This document shows positions 1 to 64,000 of a stretch of DNA of 64,000 bases, piece by piece. How positions within the stretch are numbered: position 1 is the first letter of the stretch; each line of letters begins with the position of its first letter. The DNA is taken from assembly GCF_022045235.1 (NCBI RefSeq), contig NW_027266286.1, positions 70,866,001 through 70,930,000 of the forward strand, given 5' to 3'. The translations under genes were made by a program, and so were the position numbers. This DNA comes from Haliotis cracherodii. Its lineage: Eukaryota. The notes beneath the pieces were generated by a model. That model saw nothing but the letters and a program-made list of their open reading frames with translations. It was not told where the DNA came from and searched no databases.

Positions 1-229
1 GCCACCGTGGAGCTAGAATCAATCCGAAAGCTTGCATCATGTGTCTAAGATGCCAGTAAAATAGAAACCACTATCATATTTATAGTTACGTTTGCCAACT
101 TGTCCTATTCTTGGGACATATATGTTGCTTAGCCCCTTGTTCCTCTCTCAAGGTTCGACCCTCCGCCTTGACAGATTGACGTTTCCTGCACCCTCGAGTT
201 TCCCTCCTTTGACTCTGTTGAGGGGCCTG

Positions 230-1370
230 GGCCCCAGAGTCAGGGGCATCATATGCATCTCAGTCATTGTGTGTGTCCACGACTATTGGGCACACATTGC
301 CTAAAGCTCTGGCACATCTGATTGTAGATGGGTCCGTTCCTGAGCAGATACCAATTTTCGTTGCAGACAAGGCGTCGTGCAGGCCTCCGAGCCTGAGCAG
401 TGATAATTACTTGCTGCAGGTGTAGGTACAGAATGTTGTTCTCTATTGGACCTGGCTGACTCATACTTGTGTTCAACCCTTGATATACTAGAGGCAATGT
501 CCCTGAAATACATCTCAAGACCATGGGGTTGACCTTTATCAGCTGGTGATGCAGCCTATGCTGGATTAACATAACGCACGGATTTTTTCAGTTTCTTATT
601 TCTCCCTTGAGTCATGTTTAATAGCCTCATCGCGTACAATGACATCAACAGCTTCAGAGACAGAGCGACATTCACGATCCGTGCATCTACATTTCATCTT
701 GAGAGGTATTGCCTTGAAGAGTTGGTTTAGAGCTAGGGCTACCTGAGCTCTTGCATTAAGGTTAGAATATCCTCGCTATACCATTTGGCTCAGATCATTG
801 CCCAAAGTAGCAATTGATTCATAAGGTCTTCTTTGTCTCATTTGTAACCGAGAGAGTCAACAAATTCGCTGCCGTGAACAACCAAATCTATCACCAATCT
901 TCCTAACTAGGTAATATAGTTCCCCACCTCATCTGGAAACAGACCTGTAGAGAAGGTACGTGCCGAATCCCCAAAACTACCTGCAAGGGACAAAATCGTT
1001 TATTGGTCTTCCCACCTGCCAAGTTTAGATCTTCAATGTGTGCTTTAGTAATGGGTCTTAGCCATGGTTGATTGGGTAGAGGGAGAAGTAAGTAATAATC
1101 TAGCCTCAACATTGGGTAACTCGGATGAGTCTGGCATCAGCCTCTCTACTGAAGGAACAATTATTTGATCATGGCTATGAACATAATTGCACCAGGTTTT
1201 TTTTAACTGTTCCTAGAATCTCTCCTTGAAGATGACTTGGGACACATAAGAAGCACCGGAGCGACTCTGTTGTACCGCAGGATGTTGCTTTCCCTGCCTC
1301 CCAGGTATCCTATCATCAGATCTAGGACTTGAGTCACGACTGACCCTAGAGACTTGTTAATTAAGCGATT
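230..1370 (-). mobile_element. Possible decayed DIRS/LTR-type retroelement fragment
   Basis: Higher GC, broken ORFs and faint similarity to a VGGRL-like RT N-terminus near 1020; motifs not intact. Confidence 0.3.
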
Positions 1371-1384
1371 CCCCTACAACATCT

Positions 1385-1552
1385 GGGGCGGTCGGGTAGC
1401 AGAGCGGTTAACGCGTTCGCTCGTCACGTCGAAGACCCGGGTTCGAATCCCGACATGGGTACCATGTGTGAAGCCGATTTCTGGTGTCCCCGGCCGTGAT
1501 ATTGGTGGAATATTGCTTAAAGCGGCGTAAAACCATACCCACTCACTCACTC
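1385..1552 (+). mobile_element. tRNA-derived SINE family 1 (~170 bp, (ACTC)n tail)
   Basis: A box and B box (GGTTCGAATCC), tRNA-Asp-like GTC loop, ACTC tail, imperfect TSD CCCCTA(C/T)A.CATCT; many copies in the window. Confidence 0.9.
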
Positions 1553-1744
1553 CCCTATACATCTATAGTTTCGCATATGACTAACAAAAGGATTCGGGCC
1601 ACTGGATAGTAATAAAGAAAATTAGTATCCCTCTTCTGACACCAAAATGTAACATCTTTCGGGCGTTAGTGTAAACACACATAACATAAGGAAAAGAGGA
1701 AGTTTTGGCGGTCACAGTAGAAATAATCAGGACAACGAGACAAT

Positions 1745-2510
1745 TACCATGATATGAATCAATGGTGTGGTGGTAACCCATGATGTTAACCCGTGATATT
1801 AATCACTGGTTTGCCTGGTAACCCATGATATGAATCAATGGTTTTGTGGTAACCCGTGATATCAATCAATGGTTTGCCTGGTAACCCATGATATGAATCA
1901 ATGGTTTGGTGGTAACCCATGATATGAATCAATGGTTTGGTGGTAACCCGTGATGTTGATCACTGGTTTGGTGGTAACACATGATATGAATCAATGGTTT
2001 GGATGGTAACCCGTGATATGAATCAATGGTTTGGTGGAAATCCCGTGATATGAATCACTGGTATGGCTGGTAACCCATGATACGAATCAATGGTTTGGTG
2101 GTAACACATGATATGAATCAATGGTTTGGATGGTAACCCGTGATATGAATCAATGGTTTGGTGGTAATCCCGTGATATGAATCACTGGTATGGCTGGTAA
2201 CCCATGATATGAATCACTGGTTTGGTGGTAACCCATGATATGAATCAATGGTTTGGTGGTAACCCATGATATGAATCAATGGTTTGGTGGTAACCCGTGA
2301 TATTAATCAATGGTATGGCTGGTAACCCATGATATGAATCAATGGTTTGGTGGTAACCCGTGATGTTGATCACTGGTATGGCTGGTAACCCATGATATGA
2401 ATCAATGGTTTGGTGGTAACCCATGATATGAATCAATGGTATGGCTGGTAACCCATGATATGAATCACTGGTTTGGTGGTAACCCATGATATGAATCACT
2501 GGTTTGTGCG
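1745..2510. repeat. Minisatellite, ~30-bp unit GGTAACCCATGATATGAATCAATGGTTTGGT
   Basis: About 25 tandem variant copies. Confidence 0.95.
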
Positions 2511-2926
2511 GCCCAGAATAGTTCATGTACGGACTGCCGCGATATATGCTGCATGGTAAAAGAAAGCATGCAGTTGAAAATCGGATTTGACCCCCAAATT
2601 ACAAACGTTACTTTCTGAAAACAGTCAACGAAACACTTCAAACTTAAGGTTCCTAAAACACAACTGTGGCACCTGTTTCAAATGCATCAATGAATTACGA
2701 CTTCTTGTGTGTTTCATTTATCGTCATCATCAAACATGGGTGTATACTTTTGCCCGGCAGTTTATACGTAGTATTAGGGAAACTTTCACTCTCTCACTGA
2801 TATTTCCTTCCACTGATTTACCCGCCTGAACTAGAAATACAAGAGACAGAATGAGACAGGGCAGATGTGTATGAAGATTCAGAGTGACAAAGAACTCTCA
2901 AAAACACAGTATAACAAGAAGGATGG

Positions 2927-3091
2927 GAGTGAGTGAATATTGTTTTACGCCGCTTTTAGCAATATTCCAGCAATATCACGGCGGGGGACACCAGAAATAG
3001 GCTTCACACAATGTACCCATGTCGGGAATCGAACCCGGGTCTTCGGCGTGACGAGCGAACGCTTTTTAACCACTAGGCTACCCGACCGCCC
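2927..3091 (-). mobile_element. SINE family 1
   Basis: Reverse copy; TSD ACAAGAAGGATG. Confidence 0.9.
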
Positions 3092-3439
3092 GACAAGAAG
3101 GATGACTTCACATACAAAGGCAAGTAAATTGTACACCTGGAAAATAACCAGAACACGGAAACACGTGGTACCAATCAAAAGAGCATCGGACATAATCTAA
3201 GGCATTAAACATCTTTTGTGCAAGAGTCGTGTGACACTTTTTGATATTTTTTAGAAGAGAAAAGAGCATGTTCGATTGTACGTCAAAAGTTGTGAGTAGG
3301 CACTAAAAGAAGGAAATGATCAAAATATGATTATATGATGATCACTTTAAGATAAAATTAGCTTCAGACACATGCATATATATATTTTTCTTATGAACAA
3401 TCCTTTTGTCCTGTGGTGGCATTACGGCTTGCCCTCATA

Positions 3440-4060
3440 TTGCCTACATCCCATATAGCCTACAATATTTATAATGGTCAGTTGTACCACCCTTATCATA
3501 TCAGTAAAGAGAATGCCCTTGTCACATCCCAACATCTACCAGTTCATAAAAGAAATCAAGAAGATTAAGACAGCAGATAAACGTTATAGACGGCAGACAG
3601 GTCTTGGTGGTGCTGTTAAACGACGTGCACGTATTGACAGAGACAGAGATGCCCGACTTGAGAGACTGAAGCTACACCTCGCAACTGGACGAAAAACTGT
3701 GATGCAGTTTCTAGATGCAGTTGGACACTTGGTGAAATTACAGTAATTGTTATGTGACTGATGAATTAGTGTATCACACATGTACTTGATTAACTTATGC
3801 GACTGATGATGATGATGATGATGATGATGTATGTCGAATATATGACCTTATTAAAGTATAAATCATCAGTGCAAGAGTTTATTTTCTTCAGTTGTTGAAA
3901 TATATGAAGTATACCTCATTAGTGGAAGAGTTCACTTTTCTAAAGGTATAACAGCATTTATGTGATGTGCAGTCAATACTAAATTTTTTTGATAAGGGGG
4001 TAGGCGAAATCGGGTGTAGGCGAAATCGGGTGTAGGCGATAAGAGGTCAGGCCGGAATTT
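3440..4060 (+). mobile_element. MULE-like transposon 3' end fragment
   Basis: ORF 3474-3746 contains HPNIYQFIKEIK, resembling MULE transposase C-termini; short subterminal tandem GTAGGCGAAATCGGGT at ~3999-4040. Confidence 0.5.
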
Positions 4061-4619
4061 CCTCAAGTTGAAAACTTTATTTTGAACTTTATTGTCTGTA
4101 TTAAACAAGACATATAAGCTTGAACCACCAAATGGACAAAATACCCTAATTCCTATCAATATTACGTCTTCACCTAGACATATGGAATAGAATGTGGATC
4201 AAATTTCCCCTTAACGCCACAGAATACTCAAACAAATTTAACAATGTTTCAGTCAAAGTTTTATTATATAAGGTCATTATACATTACATAAGATGAAATG
4301 TAACTGGGAATTGTAGAGCGCAAAACTATAAGTTAGTAACTCCTATGTATATATGACTATAACTATTGCTCCTAAATTAGCACTAAAACAAAAGTGCCAA
4401 TTGTACGAATTTTTTAACATTTAAAAAAAATCAGTTGCAGGTATGAAAATAATTCGGCACATGTAACTCCTGTGTGTATGCTTTCTACAGGCTTATGGCA
4501 CGGCATTGGCATCAAATAAAGAGGGCAATCTCAATCTGTGCCGCGGCATTAACTCATTCATAATTTAACATAATTTGTTAACAAAATCATATGTCCCAAT
4601 GCCATCAACGTCGTCTTTG

Positions 4620-4852
4620 AACACTTTTTCAGTTATATCACGACGTGATAACGTGGGTAGGGAGAAAAGCACAAAGTGATGCGGGTCTTAGATGTTTAAC
4701 ACTTCGGTGAAAGCCACGAGCACGGGTATGGTGCTGACATACTTCATCTGGGTGAATCTCGAATTCAAACCCGCGATGGTAGGATTCTGGCATGCCTCAG
4801 GGACGCAACAACGACTTGCGGTGCCCTAGACGACTGGACCATCAGTACCCCC
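4620..4852 (-). mobile_element. SINE family 2, diverged
   Basis: Aligns with 7274-7544. Confidence 0.75.
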
Positions 4853-5604
4853 TCAACTGTTTCATTGGAAGACCCCTATTCAAATCCTAGAATATTGTCA
4901 TACCGACCGACTTGGGAGAGCCTTTGTCTGAATGAACAAAAGCTAAATACGCTGTAGCCATGTCATGTGTATGTCTAGAATTGCCATTGTATTGTACATC
5001 GACTGGCTGACATCCTAAAAGAGCTGTGCAACTATGTCACCGATCAATTACTGTTGGTTATATTTATGACTTTATCCATGCCAGGTGACCTTGGCTGTAT
5101 AAGTCTTGGTCCAGAGATGAAAATGAGAAGGGAAAGGCTTTACCCTCAGCTCCTAGGTGCTCCGGGGCACCAACACCATCACTACTGTTACTATTTGCTA
5201 ACTTGGCACATAGTGCTTCTTGTTTCAATATAGAGAGCGAGATCACCACTAATTCAAAGCAAATATAAGGTCATAAGGGTTTAAAGGTATGTAGGTTTTA
5301 CAGGTGTTTGAAGCACAAAAATGAATAACACATGGACAAATCAATATCCCAAGAGCAGATACAACTGTTAATAAGTCAACATTCAGTGTACATCAGTAAA
5401 TTACGCCAAAGAATGATAACACATTTATATTGTTATCACATGATCACACATGATATCAAAGACATACCTATTCGTTTACAGTTTCAGAGTATCTTTATAT
5501 AGTCCCCAAATTGTAATATTTGGAAGCCATCCAAACGTTAAAGTTCAGTCACACCCCTACGTAGCTGAAAACAGTGTTTTATTGACCCATGTATACTACG
5601 AGGC

Positions 5605-6466
5605 ATGTGTGCGTGCGTATGTGTGTGTGTGTGTGTACATCTGTGTGTGTGTATGTGTATACATCTGTGTGTGTGTGTGTGTACATCTGTGCGTGTATGT
5701 GTTTACATCTGTTCGTGGATGTGTGTAGATCTGTGCGTGTATGTGTGTACATCTATGTGTGTAGGTGTGTACATCTGTGTGTGTACGTGTGTACATCTGT
5801 GCGTGTATGTGTGTACATTTGTGCGTGTGTGTAGATCTGTGTGTGTATGTATGTGTACATTTGAGTGTGTATGTATGTGTGTACATTGGTGCGTGTATGT
5901 GTGTAGATCTGTGTGTGTACGTGTGTACATCTCTGTGTATGTATTTACATATGTGCGTGTATGTTTGTAGAACTGTGTGTGTACGTGTGTACATCTGTGT
6001 GTGTGTGTATGTATTTACATCTGTGCGTGGATGTGTGTAGATCTGTGTGTATATGTATGTGTACATTTGTGTGTGTATGTGTGTACATCTGTGTGTGTGT
6101 GTATGTATGTGTACATCTGTGCGTGTATGTATGTGTACATCTGTGTCTGTATGTGTGCACATCTATGTGTGTAGATTTGTGTGTGTACGTGTGTACATCT
6201 GTGTGTGTATGTATGTGTACATCTGTGTGTGTATGTGTGTAGATTTGTGTGTGTATGTATGTGTACATCTGTGCGTGCATGTATGTGTACATCTGTGCGT
6301 GTATGTGTTTACATCTGTGCGTGTATGTATGTGTACATCTGTGTGCGTGTATGTCTGTAGGTTTGTGTGTGTATTTATGTGTACATCTGTGTGTGTATTT
6401 ATGTGTACATTTGTGTGTGTATGTATGTGTACATCTGTGCGTGCATGTATGTGTACATCTGTGTGT
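5605..6466. repeat. Compound TG-rich micro/minisatellite
   Basis: (TG)n runs punctuated by GTACATCT/GTAGATCT. Confidence 0.95.
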
Positions 6467-7273
6467 TGTTTCAACAATGATCATATACACTAACCGTTGG
6501 GATGGACACAGTGAAAACGGAGCTATGAAAGAAAGGTTGTGATTGGCACATTGTTCAATAAGATCAACACAGAAAAAGAATATAAATCGACAAGGCGTAA
6601 GTTTGTAACTTGAACGCTTACCCCGAAGCGGTCATAAAAGGTGAACGAACAGAACATCTTGGATTTCCTGATAGCTTGAATTAAAACAAGAAAACAACCC
6701 GGATATTTAATAATTAGAAGCTATAGCAGAGTTGAACAATCAATATAGGGTATAACATGTTATTCCGCACATCACATTGAATTGAAACAAGAGACGTTCT
6801 AGACAGTTTCCGTATATACCAATAATGTTTAGCACTTATAATATGATCCTCACAATCTAGCCACTTTCCAGTTTCCTATTTCACACGTAACTTTTGTGTA
6901 CTCATTTTGACTGAATGTAATCATCTGTGATATATTAAACATTTCCATGTTCACCACATTATATTACAGACAGACATAAAACATACATATTTACAAAGAT
7001 AAAACTGTTTCTAAAATAAGTTAAAATAAGCTGATAAAAAATGTATCTGGTAATGAAAGACAATATTTATCTTTAAATAAATAAGCGATATTTACTGCCT
7101 GTAAACATTATGGTTTTCAGAATAAGATCAAAGTAAAAATACATAATAAACAGAACATTTGGCTTTTCTTGTAAAAATATATTATCTCTCCTGGTGACCT
7201 GAAAATGTTGATATTTTCACTCTTGGATGCGACATTTATGAAAACATCAATTTCAAAATCACTCAGTGATATA

Positions 7274-7544
7274 GTGAGTGACTGAGTTGGGTTTAACGCC
7301 GCAGTTCCAGTTATAGCGCGGCGTGTCAGCTTAATATGTGAGTAAAGTCCGAAGTGATGCAGGTCTCAGACATTTACTACTTCGATGAAACCCACGAGCA
7401 CGGGTATGGTGCTGACAAACCTGGAAACATAATCGAGGCGAACCGGGATTCGAATCCACAATCATAGGTTTCTGGCGTGCCCAAGGGACGCAACTCTGCA
7501 CAGCGAATCGCAGCGCCTTAGACGACTGGACCTCCCGTGCCCCT
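7274..7544 (-). mobile_element. tRNA-derived SINE family 2 (~270 bp)
   Basis: Head GTCTAAGGCGC...GTTCGAATCCC (tRNA-Leu-like); 13-bp TSD ACTCAGTGATATA. Related copies at 4620-4852 (-), 16043-16210 (-), 27808-28067 (+). Confidence 0.85.
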
Positions 7545-8700
7545 ACTCAGTGATATAAACATGTTATTTTATTAGTATATACATAAAACAGGATTAGTAA
7601 TCTAGGAAACATTGAACTAAATAAGAGCACCAATTCAAATATATTTCATTCATAAAAGAACATGTAGCTAATTAAATACAACAGTCACAAAGCATTGCAG
7701 CTCATTATATTAAAAAAGTCATAGTAAATGGGTTAAGAAGTGTCCAAACAAGAAAACTGCATAGATATTTAATAATGATAGACTATACCAGGGTTGAAAT
7801 ATCAACATAGTGTATAACATTATGTTGCTCATACCACATATTTACTGATTAGCACATTAACTAATCATAAATCATAATTATATGTTCAAACATTCATTAT
7901 GGTGGACCTGGCGGCCATGTGTATTCTAAGATCTGAATTAGTTCGATACACTTTAGCTGTCTCCACCAATGTCAATTTTCAGCATCTTGAGACTTCTGGT
8001 CTTAGAGGACTTGAAGAAGAAATGTTAACATGTATGAAGGAGTCACGCACAAAGAACAAGGCAACACGACATTAACGTTTAACTCACTTGAACCTCCAGT
8101 CCAGGTGAGCTAAACAAATACAGCACAGGCTGTTTACAATTACAGTTATCAAGTCTAAGAAACCTCTATCGCTCAATACATTTTGTTATAAGTATATATT
8201 CTCACAGCCAAAAGAAACGCGAATACCATACATGTTGGTTAATGTATGAAGACTTACTCATATTCAAGAGATATTAGATTGGTTTGATGCACAAACGAAC
8301 GTACAGGTATGTTGTGTGAACCGATGCTCCTGAACGCATTACATGTGACGTCATAGATCCATGACTCGAGATGCACCATTTGTCTCGTGCAGGATTATCG
8401 TGTAATGTTTGGAAATCACGTGCAGCTTAAGAATATAGAAACATCTCTTCTCTGTATGTTTCGATGGATCGCGTTGCTTTTGTCGTTGAGTATATAACAT
8501 ACGACAACTGGAAAACAACATTATTCACAAGATCAACATGTAGCAATATACATCTTGTGATTTGTTAACATATTTATTCAACCAGTATGTATCTTTGCAC
8601 AAGCATATTAATTCAGTAATAAAAAGATAAGAGAGTACTAAAAGAACTATTCCCACAAAATGAGTCATGCTATATTACAGCAAAAGAACCCAACAACATT

Positions 8701-8855
8701 NNNNNNNNNNNNNNNNNNNNNNNNNNNNNNNNNNNNNNNNNNNNNNNNNNNNNNNNNNNNNNNNNNNNNNNNNNNNNNNNNNNNNNNNNNNNNNNNNNNN
8801 NNNNNNNNNNNNNNNNNNNNNNNNNNNNNNNNNNNNNNNNNNNNNNNNNNNNNNN
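8701..8855. other. Assembly gap (155 N)
   Basis: Run of N. Confidence 1.
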
Positions 8856-9159
8856 GAGAAATACAATTATGCTTCAAAATGAACAAAAAAGGAAATTGCC
8901 TGCCACGGAATTTAGACTGTTGCGAGAGCGAGTATGTGTGAGTGTATAAGAGTGAGTGAATGTGTGAGTGAGAGTGTGCGTGTGTGTATGCGTGTGTGAG
9001 TGAGTGCATGTGCGTGTGTGTGCGTGAGTGCGTGCGCGCGTGCGTTCGTGCGTGCGTGCGTGTGTGTGTGTGCGTGTGTTCCCGAATATTCTTGAGAAAT
9101 AAAATTATGCTTCAAAATGAACAAAAATGGAAATTGCCTGCCACGGAATTTAGACTGTT
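8856..9159. repeat. 65-bp direct repeat flanking a (GT/GAGT/GCGT)n microsatellite
   Basis: GAGAAAT..AATTATGCTTCAAAATGAACAAAAA..GGAAATTGCCTGCCACGGAATTTAGACTGTT at 8856 and ~9094; adjacent to a gap. Confidence 0.8.
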
Positions 9160-9530
9160 CCAATGAGTTTTTCTTTAAAACAAATCCACCAGGCTTCTGG
9201 TCTTGTGGCTGTGAAATATATAAACTATGCTACACTTTGGTTGTTACATCATGATACATCATTGAATTACATCAATTCAATATATTCAAAAAAAAAAGGA
9301 GATATACAATGTACAAACTATATACAGACTATACCTAGTCCAAATATTTATCCAAATACAAATACAAATACACCAAAGATTCATTATCACAATACCTGGA
9401 TTGTCTGGTCCAAACACGATTATTTACAGATTTACAGTCTGCCGTCTAGCTATAATATCGCCGGGTGAGGCGTTAAACAACAAACATAATTCCACGCAAT
9501 CATCCACTCAACACCTCACCATCCAAACTA

Positions 9531-9705
9531 CAGTAAACTACGGTTATAACGAACACAAAGGGACCCCTAATTTTATTTCATTATAACCGTAGTTCGTTAT
9601 AAGCATATATACAGCATAACTACACCAAATGTTAGGGACAAAAAAGTAAGTTTGTTATATCCGTCAGTTCGTTATAAGTGTGTTCGTTGTAACCGTATTT
9701 CACTG
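9531..9705. mobile_element. Tc1/mariner(pogo)-type MITE
   Basis: TIRs CAGTAAACTACGGTTATAACGAACAC / GTGTTCGTTGTAACCGTATTTCACTG flanked by TA. Confidence 0.8.
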
Positions 9706-9926
9706 TACAAACAAAAACATATCATCTATTCAAAAAGCAAAGCCAAACATCACTCAAAGTTGATAGTAAGGAATTTCTCAATGTCACTGTTAATAAATAA
9801 TATACATACACGACCGATTGTGTATCATACTCAGTAGATCATACCATCAACAGACGATTGAGTCATTAGTCATCATCATGTCTTTAGTATCTGTCAGGTA
9901 GGAGCTCATGGGCAACATGAAGCCGT

Positions 9927-12900
9927 CTATTGCATCCCAAGTAGATCGTCCCTTTCTCGATAAAGACACTGAAGTTGCTTCTGGAGGACTTTTTTGATTG
10001 CCTGTAAAATTAGTAATAAAATATATTACATCAAGATAATTACCCAGTTTTAAATGTTCCACAAATGAAGAGAACATTTCTATATGAAGAGCAAAAGAAA
10101 CGCAAGTCTGACACTTTTTTCAAGTTTTTGAGTGAGTGAGTGAGTATGGTTTTACGCCGCTTTTAGCAATATTCCAGCAATATCACGGCGGGGGACACCA
10201 GAAATGGGCTTCACACATTGTACCCATGTCGGGTATTGATCCCGGGTCTTCGGCTTGATGAGCGAACGCTTTAACCGCTAGGCTACCCGACCGCCCCATT
10301 TAATTCACAATAGCTCTAAAGTAAACGGTTTTAAAGGAAAGGCTTTTAAGTTAGTATGTAGACGTTAGTTCTTATATCATTGTGTCAATGTTAAAGAAAG
10401 GAGACTTTGATAAATGTGCTTTAGATTCGGCTGTAAAAGAGTGAGTAGCTACACATATTTACTAGATTCAAGTGTGATAATCACCCCTTTGTTTCTTCTT
10501 GCACCCTGCTTCGTCAACTTATCAAGTTTTGCCTCTTTCTCTGTTATACTCATCATGATGATTTCAAGGCTCTTTGGAACCAGTGGAGGAACACGTGTGG
10601 TTGGACCCCAATCTCTGCTTCCACTGGCTGAAGGCTGAGTATTTGGACATTCCTTGATTTCCTCATCAGTAACATCATATGCCTTTGGACCAGACCAGCC
10701 AAACCCCAAGACAAAGTATACATTCTTTTGCCATAACGACCGTTTTCGAATAGGTAGTGATGTGGGGATCGCTACAATGAACATATTCCCTCCTACCGAT
10801 TTCAATTGCATGTTGATTTCCAGTCCCTCATTTAGGAGAACACCTTTCATTCGCTTCAGTCTATGCAAAGCTGTTGCTGTGCGCCAGACTCCATCTCCTA
10901 TGTCTCCTTTTCCTTCATTTCTGCCATTTAGTTGCTCATAGTAAACTATACTCTCCATGTCTTGGCCTTTTCCAAGGAAGAAATAGGTTGCATCTTTTTT
11001 CCTGAAATGGCGGTTTCCATCTTTTTGTCTTGGGTGATTCTTGTAAAATGCTTCTTTCCATTGGCTGATTGCCTCCAAAAGTCTTGAAGATGAGCACAGG
11101 TTATACATGTGACGATCCTCCGTTGGCAAATGAAAAAGAACAAGATACAGAAAAGTCTCAAGGTGAGGCCGTGTTCCCTGTTGAATTTTACATTCATAAA
11201 GACTTTTGCTCCATTCTATCATCTGTTGGAAGCTTGCAAGTGTTTGTTCCTTATCTGCCACCCCATTGTATGCAATACATGTGTTCAAAATGGTCACAAA
11301 ATCAAAAGCATTAGCTTGAGGTGATTTCACATTTTCAACCATTAACTTGAAAGCGCTGCAAAGCTTCATTCCACCTGTTGCCATGATCCGGAGAGCACTG
11401 GGTAGTGATGCAACCCCTAGCCTACTGGCGCGCCTTCTGCGAAATGCCATGGCATCTTCATTATTCATGCTATGGGGAACTCTATCAGTTCCTTCTCCAA
11501 AGAAACCATCAATATTTTCTTTGAAGCTGATAAGGAGCTCATTGTTTAGGTGTGAATCCTTTGGCATAATGTCGGCAGATGTCACACTTTTAAGCTGGTG
11601 AAATTCCTCATCAAGTCTTCGAAGAGCTTTTGTTGCATCATCTTGCATCTGTTTCAAATGCTCAATATCTGCTTCACCAACAAACTGAAACGTGTCGGGA
11701 ACAAACTTTGCATTGACCAAGAATTTATGCATATCCTCCTTCCCTGTGTAACACTGAAACTTAGGGAAAGTACTCAGCAACAGTATGATGACCCTGATCT
11801 CTCCACAGTATCCTGCATTGTTGATAGCAGTAGTTTCATTTTCACTGAGCTGTTGCTCTTTTCTGAATGTCTCTATAGCTTTGAAGGCAATGCCAATTAT
11901 ACGTTTAGCATCATCCCCATTGATTTTGTTGGTATCTGTTTCTGAGTGTTGAACATATTCATCAAACAGCTGCTCCTTGTAAACCATTGCTAAAGTATCC
12001 CAGAGGTAGGAATTTCGGTACCACTTGTTTGTAGCAATCTTAGCAAAGCGTTCAGCTTCTGTCCAGTTTTTGCAATGGATGTAAAATCTAGCAATCTGTT
12101 GAGCAATGATTGCATCATCAGACATCTCAAATACCTTGATCATGAGGTTTACAGTTCCATCAATATCAACATCGTCAATGGCTGCCAAAACAAATGGTGA
12201 AAACCTTTCTTTTCTATCATCTTTTGAGCGACATCTTTTCTTGATGATGTTTCTGATAATGTACAGTAAACGTTCAGTATATGCAGAATCAACGAGAAAC
12301 ACATTAGAATCGAGTAGCTGGTTCATTATGTCAACAATAGTTTCTCCTAGCTTTTCCATAAGTTTCAAAAGAATTGCTTTAGCAAGGAGGCTATGTATGA
12401 TGCGCAATGTCTGTTCTTTTGTCCCTTGACCAGCTGATCGTGATGATTTATTTAGGAGCACCCTCAATGGTGAACTTAAGCATGTCTCCCAACCTTTTTT
12501 CCTTGAATAGGTGCGTTGATTTCCTGTACTGATGATCATGCCGCACCTCTGTGGTGTTTGCATGAGTGGATCAAAGCAGGCCACGGGAACCGGAATGAAG
12601 TCAACATCATATGCATTTATGAGAGCAAGGTATTTTAGGACCCTTTGCTCTTTTTCATCTTTGATGTTATTGACGAGTGTACCAACTGTTCTGTGAATAT
12701 ATTCACTGTTGAAGTTTTCCTTCAGGATGTTAAAGGATATCAAGAGTTTGGGATCGACTTTTTTGTCATCTTTGAACCTCTTTTCTAGATCAGCATTTTT
12801 CATTTCAAACCAGGCAAGCTCCTTTGTGGTCAGTTCATGCTTGAGTAGTACTTTCCGGCTGTCACACTGGATTGGCAAATCAGCTCTTCGCTGGCAAACA

Positions 12901-15900
12901 AGAAGGACACAGAAAACAGATAGAATGCCATCCGATGATCTTGCTGCGATACGAGCTTTATCCTCCAGGACAGCATAGAGAAGGCATAATTTTTCATCAT
13001 CATGGTTGTCAATCAAAACCAGTGGGGGATTGGGACTATCAAGATCCTCATAGCATCTCAGAGTAGCTATTTGTTCAGGTGTCTGGTCATTTATTTGCTT
13101 AACTTCACAGCATCTGTACTTGTCCTTCAGATCCCACAGTATCTGGCGAGCTGATGTGGTACCTCCTGCCCCTGGTTGGTGTAACAGTGTCACCACTGTT
13201 ACTTTATTGTCAGTTTCTTTAGTAGTAGTAAGGGCGTCTGTTATTTGATTCATCAGACTTTCATGACAAGCTCTTTTAAGAACGTGATCTCCAGGAAACC
13301 AAAAATTCCACCAGTCTACTTCACCTCCCCTGAAGAAAATCTCCTCTACCTCACGTCTTTTAGCTTCTTTCTTCTTGGTATCATTCACAATTTCACTGTC
13401 GCTACACTGTTGTATGCTGAGAATGTCCAAATCGCACATATCCTCCTTCACTCTTTGCCGCAGAGAGCAATGCATACCCTTTGATGTTGGTAAAAGGCAT
13501 GCAGATGGTTGTCTCAAATTTGTGACTTGACAAATGGCATCGTTAAGATGATTCCAAGGAATGCCAACAACACATCTCTCATTGAGTGATCCTGTATCAG
13601 CACAGTGACGTGCAATCATCTGTTCTTTCCAAAGATCAGCAATAGCGTCATTTTCAGCCAGTATTATCCACTGTTCTTGGAATTTAGTAAATATCTCATC
13701 TGCTGCCTCCAACATAACTTCATAATTCGATGAGAAAAGAAATACTAACACCAGTGCTCTTCCTTGGGGTATGCTATTATGATAAAATTGTATGGCCCCC
13801 CGAAATCCTTCAATGCGCTTTTGTTTCCACTCAAAGGGGCCAAAGGCATGCTTTCCCAGACATTCATAGCCATTACAAAATGTCCATGTGTTCAAGGAAG
13901 ATGTTTGAAGATTCTCTAAAAATGCAGCATGCTTTTCTTTCTCAAGATTTTCTCCTCCGTTCTTATCAAAGTTGTCTGTTGTTAAGACCTGCATGACTCT
14001 CTCTTTGTTCATCACATAATGATAAAGGCCTTTAGTGTCACTTTCGGGATCAAAGTCAAAGATTGCTGTTGCATCTATATCTTTAACAAATGATAGATTT
14101 TCTTCTATGAAATTTGCTTCCATTTTGTCACCAAGAGGACTAAAAAACAACACAGGATAAACGTCATCTTCAAGTGTTTCTGCGCCACCAGTAAACAAAT
14201 TGAGAAATTTTCTTCTCAGGTTTTGGGCAGGTCCAGGCGCCTGTGTCTTCGCTTCTTGGGTTTGACGTAAAGTTGTTAAATCCATTACAGTTTTAGATGT
14301 GAAGTGTACAAGATCTCTTCCATCATGCCTTTTTATTGTGCCATCTGTATATCGAAACAGTCTCTGTTTATTCTTCTTGCCAATGGGGAATTTTGAACTG
14401 ATTAGAAACACTTCATGTTTTACAACATGACTTGTTGGAACAACATCTATTTCTACAACATAGCTGTGGTCGTCACTGTTATTCCTGTCAATGACCTCTA
14501 CAAATGTTGGATCTCGTATTACTTTAGACACAATCTCATGATGCTTTTCTTCGAAGGCAAATTTTATTTTGCTCATGATTTCACTCCGACATTTTTCTCT
14601 GTCAAGAGTGTATCCAGCAACTTCTCCCGGCAGTACTTCAAGAGAGCCCTCTGGGCATATACCAAAGTAAATTGTGCCATTTATCCTGTCATTCATACAT
14701 GCTGCAGCAAATGCAACTGTCTCATCTGCCATTTGCTGAATCATGACTGTAGGCTTTTGAATGTTAGCAAAATATTTGACCGGCTGCACCATGTTACCAC
14801 TGCAGAATTCAGTGTTCACAACTCTTCCTTTCACATATTTGACCCATGGTTCTACTGGATGGTCAAACTTCCTTAATGTCTCTTGGTATGGGCATTCTCT
14901 CGGCTTGCAAGTGCTATCTGGTGACTCAATGACACTTTGTTCAGTGTTCGCGTTTTCCGTATCATGAGGTTGCGATTTAATGTTTGAAATGAGTAATGAC
15001 AAGGCCCGCTTATGTCCAAATTTCAAGGAAGGGAAAAGTTCATTTATGTCTGTCTCCTTTAGTGAGAGGAACACTTCTCCGGTGATGCACTCGTCTTTGC
15101 ATTTTGCTATGACGTCTTCCTTCTTGCCAACTGTAGGATGATTGTTGAGGAAATCACATAGACCATCAACTTGCATCAGTTTGACATTTTCTTTGGTCGG
15201 TGTTGATAAGAGGCGAGGTTCTAAAATATCGAAGATTTGTTCGTAAGAATGCTTTCAATACAGTTAATTATTTATTATTAATGGCGAAAGAGGGATTTAT
15301 GATTACAAACACACATGCACATAATCACACACAGAGTAGACTCTCATCAGGTGGCAATTAGATGGACGGAGCCATCTTATAACTTACTTCTAGTTTACAC
15401 AGTTTACTTGTTAATGTGTTTCTTTCACTGTAAGAAATGACAATTCAAGACGTCAAATATCAATCAGTGACATTAGGGTACATGTATTGTCTCTCACGTG
15501 TTTTGAAGTTTTTATTTGAATATTTACGTACTTGTAGGTGTCTGTGAAGGTCTTATTTGTAAATTTCTCAAATAGGGTCTTGGTAGGGTCAAGGAAAGAT
15601 AACGAAAGACATAATGAAAAAACATAATGTAGAGCTGAGATGAACATCTATTTCTGATCTATTTGGAAAATTAACAAAATATTTTTGAAACAGCTTGTAA
15701 ATTACATGACTTTACAATTCAAAGGATACATTTCCCTTTTTGAACGCTGTTGCCAAGTTGTGTCAGTGAACACTTGTGTGATGAGATCTCTGAGCTGTTT
15801 GTCACCCCAGTCATAGTTCACCCCTGCCGACGTCACACATTCCTTGATGACCGCTTTAACATCCGGCAGGGGACACGTCGAGCCTTTTCTGTTGATAAAT

Positions 15901-18900
15901 CTATCAAGCAGGGCACCTCTGACGACATCTTCTGTTTGTGGTTGATCAGCTATGACGAAGAAATAAAAGATTGTGGCAAGTTAAATAACAATAGAATTGC
16001 TCCCTGTTTTAACAGCTCATTGTTGTATATGGCTTACGTGATAGTGAGTGAGTTAATTTGGTTTACCGCCGCTTTGAACATTATTTCGGTTAATATATGC
16101 ACACCTACAAGGGTATGGTGCTAACAAACCTAGAATCACAATCAAGGAGAACCGGGATTCGAACCAACGGGCATAGGTTTCTAGCACGCCTAAGGGACGT
16201 CATTCTGCACAATATGTAACAATCGGCGACAGACTGACATTTCTGGTTTGCACACTGACAGAGGATACGGAGAACCTTCTCGGTTGATGACTCTATCAAC
16301 CAGAGTTTCTCTGACGACATATTATGCTTGTGGTTGATCACCTATGACCACGTAATAGTTGTAAACGTCAAAGACCTACTTTATTTCTTGCTGTCCTCAT
16401 CAAGCTGACATGTTTCAGAAATGGTGTTTGATTGTAACATTTTTTTCCAACAGAATGTTCCTTTATGTTAATGGGACCATTTTGAATTTGTATGTATTCT
16501 ACGTGAAGTGTGAATTTACATGAAAATGTCACGAGGAAGGAATTCTTTGCAATATCCAGGTGCAAGTTAGGGGAATCGTGAGCAGCGATACTGTCCATTT
16601 TAAAACCGCATTACATTCAAACGTTTATTAACCAATATTTGTTCCTTGGATCAAAAACGTCATGCCACGACTCGCAACGTTGCCATTGGAGGCCTGGAGG
16701 CTGGGGAGTCTGAATCTGCTGTTGCACTTCATCTCCATGTTCACCAAGCACCATTTCTCGTGTTTGGGATTGATATCAGCAACACATTTCCACGCAAGAT
16801 CGGCCCCGCAAACCCACGGCCATTCTGGAAACCAGATCCTGACCCATAGAACATTTGTTGGTCATCGATAGACAGGTACGCCTACGACAACCGCCTCCCT
16901 GGATGCTTCAGCAACTGCTACACATATTGCTGGACAATTTGGCTATGTCTCCACAAGCTTGGAAGAAACGATTTCTTCAATGCAGAGCAGTTTTGGAGGC
17001 ACATGTTGGTTGAAATATACTGAACCAAATTAAAAACTTCACAATCCTAACATTTTAACATTTTGACCAGTTATCATTGTGGGCCCTTATTGTGTATTAA
17101 AACAGTAATGGCCACGTATTGTCTTCAGATAACACCTGTTTTTGTGCAGGTGAATCGATCAAAATCATGTGCACAGCACTATAGTGGCAAAAGTGTTTTT
17201 TCACGTGCAACTGGTCACGTGGCCATAATACCGCACGTGTTTTCAGCCATACTTGTTAGCAGTCATTAACAAAAAAAGAAAAACACAAGAAAACAAAAGT
17301 CTTTACGGCCATTTGTTATGCCACGCCTTTCAAATGTGCAACGTGAACGTGCCATCGGCATGTTGCAGACGGGAATGTCCGTAGCTGAAGTCGCAAAGAC
17401 GATGGGTTGTATTCGACCGACTGTTTATGATAAACAGACGCATCTACAGCAAACGGGTACCACCGCTGATCGCCCTCGGCCAGGTCGACCACGTGTGACG
17501 TCACATGCAGAGGATCGTCAGATTGTCTTACGTCACCTCCGTAACCGATTTTTGACGGCTACATCAACCAGATTTGCTGATGGTAGGGCGAGGGTGTGGA
17601 GGCGCCGTCATGAACGTTACTCCCAGTGTTGTGTACAGGAAGTTGATAGATTTCGAGGCAGAAGTGTCATGGTGTGGGGTCCTTTCTGTGGCAATGCACA
17701 TTCCAGGCTTCTTGTCATCCGTGGCAACCTCAACGCTGCTGCTTACCGTGACCAGGTACTGGCAACAGAACTTCTGCCTTTTATGGCAGCACATGGACCC
17801 GGTTTGATCTTCCAACACGACAATGCCAGACCCCACACAGCAATTTTGACAAGGAATTTCCTTCCGAATGCGGGAGTCAACGTCATGGACTGACCGTCAA
17901 GGTCTCCCGACCTCAATCCCATCGAACACGTCTGGGATGCTCTTGGCAGAAGTCTGCGCACTCTCCAGAACCAACCACAGAATTTGCAAGATCTTGGCAC
18001 CATTTTGCAGCAACAATGGCGTCGTCTTCCCAATCATGTGTTCACAAGCATGACAAGGGCTATGCGGAGGCGTTGTGTGGCAGTTGTCAACGCACATGGT
18101 GGCCATACACGCCACTGAACTTGTGTGCCATCAGATTCTGGTGCTTGGGATTTATAATGTTGATGTTATTACCGAATACAGTGGGTGCTTGGAACAAATT
18201 ATGGTTACCATCGTTAATTAAAATCCTTCTTTGGACATTAATGATTAAAAATTACCTTCTCTGATTCATTTGTCCGTTTTATATCATATATGGGATTACT
18301 TTTAAAAATGTGAAGTTTTTAATTTGACTCAGTATAGTTACTGAGAACACACGCCCACTTGTCAAATGACATCAATACTGACTAAATTTGTATTCCGACT
18401 TTCTTGTTGTATATGTACTATGGCTGCAAATGATATTGTATTAAAGTGGTTTCAGGTGAACAATGTAATTACCATTGCATGTCTCTTTTACGGGTGCCAC
18501 CGGTGGGGCAGAGATGTCCTATGAATATGGAAAGGGTTTTGTCGCTTTTATTTACCTTGAACACAACATCTAAAAATATGGGAAAATTCACCTATGGGTT
18601 TCTATTGTGGGAGAGCATATAACCGGGAGTATAACTAAACTCATTCTTTTAATTTGATTAAAATCACAACCCATTTTACAAGTTCAAACCTGTGCAAGTA
18701 ACAATACAGCAATGTGCTGTCATATACCGCTTCAACTGACCAATGAACATTGAGAATCGATAAATTAACACATGCCANNNNNNNNNNNNNNNNNNNNNNN
18801 NNNNNNNNNNNNNNNNNNNNNNNNNNNNNNNNNNNNNNNNNNNNNNNNNNNNNNNNNNNNNNNNNNNNNNNNNNNNNNNNNNNNNNNNNNNNNNNNNNNN

Positions 18901-20031
18901 NNNNNNNNCTATTTGTGACACTTGTGTTAGATATGACCTATACTTGGTTATTGTAGGGACGTTGCCCTATAATCTGCCAGCTGCCGTAAGTTAATATGTC
19001 ACGCTCGTGTGTGTACATGTTTCAAGCTATCCTTTGTAGCATTTGGCTACGCACTGCTCTCTTAACACTAGAAAACAGTTGCACGCATACATACAATAGT
19101 GATCACGCGCACCATGACAACACAACACAACCCGTTCAAACATGAGCAGGTAACACAACACCATGTGCTGCCGAATTTCTTCCGTTAAGGGCGTATGTAA
19201 TTACTCATATAGTTTCCTTTTCGTACTTATGCACTGTCATTTCGAGTGCCTCGGGTTCGCCGTTGTTATAGTTGAGACGGGTGCCTTAAGTTTGTCTGCT
19301 GGTATGAAATATGGGACTTTAACAGCCCAGTATCGTCGGCCCTAAAGACGTATTGCATTAAATGTCAACCTATCGTCGAGCCTAAACGGTTCTGCAGAAT
19401 GTCGTCCCTGAGGCGTGTCAGAAACCTATGATCGTTGTTTCGAATCCCTGTTCGCTCTGTTCATTACACCTCCGCGGCTAGGTCATAGAGCGTCTGCCCA
19501 GAGAGCGGAAGGTCGGGGGTTGTCTACCTGCCTAAGGCTCGCTCGGCATTCATTGGATAAAACATGGACTAGTACACACACGACTTTCCACATTGAGCTC
19601 AAATGTGGTATAACTGAAAATACTGAATTAATGTATAAAGCGACGTTACATCAAACCCAGTCATTCACTTTAAAGATGCTCATGTGTTTATCACCTAGCT
19701 GAAGTTTATCTCCAAAGGACTTACCTTCTAAACAGGCATCTTCATCGGGAGTAGCTGCAAGTTTCTCCTCTATGTGCGGCTGGATTTCTCTTACAATGTC
19801 ACAGAAACGTTTATACGCGTTCAGATTTTGTGGTTTTCGTTTCAGCGTGAACAGTAGTCTTTCAACCTTTTCAGGTTCAGGAGAAATACTTTTGATTAGT
19901 TTATACTCGCTGTCGTTCAGTGTGCCATTTTGGAACAGGCCGTTAAGGATGTCACCGCCATCTTCCAACTGAAGCTCACTTTTAAGATAGACCCAATTCT
20001 TCATTATCCTGCGCCATTCCTTGGAATCCAT
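9927..20031 (-). CDS. SAMD9: CARD- and winged-helix-fused SAMD9/SAMD9L-like STAND NTPase (spliced model, ~1794 aa)
   Basis: Predicted coding exons (minus): 20031-19725 (CARD, donor G|GTAAGT, phase 1), 15949-15730 (acceptor TCATAG, donor AT|GTATCCTTT, phase 2), 15578-15532 (donor A|GTACGT, phase 1), 15220-10485 (acceptor TTTTAG), 10001-9927 (acceptor TTACAG; tentative). All junctions keep frame with no stops; total 5385 nt. Confidence 0.75.
10130..10297 (-). mobile_element. SINE family 1 (in the putative last intron of the SAMD9-like gene)
   Basis: Full-length reverse copy. Confidence 0.9.
10449..15220 (-). CDS. SAMD9: Main exon of SAMD9-like protein: SAM, AlbA_2/Schlafen-like, Sir2-like, STAND P-loop NTPase, TPR/helical, OB-fold
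   Basis: 1575-aa ORF. SAM-like N-terminus (ITGEVFLSLKETDINELFPSLKFGHKR), FAAACMNDRINGTIYFGI (SAMD9 AlbA_2 signature), IFDFDPES, FFRGGEVDWWNF, Walker A HQPGAGGTT, Walker B PPLVLIDN, C-terminal VYFVLGFGWSGPKAYDV. One giant coding exon is typical of the family. Confidence 0.93.
15532..15949 (-). CDS. Two small exons (15949-15730, 15578-15532) encoding a putative RFX-like winged-helix domain
   Basis: Spliced translation ADQPQTEDVVRGALLDRFINRKGSTCPLPDVKAVIKECVTSAGVNYDWGDKQLRDLITQVFTDTTWQQRSKREIPYLRNLQIRPSQTPT; open frame, phases compatible with the flanking exons. Not in the ORF track. Domain identity is by eye. Confidence 0.7.
15579..15729 (-). other. U12-type (minor spliceosome) GT-AG intron, 151 nt
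   Basis: 5' site GTATCCTTT at 15729-15721; branch site TTTCCTTGAC at 15597-15588 with the branch A 10 nt from the 3' AG (15580-15579); no polypyrimidine tract. Confidence 0.85.
16225..16345 (-). pseudogene. Degenerate duplicate (pseudo-exon) of the 5' part of exon 15949-15730
   Basis: TCATAG|GTGATCAACCACAAGCATAATATGTCGTCAGAGAAACTCTGGTTGATAGA aligns with TCATAG|CTGATCAACCACAAACAGAAGATGTCGTCAGAGGTGCCCTGCTTGATAGA; the GAA codon has become TAA. Confidence 0.75.
16600..17015 (+). mobile_element. Older, highly degenerate Tc1-like remnant
   Basis: ATGCCACGACTC...GCCATTGGAGGCCTGGAGGCTGGGG (MPRL..AIG.LEAG) and a decayed PD..PIEH motif (CCAGATCCTGACCCATAGAACAT). Confidence 0.55.
17018..18334 (+). mobile_element. 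Tc1/mariner (DD34E Tc1-type) transposon, defective
   Basis: 26-bp TIRs TACTGAACCAAATTAAAAACTTCACA / TGTGAAGTTTTTAATTTGACTCAGTA with TA flanks. Transposase 17318-18118: HTH N-terminus, GRPR, FQHDNARPH, (W>stop)PSRSPDLNPIEHVW, GGHTRH; an internal deletion removes the first catalytic Asp region. Confidence 0.92.
18778..18908. other. Assembly gap (131 N) inside the CARD-to-winged-helix intron
   Basis: Run of N. Confidence 1.
19725..20031 (-). CDS. CARD (death-fold) exon, first coding exon of the SAMD9-like gene
   Basis: MDSKEWRRIMKNWVYLKSELQLEDGGDILNGLFQNGTLNDSEYKLIKSISPEPEKVERLLFTLKRKPQNLNAYKRFCDIVREIQPHIEEKL fits the CARD six-helix pattern. Acceptor TTTCAG 4 nt before the ATG; strong donor GTAAGT at 19724. 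Confidence 0.8.
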
Positions 20032-20710
20032 ATTCCTGAAATATGACCTCGATCAGTTATTCATGTAAACTAATGACATGGTAGGGTGGACGATCCAGTT
20101 CTTGATTACTATTGTAGCAATGTTTCCGTTTACTTTATAACATCGTTATGAAGCAACTGAAAATTTGAGGTTAGTGTCCAAAAGAAGTTCAAATTATCTA
20201 ATGTTATGTGGTAGTATACATTGTAATTCAGTTATAATGATTGTTACTGTTGTGGCTAGGTTTTGTTGTCCACGGCTCGTAATTTAGAGTTACCTTCTAA
20301 ATGCCATCCAATGATCTTGTTAATCATTCTGTTTAAACTTTCAGGATCGAGACATCGTGTGATTCCAGATACAGATATAAAACATATGTAACCGATATTT
20401 CTTAAATTATATATTTTCACCGTTCTCGCCCATGAGGTTTTCAAAGCATATAGCGACGACTCGATTTACATTTTACATCATACCACAAAACAAACTGGAA
20501 TTCACAAACGGAATAGTCTCTTATCAAAATGTACTATCACCTTTTGAATTCGGCCTATCGTCTGCTTAAGGTCTAATTTGCATGATTTGCATCAAACATG
20601 AATTAAAACGATCTTTTCCGCATTTGCCTATTTTAATTATTTTTTTTAGCAAATGTAGTTGCGTGTTTATCACATCGATATATCTCGATAGTTCCTTATA
20701 GTCTTAACAT

Positions 20711-22229
20711 TTCCAGGAAATGTTCCCAAGAAATCTGACCTAATTACACAACGCAACAATCTATTGTGAAGTCGGCCCAGGTTACGTTTATCAACGTTGT
20801 TTGTAGATAACTCGACTGTGTTTTCGGTGTATAGCAAGACCGACAGTAGATTTTATCAAAAAAACCTCATTAAACCTCACATCTACGGGGAACAAACAAT
20901 ACAAATATAACCACAGCATGTTTATATCCGTAATTTGCTCAGTTCTATTAAAACTTGGTAAGATATTCATATAGTGCTCGGTCATTGAGTGTATTGATGT
21001 TAATATACCATGCTAACAACAAACACATTTGGGCATTAGATTATACCTTCTATCGAGATCTCATTGTCATGTTTAACTCTATTTGGTAACTGACAGATTA
21101 AGAAAACAAATGAGCAACGATGCAAGATGTCCGGGCACGATGACACACATTCAGCCACAATTGTAAGGCGACACACCCGGTTATACTACCTTCTTTCCAC
21201 CCGTCTGTCTGTCAGGTTTGTGTCCTGTCCAGTAAGATGTCCATTTGTAATCGGACAACCACTCGGTGTATATTCTCCAGTGTTATGGCTCACTCAGCCT
21301 ATCCGAGTGTCGTTCCAGCTAAAGAGATCTACTTCTTGGAAACTATGTTACGCAATCAGTCATGTATTTATAACTGTGATGTTTAGCCAAACCCCATAAC
21401 GTGTACAAACGTGTAGAAGTCGCGCTGATTATAAAGAAGTCCTATCTCTCAGTGTGCACTTCTCGCGTTACTTCACTTCAGTCCGAGAAGACATTAGGGA
21501 CCAGTTCAAAGGTTCGATGTCGGATATAAAACTTAATTCCTTAAGCTTTGAGGCATAAAAATACTTTAATTCAGAAAATGTTGCAGTCCGGAGTTTCGTA
21601 ACCATTTCCGGGCTGTTGAACTCGCCTACAAATGTAGTTCCCTAAATCCTAAACCTAAAAAATCCAATGACAAATTAAATTGTGTTTGAATATGCTATAT
21701 AGTCCAACTAGACAATCTAGAACGCAAATCCCTTATCTAGTATTACCCTATCTGTTTGCATAATGTGTGAGCGGCCATATTGCTTACCTTACATCCACCC
21801 TGCTTGTGAATGCTGTTAGTTATCCAAGTAACATATGTATGTAATACAACACTAGTATATCGATATTCCCATGTCCTCTTGTGTTAAGACTGAACGTTCG
21901 ACCTACTTTCCAGGTAACGTGCTGTGTTCAAGTTCCAGGAAAGAGGTTACGTACCCGAGCCAGTGTTATGTAATCTATCCGGGTGTCACGCGCTTATCAG
22001 TCACAGCGCTGTGTTGAATAAGGATTATAATTGAAGTATTTGTCGTGCACAAATTCATTATCAATATACTAGAAAACAAGTTTCTTCTCTACGCTTACAC
22101 TACCTGAGTTACCTGACACTCCGTGATACACGATGATTCCTCACCCGTCATTACTTTCTAAACAGTAAAATTGCTGACGACAGCATATTCTTCTCTCTCT
22201 TTATTAACAGTGTGTACCCTTTCCACGAA
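20711..22229. promoter_or_regulatory. Cluster of STAT/GAS-like palindromes upstream of the SAMD9-like gene
   Basis: TTCCAGGAA at 20711 and 21933, TTCTTGGAA at 21333, TTCCACGAA at 22221, TTCCCAAGAA (N4 spacing) at 20723. TSS unknown. Confidence 0.35.
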
Positions 22230-24100
22230 AGAAAAGCAGGCCAGACAACGGTAATTCTGCAGAGGAAAGAGTTACCTCCCTTATACCACTTGCGCAATAA
22301 ACAGGCCAGCCTCGCCTCTCAGCATGAGTTCTACATGGGGAAGTAAGAATTATGCAGGAAGCGTGTCATGATACGGATATCACATCGTTATAAATAATTA
22401 CTGTCCTTATCTTACAAATTAAACCGAGGTGCAAAAAAAACTATATCTCTCAGTTAATTTTATTATGTGTCTCAAGTGAGCGATATCATGTCCAAAAATG
22501 AACAGTGGTGGCGTTTAGTCAGCACTCAAACATCTACATGGTTTTATTTAAAAAATATAATTTCATTGAAAAATTTAAAAAACCTTTTCGGAGCATCCTT
22601 TGCAAATTCATGTGTTACCCCAGTCTTCATTGAACCAATTTATTTTTTACACAAAATTACCCATCTACAAGCTGCTGCAGGAATGAGTGATGAATAAATA
22701 GATGTAATCAAATTTAACAACAGTTCTTTCAATTTTCAATTACATAAAAAACAACCTCAGTATTCAGTATCATTATCAAGGTGAATTTGACACATCGTAA
22801 ATTGATTGATCGTACTTGGCATGGTTTTTAATTAGAGTTAGCAAAACCACAATAACATTTCATTGTCAACTCTTGGACCTATCATTTGACATTCGGGGGG
22901 AGGGGGGTGATTTGTTTGAAGAAGATAAAACACCCTGCCCTTGATGCTTCAGTCAGTATTAAATGTCAACTACCTATATACTTGGAACATACTGAGAACA
23001 ACTGACTGGAATACATTCATGTATTGATTGCGTGCGTGCGTGCGTGCGTGAGCGAGCGAGAGTGAGTTTGTGGCTATATACTGCTCAGGGAAAAGAAAAC
23101 TAAAACTCCATTTCTCCTTTGTGTATATCCGGATTTTGCAGTTCCAAGTTTACAAATTGGTCTGCTATTCCTCATCAAGGGATCCCAAAATGAGCTACAA
23201 CTAAATATAGACCACACATTAGTATACAGCGCTATGTACATAGTGTCATATGTAGACCTGTCCTTGCCTTGAGCGCGTTTAACTCCCGCCACTACATCGG
23301 TATCTTTGTGAAATGCGAAACATAGAGTTACTCCCCTTTGATCGCATTGGGACACATGCTCTTCAAGAAGATATTTAATAAGTGGAAACAATTAATCGAA
23401 CAAAGAAGATAAAATCCACACAAGTATACCTTCAAACAATATAGTGGTTCTCAAGGTGACTATCAAGATATACTATTTACCTACAATGTATGAATGTATG
23501 TATGTGGTGTGTGTGTGTGTGTGTGTGTGGATGGATGGATGGATGGATGGATGGATGGATTTATTCGAAATCGATAACTCGCATTTATTTGCCGAGGCAC
23601 GCATTGTTATTATCTAAATGATGTTTCAAAACAAAGGCCGCAGTGATATTACTGGAATATTGCTAAAAGTGGTGAAAAACCATACTCACATAAACCAAAA
23701 GAGCAAGGTTATCTGTAGCCCTATCTCGTCACGATGCCGATGTGACGTTAGATATTAACTCACTCACTCACTCACTCCCAGCAGCCCTGTATTGAAGTTG
23801 GAACAGGACACGCAGCCTGGGGTTTCAAATGTCATGTTTAGCAGTAGTAAATCTACAATTAACCGGGCTCTACATTGAAAACACGATGTGCTTATCTCCA
23901 TTCTACCATGCGTAAATAAAACGTGAACTGTCTAGTGTTACCTGAGATGTAGAGTAAAGCTGCATTGGTCAAAGTCATAGACGAATATCATCATATTATT
24001 TCTTTTGTCCTTTTGTCCTTCTTGAACAACTGGTCATGCCGCAGGTTAGCATTGTTGTGTATGTACTGTGCCTGATCCAATTAAACTTCAAATATATGTC

Positions 24101-24263
24101 GGGCGGTCGGGTAGCCTAGTGGTTAAACCGTTAGCTTGTCACGCCGAAGACCTGGGTTCAATTCCTCACATGGGTACAATGTGTGAAGCCCATTTCTGGT
24201 GTCCCCCACCGTGATATTGCTGGAATATTGCTAAAAGCGGCGTAAAACCGAACTCACTCACTC
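24101..24263 (+). mobile_element. SINE family 1
   Basis: Full copy; TSD AATATATGTC. Confidence 0.9.
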
Positions 24264-24534
24264 AATATATGTCAAGCTCCAAGCAAGTAGAAATGAACTT
24301 TACTCTCTCTTGCTCTCTGTATGTCGGTAAATGTAGCCTAACGACCCATGTTTTCATTTGATTTCATGACGTGTAGAATACATACAACAAACTTATATAT
24401 GTGCTATTATCGATATATCATTCCTGAATGGGAGATGTGGCTCCGAACTGGTATTAGGCGATTTCACATTCATAGACCCTTCTGGGTCAGTTGACCATAT
24501 TATTGTGTCAATCTCATTAAAATCAGATCTTAGT

Positions 24535-24991
24535 TCTCGCTACCGCTACACAAAGATCTCAGGACATCCCGTTGCGGGTCATGTCAGAACGACCTTTCAT
24601 CTGACCAATCAGAACATCGCTTATCAGATCATGAACGCGACAGTTGGGATGTGATTTTTGATCGGGCAACCTCGAAAAAACACACACAGGGTATACCGAC
24701 CGACAGTTATGAGCTTTATGTCTTTATTCATACAATCTAGACCATCTATTAGCCATTCCAGAATGTTCTTTTGTTCAGTTTGTAATTTTTTTATCGAGTA
24801 TATGTCAAAATATGTTTCGAAGCGTAGTCGCCAGTTTGAAGCTCGTGCCGTTAAGCTTGATTAAGCTGCCTTCTGATTGGCTATTGTCGACTCATTGTTA
24901 GTCATCCCATTGGTCGGTCAAAGTTCGCGAAAGGTCGGTCTGACGTGACCCGTAATGGGATGTCCTCAGATCTTTGTTTTGCGGTAAGAGA
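24535..24991. mobile_element. Non-autonomous DNA transposon (MITE) with ~60-bp TIRs
   Basis: TACCGCTACACAAAGATCTCAGGACATCCCGTTGCGGGTCATGTCAGAACGACCTTTC is the imperfect reverse complement of GAAAGGTCGGTCTGACGTGACCCGTAATGGGATGTCCTCAGATCTTTGTTTTGCGGTA. Confidence 0.75.
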
Positions 24992-26127
24992 TTGTTATTG
25001 TGTCAAACTCTCTTTACAACAACTGCAAACACTTTAAAATAGTACCACGAGCAGATTCATTGCAATTACCGTTAAAATGTTCATTACAAGCACGTGATTC
25101 CGGGACACCGAACGGTCCAACAGATGATTGAACATTGAACATTGAAGACGAAGTGCATTTTCTGATAACTTGCAATCGTTATTCGGATTTAAGAGTATGT
25201 CTTGTGAACCGTGCCTCTCTTATTAACCCAAACTTCATATCTTTATCTCCTATAGATCAGACCGTGCGTCCGTTCCACAAAGCTATCGTAGCGCTAAGAT
25301 GATCGTAACGCCCATATTTTAACATAGACTTACGACAGCCGTAACTCTAAGATCGCTTTGTGCAAGTGGGCCCATCTTCATTATGCAGTATGATTATTCA
25401 TCACATTCTGTGATTGCAAACATGAACATGTTCAAGCGTACACTTTATGACCGTAAATAATGACTCAACTACATTGCTTTATTAACATCTCATGTTTTTA
25501 ACTATTTGAATATCTTTATTTATTATGCCTCACAGTGAGATTGGCCAATCAGAGAACTACTAACCCCATATGAACCCGTATACCGTCAGTAAAAATCCAA
25601 GATGGTTGTTACTGACCTAATATGAGACCGTATACCGTCAGTAACAGCCATTTGGGATTTTCCAACACCCACCTCACATATTTCACATGGAAATTCTAGT
25701 ACCAAAATTCATTATTTGACACTGTTTTGTGTTTTACTATCATTTAATTTGATGTGCAAAGACGTTAATGTTTTTTTGGATCACGTTCATGACTTTAATA
25801 AAGATTATATAAAGTTAGAATTATCAACAAGGCTTGGCCTCTGAGGTTTGAAGAGTAGTCTCCCTTTGACCCTTAACGTCTTAGGTTGTAAGTGGTAAGT
25901 TTTGAGTTTTAAGTTTCGACATGACATGTGCGACAAAGATACCAAACAGTGTAAACCTTTCGGCATATTAAATTCTTTATGGTATTTATTCTGCTTACCT
26001 AATATGACACCGTATACGGCAACCATAACTAAAAATATGTAATATATGCTGCTCGGGGGAATTTGGAGCGCGCCCGATTCGATCATGTGTCTATGGTTAA
26101 TCTATTATTCCAAGGCATATAGACTAT

Positions 26128-26761
26128 TAGTGGGGCGGTTAAGGCTAAAATTGTGCACTTTGAGTTAAAAGCACCAAATTTGGCACACTTATACATTGAA
26201 CCGTTCCGAACATTCCAAGTTCAGTTACCGAATTTTAACCAAGTTCATGCAGTCCAATATATTCCCCAGATCTGCCTTACGGAATACAGATCTTGCTTCA
26301 AATGAATGAATATTAGTACCAAAAACGTATACATTCAGTAAAGCATTACTTGGAATTGTTTTTAAGCCAGATTTGATTGAAATGATTGCAATGAACAAAT
26401 GATACTGATATTGTGGACAAACATTTGACATTTTTTGAAGATTAGGTCATCTTGGATTTTCCTCGCCACCAGTGGGCGCTGCATAATAGATTTGAATTAT
26501 ATACAACATTGACGCAATTTATTTTATATAAATGACTAAAATTGACAAAATAATGATGATACATTGAATATAAATTGACGTCATAAGCGATTTTAACCAT
26601 TTTGGCGGCCATCTTGGATTTTCTACCACCGGGTGGCGGTCCTGAGGTGGATCCATATCTAGAATTGTTCGGAATGTTTCAATGTATAAGTGTGCCAAGT
26701 TTGGTGCTTTTAAGCCAAAGTGCACAATTTTGACCAAAATCCGGCCTTAACCGCCCCACTA
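26128..26761. mobile_element. Non-autonomous DNA transposon, Academ-like termini
   Basis: Ends TAGTGGGGCGGTTAAGGC...GCCTTAACCGCCCCACTA, ~90-bp imperfect TIRs, 3-bp TSD TAT. Superfamily call rests only on the TAG..CTA ends and TSD length. Confidence 0.75.
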
Positions 26762-26813
26762 TATGGTCATATGGGGGAATCGGGTGATTGTTGGCTTTCT
26801 CTTTGTAGTACAT

Positions 26814-26980
26814 GGGGGCTGTCGGGTAGCCTAGTGGTAAATGCGTTCGTTCGTCACGCCGAAGACCCAGTTTCGATTCCCGACATGGGTACAGTGTGTG
26901 AAGCCCATTTCTGGTGTCCCCCGCCGTGATATTGCTGGAACATAAAAGCGGCGTAAAACCATACTCACTCACCCACTCAC
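26814..26980 (+). mobile_element. SINE family 1
   Basis: Full copy; TSD GTAGTACAT. Confidence 0.9.
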
Positions 26981-27080
26981 TTAGTAGTACATATCATTTA
27001 TACAGGTAACATGTCCCATGTTATTTTGGCACTAAGTAGTGCTTCTAATATTTTAAACCGTAATACGGTAATTAGTGTCT

Positions 27081-27326
27081 TGTTTGGTTGTTTGTTGTTT
27101 AACGCCGCACTCAGCAATATTCCAGCTATATGACGGCGGTCTGTCAATAATCGAGTCTGGACCAGACAATCCAGTGATTGTCATCATGATCATCGATCTA
27201 CGCAATTGGGATTCGATGACATGCATCAACCAAGTCAGCGAGCCTGACCATCCGATCCCGTTAGTCGCTTCATACGGCCAGCATGGGTTGCTGAAGACCT
27301 ATTCTACCCCGGATCTTCACGGGTCT
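27081..27326 (-). mobile_element. SINE-like family 4 (GACCCGTGAAGATCCGGG head, (AAC)n-type tail)
   Basis: TSD ATTAGTGTCT. Partial copies near 9390-9485 (+), 38885-39075 (-), 50850-51020 (-), 61400-61540 (+). Confidence 0.8.
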
Positions 27327-27807
27327 ATTAGTGTCTAGTGGGACCCAGTCGGCCTGGCGCGTATACCGTTTATTGTGATATTTTAACACTTTCCTTTTCT
27401 TTCTTCTGTAACGAAAGATATTCTGATGATAGTTAACAAAAATGTATTCTAAATGCTGCTTTGTATAAACCTGTGAGGCATTATATGCATGTGCGTTTTG
27501 TCAATTATTATAACCTCTATTTTAACAAGTTCAACCTTACAACTGAAACACGTCAGTAAACCAACAATTTTTTCACTGTTAAAAACTCAAAACGTCATAC
27601 TGTGGTGCTTAGATTGTTACTTAAATCATCAAGGACTTCCATGTAATTGACATAAACTTTGTGTTTTAAGTTATTTAGATGTTGCCACGTCATATTTCAT
27701 AATTTCTTCTTCCAAATCAAGTGTTAATGATTAATTAACATCTTTACAAATAAACAAAATAAATATCTGATGAAACGTTGAAAGGATATTTACTGATTCG
27801 AATAATG

Positions 27808-28067
27808 GTCGTCTAAGGCGCCGCGATTCGGTGTGCAGAGTTGCGTCCCTTGGCTGCGCCAGAAACCTATGATTGTGGGTTCGAATCCCGGTTCGCCCCG
27901 ATTATGTTTCTAGGTTTGTCAGCACCATACCCGTACTCGTGGGTTTCACCGAAGTGGTAAACGTCTGAGACTTGCATCTCTTCGGGCTTTCCTCCCACAT
28001 TAAGTTGACACGATATGATATAACTGGAATACTGTTAAAAGCGGCGTTAAGCACAACTCACTCACTC
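27808..28067 (+). mobile_element. SINE family 2
   Basis: B box GGGTTCGAATCCC, body GTCAGCACCATACCCGT..GTGGGTTTCACCGAAGT, ACTC tail. Confidence 0.85.
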
Positions 28068-29158
28068 TAAAGTATGGAGCAGGCCTTATTTAGTTCAGGG
28101 AGGCTATTGTACATGCAGGACCCCAAAGCACTAAAACAGCTGTCGCGTGTAAGTTCAGTGACAAGGACACGATATAACTGTCAGTAGCGACATTAAACGT
28201 TCTAATCCGTCACAGCCAGGTCATCTTGCCTCTGAGACGTCCCAAACTCGCTACGCCGCTTGACAGGCTCAGCAGCTGATAGGATGGAATAAACACAACG
28301 ATGATGAGGACGCGGTTATCTATAATACACCAAAATGGTGACGTCATCTGTCGCCATGTTGGCGTCAGTTACGTATGTGGATTAATGCCATATGCCATCC
28401 TGTACAGCGAGGTATTGTGATGGCTCCATTAATTCTCCACAGCGACAAATGAATTAATCGGTACATTGTAGAGGAAAGGGTGACGAAATTCTCCAAAACC
28501 CATCCTCAAATATCAAAATAGTTTTTAAATGTGACAATTCTCTTATTAATATTTACTAAATAATTTGATGATATGACGGCAAGGTTTGACCAACGCAACA
28601 TGAAAATATAATACACACACTGATTTCAATGTGTTTTATCTTTAGAAATATAATCAATCATGCTCTTTCTACGAAGGTTTCAAAGAGCCTTATACACTTT
28701 TGCTCAAAATTTGTTTGATGAAGTTTGTAAAGTTTTCAACGGTTTATGGTTGGCAGCTGGAGGACATTTCCAAATGTGACGCATCAGTGACAAAAACGAT
28801 GTCCAATGCAATTCCCTTATTTTCACTTGTACCATATGTTCCCGTGTTTTTCTAGGTAAACTTGCCTTTGCATGTGTTTGTGACGGAGCAGGATACGATC
28901 ACCTTTTCGCGAACACCCAGTATCATCACTATTTGATAGTGATTCAAACACACATGCTCATAATAGAGCCGGAATCGTACAATTGACAGGTTGCTTATGA
29001 CTATGAAAAGGTTTTGCGTTTTATTTCCTCTCAACAAGCTACGCTATCCGAACCACTTAACATTTAAAGTGACAAAAATACATCTAAACCCTTATTTTGC
29101 TGTTATGAAGAGAAACGTGAGGACACCAAGATCACATGGGAAACTCAGCCATTAATAA

Positions 29159-29680
29159 ACATAAGAAAGAGAATTTATGGATGTCAACTTTATTATGAGG
29201 AAACACAACGTTTCGAAGTATATGCTTACTCCATTCACCTGAGACCGCCTCCGTGGTCTAGTGGTAGAGCGTCCGCCCGGAGAGCGGAAGGTCCGCGGTT
29301 CGATCCCCGGCCGCGTCATACCAAAAGACGTTAAAAGATGGTACTTGTTGTTACCCTGTCTGGCGTTCGGCATTAAGGGGCTAAAACAAGGACTGGTCGG
29401 CTCGGAGTCAGTGTCTGAGTGGGGTATTCATGTTAAACTGCGGCATGGTATCTCAGTGAGCTAGCACTATAAATCGGTATCAGTCCGGACTAGTACAAGC
29501 AGCCACACAAACACACACACGTACATGCACGTCGCTATATAAGTGCAAAAATCTTGGACGCGACGTTAAACCCCATTTCACCTCACCTCACCATTCACCT
29601 GATGAAGGAATAATCATATACTCCGAAACGTTGTTTTTCCTCATAATAAAGTTGACATCCATAAATTCTCTTTCTTATGT
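29159..29680. repeat. Long palindrome (~74-bp arms) split centrally by SINE family 3
   Basis: 29159-29232 is the reverse complement of ~29607-29680 with ~4 mismatches. Confidence 0.85.
29243..29590 (+). mobile_element. tRNA-derived SINE family 3 (~350 bp, (CACCT)n tail)
   Basis: A box TGGTCTAGTGG, B box GGTTCGATCCC; 12-bp TSD CCATTCACCTGA. Other copies 36750-37048, 48711-49009, decayed copy near 19470-19550. Confidence 0.9.
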
Positions 29681-29719
29681 GTATCACTTCTAAATGCCTT
29701 TCAAAGATTTCATTAATAC

Positions 29720-30490
29720 ATGAGTACATACATTGGCATGCAAGCGTCTTCTAGGTGTCAAATCGTTTTCAACACTCAACAACATGGTTCGAGGTGAATG
29801 TGGGCGGTATCCATTACAGCTTTATGCATACAAAAGAGTTATTGGATAAGGTTATTGAGTATGTCCGATTGTCGCTTTCCAAAGAAATGTTATTATATGA
29901 TGCTTCAGGCAGAAAGTAATGGTAACATTAATTTGGTCTCAAAATGTAAATCTTTATTGTGCAATCTGGGTTTTGGTTCTGTATGGGAAAAAGAGTGTAT
30001 AAGTCATCCTTATTCGTATTTGTCAGAATTTATGTCGCGTCTGAAATGTAGTTATGAACAGGATTGGCATAGTCTTTTGGAAAAGGGTAGTAAATCTTTC
30101 TCTTATTCTCTGTTCAAGGTATCGTTTGGTACAGAGTTGTATCTTAGCTGTGTGACCGTCAAAAAATTGAGAGTGGCGCTTTCTCGGTTTAGATGTTTTT
30201 CGCATCACCTATGTGTTGAAACTGGGAATTAAGGTTATCTCCCACGTAACAGAAGACTATGTTGTGTTTGTAATGCTGGGTATGTGGAGGACGAGTATCA
30301 TGTTTGTTAGTTTGCTCCGGTTATAACAAGTTACGGGTGGATCACTTACCACAGAAATATTGTGAATATCCGACAAATCAAAAATTTCATATCATTATGT
30401 CTACAACTGATTGTAAATTAATTGAACGTCTATTTATCTATATCTATCAAGCGATGTCACTTCGTAGTACATTATTGTCACAACAATAAC
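29720..30490 (+). mobile_element. 3' fragment of a non-LTR retrotransposon ORF2 (post-RT and Cys/His domain), inactive
   Basis: LSRFRCFSHHLCVETG*..RRLCCVCNAGYVEDEYH..VC..YNKLR motif typical of LINE ORF2 C-termini; stops and frameshifts. A similar short fragment IEDEVHFLITC lies near 25140. Confidence 0.8.
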
Positions 30491-30905
30491 AGCTGTGTAC
30501 ATCACGTCCATTGTAATACAAATGTAACTATGGGCAGATGGCCTACACTTACGAAAAAACCGAATTATACTGAAAAATGAGCTAAATTTAAAATACAATG
30601 AACTATTTTGATAGGTGTAGACATAATAACCTTCTCTAGAGTGAAACCTTATTACTCCGGACACAGTTTTGTCGGATGATCTGGTTATGAACGTCTATTA
30701 ATGTACGATTATCGTAACACCCTGCCAATGTGTGTCTCGTTAATTCGGTTGATTGTATATCGCTTCAGAGCTTGCAATTGCTTTGAAGAAACGGGATTTC
30801 GAAATAGTGACGGATCAGTGTTAACAACTGATGACTTCTTCAATACAAAAATCCTCCCATTCTTCAATCATACATACTGGGAGGTCAACATTCGGATTTT
30901 ACATT

Positions 30906-31136
30906 GTTGAGAAACACATGGCTGATGGTTGCTTACACGACCCCACCGTCAGGACACTATATCTACTTCACATCAACACTTACATCTTCGACAACTACAA
31001 AGCATGCTTCATATACGTTGTTGAGAAACACATGGCTCATGGTTGCTTACACGACCCCACCGTCAGGACACTGTATCTACTTCACATCAACACTTACATC
31101 TTCGACAACTACAAAGCATGCTTCATATACGTTGTT
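30906..31136. repeat. 114-bp tandem duplication
   Basis: Two near-identical copies starting GTTGAGAAACACATGGCT. Confidence 0.9.
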
Positions 31137-32384
31137 GCAACACATTGCCAAGTAGAATATGACTTTGTTATTAACACCGCAAAATGTCATGCAACTTTTT
31201 TATGTTTGCTAACACAGAAGTGTATGGAATGTGTTTTTCGCCGAACACAAAATTGAGACTGTGGGTTTCATAATCAACTTAGTTACACTTGCCTTCTTAT
31301 TTTAGTTTTGTATGATTGTGATTGATGGATATTCCGAAGAAAGATAAAGACGGCGTATGAGTAACATAAAAAAGACGCCTTCACTGCTAAAAAACTAGTT
31401 TCTATCGTTGACAGTAGTTTCTTCAGGATATTTTTTTTTTAAATCTGTATAAATTAACTTATCACTGACACTATCTGTGAAAGGTTGTGACCATTCCCTC
31501 TAGTTAACAATTAAGGATTCCTTATTAGAGACATCCAATTAAGAACACAGAAAATGTGGAATAGCTAGCATGGCAGCTGTTTGACTTGAATCATACAAAT
31601 TTGCGATGTTCTTCACATAAGGTCTTAATACTGGCGTACCCGTGTCATGTGTATGTCTATACGTGATACATGATCTGTTTCCTCCGACAATTACTTGGTT
31701 TATTAAAACGGCATAATCATACAAGATCAAACGGGGTATAGCTGAACAAACAACATTTGCAACAAGGTGAATGTGTGTGCGTGCATGCGTGCGTCATTGT
31801 GGAGGAATAATGTCATGAAAATGTTTTCATTACATTAATTCCTGACCATTTCAGACTGAATCGGCAACTATGAACGTTTATGCAGGCATTTTCCTAATTT
31901 GTGTTGAAAAACGCCACAATAGCAAGAACTAATAATGATGATAATAATAATAATACCTTTTTACAGCATTTTTTTAATTTTAAGCTGTAAATAATAGTAA
32001 TAATAATAATAATAAGCAAAGGCTCGTTTCAACAAATAATATTAACTTACAGATGTAAACAAAATAACACACTAGTTACAAACAACACTATCTAGAGTCT
32101 TGCCACGTCCGTTGTTTTATCAACATACAGACCTTATTGTCATATAACGTCATGGATGATGGCACAGAAGTAAGAGTATCATAAAAATAATTATCAAGCG
32201 AAAGCAGTAACTTTAGAAGTTTATCCTCCTTAGCAAGGTCCACGCAAAACAGGGAAACAATAAAATCTTTGATTGATGCGCAGGTTGCCGCACTTGAGTA
32301 ATTAAGTCACTCTGACGTACAAGGATACATCTTGATTTATCATGTGAACAATCCGGAAACATGTAGGTCATGTGTGTCTACTGC

Positions 32385-32551
32385 AGCAATGGCGGCAGTG
32401 GCTGACGTACCTGAGACACAGAGTTTGATTGACAGCTGTCACGTGACTACAGAGGCAGGGCACGAGTCGAGAGTATATAAGGAGACATTGGCCCAGGCTG
32501 AGCCAGCGACTGTGAACACCTCACGAACCGAGCTTCACACATCATCCTACC
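32385..32551 (+). promoter_or_regulatory. Promoter of A1
   Basis: AATGGCGGC near 32388, GTCACGTGAC 32438-32447, TATATAA 32474; same motifs and order as upstream of A2/A3. Confidence 0.6.
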
Positions 32552-35231
32552 ATGGGAAAGGTATATATCTATATCTTATTTATTTCTTATAAATGGCTTT
32601 TACCTTGAAATATATTTTAGACTGAACTCATTGAGAGAATTTATCTATGTGTAGAGTTCATATATCTAAGTGAAATGAATATGGTTATCTTCACTAAATT
32701 AATAATGCGTGATACCTTTACGTTAAAAGTAGCATTTTATCATTAAGAGTGAGTGAGTATGGTTTTATGCCGCTTTTAGCAATATTCCAGCATTATCACG
32801 GCGGTTATCATTTAGAAACGGCTGGCGATATTGTCATCAACACATTTTTATTTATAACAACTATTCAAAAAATAGTAATACTCAATGTTTAAAGGGTATG
32901 GTTCAAATTGGCCGTTTATTCTAGAACCTTTTGGACAAAAGGGACATCACAGCAATAAAATATCCCTTTTACTATGACATAAGTATAAGGGTGTGCTGTA
33001 CACTATACATAACATGGCCAGTTATAAGATGTAGTCTTTTGTCTTTCAGTGTATATACAGCATCGCAGCGATAGTTTGCCTCGTCGCCATGACGACGGCC
33101 CTTCCCCCTCTCCCAACTCCCGCCTGTTATTCCAAGCAACTTTCGTCTGACCAAAGCTTTGACCTCAGCTTTGTCTGCAATGACGGAAGACAATACCCTG
33201 AGTAAGTACATTTAGCAACGTAGCAAACAATTGACAGGACAGGTCGGTTTTATTTCGTTAGAAACGTCCTTTTTCGCTAGCGAAAATACCATTTGAATTT
33301 CCATATATATTAAATCAAATGAAAACGAGTCATATTTATACATAAGGCGTAAGTGCCAATAAGTCAAAATGTCGATATATATTCATTTTGTATGACATAA
33401 CATGTACGTTTGAGTCGAATTTATATGTTATAAGAGTTAATGTACCGTTAAGTCGAAGTGTCTGACATTTTCACTTTGGACTATATAACATGTACCTCTA
33501 AGTGGCATAACCGACGTGCGCTGATGAACCGTTAAGTCGAAATGTCTGACATATTCACTTTGGACTATATAACATGTACCTCTAAGTGGCATTACCGACA
33601 TGTGTTGATGTACGGTTAAGTCGAACTGTCTGACATTTTACTTTGTCTCCAGACAGGAGATCGAGGAGGCTCTGTACTACGCCGACGACCACTGGCGTAT
33701 CTACCTCAACCTGACATCCACCTGCTTCCAGGACCAGGACACCTACTTCTTGAACAAACAGTAAGTGACAAATCCGGAATAACGAATCTGGAATAGGGAG
33801 TAATGTCCCTATAGTTCATTTGATCGTCCACGATAAGCACGTCTTGAAAACTGGTTCACCATCCACTATCAATGACTTTCATTCGGGATGATTCATGAGA
33901 AACATACTGATAAAATGTAGAAAAAGAACATTAAAATATTGTGGTCTAATGTTCATTGCTCTATACACTGAAAAGCTCCATGTTAACCAAATAACGTTAC
34001 TGTTAAATGTTGTACGTTGTGTATTTAGTTCAATGCTTGTTTTCCTGGTATCCATACGAATTATCATGCCAGATATTCACTTCCCCTTTTAGCCATTCCC
34101 GTAGTTCTTTCCATAAGTATATTTGAGACCATGACATGTACAAATGAATTGCTGATGTTGGCCAATGTTACATTATTTAACATATATTGGCAAAAAGTAC
34201 ATTATTCAACATATACTGGCGAATGTTACATTATTCAACATATATTTGCGAATGTTACATTATTCAACATATATTGGCGAATGTTACATTATTCAACATA
34301 TATTTGCGAATGTTATATTATTCAACATATATTGGCGAATGTTACATTATTTACATATATTCTGGAAACGTTATTTATTTGACCTTGACCTTGCAGCTCT
34401 GAGCCCAACTACTACAAGTTGAAGAGCGTGTGCAACACCACTCGTACCATGGTGCACACCATCTATGCCAGGGACGGTCAAGTCTGCCACGTTGTCCGCC
34501 CTATGTCCCAGAAAGTCTTCTACGCCACATGCGGGTAGGTACACAGCTATGTTATTTTTAGAAAGTTCCTGTATGTTTCTACAACTCATAAAGATGTAAT
34601 AATGAAGACTAAAATTCTAAAACATGCAGACGCCAACAAAATCAAACAAATAATTCTTGGAGTAGTTTGAAATTGTTTTATAAATTTTTGTATTCAAAGG
34701 AAGCTTAAGCGAATCAAAACCCCTTGCGTATATTGTCCACATTCATATATACACACTTATTGTATAAAAATAAAGGTATAAAGGATAAAACCTTTTTGCG
34801 AAATAAAGGATTATCAACAGGGCAATAATGATAACAATCTACATATCGATACTTAATGACTTAAATATTACTTATTTACGTTATTAAATATGTATTGTTT
34901 GTTTTACAGAGGAGAATGTAACCTTGGTTACGACGGCGTGACCGGCTACCACTGCATTCAACGCGGCATCACCTACCGCAACTTCCTCGGTTACTGCCGT
35001 TTCCCCGACCCCGCAACCTTCCCAGAATCTTCCCCCATCTACGCTCTTGACCCCTCCGTCGACAACTTCTATGACCCCCGTGTTGCCCCACCAACCCACC
35101 GCATGCAGCACAACCTCCTCAAGAGCGGGGGCCACTACAAACCCAAGGGCTACTTCACGGAGTTGAGCGTTACCCTCCCCAGCTACTGCGGCTGCAGGGG
35201 ATATTTCTGCCCCCACGACAGGATTGTTTAG
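32552..35231 (+). CDS. Secreted Spaetzle/NGF-like cystine-knot protein, type A, copy A1 (242 aa)
   Basis: Exons 32552-32560, 33050-33201, 33653-33760, 34397-34534, 34910-35231, all GT-AG and in frame. Signal peptide MGKCIYSIAAIVCLVAMTTA; C..YP..I pro-region; SVC..QKVFYATC..GEC..HCIQ..LPSYCGC knot pattern; TATA at 32474; AATAAA near 35674. Confidence 0.85.
34160..34365. repeat. 29-bp intronic minisatellite (A1 intron 3); longer array at 45950-46270 in A2
   Basis: Unit AATGTTACATTATTCAACATATATTGGCG; ~7 copies in A1, ~11 in A2, one degenerate unit in A3. Confidence 0.9.
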
Positions 35232-36749
35232 ATGATGACTACGTTCTTTAAGGCACTGGTACGATTTGAACCTAGACTAGTGGACCAATGGACCAAAGTA
35301 AAACCAATTTTTTATACAAACATTTAATTTTTGATAAATGAAAACTATTTTTTTTTAACCAAAATACTTTACGATTTTTTAGCAATCTTTTCAACAAATT
35401 GGAAATTGCAAGTGTTATTTTGTTCACAGGTCACTGTTTTCAAATTATGCTTCTGTTAAACTTATAATTTTTTTTTGCACTTTTATACCACAATGTGATC
35501 TCGGTCTTAAGTTGGCAAATATGTTAATTGTAAATATTTTGCGAATTCCATGTAAATACATCCTACAGGATGTTGTGAATATGTATCTATATGTTCCATC
35601 TTTGTACAGTATAAACTGACATCACCATTACTTGTGCGCGCATGTATAATATGTACAGATAATAATATGTGAAAATAAAAGCAACATGAAAATATGTACT
35701 TTTTCTGTTTTGATGATTATTGCTTATTTTGGCCAATGAAACTTAAACATGAATATAGCTGCCTGATTTCACATTGGTCGAAGACACAGATGCATAATTA
35801 GAACTAAAGTGAGTGAACGTACGTACATACAACTGCTCTTCTCCAGACAATATGACAAGAGGGATGACTTAAAATTCCAAAAGTCAAATTTCAATTTGTG
35901 CCAAACGATATTCCTGCTCCAGCCTTTGGTGTCTGCAATTCACAACTTTTTTCGTTATAATCGAGCAGGTTCTTGCCACGAACATTTTAAAACAGCGTCA
36001 CACGTCTCCATACTCCATACAGCTGTCTGATCATGGTTACATCATTCAAAACCTCTGCAAAGCATTCAAAACGTTTTATATCAGATATGTGGAGGAACTC
36101 TACCAATTTGAAGCATCAGTGACAAAAATGATGTCAGATGCATTTCCCTGTTTTGACTTGAAACCATATGCTCCGTGTTTTTTGTTCAGGTGAGCCGTTA
36201 ACTTGCCTTTGCATGTGTTTATGACGCATGCCAGCGTTTTGGCAAGATACGCTCACCTTTTCCCGAACGCCTGATATCGTTACTATTTGATTCATAAACA
36301 CATGCTTTTGATGCAGTCGGGACCATACAAAAGGACTCACCTTTTAGTAAGGATTTATGTTTTTGTAAGTATTTGATAATACATTAAATCGGACAATTGT
36401 TAATCCAGGTGATGGTACAGATAATCTTACTGTCCAGATTAACGGTGTCGTTGGACATAAAAAGATATTTACGATTGACAAAAATGTAACTGATTTATTA
36501 AAATAGATCAACTCTGTAAAGACACGAATATTTTACCAACAATAACCAACTAACAGTTGCCTGTAAATATGCCAATCTAGAACACCTGAATTACACCAGT
36601 GGTAATGGTTCCGATATGATGGTGCTCTCAGATTGTAATTTTTCTTCTTTTCGTTATGAAATAATCACCCACGTCGCTTGCAGCTTCCATGCTTCCACGT
36701 CTATAAGTTCATGATAAAACAAAGACGATATCCTTACAGACGTTGTAGG

Positions 36750-37048
36750 GACTGCCTCCGTGGTCTGGTAGTAGAGCGTCCGCCCGGAGAGCGGAAGGTC
36801 CGGGGTTCGATCCCCGACCGCGTCAAACCAAAAGACGTTAAAAGATGGTACTTGTTGTTAAGTTGTCTGGCGCTCGGCATTAAGGCGCTAAAACAAGGAC
36901 TGGTCGGCTTGGAGTCAAAAGTGTCTGCACTATAAAACGGTCTCAGCCCGGACTAGTATAAACAGTCACACACACGTGCATGCACGTCGCTATATAAGTG
37001 CAATAATTTTGGACGTGACGGCAAACCACATTTCACCTCACCCACCTC
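36750..37048 (+). mobile_element. SINE family 3 (internally deleted; duplicated at 48711-49009)
   Basis: Same head and body; TSD CAGAC(G/A)TTGTA. Confidence 0.88.
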
Positions 37049-37289
37049 CAGACATTGTATCCATCGGACTCAAAGTCAAAGGTATTTATTGTATGTAAGG
37101 CCCCCGGCCCATATACAAAAGGGTTACAAATAAGTAGTTTTTACATATTTGGATATATACACATGTTTAACAATTTGTTTCTGAGGCAAATTGCATTTTT
37201 AACATATACAGCCTATTTTAATATGACAGCATCTTCTTTTGAAAAAAAAGAAGAGAAAAAACAGGTGCTGGATAATTTGACAGATAGCG

Positions 37290-38570
37290 TTCTGGTATAA
37301 ACTGGTTTCTTAGATCACAATAATAAGGGCACACAAAAGTAAAATGAATTAAATTTTATATAGCTGAATGACAGAATGGGCATCACCTCTTCGACTTTTC
37401 TTCCTTCATTTATCATGAGATCTAACAATCCGAGCCCAAATTGAATAAAAAGACGTAGAAGGGTTTCATTCTTTCATTCAGTGCCACCTGACCCCTTTTC
37501 TAAAATATGACAATATTTCTTTTATCATAGTTAACTGATTGATAATTTCCACTCTTTGGTGTAACATTCTAAAATGTTAAGCTGTTTTTGTAGTCAAACA
37601 ACAGAATTTGATACTAAAATGACATCATCGCAAAAAGAAGCAGCAAAATGTCTGTTACATCTAGGAACATGTGAAGACCAAGTTTACCCTTAGCAACAAT
37701 TTCATAATATAATTCATTAATAAAAAATAAGAACAATATCGGGCTGAAGATACATCCTTGTCCTAAGCCAACAGGACAGTCAAAGAAGTACACATGATAT
37801 ATTATTTGAATACATAGCTTTTAATGAAGAGTACATTTCCCCCTGAAGACCAGTAGTCCTTAAACAGTATCATAGTTTATAACGATCAACGGAGTCAAAA
37901 GCTTTTTTAAATCGACAAAGGCTACATACACATTGTGTTTACGACGTGATAGACATTTTTGGATAATTGCATGTAATGTGAATATAATATCTGACGTTGA
38001 GTATTTTTTCTAAAACCAGCTTGAGTTTCGGGAATCTTATCTCGCATGTTTGCCCAATTCGTAATCCTGGAATTAAGTACTGATGTAAAAATCTTTCCAA
38101 GAATACTCATTAAGGATATTCCCCTATAATTGTCAGGATTGTTAAAAAACTCCTTTCGTGTGTATTAGAATAATTACCGAACAAGACCAGCTTCTGGGAA
38201 ATATACCACTGTCAAACATCCTATTGAAACATTTTTGAAGAAAGGCCTCATCTCAAATTTGGTGACAATATGGTCAGGACCATCCATTTTCCACAGTTTA
38301 GATACATTATAGCGTCCAGAATTTCATCCTGTGATAGGTGATTCTAAAATATGTTTGTCAACAACAGTATAACATGAAGAGGAAATATCCATAATATCGT
38401 CAAAACACACATCACTGTCAGTGTTGAAAACAGTGTAATTTGAAAAAAAACCTTTCAAAAAAACGTATATGCCACTGAGCCTTTGAGATACTATCTATTC
38501 TATTTGTCTGCTTCTTAATGAACGTATTTGTTTCCAAAACTAAGGAGAATGGATTGTATCACTCAGTGTT
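37290..38570 (-). mobile_element. Decayed LINE reverse transcriptase fragment (duplicate at ~49260-50560)
   Basis: NYRGISLMSILGKIF, QAGFRK, VAFVDLKKAFD, GQGCILSPILF, LLFADD motifs across frameshifts. Confidence 0.85.
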
Positions 38571-39777
38571 TTAGCCTAAATTTTAAGTCAGATTTATATT
38601 TCCTACAGCAGAATTTGTTATGATTTCACCTTTTGCAGTACATGTTTTTATTAGAGTCAGTACGTCTACATCTAATTGTATAATTGTCGCAATTGTGTGA
38701 GTGACGTTAACGCCGCTTTGAACCACATTATTTTGGTAATATAACAACGAATCAGTTTTATTTTGGAGGAAAGCCCCAAAGTAGCTGAGTGATGAAATGA
38801 AACCAACGAGCACGTCTGTAGTGTTGACAGACAAGAGAACAATAATAAATTAACTAGCTGTTCTCTTCACGGTATAAGCTTTGTGTGTGTGTTGTCTAAC
38901 GCCGCACTCAGTAATAGTCAAGCTATGTGACGGTGGTCTGGAAAAAATCGAGTCTAGACCGAAATTGGGATACGATGACATGCATCGACTAAGTCAGCGG
39001 GCCTGACCACCCGATCCCGTTAGTCGCCTCTTCCGACAGGCATTGTCGCCTCTTACGACAAGCATGAGTTGCTGTCAGCGTACAGGCTGCTTTCAATGGG
39101 GAACTCCCGTGTGCCTGATTAGGATGCCAGTATCTCATGCTTGCAGTGCCTGCAGACTAAAATATGAGCTGGGTTCTTTTAGACTTCCCTCCATGTCGTT
39201 GGTAAGCTGAATTTAGACACTTGTGTTTTGAATAGTTTTCGAGTTGTATAAAGAGGCGACAAAAACCTTTTCGTTATCACACGACATCTCTGCTAAAAAC
39301 GGAGTCCATTGTATGATTCCGACTACCTAGTTCATAAAAAACGTGTTTATGAATCACTGTAAAATTGTGATGAACGGTCACTTTACACAAGCTACAGATG
39401 TTTACTTCTTAAAGCTTAAAAGCAGCCATCAATTCATAAAGGGCTTGGTATTTTTTGTTTTATGTAATAATGTAACAGGACTCTTTACAGAAGTTTATTT
39501 CAATAAATTACCTGTTTTGTGACGATTCCCAAAGGGACACCATGCTCCATTGTCTGTTGCCCATTTTCAATGACTGCAATAATATTTATGTGAGACATTG
39601 ACACATTGTGTCTGTGTAATGAGAATAGCTATTTGTTACTTGACTGATGGAAATAATAAAAAAAAATGTGCAGATGGGTATTGCATATTGCTCTAATGCA
39701 ATTCGGCCCAAATCTATACTCTCGTTAGGTTCAACGAACTACCTGGAAAGAATTGACAGCGAAACATGTTATCCACA

Positions 39778-40042
39778 TGTGCGTATGTGTGTGCGTATGT
39801 GTATGTGTATGTGTACGTGAATGCGTATGTCTATGCGTATGTGAATGGGTATGTGTATACGTATGTGTATGTGTATGACTATGTGAATGGGTATGTGTAT
39901 GCTAATGTGTACGTGAATGCGTATGTGTATGCGTATGTGTATGTGAATGTGTATGGGTAAACATATGTGTATGTGTATGCATATGTGTATGTGTATGTGT
40001 ATGTGTATGCGTATGTGTATTCGTATGTGTATGTGTATGCGT
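39778..40042. repeat. (TATGTG)n-type microsatellite (duplicate 51710-51932)
   Basis: Hexamer-periodic TG/TA-rich tract. Confidence 0.9.
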
Positions 40043-40419
40043 GGGCTTCGGGAAGAACTGTGTCATTCTATGTTCTCTTGTGTCGAGTGATTCAATTTAA
40101 TGCATAATATCATCATACTCTTTGAACTGATAGTTGTGAACACTTTGTAATTCTTGAACTTGATGTGTTGTTGTAAGAGATTTCGCTACATGTTTGGTAT
40201 AACTTTGATACAGGGTTCTAAAATAGCTCACCCATAATATAGATTACAAGGGGGATTTATATGTCTTATTTTCATGGTTATACCCATATTATGATTATCA
40301 AGGTAATATGTGAGGTAATCAGTCAACTGCCAGTTACCAGTGAGTTAAATGACCCACTACATGCCAGAACGAGTGATGCATGTCAACGTATCCCTTTTGC
40401 GTAGTCCCACAACTCTCGC

Positions 40420-41010
40420 TGATACAGAGATATAGCACAACAAGGAAACGTTGTATTATCTTTAGCTAGCATCCCAATGGGCACCAACTGTGCTCCCCTT
40501 CTGCTGGCCTGTTTCTTTATGCACATGAGTCGGGATTTCTGCTCAGATTGGCAAAAGTCAAAACAAGATAATTTGGCCAAGATGTTTAACCTAGGCTTAC
40601 CGATGGTCTGATATCGTTCAATAACTATCAAATAGCCAATTCACTTCCTCTGACGTACCCACCTGAACTACAAAATTAGGAGACCAGTGAGACCGCCTCA
40701 TCTGTTTCATGTTTAAATCTATGGACAAAGAATCAGAGTGACGAAACACTCTCCACAAGACTGTATGACAAGAGGGATGACATCATTTTTCCAAAAGTCA
40801 ACTTTCCATTCATGTCAAGGAGCTCCTCCCTTTAGTGTCCACAATTCACAACTTTTGAGATACAATCGAGCATACCAAGATTACAAACATCATCGTGCGA
40901 CTCTTGCTCCGAGGTTGTTTGATCATGCTTACAAAGGTTTATGGTAGACATGAGGAGGAAATCTCCAAATGTGACGCATCGGCGACAAAAATATGACGTC
41001 CGATGCTTTT
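40420..41010 (+). mobile_element. Penelope-like RT fragment (duplicate ~52320-52950)
   Basis: IPMGTNCAPLL, IDDL, YPPEL, YDKRDD, SQLLRYNRA motifs. Related 3' fragments near 28640-28980, 35830-36340, 47800-48300, 57470-57650. Confidence 0.65.
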
Positions 41011-41137
41011 ATTTATTGTGAACAGGGATGTTGGTGGATGTCAATGTTCACTGAGGCCATGTGACGTAACATGGAAAGTCTCCTTTCGGTTTGTTTTATA
41101 TTGTATAAACCATTTACAATAAAAAACACCGAAAAAG

Positions 41138-41226
41138 AGTGTGTGAGTAAATATGGTTTTACGCCGCTTTTAGCACTATTCTAGCCATATCACGGCGGGG
41201 GACCCTAGAAATGGGCTTCACACATT
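41138..41226 (-). mobile_element. SINE family 1, 5'-truncated (duplicate at 53126-53216; fragment at 32748-32803)
   Basis: 3' half only. Confidence 0.75.
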
Positions 41227-41589
41227 ACACTATAAAGGAAAATTCACAAGTATTATTCAGAGAGATTTATTATTACACAAAGTTGGCAACACAAAAAAAC
41301 AAAACGTTATGTACAATATAAACAAACTATTTACATGTGCGAGCATGATATATATTTACAAATGATAATATATAATGGTAAAACAAATAATGTCACAAAT
41401 ACTTCAAAATCAATACGATTAAAAGTATTTTTGTAAGGTCGAAATAAACCAAGTTCACAAAACATTGTCCTTCTTGTTCTCAAGTGTTCCTCATATAAAC
41501 AAATAAATGTTTGTATTTGGCGTGACGTTGAGTCCCACTATTACACATGCGTAAAAGTACGACTTCGCAGAGGGAGTGTAAACCATGGT

Positions 41590-43902
41590 TTACACAAGCT
41601 GATACTTGAGACATTCGTATTTCTTACAGCTGCATCCGGTGGGGATGGTGACGCGGGTTCTGCGGCACTGCTTGATCTCGCCGGGACAGAAGACGTAGAT
41701 ATCACGTTCAACCATGCCGTCGGGGACGCAGTAGTGGTGTTTCACCTCCGTGGTGTCCATGACGCAGTGACCTCTGGAGAAAAGAGATGATGGTGAATAT
41801 TGTGTAATAATACTTTCTTGTACAAGCCTCAAATGTAATATCGACGTGTACATAATAAAAAGCCCTTTTAACATTTTTGAATTGTGCGACTCAGAATCAG
41901 ACCAAACTAAAATTGAAGACGTATGTTGCGCATATTGTTTATTAATACCTGTTATTCCCAAAATTAGAAACATAAGACCCATGTTACTTACAAACCCCAA
42001 ACCACCATGAACTTGAAGGAAATCGTTTATCATGAATACTAGCATATGAAAGCTGGACATGTTTGGTCAAGCTAATTGTGTGACGTACCCGCATTGAGCG
42101 ACTTCAACTCCCTGGGCTTCAGGCATGATGACGTAGCAGACCTCTCGGCGCCCGTTCTGGGTGTTGGTCCACCAGATTCTCTCCAGGAGCTCGGTGTTCT
42201 CGGAACACAGATCCTTGTATCGGTAGGCGGGGTAGTGGCTGGAATATACCACAAGCATGGTTTAAACAGCTATAGTGCAATAATTATAGCATTGCGTTCT
42301 TGAAGATATGTCTGTGCGGCTGGAGTTTAACGCCGCGTTTCAGCAATAGTCCAACCTACGGTGGAGTGAACCAGGCATGGGATTGACACAGTCGAACTTG
42401 GTTTCTGAGAGTGAGTGAACGTTTAACAACAAGTCTACTCCATCGCCCTTTATACAATTGAGTCATGTGAAACATGGAGATGACATCACTGATCCGTTTG
42501 TCTCGTCATAAACAAGGTAAAAGACTGTTTTACATAGGTAAATTAATTGTTTTATGTAATAATGACATCTGGTGGTATGACACATGTGATAGTACTCGAG
42601 TGATTTAGTAGGCCACAAGATCAAATTGAGTTGGGTGAGTCAGTGCGCTAGTTTGGGAAAGCCACAGGTAACCTTCTAACACGTGTAACAGTGACCTCCA
42701 CATATTGAGTGAGTCAGTTGCCTATTGAATAGTATTTCAGATATATTGCGACGGGACAGCTTAATGTGGGAGGGTAGCTCAAAGTGACGATGAAAGGGTG
42801 ATGACTAGTAGCTAGGGTGGATCATCTGTACCTACCCGGTGGAGTTCATCTTGTTGTGGAGGTAGCATCCCTGCACCAGCAGCATGTACTCCATTGCGTC
42901 GGGATCCTGTTCCAGGGCGCTGAACACACGGTCACTGGAACAACCACGTTAACATTATTGTCAGCCTTCTCATACACTATGGTGTACAGACAACAGTAAA
43001 AACTTACAGTGTGAACACATGGTCATTGGAACAACTAATAACGCATCTTTGCAATTTTTAAAATTACAAAAGACACGGGGGACAGAACCCGAGCCATACA
43101 GATCTGACAAACGATGACATTTACAACTTGGCCATCCCGCCTTACTGCCTGAACTAATTTACCACATAAATGAAAATAAAGCATACTTCGGATATATATA
43201 AATAATATAAAATAATTATTTTCCTGTTTGTTGTTTTCCTCAAATATTTATGCATACATTTTAAGGGAAAGACAACATCAAAGCATATTTCTAGATAAAA
43301 TACATACACAGGGTATTTGTAGGACTTGTCGAAGCATAGCTTTTCCTTGGTAGGCCATTCGTACTGGGGGACGCCATTCTTGTCAAAGTAGCAGATTGGC
43401 TGTTTGGTTTTGGCGGAGAGGGCGCTGAAGATGCTGGAACCGTCACGGACGCGGGCACCAAACAAGGAAGACTTTCTGGATTTCAGGAGGCTAGCGAATC
43501 GGCTGGAGGTTGAGCCTCCCAGAGAACGCCCTCCGACAGGGGGTCGATTCCACGCCAAGGTGACGGCGGTGAGGGACACGAGAACGCATAATGTCACAAG
43601 AACTCTCTGGAAGAAATGAGAGACAGGGGTTGTCAGGAAATCGTAGAAACTGGATGATAATTGTTCATTGTCTATTGTATATTAATGCTGTTGAATTTAC
43701 GACTTCTACAACTACTACTGTTACTACTGGTGCAGCTGCTGCAACTATTATTACTACTCTCAATTTTGCATACATCTGCGAACGGCGCTTAAAACAACTG
43801 TTAGATAGGATATATACATCATTTAAACTACTCTGCACATAAATAAACTGTATATCAAGACATTATCATCGTACACAGTTAGCAAAATATTCTACTTACC
43901 AT
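41590..43902 (-). CDS. Secreted Spaetzle/NGF-like cystine-knot protein, type B, copy B1 (244 aa)
   Basis: Exons 43902-43900 (ATG|GTAAGT), 43606-43308, 42934-42836, 42238-42089, 41773-41590; in frame. Signal peptide MRVLVTLCVLVSLTAVTLA, basic Ser/Arg/Gly-rich region, DLC..EVC..QGVEVAQC..GHC..YC..VFC..TIPTGCSC; minus-strand AATAAA near 41271. Confidence 0.85.
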
Positions 43903-44487
43903 ATTTACACACAAAGGACCAATCTATGTTTAAATAGTTACTGTAGCTGTGTACAGCGATGGCTGACTTGCTTGGGCCTTTCGCTCGCTTTTATTCCCTC
44001 TCACCTCGGAAGGAGGAGCACATTTCAGCCAATCAGAAGTGGCGTTTTTGATTGAATGACCCTGACGTCACGGCAACACTTCTTCCTGAAAACAATGGCG
44101 GCAGTGGATGATGTACCTACGTCACAGATCATAACAAGGAGATTTAAAGATAACAACCTCTCTCTTATACATTCATGGTGTTCCAGGGCCACTTAAGCCT
44201 CTTGCCCATCAATCAGAATGACAGAGTGAGAGAACGTGACAATATATATATACATACAGATGACGCCAGTTATAACTAGATACATATAAATGACGACAGT
44301 TGTGACAAGATTGACGTTGTACAACAATTTATTAAGAGATAAAAATTGACGTCACAGAATTTGAAGGACAACTGTCACGTGACAAGAGAGACAGGGCACG
44401 AGTCGAGAGTATATAAGAAGACATTGGCCCAGTCTGAGCCAGCGACTGTGAACACCTCACGAACCGAGCTTCACACATCATCCTACC
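43903..44487. promoter_or_regulatory. Bidirectional promoter between B1 and A2
   Basis: 585 bp between ATGs. TATATAA 44410 (+); AATAAAAG TATA-like near 43990 (-); CCAAT near 44029; CRE palindromes TGACGTCA at 44063 and 44347; YY1-like AATGGCGGC near 44094; E-box palindrome TGTCACGTGACA 44373-44384. Confidence 0.7.
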
Positions 44488-47135
44488 ATGGGAAAGGTAT
44501 ATATCTATATCTGATTTATTTCTTAGAAATGGTTTATATGTTGAAATATATTTAAAAATGAATTGATTGAAAGCATTTAGCTGTGTATAAAGTTGTATAC
44601 TGCTTATTGAAATGAATATGGTTAGCCTTTATCTTCTTTTTTTTTACGAAAATGGTGTCCACAATACATTTTTGTATTTTTAATGTGTGAACTTCGACCG
44701 TTACGTTAATGGTAGAATTTTCCGTTTTGTGGTGCTATTGTGACAAACACATATTTAGGTAATCTTCAGAGCTAATGTTCCGTAGGTAGTAATACTCAAT
44801 ATTTAAGATTTTTGTTCAACTGTTCCGTTTATTCTAGAACCTTATGGATCATAAAAACACCAGAGAAATTGAATTGTTCTTTCATTACCCCTTTATACTC
44901 AAACATAACCAATTACAAGATGTGATCTTTGTTTTCCAGTTCATCTACTATATCGCGGCGTTAGTCGGCCTCGTCGCCATGACGACGGCCCTCCCCCATC
45001 TCCCCACTCCCGCCTGCTATTCCCAGCAACTTCTGTCGGACCAGAGCTTTGACCTCAGCTTTGTCTGCAACGACGGAAGACAATATCCCGAGTAAGTACA
45101 TTGAGCTACTTCGGAAACAATGTACAGGGCAGGTTGTTTGTGTTTCGTTTGAAAAGTCTTCTTAAGTTTGCCGTTTGCTGTATGAAGTTTCACAAATATA
45201 TAAAATCAAAGTAAAATGAGTCATAAATGAATTGTATTTAAGTCGAACTGTCTTTGAATGACACACCATGTACCTTTAAGTCGAATTAATGACATGCGTT
45301 GATGTTATAAGAGTTTTTGCAGCGTTAAGTCGAAATGTCTGACATATTCACTTTGGACTATATAACATGCACCTCTAAGTGGCATAACCGACATGCGTTG
45401 GTGTACCGTTAAGTCGAACTATCTGACATTTTACTTTGTCACCAGACAGGAGATCGAGGAGGCTCTGTACTACGCCGACGACCACTGGCGTATCTACCTC
45501 AACCTGACATCCACCTGCTTCCAGGACCAGGACACCTACTTCTTGAACAAACAGTAAGTGACAAATCCGGAATAACGAATCTGGAATAGGGAGTAATGTC
45601 CCTATAGTTCATTTAATCGTCCACGATAAGCACGTCTTGAAAACTGGTTCACCATCCACTATCAATGACTTTCATTCGGAATGATTCATGAGAAACATAC
45701 TGATAAAATGTAGAAAAAGAACATTAAAATATTGTGGTCTAATGTTCATTGCTCTATACAGTGAAAAGCTCCATGTTAACCAAATAACGTTACTGTTAAA
45801 TGTTGTACGTTGTGTATTTAGTTCAATGCTTGTTTTCCTGGTATCCATACGAATTATCATGCCAGATATTCACTTTTAGCCATTCCCGTAGTTCTTTCCA
45901 TAAGTATATTTGAGACCATGACATGTACAAATGAATTGCTGATGTTGGCCAATGTTACATTATTTAACATATATTGGCAAAAAGTACATTATTCAACATA
46001 TACTGGCGAATGTTACATTATTCAACATATATTGGCGAACGTTACATTATTCAACATATATTGGCAAACGTTACATTATTTAACATATATTGGCAAAAAG
46101 TACATTATTCAACATATATTGGAGAATGTTACATTATTCAACATATATTTGCGAACGTTACATTATTCAACATATATTGGCAAACGTTACATTATTCAAC
46201 ATATATTTGCGAATGTTATATTATTCAACATATATTGGCGAATGTTACATTATTTACATATATTCTGGAAACGTTATTTATTTGACCTTGACCTTGCAGC
46301 TCTGAGCCCAACTACTACAAGTTGAAGAGCGTGTGCAACACCACTCGTACCATGGTGCACACCATCTATGCCAGGGACGGTCAAGTCTGCCACGTTGTCC
46401 GCCCTATGTCCCAGAAAGTCTTCTACGCCACATGCGGGTAGGTACACAGCTATGTTATTTTTAGAAAGTTCCTATATGTTTCTACAACTCATAAAGATGT
46501 AATAATGAAGACTAAAATTCTAAAACATGCAGACGCCAACAAAATCAAACAAATAATTCTTGGAGTAGTTTGAAATTGTTTTATAAATTTTAGTATTCAA
46601 AGGAAGCTTAAGCGAATCAAAACCCCTTGCGTATATTGTCCACATTCATATATACACACTTATTGTATAAAAATAAAGGTATAAAGGATAAAAACCTTTT
46701 TGCGAAATAAAGGATTATCAACAGGGCAATAATGATAACAATCTACATATCGATACTTAATGACTTAAATATTACTTATTTACGTTATTAAATATGTATT
46801 GTTTGTTTTACAGAGGAGAATGTAACCTTGGTTACGACGGCGTGACCGGCTACCACTGCATTCAACGCGGCATCACCTACCGCAACTTCCTCGGTTACTG
46901 CCGTTTCCCCGACCCCGCAACCTTCCCAGAATCTTCCCCCATCTACGCTCTTGACCCCTCCATCGACAACTTCTATGACCCCCGTGTTGCCCCACCAACC
47001 CACCGCATGCAGCACAACCCCCTCCAGAGCGGGGGCCACTACAAACCCAAGGGCTACTTCACGGAGTTGAGCGTTACCCTCCCCAGCTACTGCGGCTGCA
47101 GGGGATATTTCTGCCCCCACGACAGGATTGTTTAG
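44488..47135 (+). CDS. Secreted cystine-knot protein, type A, copy A2 (242 aa; mosaic of A3 and A1)
   Basis: Exons 44488-44496, 44940-45091, 45446-45553, 46300-46437, 46814-47135; intact frame; TATA at 44410. Confidence 0.85.
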
Positions 47136-50100
47136 ATGATGACTACGTTCTTTAAGGCACTGGTACGATTTGAACCTGGACTAGTGGACCAATGGACCAA
47201 AGTAAAACCAATTTTTTATACAAACATTTCATTTTTGATAAATGAAAACTATTTTTTATGAACCAAAATACTTTACGATATTTTAGCAATCTTTTCAACA
47301 AATTGGAAATTGCAAGTGTTATTTTGTTCACAGGTCACTGTTTTCAAATTATGCTTCTGTTAAACTTATAATTTTTTTTTGCTCTTTTATACCACAATGT
47401 GATCTCGGTCTTAAGTTGGCAAATATGTTAATTGTAAATATTTTGCGAATTCCATGTAAATACATCCTACAGGATGTTGTGAATATGTATTTATATGTTC
47501 CATCTTTGTACAGTATAAACTGACATCACCATTACTTGTGCGCGCATGTATAATATGTACAGATAATAATATGTGAAAATAAAAGCAACATGAAAATATG
47601 TACTGTTTCTGTTTTGATGATTATTGCTTATTTTGGCCAATGAAACATAAACATGAATATAGCTGCCTGATTTCACATTGGTCGAAGACACAGATGGCAT
47701 AATTAGAACTAACGTGAAACTCCTTCAATAGGGACCCGGTATTCCGGAATCACACTCCTTCTTCCGATCACTGTTGTGAGTGAACGTACGCACATACAAA
47801 TGCTCTTCATACAATATGACAAGAGGGATGACTTAAAATTCCAAAAGTCAAATTTCAATTTGTGTCAAACGATATTCCTGCTCCAGCCTTTGGTGTCTGC
47901 AATTCACAACTTTTTTCGTTATAATCGAGCAGGTTCTTGCCACGAACATTTTAAACAGCGTCACACGTCTCCATACTCCATACAGCTGTCTGATCATGGT
48001 TACATCATTCAAAACCTCTGCAAAGCATTCAAAACGTTTTATATCAGATATGTGGAGGAACTTTACCAATTTGAAGCACCAGTGACAAAAATGATGTCCG
48101 ATGCATTTCCCTGTTTTGACTTGAAACCATATGCTCCGTGTTTTTTGTTCAGGTGAACCGTTAACTTGCCTTTGCATGTGTTTATGACGCATGCCAGCGT
48201 TTTGGCAAGATACGCTCACCTTTTCCCGAACGCCTGATATCGTTACTATTTGATTCATAAACACATGCTTTTGATGCAGTCGGGACCGTACAAAAGGACT
48301 CACCTTTTAGTAAGGATTTATGTTTTTGTAAGTATTTGATAATACATTAAATCGGACAATTGTTAATCCAGGTGATGGTACAGATAATCTTACTGTCCAG
48401 ATTAACGGTGTCGTTGGACATAAAAAGATATTTACGATTGACAAAAATCTAACTGATTTATTAAAATAGATCAACTCTGTAAAGACACGAATATTTTACC
48501 AACAATAACCAACTAACAGTTCCCTGTAAATATGCCAATCTAGAACACCTGAATTACACCAGTGGTAATGGTTCCGATATGATGGTGCTCTCAGATTGTA
48601 ATTTTTCTTCTTTTCGTTATGAAATAATCCCCCACGTCGCTTGCAGCCCCTGCTTCCACGTCTATAAGTTCATGATAAAACAAAGACGATATCCTTACAG
48701 ACATTGTAGGGACTGCCTCCGTGGTCTGGTAGTAGAGCGTCCGCCCGGAGAGCGGAAGGTCCGGGGTTCGATCCCCGACCGCGTCAAACCAAAAGACGTT
48801 AAAAGATGGTACTTGTTGTTAAGTTGTCTGGCGCTCGGCATTAAGGCGCTAAAACAAGGACTGGTCGGCTTGGAGTCAAAAGTGTCTGCACTATAAAACG
48901 GTCTCAGCCCGGACTAGTATAAACAGTCACACACACGTGCATGCACGTCGCTATATAAGTGCAATAATTTTGGACGTGACGGCAAACCACATTTCACCTC
49001 ACCCACCTCCAGACATTGTATCCATCGGACTCAAAGTCAAAGGTATTTATTGTATGTAAGGCCCCCGGCCCATATACAAAAGGGTTACAAATAAGTAGTT
49101 TTTACATATTTGGATATATACTCATGTTTAACAATTTGTTTCTGAGGCAAATTGCATTTTTAACATATACAACCTATTTTAATATGACAGCATCTTCTTT
49201 TGAAAAAAAGAAGAGAAAAAACAGGTGCTGGATAATTTGACAGATAGCGTTCTGGTATTAACTGGTTTCTTAGATCACAATAATAAGGGCACACAAAAGT
49301 AAAATGAATTAAATTTGATATAGTTGAATGACATAATGGGCATCACCTCTTCGACTTTTCTTCCTTCATTTATCATGAGATCTAACAATCCGAGCCCAAA
49401 TTGAATAAAAAGATGTCGAAGGGTTTCATTCTTTCATTCAGTGCCACCTGACCCCTCTTCTAAAATATGACAATATTTCTTTTATCATAGTTAACTGATT
49501 GATAATTTCCACTCTTTGGTGTAACATTCTAAAATGTTAAGCTGTTTTTGTAGTCAAACAACAGAATTTGATACTAAAATGACATCATCGGCAAAAAGAA
49601 GCAGCAAAATGTCTGTTACATCTAGGAACATGTGAAGACCAAGTTTACCCTTAGCCACAATTTCATAATATAATTCATTAATAAAAAATAAGAACAATAT
49701 CGGGCTCAAGATACATCCTTGTCCTAAGCCAACAGGACAGTCAAAGAAGTACACATGATATACTTAGTATTATTTGAATACATAGCTTTTAATAAAGAGT
49801 ACATTTCCCCCTGAAGACCAGTAGTTCTTAAACAGTACCATAGTTTATAACGATCAACGGAGTCAAAAGCTTTTTTAAATCGACAAAGGCTACATACACT
49901 TTGTGTTTACGACGTGATAGACATTTTTGGATAATTGCATGTAATGTGAATATAATATCTGACGTTGAGTATTTTTTTCTAAAACCAGCTCTAGTTTCGG
50001 GAATCTTATCACGCTCGCATGTTAGCCCAATTCGTAATCCTGGAACTAAGTACTGATGTAAAAATCTGTCCAAGAATACTCATTAAGGATATTCCCCTAT

Positions 50101-53100
50101 AATTGTCAGGATTGTTAAAAAAAACTCCTTTCGTGAGTATTAGAATAATTACCGAACAAGACCAGCTTCTGGGAAATATACCACTGTCAAACATCCTATT
50201 GAAACATTTTGGAAGAAAAGGCCTCATCTCAAATTTGGAACATTTTATCATTTCAGTAACAATATGGTCAGGACCAGCAGCTTCCCACAGTTTAGATGTA
50301 CTATAGCGTCCAGAATTCCATCCTGTGATAGGTGATTCTAAAATATGTTTGTCAACAACAGTATAATATGAAGAGGAAATATCCATAATATCGTCAAACA
50401 CAACACTGTCAGTGTTGAAAACAGTGTAATTTGAAAAAAAACTTTCATAAAATGTATATGCCACTGAGCCTTTGAGATACTATCTATTCTATTTGTCTGC
50501 TTCTTAATGAACGTATTTGTTTCCAAATCTAAGAAGGAGAATGGATAGTGTCACTCAGTGTATAAGCCTAAATTTACACAAGTCAGATTTATATTTCCTC
50601 CAGCAGAATTTGAATTGATTTCTCTTTTTGCAGTACATGTTTTTATTAGAGTCAGTACGTCTACATCTAATTGTATAATTGTCGCAATTTGAACTACGTT
50701 AATTCAGTAATATAACAACGAATCAGCTTAATATTGGAGGAAATCCCCAAAGTAGCTGAGTGATGAAATGAAACCAACGAGCACGTCTGTAGTGTTGACA
50801 GACAAGAGAACAATATTAAATTAACTAGCTGTTCTCTTCACAGTATAAGCTTTGTTTGTTTGTTGTCTAACGCCGCGCTCAATAATAGTCAAGCTATGTG
50901 TCGGCGGTCTGGAAAAAAACGAGCCTAGACCGAAATTGGGAGCGAGCCTGACCACCCGATCTAGTTAGTGGCCTCTTACGACAAGCATAGTCGCCTTTTA
51001 CGGCAAGAATGAGTTGCTGTCAGCGTACAAGCTGCTTTCAATGGGGAGCTCCCGTGTGCCTGATTAGGATGCCAGTTTCTCATGCTTGCACTGCCTGCCG
51101 ACTAAAATATGATCTGTGTTCTTTTAGACTTTTCTCCATGTCGTGTGTAAGCTGAATTTAGACACTCGTGTTTTGAATAGTTTTCTTGTTGTATACAGAG
51201 GCGACAAAAAACTTTTCGTAATCACGCGACATCTCTGCTAAAAACGGAGTCCATTGTATGATTCCGACTACCTAATATATAAGAAACATGTGTTTATGAA
51301 TCCCTGTAAAATTGTGATGAACGGTCACTTTACACAAGCTACAGATGCTTACTTCTTAAAAGCAGCCATCAATTCATAAAGGGCTTGGTATTTTTTGTTT
51401 TATGTAATAAAATCACAGGACACTTTACAGAAGTTAATTTCAATAAATTACCTGTTTTGTGACGGTTCCCGAAGGGACACCATGCTCCATTGTCTGTTGC
51501 CCGTTTTCAATGACTGCAATAATATTAATGTGAGACATTGACACATTGTGTCTGTGTAATGAGAATAACTATTTGTTACTTGACTGATCGAAATTAAAAA
51601 AACTTCAATGTGCAGATGGGTATTGCATATTGCTTTAATGCAATTTGGCCCAAATCTATACTCTCTTTAGGTTCCACGAACTACCTAGAAAGAATTGACA
51701 TGAGCCACATGTGCGTATTTGTGTGTGTATGCGTATGTGTATGCGTATGTGTATGCGTATGTTTACGTGAATGCGTATGTGAATGGGTATGTGTATACGT
51801 ATGTGTATGTGTATGACTATGTGAATGCTAATGTGTATGCTAATGTGTACGTGAATGCGTATGTGTATGCGTATGTGTATGTGTATGTGAATGCATATGT
51901 GTATTCGTATGTGTATGTGTATGTGTATGCGTGGGCTTCGGGAAGAACTGTGTCATTCTATGTTCTCTTGTGTCGAGTGATTCAATTTGTATGCATAATA
52001 TCATCATTCTCTTTGAACTGATAGTTTTGAACACTTTGTAATTCTTGAACCTGAAGTGTTGTTGTAAGAGATTGCGCAACATGTTTGGTATAACTTAGAT
52101 ACAGGGTTCTAAAATAGCTCACCCATAATATAGATTACAAGGGGGATTTATATGTCTTATTTTCATGGTTATACCTATATTATCATTATCAAGGTAATAT
52201 GTGAAGTAATAAGTCAACTGCCAATTACCAGTGAGTTAAATGACCCACTACATGCCAGAACGAGTGATGCCTGTCAACGTATCGCTTTTGCGTAGTCCCA
52301 CAACTCCCGCTGATACAGAGATATAGCACAACAAGGAAACGTTGTATTATCTTTAGCTAGCATCCCCATGGGCACCAACTGTGCTCCCCTTCTTGCTGGC
52401 CTGTTTCTTTACGCACATGAGTCGGGATTTCTTTTCACATTGGCAAAAGTCAAAACAAGGTAATTTGGCTAAGATGTTTAACCTGGGCTTCATGTGTATC
52501 GATGATCTGATAACGTTCAATAACCATCAAATAGCCAATTCACTTCCTCTGACGTACCCACCTGAACTACAAATTTAGGAGACCAGTGAGACAGCCTCAT
52601 CTGTTTCATGTTTAAATCTATGGACAAAGAATCAGAGTGACAAAACACTCTCCACAAGACTGTATGACAAGAGGGATGACATCAACTTTCCAAAAGTCCA
52701 CTTCCCCCCCTTCATGTCGAGCAGCACCCTCCCCCCCTTGGTATCTACAATTCTCAACTTTTGAGATACAATCGAGCACGCTCTTTCTACCAAACATCAT
52801 CGTACGACTCTTGCCTAGAAGTTGTTTGATCAAGGGTACAGCCTAATGAGGAGGACATTTCCAAATGTGACGCATCGGTGACAAAAACATGAGATCCGAT
52901 GCAGTTCCATATTTTGATTTGTACCATATGATCCCGTGTTTTTTCAGAGATTTCCTATCAATACGGAAAGGATTTTTTTAGCTTTTATTTATTTGGAACA
53001 GGGATGTTGGTGGATGTCAGTGTACAGTGAGGCCATGTGACGTAACATGGAAAGTCTACTTGTTCATATTGTTTTTGTCACTAGGCAAACAACAAGTTTG

Positions 53101-53577
53101 CTTTCGGTTTGTTTTATATTGTATAGAGTGAGTGAGTGAGTATGGTTTTATGCCGCTTTTAGCACTATTCCAGCCATATCACGACGGGGGACCCTAGAAA
53201 TGGGCTTCACACATTACACCATAAAAGAAAATACACAAGTATTATTCAGAGAAATTTATTATTACACAAAGTTGGCAACACAAAAAAAACAAAACGTTAT
53301 GTACAATATAAACAAACTATTTACATGTGCGAGCATGATATATTTACAAATGATAATATATAATGGTAAAACAAATAATGTCACAAATACTTCAAAATCA
53401 ATACGATTAAAAGTATTTTTGTAAGGTCGAAATAAACCAAGTTCACAAAACATTGTCCTTCTTGTTCTCAAGTGTTCCTCATATAAACGAATAAATGTTT
53501 GTATTTGGCGTGACGTTGAGTCCCACTATTACACATGCGTAAAAGTACGACTTCGCAGAGGGAGTGTAAACCATGGT

Positions 53578-55732
53578 TTACACAAACTGATACTTGAGAC
53601 ATTCGTATTTCTTACAGCTGCATCCGGTGGGGATGGTGACGCGGGTTCTGCGGCACTGCTTGATCTCGCCGGGACAGAAGACGTAGATATCACGTTCAAC
53701 CATGCCGTCGGGGACGCAGTAGTGGTGTTTCACCTCCGTGGTGTCCATGACGCAGTGACCTCTGGAGAAAAGAGATGATGGTGAATATTGTGTAATAATA
53801 CTTTCTTGTACAAGCCTCAAATGTAATATCGACGTGTACATTATTAAAAGACCTTTTAACATTTTTGAATTGTGCGACTCAGAATCAGACCAAACTAAGA
53901 TTGAAGACGTATGTTGCGCATATTGTTTATTAATACCTGTTATTCCCAAAATTAGAAACATAAGACCCATGTTACCCCAAACCACCATGAACTTGAAGGA
54001 AACCGTTTATCATGAATACTAGCATATGAAAGCTGGACATGTTTGGTCAAGCTAATTGTGTGACGTACCCGCATTGAGCGACTTCAACTCCCTGGGCTTC
54101 AGGCATGATGACGTAGCAGACCTCTCGGCGCCCGTTCTGGGTGTTGGTCCACCAGATTCTCTCCAGGAGCTCGGTGTTCTCGGAACACAGATCCTTGTAT
54201 CGGTAGGCGGGGTAGTGGCTGGAATAAACCACAAGCATGGTTCAAACAGCTATAGTGCAATAATTATAGCATTGCGTTCTTGAAGAAATGTCTGTGCGGC
54301 TGGAGTTTAACGCCGCGTTTCAGCAATAGTCCAACCTACGGTGGAGTGAACCAGGCATGGGATTGACACAGTCGAACTTGGTTTCTGAGAGTGAGTGAAC
54401 GTTTAACAACAAGTCTACTCCATCGCCCTCTATACAATTGAGTCGTGTGAAACATGGAGATGACATCACTGATCCGTTTGTCTCGTCATATAAATTGATA
54501 ATATTGTCACGTCATAAACAAGGTAAAAGACTGTTTTACATAGGTAAATTAATTGTTTTATGTAATAATCACAACTGGTGGTATGACACATGTGATAGTA
54601 CTCGAGTGATTTAGTAGGACACAAGATCAAATTGAGTTGGGTGAGTCAGTGCGCTGAATTTGGGAAAGCTACAGGTAACCTTCTAACACGTGTAAAAGTG
54701 ACCTTCACCTATTGAGTGAGTCAGTTGCCTATTGAACAGTATTTCAGATATATTGCAACGGGACAGCTTAATGTGGGAGGTGAAATGACGATGAAACGGG
54801 TGATGACTAGTAGCTAGGGTGGATCATCTGTACCTACCCGGTGGAGTTCATCTTGTTGTGGAGGTAGCATCCCTGCACCAGCAGCATGTACTCCATTGCG
54901 TCGGGATCCTGTTCCAGGGCACTGAACACACGGTCACTGGAACAAACACGTTAACATTATTGTCAGCCTTCTCATACACTATGGTGTACAGACAACAGTA
55001 GAACTTACAGTGTGAACACACGGTCATTGGAACAACTAATAACGCATCTTTGCAATTTCACAACATAGCTTCTTAAAATTACAAAAGACACGGGGGACAG
55101 AACCCGAGCCATACAGATCTGACAAACGATGGCATTTACAACTTGGCCGTTCCGCCTTACTGCCTGAACTTAATTTACCACATAAATGAAAATAAAGCAT
55201 ACTTCGGATATATATAAATAATATAAAATAATTATTTTCCTGTTTGTTGTTTTCCTCAAATATTTATGCATACATTTTAAGGGAAAGACAACATCAAAGC
55301 ATATTTCTAGATAAAATACATACACAGGGTATTTGTAGGACTTGTCGAAGCACAGCTTTTCCTTGGTAGGCCATTCGTACTGGGGGACGCCATTCTTGTC
55401 AAAGTAGCAGATTGGCTGTTTGGTTTTGGCGGAGAGGGCGCTGAAGATGCTGGAACCGTCACGGACGCGGGCACCAAACAAGGAAGACTTTCTGGATTTC
55501 AGGAGGCTAGCGAATCGGCTGGAGGTTGAGCCTCCCAGAGAACGCCCTCCGACAGGGGGTCGATTCCACGCCAAGGTGACGGCGGTGAGGGACATGAGAA
55601 CGCATAATGTCACAAGAACTCTCTGGAAGAAATGAGAGATGGGGATTTTCATTTAAACTACTCTGCACATAAATAAACTGTATATCAAGACATTATCATC
55701 GTACACAGTTAGCAAAATATTCTACTTACCAT
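53578..55732 (-). CDS. Secreted cystine-knot protein, type B, copy B2 (244 aa)
   Basis: Exons 55732-55730, 55622-55324, 54936-54838, 54218-54069, 53761-53578. Near-identical to B1; intron 1 is 107 nt versus 293 nt in B1. Confidence 0.85.
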
Positions 55733-56319
55733 ATTTGCAAACAAAGGACCAATCTATGTTAAAATAGTTACTGTAGCTGTGTACAGCGATGGCTGACTTG
55801 CTGGGGCCTTTCGCTCGCTTTTATTCCCTCTCACCTCGGAAGGAGGAGCACATTTCAGCCAATCAGAAGTGGCGTTTTTGATCGAATGACCCTGACGTCA
55901 GACGGCAACACTTCTTCCTGAAAACAATGGCGGCAGTGGATTACGTACCTGCGTCACAGATCATAACAAGGAGATTTAAAGATGACAACCTCTCTCTTAT
56001 ACATTCACGGTGTTCCAAGGCCACTTAAGCCTCTTGCCCATCAATCAGAATGACAGAGTGAGAGAACATGACAATATATATATACATACAGATGACGCCA
56101 GTTATAATTAGATACATATAAATGACGACAGTTGTGACAAGATTGACGTTGTACAATAATGTATTGAGAGATAGAAATTGACGTCACAGAATTTGATGGA
56201 CAACTGTCACGTGACAAGAGAGACAGGGCACGAGTCGAGAGTATATAAGGAGACACTGGCCCACTCTGAGCCAGCGACTGTGAACACCTCACGAACCGAG
56301 CTTCACACATCATCCTACC
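55733..56319. promoter_or_regulatory. Bidirectional promoter between B2 and A3
   Basis: Near-identical copy of 43903-44487 with the same CRE, CCAAT, E-box and TATA motifs. Confidence 0.7.
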
Positions 56320-59082
56320 ATGGGAAAGGTATATATCTATATCTGATTTATTTCTTAGAAATGGTTTATATGTTGAAATATATTTCAAAATGAATTGATT
56401 GAAAGCATTTAGCTGTGTATAAAGTTGCATATTGCTTATTGAAATGAATATGGTTAGCCTTTATCTTCTTTTTTTCTCTCACGAAAATGGTGTTTTAATG
56501 TGTGCACTTCGACCGTTACGTTAATGGTAGCATTTTCTGTTTAGTGGTGCTATTGTGACAAACACATATTTAGGTATATCTTCAGAGCTAATGTTCCGTA
56601 GGTAGTAATACTCAATGTTTAAGATTTTTGTTCAACTGTTCCGTTTATTCTAGAACCTTATGGATCATAAAAACACCAGAGAAATTGAATTGTTCTTTCA
56701 TTACCCCTTTATACTCAAATATAACCAATTACAAAATGTGATCTTTGTTTTCCAGTTCACCTACTATATCGCGGCGTTAGTCGGCCTCGTCGCCATGACG
56801 ACGGCCCTCCCCCATCTCCCCACTCCCGCCTGCTATTCCCAGCAACTTCTGTCGGACCAGAGCTTTGACCTCAGCTTTGTCTGCAACGACGGAAGACAAT
56901 ATCCCGAGTAAGTACATTGAGCTACTTCGGAAACAATGTACAGGGCAGGTTGTTTGTGTTTCGTTTGAAAAGCCTTCTTAAGTTTGCCGTTTGCTGTATG
57001 AATTTTCACAAATATATAAAATCAAAGTAAAATGAGTCATAAATGAATTGTATTTAAGTCGAACTGTCTTTGAATGACACACCATGTACCTTTAAGTCGA
57101 ATTAATGACATGCGTTGATGTTATAAGAGTTTTTGCACCGTTAAGTCGAAATGTCAGACATATTCACTTTGGACTATATAACATGCACCTCTAAGTGGCA
57201 TAACCGACATGCGTTGGTGTACCGTTAAGTCGGACTGTCTGACATTTTACTTTGTCTCCAGACAGGAGATCGAGGAGGCTCTGTACTACGCCGACGACCA
57301 CTGGCGTATCTACCTCAACCTGACATCCACCTGCTTCCAGGACCAGGACACCTACTTCATGAACAAACAGTAAGTAGCGCCGCACACTAGATCTACTTTG
57401 AAATAAAGCAACAAAACCCTCCCCAATAATCGAACGAAATGTCCATTGTCCTTTGCACGATTAGGACAATATCATGAGCATGTGTTTATGAATCAATATA
57501 CAAAAAAGTAATGATACCAGATGCTGGCGACACAGTGAGCGTTTCCTGCACTTGTGGAACCCGTCACAAACACATGCAAAGACATCTCAATTGTTTACCT
57601 GAAAATATGCGAATATATTGTATTGATCAAAACAGGTAATTGCATCGATCGTCAATTTTTACCCCTTTAATCCGGACGCGTCGCTTCCAATGAAATAGCC
57701 CGGGATAACGATACTTGAGTTGGGAGTAATGTCTCACTGGTTGTATGTCATTCACAAGAATAAAGTCCTGAAATCGGGGTTCCGGATTAACAGGGGTTCA
57801 CTATCTATTATCAACGACGTTCTTATATATTTTCATCCTAGGGAGTGCTTTATGTTAAATATACTGAAGAAATGTAGATAGGAAACACATTAAAACATCG
57901 TAAAATAATGTTCATTGCTCTATTCAGAGAAATGCTTCAGATGAAAGAAAATAACCGTACTGTGTTAAATGTTGGTACCTGGTTATTTCGTTCATTACCG
58001 AATGATACCTGGTTTTCCTGGTATCCATACGACTTTTGACAATACCAAACACATACTTCCCCCAGTTTATTTGAGGCTTGACATATACAAATTAAAACTG
58101 GTATTTGTGAATGTTACTATATTCTACATATATTCTGGAATCGCTATCATTCATTGACTTTGTCCTTGCAGCTCTGAGCCCAACTACTACAAGTTGAAGA
58201 GCGTGTGCAACACCACTCGTACCATGGTGCACACCATCTATGCCATGGACGGTCAAGTCTGCCACGTTGTCCGCCCTATGTCCCAGAAAGTCTTCTACGC
58301 CACATGCGGGTAGGTACACAGCTATGTTTTTAACAAGCAGTTCATTATACATACTAAAATTCATAACTAAGCAGTTGGTTATAATTAATATATTTTTAGT
58401 GATATGTCAACGACAAAGGCTTGATTATACAAAACGCAGGCTCCTACGAAGTCAAACAAATAAACGTTGGAGTAGTTTGACTGCATATTTATATTTTTGA
58501 AAAAGATTTTATATCTTAATATTCAAATGAAGCGAATCAAAAACCCTTGCATTCATTGTACACATTCATATATACACATTTATTGTCTATAAAGAAAGTT
58601 TAGCTGTTCAAATACTCATGTGAAATTAAGAATTGTTAAAAGGACATTCATAATAGCAATCTACATATCGACACTCTAAGACTAATTACAAGACTTATCA
58701 TTAAAATAGTATTTATCCATTACATCTCGCTTTACTAAATATGCCCTGTTTGTTTTACAGAGGAGAATGTAACCTTGGTTACGACGGCGTGACCGGCTAT
58801 CACTGCATTCAACGCGGAATCACCTACCGCAACTTCCTCGGTTACTGCCGTCTCCCCGACCCCGCAACCTTCCCAGAATCTGATCCCATCTACGCTCTTG
58901 ACCCCTCCGTCGACAACTTCTACGACCCCCGTGTTGCCCCTCCAACCCACCGCATGCAGCACAACCTCCTCCAGAGCGGTGGCCACTACAAACCCAAGGG
59001 CTACTTCACGGAGTTGAGCGTTACCCTCCCCAGCTACTGCGGCTGCAGGGGATATTTCTGCCCCCACGACAGGATTGTTTAG
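56320..59082 (+). CDS. Secreted cystine-knot protein, type A, copy A3 (242 aa)
   Basis: Exons 56320-56328, 56756-56907, 57262-57369, 58172-58309, 58761-59082; intact frame. Introns 3 and 4 are diverged from A1/A2 while exons are nearly identical. Confidence 0.85.
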
Positions 59083-60430
59083 ATGATGACTACGTTCATT
59101 AAGGGACTGATACAAAATGAACAAAGACCAGTTGAAGCCAGTTGTTTTCCACAAGCATTTTATTTAAATAAGTGAAAACTATTTTTAAAGAACCAAACTC
59201 TTTCTGATTTTTAGAAGCCTTTTCAAGTAAATGGAAATTACAAATGTTATTTGGTTTACACTTCACTTTTTTCAAATCATTTCAGACTTACCTTTATTTT
59301 TTCCTCACTTTTATACCAAAATGTAATCTCGGTATGAAGTTGGCAAATATGTTAATTGTAAATATTTTGCGAATTCCATGTAAATATGTACTATAGGATG
59401 TTGTGAATATGTATTTTATATGTTCCATCTTTATACAGTTTAAACTGACATCATCATTGCTTGTGCGCGCATGTATAATATGTACAGATATTAATATGTG
59501 AAAATAAAAGCAACATGAAAATATGTACTGTTTCTGTTTTGATGATTATTGTTTAGTTTGGACAATATAAATGTATTTCAGTAATATATAAATTATATAT
59601 TTATCATATAATGGGTAGGTTTCTTGGCAGGATAAAGACAACGGATAAAAACGATATCCGTTGGGGTCATATGCGGAAAGAGATGCAAATATCAAAGGTC
59701 AAGTAGGGACTACTTTCAGTGTTTATAAACAAACATGGCGTCGCCCTTGTCATTTGGCAATCGAGTCAGAATTAACCATCGGGAATCTGGATAAACTACA
59801 GAGATAATTGCTATAATAATCAAAAGAACAGTCTAATATACATAAAATCAGTGTCTAGCTGTGACGTAGTAAGGCATTTTATAAGTTTTGGCAACTTTGG
59901 AGATATAAATTTCGAAACAATTTTGCGAGGGCACTAGGCCTAGCCAAGCGGTATCAGTAGCAATATCTGTGCTTGTGGACCTCTGCGGCTTGAAACCTTT
60001 TCCACAAATAAAAATAGTTGGATTTGGCAGAAATATGTTTGAATTTTTACCTTGTTTCGTTTTGTCGCTGTGTGTACATCTGATTGCACTTTGTAACGTT
60101 ATGACAGGACAGTCTTATAGACTAGGGTTAGAGTAGCTTCCCTTTGACAAAGGGCAGTTACTCTAGCGGCCAGACCGATGGATTCCCGCGAAATGCAAGT
60201 AAATAACAATTGTTGTTTTGCGTATATGTTGCTTCGCCACTGTATAAGAAACAGATTTCAGTTGGAACTATATTGGCAACTGTCACTGTCCGACTGACAC
60301 ATCACTTACCCTTTGACGTAATAAATATTATTGCGCTCTTTCCAGGAAAACTCGCAATGTTTAGGTAATGTTTGTGAGAGAGTGAAAGAGATTTTCAAGT
60401 ACAGATTAAAGAATGACAGTTTATGATAAA

Positions 60431-60600
60431 GAGTGAGTGAGTGATTATGGTTTTACGCTGCTTTTAGCAATATTCCAGCAATATCACGGCGGAGGGACAC
60501 CAGAAATGGGCTTCACACATTCTACCCATGTCGGGAATCGAACCCGGGTTTTCGGCGTGACGAGCGAACGCTTTAACCACTAGGCTACCCGACCGCCCCC
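60431..60600 (-). mobile_element. SINE family 1
   Basis: Full reverse copy; TSD TTATGATAAAGA. Confidence 0.9.
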
Positions 60601-60615
60601 TTATGATAAAGAAGT

Positions 60616-60722
60616 TATCACGCTTGTGTGTTTGGGGATGGTAAATATCCTGTATTAGGAATAAACACTACGTCTATTCCTAATGCAGGATATTTACCAT
60701 CCCCAAACACACTCGCGTGATA
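60616..60722. repeat. Near-perfect hairpin (~48-bp arms)
   Basis: GTGTGTTTGGGGATGGTAAATATCCTGTATTAGGAATA pairs with TATTCCTAATGCAGGATATTTACCATCCCCAAACACAC. Confidence 0.85.
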
Positions 60723-62067
60723 TTATATATATATATATATAATTCATATATAACTGAAATATAAATTATATATAACTGAAATACACCAATAGTCCTAAAT
60801 AGGTCCATTATATTGGTGCTGTCAAAATGACATTTTTCTTCTTTTCGTTATGACATAATCTGCACGAGAGCCATCGAAGTTGTGGTCGACAGTGTGACAA
60901 GTCCTTCACGTCGCATGCAGCTGAGCGAGAGTCTGCAAGTTCATGACTAGACCAAAACCATCCCCTTCCAAAAATTGTATCCATCAGATTCACAATTAAC
61001 TGTTTGATTGATTCTAGAAGTTGGCAAATAAATAAGAAAACCATACAACTTTATGGATAACAACTTTTGGTTTATTGCATATAGCGACGTTTCGATGTAG
61101 ATTCTTACACCGTTACCAAGCTGGAGTGACAACAACCAAGCGATGAAATTCACAATTGTGTGCATGAGGTTAACGTTGTTTCTGTAATGTAACAACGAAT
61201 TCGAATCACCTTAATATTGGAGGAAATCCCGAAAGTAGCTGAGTGATAACTGTGTACAGACAAGAGCACACATGAATTCATAAGCTGCTAACACTCTTCA
61301 CCGTGTAAGCTGTTTTTAATTTGGTGCTCCTGTGTGACTGATTAGGTTGTCAGTACCTAATGCTTGCAGTGCCTGCAGAGTAAAACAGGAAGTGAGAGGT
61401 CAGGACTGGTGACTTGGCTCAACGCTCCCGACAGTGTGGATCGTTGGTCATGCTTTCAATCACTGGTTGGCCAAGTCCAGTCTCGATTATAAACAGGCCG
61501 CACTGTATAGCTGAAATAATGCTGACTGATTCACGCACTCACATAATAAAACGAAGTAAGTGTATCTGAAAAGTAAGGCGAAGCTGACATGTTCACTGTA
61601 CGTAAAACAAGTATGGTTCTTAATATCTTTCTGCGAATTTGAAAAACTAAAGAATTGATAAGATGATATGGATCCCTTTAACACGTTCCTTCATGTCGTG
61701 AGTGAGCTGGGTTTAGATACAAACTTTTTCCATTGCACGATTCCAACTATATCATAAGCATGTGTTTATGAATCACAATCAAACAATGATGAACCCTAAA
61801 TTTACAGCAAAAACTTACTTCTTAAAAGTGATATTTTTAATGAAGAGTTCTGTGTTTGCTATATGTAAAGAATACACGGGACGCTATACATTCGAATAAA
61901 TTGCTTGTTTTGCGAGATACATTTTATCACGATTTTGACAGATACAGTACGCGATTTCCATTGAGGCTTATTTAAGCGATGTGTTACTCTAGGTCTTCCA
62001 GCCCTAAAGTGTCACCCACGGATTGTCGTTAAGTGAAACCCACGGCCAAAGGTATGATGTTGGCTAT

Positions 62068-63114
62068 CCAGTCTTAGATTCGAACCAACGACAACCGGTA
62101 ACTGAGCAAAAAATTGGCCAGTCTTAGATTCGAACCCATGACGACCGGTAACTGAGCAACAAAGTAGCCAGTCTTAGATTCGAACCCACGACGACCGGTA
62201 ACTGAGCAACAAAGTAGCCAGTCTTAGATTCGAACCCACGACGACCGGTAACTGAGCAACAAAGTAGCCAGTCTTAGATTCGAATCCACGACAACCGGTA
62301 ACTGAGCAACAAAGTGGCCAGTTTTAGATTCGAACCCACGACGACCGGTAACTGAGCAACACAGTAGCCAGTTTTAGATTCGAACCCATGACGACCGGTA
62401 ACTGAGCAACAAAGTAGCCAGTTTTAGATTCGAACCCACGACGACCGGTAACTGAGCAACAAAGTAGCCAGTTTTAGATTCGAACCCATGACGACCGGTA
62501 ACTGAGCAACAAAGTAGCCAGTCTTAGATTCGAACCCACGACGACCGGTAACTGAGCAACAAAGTAGCCAGTCTTAGATTCGAACCCACGACGACCGGTA
62601 ACTGAGCAACAAAGTAGCCAGTCTTAGATTCGAACCCATGACGACCGGTAACTGAGCAACAAAGTAGCCAGTCTTAGATTCGACCCCACGACGACCGATA
62701 ACTGAGCAACAAAGTAGCCAGTCTTAGATGCGAACCCACGACGACCGGTAACTGAGCAACAAAGTAGCCAGTCTTAGATGCGAACCCACGACGACCGGTA
62801 ACTGAGCAACAAAGTAGCCAGTCTTAGATGCGAACCCACGACGACCGGTAACTGAGCAACAAAGTAGCCAGTCTTAGATGCGAACCCACGACGACCGGTA
62901 ACTGAGCAACAAAGTAGCCAGTCTTAGATTCGAACCCACGACGACCGGTAACTGAGCAACAAAGTAGCCAGTCTTAGATTCGAACCCACGACGACCGGTA
63001 ACTGAGCAACAAAGTAGCCAGTCTTAGATTCGAACCCACGACGACCGGTAACTGAGCAACAAAGTAGCCAGTCTTAGATTCGACCCCACGACGACCGGTA
63101 ACTGAGCAACAAAG
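62068..63114. repeat. 50-bp tandem satellite, ~21 copies, each containing a Pol III B box
   Basis: Unit GTCTTAGATTCGAACCCACGACGACCGGTAACTGAGCAACAAAGTAGCCA; no unique spacers. Confidence 0.95.
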
Positions 63115-63859
63115 GACAAAGTAGGACGGGAGCCATATATGAATTGTGGCAATTCAAGTGATATACTACAACCGTTTCAATACTTGTTACAAGAGCTTCA
63201 GGCATAGTCTTCAAAGAGGGCAGTACAGCGGTGATAACATTGTCATATAGGTAAGTCGTGCCGAGAAGGTTCAGATAAATGCTGTAAAAATACGGCCATT
63301 TGCATTAAATATATTTTGATTGCTCATACTGTCGACGACTATCATCTCATCTTGACGGATGTCAATGCATCACCTCAAAACAGCTCATATATTGTGTAAT
63401 ATTACACCATCTAAAACGGTAGCCTACATATTAGAGACACAATAATGATCTCAAACAAACAGAAATATCTGCCTCAGGTGATTAACTCTCACATTGACTG
63501 ATGTGGATACTCTCAATAATAATAATAGCACAAAGAAAATGATAATTTCCTGACATGTTTTGACATTTTAGGCTTGTTTGATTGATCAGATGCATTATCA
63601 TTACACCGTGTTTGCTGAAATATATACATGCAGTGACTCACTTTGGATGAATCATAGTACAGAAGGGTTAGGAAGATTGAACTGTAGGAAAAACAAATGC
63701 GAAACGTGCTCGATAACAAAATCAGGGACAAAACTGTTGTGCGTAAACAATTGGAAATAATAACTGATGTATATTTATTGGAAAAATTACTCTTCATCCA
63801 GGCTGAAAATATTTTTGTGTTTGTAAGAGAGGCAATGCATTGCTTGCAGATGTTCTGAA

Positions 63860-64000
63860 ATTGTCATTGATGATGGCTATGTTTTGGCTGTGTGGGATAT
63901 TTTGAGGCGAAATCTAACGGCGATATTGTCATTGATGATGGTTATGTTTTAGCTGTGTGGGATATTTTGTGGCGGAATCTAACGGCGATAATGCCATTGA
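63860..64000. repeat. 65-bp tandem repeat running off the window end
   Basis: TTGTCATTGATGATGG.TATGTTTT.GCTGTGTGGGATATTTTG.GGCG.AATCTAACGGCGATA at 63861 and 63926; third copy starting ~63991. Confidence 0.8.

What the first reader, a model, noticed from the sequence alone, without database searches (positions are those of the whole stretch)
9927..20031. CARD + winged-helix + SAMD9 fusion: an NLR-like invertebrate innate sensor with an added signalling head
Seen: four upstream/main exons with canonical sites splice in frame (phases 1, 2, 1), giving CARD - ~90-aa module - SAM - AlbA_2 - Sir2-like - STAND NTPase - TPR - OB. Established: vertebrate SAMD9/9L begin at the SAM domain and act as virus-activated translation inhibitors related to prokaryotic Avs STAND defences; CARD+STAND is the architecture of Apaf-1 and NOD/NLRC receptors. 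Inference: this paralog may oligomerise via STAND and recruit caspases or adaptors through CARD, a SAMD9-based apoptosome/inflammasome-like system. The ORF track shows the pieces as unrelated ORFs. I cannot say whether this fusion has been reported.
Basis: partly seen in the sequence, partly recalled or inferred. Interest (0 to 1): 0.88.

Follow-up and report, generated by a model that had tools for sequence, protein, structure and literature searches.

The report
Abalone SAMD9-like gene with CARD head
This is a real black-abalone immune-type gene that puts a caspase-recruitment (CARD) domain in front of a SAMD9-like defence ATPase, but the gene is already in RefSeq and this kind of fusion was described for invertebrates in 2017, so it is a sound but ordinary finding.

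Summary
Five minus-strand exons (20031-19725, 15949-15730, 15578-15532, 15220-10485, 10001-9927; phases 1, 2, 1, 0) encode exactly the 1794-aa RefSeq protein XP_071113175.1 of Haliotis cracherodii. Exon 1 is a CARD (Pfam above threshold; confident model closest to Apaf-1 CARD). The large exon is a clear SAMD9 homologue (E 1e-85 to human SAMD9 structures).

The N gap (18778-18908) lies inside intron 1, next to a high-copy transposon. It touches no codon. Three lines support the join:
- The H. rufescens orthologue (98% identical) and the H. asinina orthologue have the same junctions.
- Two gap-free paralogues in this genome share the layout: a CARD exon, a 220-nt module exon and a U12 intron.
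- Four of about six SAMD9 paralogues have an upstream CARD exon.

Mekhedov, Makarova and Koonin (2017) reported CARD, Death and Pyrin heads on invertebrate SAMD9 proteins and proposed apoptosome-like assemblies.

"Winged helix" is only weakly supported: a three-helix model with RFX as best structural match, below the tool's trust line, and no sequence support. The SAM-like block is supported only by profile comparison. Two of the four human tRNase catalytic residues are not conserved.

Earlier notes of this scan on this window were tested; none concerned other DNA.

The parts
19725..20031 (-). Exon 1: start codon plus CARD domain (102 codons + 1 nt, phase 1), donor GTAAGT
   Evidence: Sequence read. 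Pfam CARD 30.7 bits against cut-off 23.9. AF2 pLDDT 88.1, six helices with a kinked helix 1. Best Foldseek match is Apaf-1 CARD, TM 0.76/0.85, rmsd 1.9 A.
15950..19724 (-). Intron 1 (GT-AG). It holds the assembly gap 18778-18908 and a high-copy transposon remnant at about 17200-18336.
   Evidence: Gap located. Antisense ORF 17318-17893 has HTH_29/HTH_23 hits, the transposase-type helix-turn-helix. At least 40 genomic copies at about 95% identity. The flank 18909-19700 is unique apart from a roughly 65-nt short repeat.
15730..15949 (-). Exon 2 (220 nt): conserved three-helix module found only in mollusc SAMD9-like proteins
   Evidence: AF2 gives helices 2-16, 27-41 and 49-59, pLDDT 68.7. Exon length of 220 nt is conserved in two paralogues. 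A profile search of 1.84 billion representative proteins found only SAMD9-like proteins plus short fragments.
15579..15729 (-). Intron 2: U12-type (GT-AG class) minor intron
   Evidence: The donor GTATCCTTT is the only such 9-mer in the window. The branch motif TCCTTGAC lies 9 nt before the AG. The same donor and branch motif occur in paralogue L014, and the same donor in L003.
15532..15578 (-). Exon 3 (47 nt): basic linker with the conserved P-x-F/L-x-N-L motif; donor GTACGT
   Evidence: alignment of N-termini.
10485..15220 (-). Exon 4 (4736 nt): SAM-like block (about 14982-15176), AlbA_2/tRNase-like (about 14250-14822), Sir2-like, NOD with P-loop HQPGAGGTT (13155-13181) and Walker B LVLIDN (about 13005-13022), TPR, and OB (to about 10671)
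   Evidence: Translation. phmmer to human SAMD9 PDB chains gives E 1.1e-85 over residues 133-1132 and 1387-1516. SAM-like block: hhalign 95.8%, E 7e-9. Motif coordinates.
9927..10001 (-). Exon 5: last 24 codons plus TAG; acceptor TTTTACAG

Best explanation
Shown: this is a genuine five-exon gene of the black abalone (RefSeq XP_071113175.1, 'SAMD9-like'). It belongs to a mollusc-wide subfamily of SAMD9-type STAND proteins. Their N-terminus carries a CARD, a lineage-specific three-helix module and a divergent SAM-like domain, ahead of the conserved AlbA_2, Sir2-like, NOD, TPR and OB body.

Inferred: like human SAMD9, the protein probably sits in the cytosol in a closed, nucleotide-bound, autoinhibited state and opens and oligomerises when it senses infection or stress. 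Oligomerisation would cluster the CARDs and SAM-like domains. The CARDs could then recruit a CARD-bearing partner, either a caspase or an adaptor, by homotypic binding and so add a cell-death or signalling output.

Whether the AlbA_2 domain still cuts tRNA, as in human SAMD9, is doubtful, because two of the four human catalytic acidic residues are replaced.
For: Gene model:
- The exons, phases and splice sites are correct and translate to exactly P0001.
- The H. rufescens orthologue XP_048258377.1 is 98% identical over 1794 aa without gaps and has the same junction residues.
- The H. asinina orthologue is 79% identical and carries a CARD.
- Gap-free paralogue L014 (= XP_071087481.1) has the same layout. 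Its exon 1 is 304 nt and its exon 2 is 220 nt. Its phases are 1, 2, 1 and intron 2 is a U12 intron. A third paralogue behaves likewise.
- CARD exons lie upstream of four of about six SAMD9 paralogues.
- CARD-bearing SAMD9 homologues occur in gastropods and bivalves: Haliotis, Babylonia, Pomacea, Bradybaena, Tegillarca and Potamilus.

Domains:
- CARD.
- SAMD9 body.
- SAM-like block, and HHpred 98.6% for an oyster homologue in PMC5445408 Table S1.

Mechanism by analogy:
- Human SAMD9 is an ATP-bound autoinhibited STAND protein that is activated through intermolecular contacts (PMC13600222).
- DEATH-fold heads on invertebrate SAMD9 were already read as apoptosome-like (PMC5445408).

Nuclease:
- The human tRNase residues are E184, E196, E218 and D241 (PMC13245274).
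- The abalone protein has E (placement ambiguous by one residue), Y, E and P.
Against: The exon 1 to exon 2 splice across the gap-bearing intron therefore rests on gene prediction and comparative evidence.

No CARD partner was identified. The one CARD-plus-caspase-like gene I inspected (L024) lacks the catalytic His and Cys motifs.

The nuclease inference comes from alignment only, and loop lengths differ around D241, so a shifted acidic residue (E in 'CPEG') could substitute. Human SAMD9 acts without adaptors, so the CARD might serve only self-association or regulation.
Confidence: 0.6

Rival explanations
1. The CARD is a regulatory or self-association head only. The protein works like vertebrate SAMD9, as a self-contained effector that arrests translation through its AlbA_2 nuclease. 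The CARD, together with the SAM-like domain, merely promotes or restrains homo-oligomerisation and recruits no caspase or adaptor.
For: Human SAMD9/9L need no adaptor, and their effector is the N-terminal tRNase (PMC13245274; PMC13600222). The AlbA_2 core motifs (FAAACMNDR-NGT-YFG and VVEIDVVP) are strongly conserved in all mollusc homologues. E218 and probably E184 are kept in this protein. Mekhedov et al. regard SAM and DEATH-fold heads as functionally interchangeable.
Against: The E196 equivalent is never acidic in the mollusc sequences. The D241 equivalent is Pro, Gly or Ser in most of them. The H. asinina orthologue even has Val at E218. This argues against the human catalytic mechanism. 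A CARD conserved from bivalves to gastropods alongside a SAM-like domain suggests it adds something the SAM-like domain does not.
Confidence: 0.25
2. Artefact: the CARD exon belongs to another transcription unit or was brought next to the SAMD9 gene by a scaffolding mis-join at the N gap. In that case the true protein starts inside exon 4 or at exon 2.
For: A gap of estimated length lies between the CARD exon and the rest. It is next to a high-copy transposon, a typical place for assembly errors. No RNA evidence was obtainable. An in-frame ATG at 15176 would give a SAM-first protein like the vertebrate one.
Against: Two other abalone species' assemblies give orthologues with the same CARD joined at the same residues. 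Gap-free paralogues have the CARD exon 1.7 kb upstream of an equally long 220-nt exon 2, with identical phases. The exon 1 donor (GAAG|GTAAGT) and its phase 1 fit the phase of exon 2 exactly. The same architecture occurs in six mollusc genera.
Confidence: 0.05
3. The head is a nucleic-acid sensor. The exon 2/3 module is an RFX-like winged helix that binds viral or misplaced DNA or RNA and triggers the STAND switch, and the CARD is the only output. This would be a SAMD9-based apoptosome that has given up the nuclease.
For: The best structural matches of the module model are RFX5 (Z 7.0) and RFX1 DBD (Z 6.4), and most other top rows are winged helices. The global hhalign alignment to abalone RFX is colinear. 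The module is followed by a conserved basic stretch. The human nuclease tetrad is not conserved.
Against: The Z values are below the tool's own trust line for small helical domains, and the model has pLDDT 68.7. Foldseek gives no significant hit. There is no Pfam RFX signal at these exons. hhalign probability is 0.1-2.7%. Many winged helices, such as cullin WHB and PCI domains, bind protein rather than nucleic acid.
Confidence: 0.1

Closest known systems
Invertebrate DEATH-fold SAMD9 proteins described by Mekhedov, Makarova and Koonin 2017 (for example Lingula anatina XP_013415988.1, CARD + AlbA_2 + SIR2 + Apaf-1-like NTPase + TPR + CSD)
   Same: An N-terminal CARD in front of the full SAMD9 core, in a lophotrochozoan. 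The same functional reading was given: a STAND hub forming apoptosome- or inflammasome-like particles.
   Different: The abalone and other mollusc proteins carry both a CARD and a SAM-like domain, whereas the paper's text says DEATH-fold heads occur 'instead' of SAM. They also carry a conserved roughly 75-aa module between the two that the paper does not describe. The paper's Table S1 does list a SAM hit in an oyster homologue, at residues about 197-239.
Human SAMD9 / SAMD9L
   Same: The domain order from AlbA_2 to OB is the same, with E 1e-85. The P-loop lacks the lysine and has an upstream His (HQPGAGGTT versus human HHPGCGGTT). A SAM-type block precedes AlbA_2.
   Different: Human proteins start at the SAM domain and have no CARD or module. 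Of the human tRNase residues E184, E196, E218 and D241, only about two are conserved here. The second Walker B residue is Asn rather than Asp.
Apaf-1 / CED-4 apoptosome and CARD-bearing NLRs (NOD1/2, NLRC4)
   Same: N-terminal CARD, central STAND NOD and C-terminal repeat sensor. The CARD model superposes best on Apaf-1 CARD.
   Different: The NOD is of the SAMD9 type, not NB-ARC or NACHT, and Pfam gives only weak nSTAND hits. [quoted passage not shown] The repeats are TPR plus an OB fold, not WD40 or LRR.
Prokaryotic Avs (antiviral STAND) proteins
   Same: A STAND NTPase with an N-terminal effector and a C-terminal TPR-type sensor. Reviews draw this as the nearest functional parallel of SAMD9.
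   Different: Avs proteins use intrinsic nuclease or other enzymatic effectors and have no death-fold adaptor domains. Homology to Avs was not tested here.

Membership tests
SAMD9/SAMD9L family | Significant colinear similarity over AlbA_2, Sir2-like, NOD, TPR and OB | tested here: met
   phmmer against PDB: human SAMD9 9zjr_A E 1.1e-85, residues 133-1132 and 1387-1516 of the exon 4 product. Vertebrate SAMD9L hits at E 1e-72 to 1e-81.
SAMD9/SAMD9L family | Atypical P-loop without the canonical lysine, with a conserved upstream histidine (PMC5445408) | tested here: met
   HQPGAGGTT at 13155-13181 aligns with human HHPGCGGTT. The feature is described in the paper.
SAMD9/SAMD9L family | tRNase-SA catalytic residues E184, E196, E218, D241 (human numbering) | tested here: not met
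   Alignments: E184 aligns with E (placement ambiguous by one residue), E196 with Y, E218 with E, and D241 with P in a longer loop. E196 is non-acidic in all mollusc homologues. Residue list taken from PMC13245274.
SAMD9/SAMD9L family | N-terminal SAM domain | tested here: inconclusive
   Pfam SAM models are silent on the 80-aa piece and on three homologues. A 17-sequence mollusc profile matches the N-termini of homologues of which six of nine carry Pfam SAM, at hhalign 95.8%, E 7e-9. HHpred 98.6% for an oyster homologue in PMC5445408 Table S1.
CARD (death-fold superfamily, PF00619) | Profile score above the curated threshold | tested here: met
   30.7 bits against 23.9, E 3.1e-7, covering profile positions 1-83 of 85. 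Paralogues and orthologues score 30-37 bits.
CARD (death-fold superfamily, PF00619) | Six-helix bundle with a kinked first helix | tested here: met
   AF2 pLDDT 88.1, pTM 0.79, with helix 1 split at residue 12. The top 40 Foldseek rows are almost all CARDs. Apaf-1 CARD gives TM 0.76/0.85, rmsd 1.5-1.9 A over 93-95 residues.
CARD (death-fold superfamily, PF00619) | Homotypic binding to a partner CARD | not testable with these tools
   No partner is known. The genome holds at least 58 CARD exons. Complex prediction was not used because no specific pair is claimed.
Apaf-1 / NLR type receptors | NB-ARC or NACHT type NOD | tested here: not met
   Pfam shows only sub-threshold nSTAND_NTPase5 and nSTAND3 hits and no NACHT or NB-ARC. 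The NOD aligns with SAMD9.
RFX-type winged helix (PF02257) | Sequence profile match to the RFX DNA-binding domain | tested here: not met
   No Pfam hit for exon 2 or for whole homologues. A PF02257 scan of the genome hits true RFX genes but not the three module exons. hhalign gives 0.13% and 2.7% with a 13-sequence profile.
RFX-type winged helix (PF02257) | Winged helix-turn-helix fold | tested here: inconclusive
   The exon 2 model has three helices, pLDDT 68.7. Foldseek gives no hit at E <= 0.001. VIA-align wide gives RFX5 Z 7.0, RFX1 DBD Z 6.4 and many winged helices, but the tool says Z under 8 may be a common arrangement. The putative wing lies across the exon 2/3 junction and was not modelled.
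U12-type (minor spliceosome) intron | Donor /GTATCCTT and branch site TCCTTRAC about 10-15 nt before the 3' splice site | tested here: met
   GTATCCTTT at 15729-15721 is the only copy in the window. TCCTTGAC followed by 9 nt and AG lies at 15595-15579. The feature is conserved in paralogues. The consensus is from general knowledge of U12 introns.

The most novel reading that the evidence does not exclude
Mollusc CARD-SAMD9 proteins may have given up the vertebrate-type tRNase output and become true adaptor-recruiting STAND receptors, that is, a SAMD9-based apoptosome. Their lineage-restricted module between the CARD and the SAM-like domain would then be a previously undescribed winged-helix-like domain that takes part in sensing or in partner choice.
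Probability: 0.2. Interest if true: 0.6.

Novelty: already known. Interest (0 to 1): 0.28.

Why it matters
SAMD9/9L are important human antiviral and disease genes, and how they are activated is only now being worked out. Invertebrate relatives with a CARD head show that the same STAND body can be wired to death-fold signalling. This bears on how SAMD9 evolved from Avs-like ancestors, and on mollusc antiviral immunity, since abalone suffer herpesvirus epizootics.

The point was made in 2017, however, and this gene is already annotated. What this window adds is modest:
- A clean gene structure.
- Evidence that the CARD and a SAM-like domain coexist in one protein.
- A conserved module of unknown function.
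- An indication that the human nuclease site is not conserved in molluscs.

Tried and rejected
A search for short Logan proteins matching the CARD exon found one 117-aa product, which reads through the donor into the intron. It is a genomic contig and gives no splice evidence.

Module identity. The following gave nothing usable:
- Pfam.
- PDB by single sequence.
- PDB by profile, which returned only spurious RecA-fusion linker hits.
- ESM Atlas features, score 0.77, which is noise.
- Foldseek against the PDB.
- RFX profile comparisons.

Partner search. I looked for CARD exons next to caspase exons. The clearest case (G000:C1:69.77 Mb, L024) is a CARD plus a caspase-like ORF without the catalytic His and Cys motifs. 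No complex prediction was sent, because I claim no specific pair.

Joined sequences. Searches were done exon by exon by reference, or with the database protein P0001. The only joined step was a script that concatenated the five exons and printed a true/false comparison with P0001.

N gaps. The N stretches were left as they are, and nothing was looked up to fill them.

Full report
**What is in the sequence.**
The minus strand between 9927 and 20031 holds five exons.
- Exon 1 runs from the ATG at 20031 to 19725 (307 nt, donor GAAG|GTAAGT).
- Exon 2 is 15949-15730 (220 nt).
- Exon 3 is 15578-15532 (47 nt).
- Exon 4 is 15220-10485 (4736 nt).
- Exon 5 is 10001-9927 and ends in TAG.

A search with the exon 4 product returned a 100%-identical database protein, P0001, of 1794 aa. 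P0001 is RefSeq XP_071113175.1, 'sterile alpha motif domain-containing protein 9-like [Haliotis cracherodii]'. The window is therefore black abalone.

A script confirmed that the five exons together (5385 nt) translate to exactly P0001. It printed only a true/false answer. All searches used single exons by reference or the database protein.

**The assembly gap.**
The run of N at 18778-18908 lies inside intron 1 (19724-15950). It is 946 nt downstream of the exon 1 donor and 2.8 kb upstream of the exon 2 acceptor. It interrupts no codon, so the frame is carried by the splice phases and not by the gap.

On its exon 2 side lies a repeat present in at least 40 copies at about 95% identity. That repeat carries an antisense ORF with transposase-type HTH_29/HTH_23 hits. 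This is a plausible reason for the assembly break. The other flank is unique apart from a roughly 65-nt short repeat.

I left the N stretch untouched.

**Indirect evidence that the CARD exon belongs to this gene.**
1. The red-abalone orthologue XP_048258377.1 (three accessions with one protein) is 1794 aa. It is 98% identical without a single gap and has the same residues at all junctions. The H. asinina orthologue, 1784 aa and 79% identical, also carries the CARD. Both come from other species' assemblies.
2. The paralogue on contig C78 at 32.03 Mb (= XP_071087481.1, locus L014) has no N and the same layout. Its exon 1 is 304 nt and its exon 2 is again 220 nt. A linker exon follows, then the large exon, with phases 1, 2, 1. 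A third paralogue (L003) also has a 220-nt exon 2.
3. Intron 2 is a U12-type intron in both paralogues inspected. The donor GTATCCTT is present in L014 and L003, and the branch motif TCCTTGAC lies 8-9 nt before the AG in L014. In the window GTATCCTTT occurs once in 64 kb on both strands, exactly at the predicted donor. One of two TCCTTGAC-N(6-14)-AG matches is exactly at the predicted acceptor.
4. Of about six large SAMD9-type exons in the genome, four have a CARD exon a few kb upstream on the same strand.
5. CARD-bearing SAMD9 homologues are predicted in Haliotis, Babylonia, Pomacea, Bradybaena, Tegillarca and Potamilus.

A mis-join or a chimeric prediction is therefore unlikely. I put it at about 5%.

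**Domains.**
*CARD.* Exon 1 scores 30.7 bits against Pfam CARD (cut-off 23.9). With a 13-sequence alignment, AlphaFold2 gives pLDDT 88.1 and a six-helix bundle with the kinked first helix. The best Foldseek rows are all CARDs, led by Apaf-1 CARD (TM 0.76/0.85, rmsd 1.5-1.9 A).

*SAMD9 body.* The exon 4 product aligns with human SAMD9 structures at E 1.1e-85, from the tRNase/AlbA_2 domain through Sir2-like, NOD and TPR1, and again over the OB end. The lysine-less P-loop with its upstream His (HQPGAGGTT) is present.

*SAM-like block.* The block at about 14982-15176 is invisible to Pfam. A profile of 17 mollusc sequences matches the N-termini of nine SAMD9 homologues, six of which carry a Pfam SAM domain, at hhalign probability 95.8%, E 7e-9. 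The 2017 paper's Table S1 gives HHpred 98.6% for SAM in an oyster homologue. I call it SAM-like.

*Exon 2 module.* This module is conserved in gastropods and bivalves. A three-sequence profile run against 1.84 billion representative proteins found only SAMD9-like proteins, short fragments of them, and repetitive false positives. It models as three helices at pLDDT 68.7. Foldseek gives nothing significant. The wide structural search puts RFX5 (Z 7.0) and RFX1 DBD (Z 6.4) at ranks 1 and 3 among many winged helices, but the tool warns that Z under 8 can be a common arrangement. The Pfam RFX model finds the true RFX genes of this genome and not the module exons. hhalign against abalone RFX domains gives 0.1-2.7%. 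'Winged-helix-like, possibly RFX-like' remains a lead and is not a result. The putative wing would span the exon 2/3 junction and was not modelled.

**Nuclease site.**
The human tRNase-SA residues are E184, E196, E218 and D241 (PMC13245274). In the alignments:
- The abalone protein keeps E218 and probably E184, whose placement is ambiguous by one residue.
- It has Tyr at the E196 position, which is non-acidic in every mollusc homologue.
- It has Pro at the D241 position, inside a longer loop.
- The H. asinina orthologue has Val at E218.

The surrounding core motifs are well conserved. The domain is therefore intact, but the human catalytic arrangement is not.

**How it probably works.**
By homology with human SAMD9, an ATP-bound closed STAND protein that is activated through intermolecular contacts (PMC13600222), I expect a cytosolic autoinhibited switch that oligomerises on activation. 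The added CARD would then be clustered and could nucleate homotypic CARD assemblies with a caspase or adaptor. This is inference.

The genome has at least 58 CARD exons and many caspase exons. I identified no partner. The one CARD-plus-caspase-like gene I inspected lacks the catalytic motifs. The main rival is that the CARD only helps self-association and the nuclease remains the effector.

**Known or new.**
[quoted passage not shown] The fusion and its reading are thus published, and the gene is a RefSeq model.

Four things go slightly beyond that paper:
- The CARD and a SAM-like domain coexist in one protein.
- There is a conserved module between them.
- Intron 2 is a conserved U12 intron.
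- The human nuclease tetrad is not conserved in molluscs.

I found no paper on mollusc CARD-SAMD9 function. A SAMD9-like transcript is reported as differentially expressed in H. laevigata (PMC5405107).

**Verdict.**
Novelty is 'already known' and interest is low to moderate.

Earlier notes of this scan on this window (the U12 intron, the RFX-like module and the degenerate AlbA_2 motif) were tested as described. No note on other DNA reported the same fusion.

Noticed in passing
window 15579-15729 (also L014:3689-4963 and L003 minus strand): Intron 2 is a textbook U12-type GT-AG intron, with donor GTATCCTTT and branch motif TCCTTGAC 9 nt before the AG. The same donor follows the 220-nt exon in both other paralogues, which are only about 44% identical in protein.
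   Followed up: yes
window 17200-18336: High-copy repeat inside intron 1, with at least 40 genomic copies at about 95% identity. It carries an antisense ORF (17318-17893) with transposase-type HTH_29/HTH_23 hits and lies next to the assembly gap. Other copies have about 200 extra bases between the two matching pieces.
   Followed up: partly
window about 33500-59000: Tandem segmental duplication with a period of about 11.8-12.0 kb. Two to three copies are 95-100% identical (the third about 75-82%), for example 33525/45318/57134 and 43155/55171.
   Followed up: partly
window 61965-63214; 34097-34512 and 45913-46415: A minisatellite of 50-nt units (about 25 copies, 94-95% alike). A 29-nt-period minisatellite is present in two copies of the 12-kb duplication.
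   Followed up: no
window 8701-8855: A second assembly gap (155 N), about 1.1 kb downstream of the gene's stop codon.
   Followed up: no
L024 (G000:C1:69768500-69774500), ORFs 1794-2480 and 3449-4222: A CARD ORF is followed 1 kb later by a caspase-like ORF (Peptidase_C14, 97 bits). The usual His and Cys catalytic motifs appear to be replaced (LGG and IPYGSG), which suggests a CARD-bearing pseudo-caspase.
   Followed up: no
G000 contig C67, 35.28-35.44 Mb and 39.85-40.22 Mb: Tandem arrays of near-identical CARD exons. The genome holds at least 58 CARD exons in all.
   Followed up: no
P0029 (H. rufescens paralogue XP_048249165.1), C-terminal about 450 aa: One isoform of the third CARD-SAMD9 paralogue ends in about 25 tandem copies of an 18-aa unit (GGPPR-VTRHENTASGES) that is absent from the shorter isoforms.
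   Followed up: no
window 20032-20045: The start codon is preceded by TTTCAG|GAAT. This is a likely 3' splice site, so a 5'-UTR exon probably lies upstream. The red-abalone orthologue has three transcript accessions for one protein.
   Followed up: no

Follow-up and report, generated by a model that had tools for sequence, protein, structure and literature searches.

A U12-type intron in an abalone SAMD9-like gene, probably inherited with a winged-helix domain from an RFX-family gene

A SAMD9-like gene of the abalone Haliotis cracherodii, encoded on the minus strand of the 64,000-nucleotide stretch of DNA analysed here (the window, to which all plain coordinates refer), contains at 15729-15579 a GT-AG intron of 151 nt and phase 2 that belongs to the U12 type and interrupts a predicted winged-helix domain, here called X. 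This intron is probably an inherited passenger, which would have come with the winged-helix domain when the latter was captured from an RFX-family gene by the ancestor of the invertebrate CARD-type SAMD9-like genes; RFX5/7 in particular is a less secure choice of donor than the RFX family as a whole. According to the accessible text of PMC10639083, minor introns account for about 0.5% of introns or fewer and are rarely created, with very little evidence for their creation de novo, and the presence of one in a fast-evolving immune gene therefore needs a source. Where that source can be named, it provides a concrete route for minor introns into new gene families, inside a shuffled domain, and the intron becomes a marker of homology where the signal in the protein sequence is lost.

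The host gene has the domain order CARD-X-SAM-AlbA-STAND (Table 1), in which X is missed by Pfam, and the NCBI protein P0001 (SAMD9-like, Haliotis cracherodii) has been built from identical exons. The CARD-X-SAM start is common to gastropod and bivalve homologs. While the SLFN_AlbA_2 and nSTAND Pfam matches in the large exon fall below the cut-off, 97 SAMD9-family homologs, vertebrate SAMD9 among them, were found with E values down to 1e-82, and the HQPGAGGTT Walker A region can be aligned with SAMD9. By this homology the SAMD9-family core is present, with putative TPR and OB parts. To our knowledge, the coding sequence of vertebrate SAMD9 is intronless.

Table 1. Exons, introns and splicing signals of the SAMD9-like gene in the window.
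Feature	Position	Strand	Evidence
CARD exon, ATG at 20031, phase-1 major donor at its end	19725..20035	minus	Pfam CARD, E 6.6e-7; junction to 15949 in three of four runs
Phase-1 major intron with DNA transposon and decayed partial copy of the next exon	15950..19724	minus	sequence, contigs
220-nt exon with most of the predicted RFX-like winged helix (three helices, strands 1-2, wing loop)	15730..15949	minus	AlphaFold2 (pLDDT 89.6); Foldseek, VIA
U12-type intron (GT-AG, phase 2, 151 nt) interrupting the wing of the predicted winged helix	15579..15729	minus	sequence, transcript contigs, simulation
U12 5' splice site GTATCCTTT	15721..15729	minus	motif scan
U12 branch site TTTCCTTGAC, branch A at 15589	15588..15597	minus	motif scan; complementary to the genome's U12 snRNA
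47-nt exon with the last predicted winged-helix strand (PYLRNLQIR) and linker, phase-1 major donor	15532..15578	minus	sequence, contigs
Major intron, phase 1, at the 3' end of the cassette; contigs of three of four runs retain it	15221..15531	minus	contigs
Single large exon (4.8 kb) with SAM, AlbA-like, SIR2-like, STAND NTPase and C-terminal part (SAMD9 core, by homology)	10449..15220	minus	1601-aa open frame; homologs

Several other features of the window were noted in and around this gene. The CARD-to-winged-helix intron harbours a Tc1/mariner-like DNA transposon (17013-18339) with 38-nt inverted ends and an HTH_29 match at 17270-17893, as well as a decayed partial copy of the winged-helix exon (16348-16235, minus strand), which comprises the acceptor and 5' part at about 80% identity over 90 nt and has an in-frame stop and a chance GTATCCTC, with no listed junction there. 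At the start of the large exon (15220-15215), contigs of all four runs have AACCAG in place of the assembly's AACCTC; this difference is present even in run X1, which elsewhere matches the assembly without a difference, and the AACCAG form creates a second AG six bases on. The mismatch is either an allele or an assembly error. A tandem segmental duplication of about 12 kb with 89-98% identity lies at 33500-57400, where none of the 13 open frames in or beside it matches Pfam, and minisatellites with periods of about 31 and 50 nt are found at 1781-2506 and 62065-63114.

The 5' splice site matches the U12 consensus RTATCCTT perfectly, and the branch A lies 10 nt off the end of the intron, whose 3' end reads TTTCCTTGACCCTACCAAG; the TTCCTTRAC element characteristic of U12 introns is thus present within 10-20 nt of the 3' end, with no long pyrimidine tract after it. 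Neither motif is rare by itself, the donor being found three times in 64 kb (1.5 expected) and the branch motif followed by AG once (0.53 expected), but a donor followed within 200 nt by branch site and acceptor occurred in none of 150 simulated windows, and within 2 kb in one of 150. A U12 snRNA search of the genome gave two matches above cut-off, and the GAGTAAGGAAA stretch of the genome's U12 snRNA is complementary to the branch site of the intron. Excision joins AT/A into an isoleucine codon and leaves the exons 15949-15730 and 15578-15532 in frame, as had been claimed, while its retention introduces a stop codon after nine codons.

Assembled contigs show the intron removed at exactly these sites. 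The exact junction 15578/15730 is present in contigs from four of four runs (four studies, four organism codes) and the upstream CARD-exon junction 19725/15949 in those from three, in transcript evidence that consists of contigs only, from runs whose RNA status was inferred, none being recorded as RNA. One non-canonical joint (14732/15739, TT..TT) occurs in run X8 only, and there are five further joints among the contigs. The original prediction of a U12-type intron at 15579..15729 has accordingly been confirmed, its motifs being perfect, its phase 2 and its splice sites exact in four of four transcript assemblies. The intron is an ordinary member of the U12 class, and it is likely that the minor spliceosome removes it.

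The domain interrupted by the intron is predicted to be a winged helix of the RFX/D5 type. An AlphaFold2 model of X made from 17 sequences has the three helices, short strands 1-2, wing hairpin and last strand pairing back that define this fold. When 350,542 PDB chains were searched with Foldseek, the top two matches were RFX5 (8zjr_M) and RFX1 (1dp7_P), with TM 0.70 and probability 1.00, and the rest reached at most 0.51; VIA likewise placed RFX5 first (Z 12.1, rmsd 2.2, 80 aligned), followed by RFX1 (Z 10.7) and the origin-binding domain of phage P4 (Z 8.6). An exon-only model from the metagenome locus L037 was poor (pLDDT 58) and gave generic winged-helix matches only, with RFX5 at rank 18. 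The next exon of an abalone ARID2-like winged helix was also looked for and not found.

What speaks against RFX ancestry is the absence of proof at the level of sequence: none of the 17 module sequences matches the RFX DNA-binding domain (PF02257), the RRLG.RG.SKY.Y.G signature of the RFX wing is not present, a PDB sequence search with the module returned no RFX, a Pfam search of the module returned no family, and hhalign of the module against the RFX5/7 profile is suggestive only (P 0.005 and 0.001, probability 7-21%). A search of 1.84 billion representatives with the module profile gave 32 matches, of which the named ones are all gastropod or bivalve, and none of the 26 new matches scanned is an RFX by Pfam. 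The wing varies in length and has at least four K/R residues in 10/17 modules and a net acidic charge in 4/17. Because the wing is basic in the former and acidic in the latter, and the RFX signature is missing, it seems unlikely that X reads X-boxes; our guess would be that the diverged winged helix is a putative non-specific nucleic-acid-binding or bait module. Two scallop proteins (P0017 and P0160) have two tandem winged-helix modules, P0160 being annotated as a CARD with two modules only, and a SAMD9-like model from Bulinus (P0173) carries a C-terminal AIG1 (GIMAP) GTPase domain, which may be an annotation fusion.

Further evidence is provided by the introns of the RFX genes themselves. A PF02257 search of the abalone genome gave 11 places, among which RFX5/7 (P0099, with PF02257 and RFX5_N) is interrupted at GQSK/YCYSGL (the slash marks the intron) by a phase-2 U12 intron of the AT-AC subtype, about 5.6 kb long, with donor ATATCCTTTG, branch site TCCTTAAC and an AC acceptor. 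Three abalone RFX4/6/8-type genes have a major intron in phase 2 at the same SK/Y site, and abalone RFX1/2/3 has no intron there, which leaves RFX5/7 as apparently the sole abalone RFX gene that still has a U12 intron at this position. RFX5 and RFX7 are also listed as minor-intron genes of human and zebrafish in the accessible part of a recent preprint (bioRxiv 10.64898/2026.08.20.745718). Reading through into YP is a signature of an unspliced U12 donor, and it is seen at the SK/Y site in 11 of 62 RFX5/7-like database proteins and at the end of 6/10 short read-through module ORFs. In all four abalone genes that have the module, its split codon (KREI/PYLRNL) precedes the (N/G)L anchor by six codons, the same spacing as in RFX. 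The expectation of a phase-2 U12 intron at the matching codon of an RFX-type winged helix is therefore supported by abalone RFX5/7 and by the structure matches.

The register of this site is less exact outside abalone. The pairing of chain ends by VIA (model 84 with 1dp7 76) sets Ile74 on Lys66, provided that no gap falls within the last ten residues, and hhalign shifts the intron site by one. The distance to the anchor is -7, -9 and -10 in the metagenome loci L046, L037 and L034, respectively, and roughly -5 and -7 in estimates from read-through ORFs; the phase is 2 in all four abalone genes and in these three loci. Because the register wobbles from -5 to -10 and hhalign moves it by one, 'same codon' as in RFX is exact only for abalone, and since the anchors of L034, L046 and L037 lie at -10, -7 and -9, indels appear to have built up around the wing there. 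The remaining introns of abalone RFX5/7 are in phases 2, 2 and 0, as opposed to the phase-1 borders of the module, and its internal intron has no counterpart in the abalone module, although L046 has an intron within the domain whose phase is uncertain. The viral D5 fit discussed below, the unshared flanking introns, the wobbling register and the differing subtypes (AT-AC versus GT-AG) all count against a simple reading of capture.

Part of this discrepancy would be accommodated by an older common ancestor, either a pre-duplication RFX or another, possibly lost, RFX-like winged-helix gene, that shared its intron with the module without any capture from RFX5/7 itself. The SK/Y site is common to RFX5/7 and the RFX4/6/8-type genes, subfamilies that predate animals according to the accessible text of PMC10530576, no further RFX5/7 intron is held in common with the module, and the subtype differs. 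This origin is nevertheless unlikely, as no solved structure matches better than RFX5, even if its lead over RFX1 is only 1.4 Z, and even here the intron is still inherited with the domain and only the name of the donor changes.

The fold of X is not enough to identify its donor, and the domain might instead derive from an intronless viral or mobile-element protein, as the C-terminal winged helix of a D5/primase, with a U12 intron gained independently in the wing loop. Winged helices of viral D5/primase proteins match the X model equally well (TM up to 0.79), Pox_D5 clusters are nearest to X in a language-model feature search (0.89 and 0.95), P0175, a virus-like protein of 345 aa with a tandem pair of winged helices, is among the 32 matches of the module profile, and the flanking introns of RFX are not in common with the module. 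Such an origin requires, however, that a minor intron, of a class that makes up so few introns and is so rarely created (PMC10639083), was gained de novo in the same phase and at the same wing position as that of RFX, and among solved structures RFX5 and RFX1 stand above P4. We consider this improbable, and descent of the domain and its intron from an RFX-family gene remains the preferred reading.

The distribution of the module bears on the age of the capture. Six SAMD9-like genes are present in the genome of this abalone, and four of them have the module, a phase 1-1 cassette. In each of these four the donor is GTATCCTT, the split codon lies at -6 and the branch site is U12-like, though weaker in two; the introns measure 151 nt and about 0.46, 1.3 and 9.4 kb. 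In one of these paralogs (L002), the U12 donor and exon end are repeated 106 nt inside the intron (1698 and 1804). A fifth gene, the C1 paralog, joins CARD straight to SAM in phase 1 with no module, and because it nests with mollusc proteins inside the module-bearing clade of the tree, loss of the cassette is the simpler reading. The CARD-SAM intron of the C1 paralog (L050) contains at 1352-1325 (minus strand) a perfect TCCTTAAC followed by AG, possibly a relic of a lost U12 acceptor. Upstream of the sixth homolog (C78:5.44 Mb), a weak match, about 18 kb of sequence revealed neither a CARD exon nor one for the winged helix.

More distant relatives were sought in metagenomes, where a first scan gave no match. 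Among 21 loci then obtained, 18 are SAMD9-like, and upstream exons were seen in four: L034 has CARD, module and a phase-2 U12 intron, L046 a partial module and a phase-2 U12 intron, L037 a module with a major intron in place of the U12 intron, and L038 a CARD without a recognisable module. Directly after the CARD exon of L038 there is a GTATCC donor (3519). Against the mollusc profile, the exons of L034, L046 and L037 beat 300, 297 and 299 of 300 shuffles, respectively. RTATCCTT was found upstream of the 18 SAMD9-like loci twice against 1.3 expected, which is not significant alone, and the case for U12 introns at the metagenome loci rests on their exon context. In the tree, L034, L046 and L037 branch outside the named mollusc proteins, with weak support at the deep nodes (0.34-0.40). 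The capture would thus be older than the split of gastropods and bivalves and probably older than molluscs.

Under descent from an RFX-family gene, the ancestor of the invertebrate CARD-type SAMD9-like genes would have captured the winged helix together with its U12 intron, so that domain and intron would share common descent with RFX. Because the introns of RFX5/7 lie in phases other than 1 and the internal one is absent from the module, this history would also call for the loss of the RFX internal intron, the gain of new phase-1 borders and a switch between AT-AC and GT-AG on one side. Some lineages would later have undergone U12-to-U2 conversion or loss of the cassette; the major introns of L037 and of the RFX4/6/8-type genes are read as such conversions, which follow the known direction (PMC7367187, accessible text). 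The proposal that a shuffled module brought the intron in from a donor gene is therefore supported as to the donor, whereas the event would have been ancient and family-wide rather than specific to this gene, and the flanking introns of RFX are not shared.

It had further been suggested that the intron may gate the expression of a toxic effector, being kept since slow minor splicing would limit the output of a harmful immune protein and retention would lead to a stop and likely decay, but this is unsupported and seems improbable, given that retention is not in excess (intron-retaining contigs in one of four runs for the U12 intron versus three of four for the next, major intron, in contigs that cannot measure rates), that the intron appears converted to U2 in L037 and the cassette is missing in the C1 paralog and L038, that minor introns are ordinarily conserved over long times (PMC10639083), and that most of the residues on which toxicity depends are missing. 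In human SAMD9, toxicity and tRNase activity have been reported to need E184, E196, E218 and D241 together with K198, K214 and R221 (accessible text of PMC10246899). The window protein has E, Y, E and P at the acidic columns and A, Q and A at the basic ones, with gaps near D241, so that two of four acidic residues (the E184 and E218 equivalents) and none of three basic ones are kept; across 34 invertebrate-clade proteins, D241 is kept in three and E196, as Glu, in none. Judged by its aligned residues, the window protein lacks the residue set of the SAMD9 tRNA anticodon nuclease. Most likely it works as a STAND-type sensor that signals via its CARD and not as a tRNA nuclease. Invertebrate SAMD9-like proteins would likewise signal through CARD rather than cut tRNA, and their architecture gains an RFX-like domain that had not been annotated.

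Compared with known systems, the intron most resembles that of RFX5/RFX7, which is also U12, in phase 2 and in the wing before the last strand of an RFX-fold domain; going by the (G/N)L anchor, the codon is the same in abalone. It differs in that abalone RFX5/7 has an AT-AC intron whereas the one described here is GT-AG, the SAMD9-like host is an immune-type STAND gene, domain identity is 8-17%, and the other RFX introns are unshared. The domain is alike in predicted fold to the RFX DNA-binding domain (PF02257; 1DP7, 8ZJR) and the D5/P4 origin-binding domains (PF03288; 1KA8), with the Z scores given above, and differs from the former in lacking the wing signature, in falling below every sequence threshold and in the variable length and charge of its wing. 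With the SAMD9/SAMD9L family, the gene has in common the SAM-AlbA-SIR2-STAND core in one large exon, and departs from it in the human tRNase residues that are largely missing. A CARD (DEATH-superfamily) N-terminus of invertebrate SAMD9s has already been reported (PMC5445408), while the accessible text of that literature (PMC5445408 including supplements, PMC10246899, PMC12680541, PMC13245274) makes no mention of an RFX-like winged helix between CARD and SAM. No report of domain X or its minor intron was found in the literature on RFX7, SAMD9, minor-intron gain and integrated domains, subscription papers and bioRxiv supplements lying outside the coverage. What seems to be new is the RFX-like domain in invertebrate SAMD9-like proteins, together with a minor intron that would have moved with a domain between unrelated gene families.

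Two wider parallels can be drawn. In class 1-1 module shuffling, a cassette is bounded by phase-1 introns, and the module is likewise phase-1-bounded and cleanly absent from one paralog, although its phase-1 borders are not those of the presumed donor. Plant NLRs carry integrated domains such as the WRKY domain in RRS1, in which the DNA-binding domain of a transcription factor is fused into a STAND immune receptor; the likeness is one of domain architecture only, and the present case is animal and strongly diverged from its donor. As a tentative extension, possible rather than probable, invertebrate SAMD9-like STAND receptors might use an integrated domain captured from an RFX5/7 gene, and traceable by its co-travelling minor intron, to sense nucleic acids or to bait pathogen factors that target RFX-like proteins. 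Such a domain would be an animal counterpart of those integrated in plant NLRs; it would predate the molluscs, and the vertebrate proteins, relying on a tRNase instead, would lack it.

What the first reader, a model, noticed from the sequence alone, without database searches (positions are those of the whole stretch)
32552..59082. Cluster of two uncharacterised paralogous Spaetzle-like secreted cystine-knot proteins arranged as head-to-head pairs
Seen: types A and B share little sequence identity but have the same five-exon plan, with introns at homologous positions (phase 2 after YP-x; phase 2 after TGC GG), signal peptides and 12 alignable cysteines (e.g. A VCHVVRPMSQKVFYATCGGEC vs B VCYVIMPEAQGVEVAQCGGHC; A VTLPSYCGCRGYFC vs B VTIPTGCSCKKYEC). 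Established: the C..YP..I pro-region and C-x-Q-x-V-x-C..C..C..P-x-x-C-x-C spacing recall the Spaetzle/neurotrophin/coagulogen fold; heterodimeric cystine-knot hormones (GPA2/GPB5) are encoded by linked paralogues. Inference: a co-expressed two-subunit ligand or secreted structural/clotting system, possibly a Toll-receptor ligand in a lineage where such ligands are poorly defined. The ORF track shows only fragments.
Basis: partly seen in the sequence, partly recalled or inferred. Interest (0 to 1): 0.86.

Follow-up and report, generated by a model that had tools for sequence, protein, structure and literature searches.

The report
Abalone orphan cystine-knot gene array
The black abalone genome carries four alternating copies of two anciently diverged genes for secreted cystine-knot proteins; they belong to a mollusc-only family that nobody has described, the fold is confirmed, and the function and the "Spaetzle" label remain unproven.

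Summary
The window is Haliotis cracherodii chromosome DNA. An 11.9-kb tandem unit carries gene A (+ strand, five exons, 242 aa) and gene B (- strand, about 245 aa). The full array is A1> <B1 A2> <B2 A3> <B3 A4> <B4, and it runs about 20 kb past the window.

- **Gene models.** My exon models equal RefSeq "uncharacterized protein" models. The three internal introns are phase 2 at matching positions in A and B.
- **Homology.** A and B are homologous (hhalign 98.1%, E 9e-14). Twelve cysteines align, and B has a 13th.
- **Selection.** All copies are intact (pN/pS 0.06-0.37).
- **Fold.** AlphaFold2 models of both have a cystine-knot growth-factor fold with an N-terminal helical domain.
- **Structure matches.** The best matches are coagulogen (Z 5.8-6.7), Noggin, IL-17, NGF and sclerostin. 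Spaetzle itself scores only Z 2.6-3.0.
- **Family membership.** No Pfam family reaches its cut-off (Sclerostin 0.03, Spaetzle 0.15). Language-model look-alikes are Spaetzle, NGF and Noggin clusters.
- **Range.** Only 16 representative clusters match, and every named one is a gastropod or bivalve protein without a known function.
- **A:B pairing.** The complex test gave weak support (0.50 against 0.08 for the best control).

So this is an undescribed cystine-knot family. It is not a demonstrable Spaetzle, and the heterodimer idea is unproven. The scan had not found this family on other DNA.

The parts
32552..35231 (+). Gene A1. CDS exons 32552-32560, 33050-33201, 33653-33760, 34397-34534, 34910-35231. 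Product = P0047 (XP_071115463.1), 242 aa.
   Evidence: GT-AG at every junction and a 729-nt frame. The exon translations equal P0047.
41590..44176 (-). Gene B1. CDS exons 44176-44171 ('MN' mini-exon), 43606-43308, 42934-42836, 42238-42089, 41773-41590. Product = P0001 (XP_071114960.1), 245 aa.
   Evidence: The ATG at the MKIPIS site is CTG in this copy.
44177..44487 (.). Divergent intergenic region between the B1 and A2 start codons, 311 bp. It holds TATATAA at 44410 (78 nt before the A2 ATG), a T/A run at about 44244-44256 facing B1, the palindrome TGACGTCA at 44347, and five TGACG motifs.
   Evidence: five TGACG against 0.68 expected, Poisson P about 7e-4. The copies are duplicates, so they are not independent. 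Promoter function is inferred, not shown.
44488..47135 (+). Gene A2. CDS exons 44488-44496, 44940-45091, 45446-45553, 46300-46437, 46814-47135. Product = P0044 (XP_071112281.1), 242 aa.
53578..55652 (-). Gene B2. CDS 55652-55324 (starts MKIPISHFFQ), 54936-54838, 54218-54069, 53761-53578. Product = P0011 (XP_071114961.1), 253 aa.
   Evidence: The upstream mini-exon ATG is GTG in this copy.
55653..56319 (.). Divergent intergenic region between the B2 and A3 start codons, 667 bp. It has the same TATA box and TGACG cluster (56093-56182, TATATAA at 56242).
56320..59082 (+). Gene A3. CDS exons 56320-56328, 56756-56907, 57262-57369, 58172-58309, 58761-59082. Product = P0049 (XP_071112282.1), 242 aa.
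33011..59566 (.). Tandem array of an 11.9-kb unit: unit 1 about 33011-44901, unit 2 about 44902-56767, unit 3 from 56768. The array runs on beyond the window to B3, A4 and B4.
   Evidence: Self-BLAST and exon mapping on the extended sequence.
49557..49754 (-). Decayed reverse-transcriptase fragment in the A-B tail-to-tail spacer. Its copy in unit 1 is at 37617-37793. It belongs to the repeat unit, not to the genes.
   Evidence: Pfam RVT_1, E 6.7e-7 and 0.0046.

Best explanation
The locus is a tandem array of four alternating copies of two anciently diverged paralogous genes, A and B. Both belong to an undescribed family of secreted proteins that has so far been found only in gastropods and bivalves.

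Each protein has three parts:
- a signal peptide;
- an N-terminal helical domain carrying three conserved Cys and a W...C...YP...IExAL motif;
- a C-terminal cystine-knot growth-factor domain, with a ring from C-x3-C plus C-x-C, a threading disulfide, and extra disulfides.

I infer that they act outside the cell as disulfide-stabilised, probably dimeric, ligands or ligand-binding proteins. I also infer that neighbouring B and A genes are transcribed divergently from a short shared control region. The four-fold amplification with purifying selection suggests that a high or balanced dose of both products matters.

Shown here: the gene structures, the homology of A and B, the intact copies under selection, the predicted fold, and the restricted taxonomic range. 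Inferred: secretion, dimerisation, co-regulation and any receptor. An A-B heteromer is possible (about 0.3) but not established.
For: - **Gene models.** They equal RefSeq models.
- **Copy number.** Four A and four B copies, strictly alternating, occur only at this locus in the 1.18-Gb genome.
- **Selection.** pN/pS among copies is 0.06-0.37.
- **Conservation.** B is 88-91% identical across four Haliotis species, with a nearly invariant C-terminal half.
- **Homology of A and B.** hhalign gives 98.1%, E 9e-14.
- **Models.** For B, mean pLDDT is 72.9, with most ten-residue blocks between 81 and 240 at 81-95 and two at 68-71. For A, mean pLDDT is 67.2, with most core blocks at 72-87.
- **Structure searches.** Nearly all hits (36 of 37 rows for B) are cystine-knot proteins. 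VIA-align gives coagulogen Z 5.8 (132 residues aligned) for B and Z 6.7 (130) for A; Noggin 4.4 and 5.1; IL-17A 5.8 and 4.1; NGF 4.4 and 4.5; sclerostin 4.5 and 4.3. Foldseek ranks sclerostin first for B (E 3.7e-3) and coagulogen first for A (E 0.043).
- **Disulfide evidence.** C188 and C234 are lost together in the Mytilus and Mizuhopecten members. This is the pairing expected between the second Cys of C-x3-C and the second Cys of C-x-C. C125 and C142 are mutually exclusive across the family.
- **Language-model look-alikes.** Spaetzle, NGF and Noggin clusters score 0.89-0.93.
- **Family range.** There are 16 representative clusters at E<=1e-3 among 1.84 billion proteins. Every named one is a mollusc protein called uncharacterized or hypothetical.
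- **Age of the split.** A groups with a Solemya protein (support 97/94), and B groups with Gigantopelta and Patella proteins.
- **Promoter region.** The divergent start codons are 311-880 bp apart, with a shared TATA box and TGACG cluster.
- **A:B complex.** Score 0.50 against a best control of 0.08, verdict 'weak support'. The runs agree in at least 69% of contacts and the partner pLDDT is at least 72. The mark was reached by 51 of 78 solved complexes and 2 of 108 mismatched pairs, but a score of 0.60 or under was seen in only 5 of those 78 and in all 4 mismatches that passed.
Against: - Expression, co-expression and tissue are therefore unknown. The 6- and 9-nt first coding exons in the RefSeq models imply transcript support, but that is only an inference.
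- All structural Z scores are 'middling' (below 8), and the Foldseek E-values are above 1e-3.
- No family HMM is significant.
- B has 13 Cys in the mature protein and A has 12. B's odd Cys (C221) therefore has no counterpart in A, which argues against a covalent A-B dimer.
- The complex test cannot separate A:B from A:A or B:B.
- The four B copies have different annotated 5' ends, so a shared bidirectional promoter is not proven.
- Apparent absence from oysters, cephalopods and heterobranch snails may reflect the limits of search sensitivity.
Confidence: 0.6

Rival explanations
1. A and B are true, very divergent Spaetzle/neurotrophin-family cytokines. On this reading they are Toll or neurotrophin-receptor ligands, made as pro-proteins and activated by proteolysis.
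For: - Language-model look-alikes are led by a mollusc cluster in which 15% of members carry PF16077, and by arthropod Spaetzle clusters (0.92-0.93, 188-199 shared features). NGF clusters follow.
- Coagulogen, a structural relative of NGF and Spaetzle, is the top structural match.
- From my own reading of the sequences: the Q-x6-C motif before the second knot Cys, and the 11-residue spacing between C188 and C200, equal those I recall for NGF.
Against: - PF16077 reaches E 0.15 in only one of 29 members, and PF00243 gives nothing.
- The family profile hits no Spaetzle, NGF or coagulogen chain in the PDB at E<=10, yet it hits sclerostin at 0.065.
- The Spaetzle structure 3e07 scores Z 2.6-3.0 and 7b1c scores Z 2.0.
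- The ring is C-x3-C in most members (8-membered), not the longer Spaetzle/NGF ring.
- No conserved Arg or Lys cleavage site lies between the helical domain and the knot.
- The N-terminal domain carries three conserved Cys.
Confidence: 0.15
2. They are secreted antagonists or modulators of BMP or Wnt signalling. On this reading they work like DAN-family proteins (sclerostin, gremlin) or Noggin, which bind ligands or co-receptors rather than signalling themselves.
For: - The best sequence-profile match is sclerostin (E 0.065), over 'yCvPDg..r.vlvfCPe....r.v.vP.sCsCKk'.
- The Pfam Sclerostin and DAN models are the top sub-threshold families (0.01-0.07).
- Foldseek ranks sclerostin first for B.
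- Gremlin, NBL1 and Norrin appear among the VIA matches.
- Noggin is second for A (Z 5.1, 117 residues, including the helical part) and is the first language-model hit for A.
- A and B carry a C-x-G-x-C ring motif, and the 13-residue C200-C214 spacing equals the spacing in sclerostin.
Against: - None of these matches is significant.
- The ring spacing varies from 3 to 16 residues across the family.
- Developmental antagonists are usually single-copy genes. Here there are four near-identical copies of each gene, and multi-copy sets occur in Sinanodonta, Mytilus and Dreissena.
Confidence: 0.15
3. They are abundant extracellular effector or structural proteins rather than signals. Candidates are a coagulogen-like clottable haemolymph protein, or a mucus or shell-matrix component, with the gene amplification serving bulk production.
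For: - Coagulogen is the only match that aligns over nearly its whole chain (residues 1-175, 130-132 aligned), helical part included. It is the top match for A in both searches and ties for top with B.
- The four-fold amplification under purifying selection, and multi-copy sets in several bivalves, fit a demand for dose.
- A carries a 39-residue disordered Pro-rich loop.
- B carries a 50-residue disordered Ser/Gly/basic N-terminal stretch.
Against: - Z 5.8-6.7 with 11-15% identity is not evidence of kinship.
- The Pfam Coagulin model gives nothing.
- There are no coagulogen-like cleavage sites.
- No paper in the library holds these sequences or accession numbers.
Confidence: 0.15
4. The array is an assembly artefact (collapsed or duplicated haplotypes), or a set of decaying pseudogenes.
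For: - The copies are 88-98% identical.
- A2 is a mosaic of A3-like 5' and A1-like 3' sequence.
- The B copies differ in their start codons.
Against: - All eight copies keep open frames and splice sites, with pN/pS of 0.06-0.37 and synonymous divergence up to 0.13.
- Multi-copy A and B genes are also annotated in H. rufescens, H. rubra and H. asinina.
Confidence: 0.03

Closest known systems
Coagulogen of horseshoe crabs (PDB 1aoc)
   Same: It is the best structural match to A and ties for best with B: Z 6.7 over 130 residues for A and Z 5.8 over 132 residues for B, spanning the whole 175-residue chain. It shares the plan of a helical N-terminal part packed on a C-terminal cystine knot, and it is also a secreted, Cys-rich protein.
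   Different: - Identity is 11-15%, and there is no HMM match.
- The Cys number differs (from memory, coagulogen has 16; here there are 12-13).
- No sites resembling clotting-enzyme cleavage sites are seen.
- It is an arthropod protein, and no clotting function is known for these mollusc proteins.
Spaetzle / neurotrophins (Pfam PF16077, PF00243)
   Same: Both have the cystine-knot cytokine fold. They are the nearest language-model clusters (0.89-0.93). NGF scores Z 4.4-4.5. The spacing around the second to fourth knot Cys is similar.
   Different: - The Pfam models are not matched.
- Spaetzle structures rank low (Z 2.0-3.0).
- The ring is shorter (C-x3-C).
- The knot domain has ten Cys where, from memory, Spaetzle has seven.
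- No activation cleavage site is seen.
- The N-terminal domain is folded and carries Cys.
DAN family: sclerostin, gremlin (Pfam PF05463, PF03045)
   Same: It gives the best sequence-profile similarity (E 0.065) over the second finger and the C-x-C. A and B carry the C-x-G-x-C ring motif. An extra Cys pair sits in the position of the finger-linking disulfide. The Foldseek top hit for B is sclerostin.
   Different: - The match is below every significance threshold.
- The loop between the ring and the fourth knot Cys is short (11 residues against 24).
- These proteins have an extra N-terminal helical domain.
- The ring length varies across the family.
Noggin (Pfam PF05806)
   Same: It has an N-terminal helical part plus a C-terminal cystine knot. 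It scores Z 5.1 (117 residues) for A and Z 4.4 (115 residues) for B. It is the first language-model hit for A.
   Different: There is no HMM match, identity is 10-11%, and Noggin genes are not known as tandem arrays of two alternating paralogues.
Heterodimeric cystine-knot hormones (GPA2/GPB5, bursicon)
   Same: These have two paralogous cystine-knot subunits.
   Different: - GPA2/GPB5 (8enb) scores only Z 2.5-2.6.
- Those hormones are, to my knowledge, single-copy genes.
- Here the heteromer has only weak computational support, and the Cys parity does not favour a covalent pair.

Membership tests
Cystine-knot growth-factor/cytokine superfamily (fold level) | Two long beta-hairpin fingers joined by a knot of three disulfides, with C-x(n)-C and C-x-C forming the ring. 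| tested here: met
   - AF2 models of both A and B show long paired strands (B 193-213 with 221-236; A 149-166 with 216-233).
- For B, 36 of 37 listed VIA rows are cystine-knot proteins, and most rows for A are too.
- C184-x3-C188 and C232-x-C234 are conserved.
- C188 and C234 are lost together in three lineages.
Spaetzle (Pfam PF16077) | A match to the family HMM over its gathering score (27 bits). | tested here: not met
   - The best result is E 0.15, in one of 29 family members.
- Nothing was found for the single exons or for P0001.
- A genome-wide six-frame scan gives no hit on the cluster.
Spaetzle (Pfam PF16077) | A pro-domain removed at a conserved basic site just before a knot domain of about 106 aa. 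That domain has, from memory, seven Cys: three knot pairs and one interchain Cys. | tested here: not met
   - No conserved Arg or Lys lies between the helical domain and C146 in the family alignment.
- The knot domain has ten Cys.
- The N-terminal domain has three conserved Cys and a pLDDT of 91-95.
Spaetzle (Pfam PF16077) | Binds and activates a Toll receptor. | not testable with these tools
   This needs binding or reporter assays.
Neurotrophin (Pfam PF00243) | An HMM match, and close structural similarity to NGF. | tested here: not met
   No PF00243 match at E<=1. NGF 1sg1 scores Z 4.4-4.5 at 16-17% identity, tied with unrelated knot families.
Coagulogen (Pfam PF02035 Coagulin) | An HMM match, and clotting-enzyme cleavage sites flanking a helical peptide C. 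| tested here: not met
   The family was not among the matches at E<=1-10. The structural match is top-ranked, but Z is only 5.8-6.7 at 11-15% identity. No conserved cleavage sites are seen.
DAN / sclerostin (Pfam PF03045, PF05463) | An HMM match over the cut-off, and an eight-Cys pattern with a C-x-G-x-C ring. | tested here: inconclusive
   - Sclerostin scores 16 bits, E 0.01, against a cut-off of 27. Across the family the best values are Sclerostin 0.03 and DAN 0.069.
- The PDB profile search gives E 0.065.
- C-G-G-x-C is present in A and B, but the spacing varies from 3 to 16 residues in the family.
Interleukin-17 (Pfam PF06083) | An HMM match, and a knot with only two disulfides. | tested here: not met
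   No PF06083 match. IL-17A scores Z 5.8 for B and 4.1 for A. A and B keep all six knot Cys.
Noggin (Pfam PF05806) | An HMM match. | tested here: not met
   No match. There is only structural similarity (Z 4.4-5.1) and language-model similarity (0.89-0.91).

The most novel reading that the evidence does not exclude
A and B are the two subunits of a mollusc-specific heteromeric cystine-knot ligand. On this reading they are kept at a strict 1:1 gene dose and co-transcribed from divergent promoters. The ligand would represent a new branch of the Spaetzle/NGF/coagulogen/Noggin group with its own receptor, for instance one of the many orphan mollusc Toll-like receptors.
Probability: 0.15. Interest if true: 0.75.

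Novelty: new variant of a known kind. Interest (0 to 1): 0.5.

Why it matters
Molluscs have large sets of Toll-like and other orphan receptors but few defined protein ligands. A conserved, secreted cystine-knot family that is restricted to molluscs and often multi-copy is a concrete candidate for such a ligand, for a ligand antagonist, or for a clotting or matrix protein.

The abalone array offers a clean test case. It has two paralogues that split before gastropods and bivalves diverged. They are held in strict alternation, and all eight copies are under purifying selection.

The family has no Pfam model and no paper that I could find. Naming it and finding where it is expressed would be new. 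Black abalone is also an endangered species hit by withering syndrome, so any immune role would have practical interest. Without expression or binding data, however, this remains a well-defined orphan family rather than a discovery of function.

Tried and rejected
- **Pfam.** The eight single exons, searched by reference, gave nothing useful. The full-length B proteins gave nothing.
- **PDB sequence search with P0001.** It returned only chance rows.
- **PF16077 scan of the whole genome.** No hit on the cluster and none over the cut-off.
- **Papers.** I searched for six accession or LOC numbers, five sequence motifs and two sets of topic words. No paper describes these proteins.
- **The look-up of encoding contigs.** Synteny in other species therefore rests only on neighbouring accession and LOC numbers on shared contigs.
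- **Complex prediction A:B.** 'Weak support', 0.50 against a best control of 0.08. It does not separate hetero- from homodimers.
- **Joined spliced models.** Exons were searched one by one by reference, and the full-length sequences used are database proteins that the tools returned.
- **Rejected: IL-17-like.** This was my early guess. There is no PF06083 match, and all six knot Cys are present.
- **Rejected: pseudogenes or assembly artefact.**
- **Considered from memory only: Lymnaea CRNF.** No heterobranch relative appeared in the searches, so I dropped it.
- **N runs.** The N runs at 8701-8855 and 18778-18908 were left alone.

Full report
**Origin and layout**

The window is Haliotis cracherodii (black abalone), contig C23:70866001-70930000 of a 1.18-Gb assembly. 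Self-comparison shows an 11.9-kb tandem unit. Unit 1 runs from about 33011 to 44901, unit 2 from about 44902 to 56767, and unit 3 starts at 56768. Block identities range from 77% to 98%, most of them 88-98%.

Mapping the exon peptides on the window plus 20 kb fetched downstream (L001, L002) gives a strictly alternating array: A1> <B1 A2> <B2 A3> <B3 A4> <B4. Six-frame searches of the whole genome find four copies of each gene, all at this locus, and no other close paralogue.

**Gene models**

Each A copy has five coding exons of 9, 152, 108, 138 and 322 nt, 729 nt in all. Every intron has GT-AG, and the intron phases are 0, 2, 2, 2. The exon translations equal the RefSeq proteins XP_071115463.1 (A1), XP_071112281.1 (A2) and XP_071112282.1 (A3). 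This includes the three codons that are split by introns.

B has exons of 299, 99, 150 and 184 nt, with all three introns in phase 2. B1 equals XP_071114960.1, whose first two residues, 'MN', come from a 6-nt mini-exon at 44176-44171.

The 5' ends of the B copies differ:
- B2, B3 and B4 keep an in-frame ATG (MKIPxSHFFQ) directly before the exon-2 acceptor.
- In B1 that ATG is CTG.
- In B2 the mini-exon ATG is GTG.
- B3 and B4 lack the mini-exon motif.

Exons were searched singly by reference, and every full-length sequence used is a database protein that a tool returned.

**Are A and B related, and are they alive?**

Exons 4 and 5 align well above shuffled controls (z 8.7 and 4.5) and above non-corresponding exon pairs. 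Exons 2 and 3 do not. A profile of the A proteins against a profile of the B-like proteins gives 98.1% probability, E 9e-14, over 140 columns at 23% identity.

Twelve Cys columns are shared, and B has a 13th Cys (C221) that A lacks. Among the copies pN/pS is 0.06-0.37, with synonymous divergence up to 0.13. B is 88-91% identical between H. cracherodii, H. rubra and H. asinina, with an almost invariant C-terminal half. These are working genes, not decaying duplicates.

**The family**

A full HMMER scan of 1.84 billion representative proteins with B found only 16 clusters at E<=1e-3. A profile search that also carried the A exons as separate rows found the full-length A proteins.

Every named member is a mollusc protein called 'uncharacterized' or 'hypothetical':
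- Gastropods: Haliotis (four species), Gigantopelta, Patella.
- Bivalves: Solemya, Sinanodonta, Potamilus, Mytilus, Mizuhopecten, Dreissena, Mercenaria, Mya.

Several species have multi-copy sets. In a maximum-likelihood tree the Haliotis A proteins group with one Solemya protein (support 97/94). B groups with the Gigantopelta and Patella proteins (92/91, 93/89). This suggests that A and B split before gastropods and bivalves diverged, although the branches are long.

The family consensus is: signal peptide, C...W...C...YP...IExAL (helical), then C...C-x-V-V-x-P-x2-Q-x6-C-x3-C...Y-C-V-P-D-G...R...V-F-C-P...Q-C...P-x2-C-S-C-K-x3-C.

**Fold**

No Pfam family is significant. The best values are Sclerostin 0.01-0.03, DAN 0.069 and Spaetzle 0.15, the last in a single member. 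The family profile against PDB sequences hits only sclerostin (E 0.065) and, more weakly, gremlin.

AlphaFold2 with the 29-sequence alignment gives the following:
- For B, mean pLDDT is 72.9. Most ten-residue blocks between 81 and 240 score 81-95, and two blocks (121-140) score 68-71. Residues 19-72 are disordered.
- For A, mean pLDDT is 67.2. Most core blocks score 72-87, and there is a disordered 39-residue Pro-rich loop at 170-208.
- Both models have N-terminal helices followed by long paired strands.

In the search that does not depend on Foldseek, nearly all hits are cystine-knot proteins:

| Match | B (Z; residues aligned) | A (Z; residues aligned) |
|---|---|---|
| Coagulogen | 5.8; 132 | 6.7; 130 |
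| IL-17A | 5.8 | 4.1 |
| Noggin | 4.4; 115 | 5.1; 117 |
| NGF | 4.4 | 4.5 |
| Sclerostin | 4.5 | 4.3 |
| Gremlin | 4.3 | 3.9 |
| Spaetzle (3e07) | 2.6 | 3.0 |

Foldseek ranks sclerostin first for B (E 3.7e-3) and coagulogen first for A (E 0.043). All of these scores are middling. The fold is secure because one fold fills the hit lists. The sub-family is not secure.

Two patterns in the alignment support knot-type pairing. First, the Mytilus and Mizuhopecten members lose C188 and C234 together. Second, C125 and C142 are mutually exclusive across the family.

Language-model look-alikes point to a mollusc cluster with some Spaetzle annotation, and then to Spaetzle, NGF, Noggin and PTTH-like clusters, at 0.87-0.93. 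That first cluster may be the family's own cluster.

**What it is not shown to be**

Spaetzle membership fails the tests that could be run:
- no HMM match, either in the proteins or in a genome-wide scan;
- a low structural rank;
- no conserved cleavage site before the knot;
- a folded, Cys-bearing N-terminal domain;
- ten rather than (from memory) seven Cys in the knot domain.

DAN/sclerostin-like and Noggin-like affinities are equally open.

**How it may work**

Shown here: secretory-type N-termini (by inspection), a cystine-knot fold, conservation, a strict 1:1 array, and short divergent intergenic regions. These are 311 bp between the B1 and A2 start codons, and about 670-880 bp for the other pairs.

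Each A gene has TATATAA 78 nt before its ATG. The B1/A2 spacer holds a TGACGTCA palindrome and five TGACG motifs against 0.68 expected.

Inferred: the products are extracellular, disulfide-locked and probably dimeric proteins, and neighbouring B and A genes are co-regulated.

B's odd Cys count suggests an intermolecular disulfide or a free thiol. A lacks that Cys, which argues against a covalent A-B link. The complex test for A:B gave weak support. The score was 0.50 against a best control of 0.08, the runs agreed in at least 69% of contacts, and the partner pLDDT was at least 72. The mark was reached by 51 of 78 solved complexes and 2 of 108 mismatched pairs, but scores of 0.60 or under are more often wrong than right. 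The test also cannot tell A:B from A:A or B:B.

Four near-identical copies of each gene, and multi-copy sets in bivalves, fit a product needed in quantity, such as an immune, clotting, mucus or matrix protein. They fit a classical hormone less well.

**Limits**

- No paper in the library mentions these proteins.
My data agree with it.

**Verdict**

This is an undescribed, mollusc-restricted branch of the cystine-knot superfamily, arranged as an alternating two-gene array. It is moderately interesting, and its function is open.

Noticed in passing
window 44488-47135, compared with 32552-35231 and 56320-59082: A2 is a mosaic. Its 5' part (signal peptide, exon 2 and upstream DNA) is A3-like: 96% identity to unit 3 against 77% to unit 1. 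Its exons 3-5 are A1-like: 96-98% identity to unit 1 against 88% to unit 3.
   Followed up: partly
window 43624-43818: Unit 1 has about 195 bp that unit 2 lacks, just upstream of B1 exon 2. It includes a Leu/Gln-rich simple repeat. Nearby, B1 has CTG where B2-B4 have the MKIPxSHFFQ start codon, so B1 depends on the upstream 'MN' mini-exon.
   Followed up: partly
L001/L002 (C23:70930001-70950000); RefSeq models P0004 and P0009: Two RefSeq B models (presumably B3 and B4; I did not map them) carry long odd N-terminal extensions before the signal peptide: a Ser/Arg-rich stretch, and IIYDDVSA repeats. These would bury the signal peptide and look like mis-joined upstream exons. The in-frame MKIPVSHFFQ start is present in both B3 and B4.
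   Followed up: partly
window 37617-37793 (-) and 49557-49754 (-): A decayed reverse-transcriptase fragment (Pfam RVT_1, E 0.0046 and 6.7e-7) lies in the A-B tail-to-tail spacer of both units. The retroelement was therefore inserted before the unit was duplicated.
   Followed up: yes
window 39750-40070 and 51700-51950: Long (CA/TG)n-type microsatellites lie in the spacer of each unit. They produce spurious Cys/Val/Tyr-rich ORFs.
   Followed up: no
window 44241-44390 (also 56093-56182 and, on L001/L002, extended coordinates 70358-70417): The divergent spacers hold a cluster of TGACG motifs, including a perfect TGACGTCA palindrome (CRE-like) and a CACGTG E-box. This hints at control by bZIP (CREB/ATF-type) factors. 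There are five motifs in 311 bp against 0.68 expected.
   Followed up: partly
proteins P0001 (residues 22-72), P0016, P0018, P0021, P0022, P0024: A short motif of the type S-x-F-[AGS]-S-L recurs in disordered tails. It occurs three times in the N-terminal stretch of Haliotis B (SRFASLL, SSLFGAR, SSIFSAL). It sits at the N-terminus in Gigantopelta and at the C-terminus in Mytilus and Mizuhopecten proteins. Its meaning is unknown; it could be a sorting or matrix-binding tag, or a peptide that is released.
   Followed up: no
window 62065-63114, 1781-2506, 5605-6469: Three minisatellite-like tandem arrays, one with a period of about 50 bp (95-97% identity), one of about 31 bp (about 90%), and one less regular (about 81%). 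They are unrelated to the finding.
   Followed up: no
window 36678-36935 and 48579-48896 (+): An ORF with the motif 'VVERPPGERKVRGSIPDRVKPKDVK' occurs once per unit. From memory it resembles the ORF-like read-through of a mollusc tRNA-derived SINE. Pfam gives nothing significant.
   Followed up: partly
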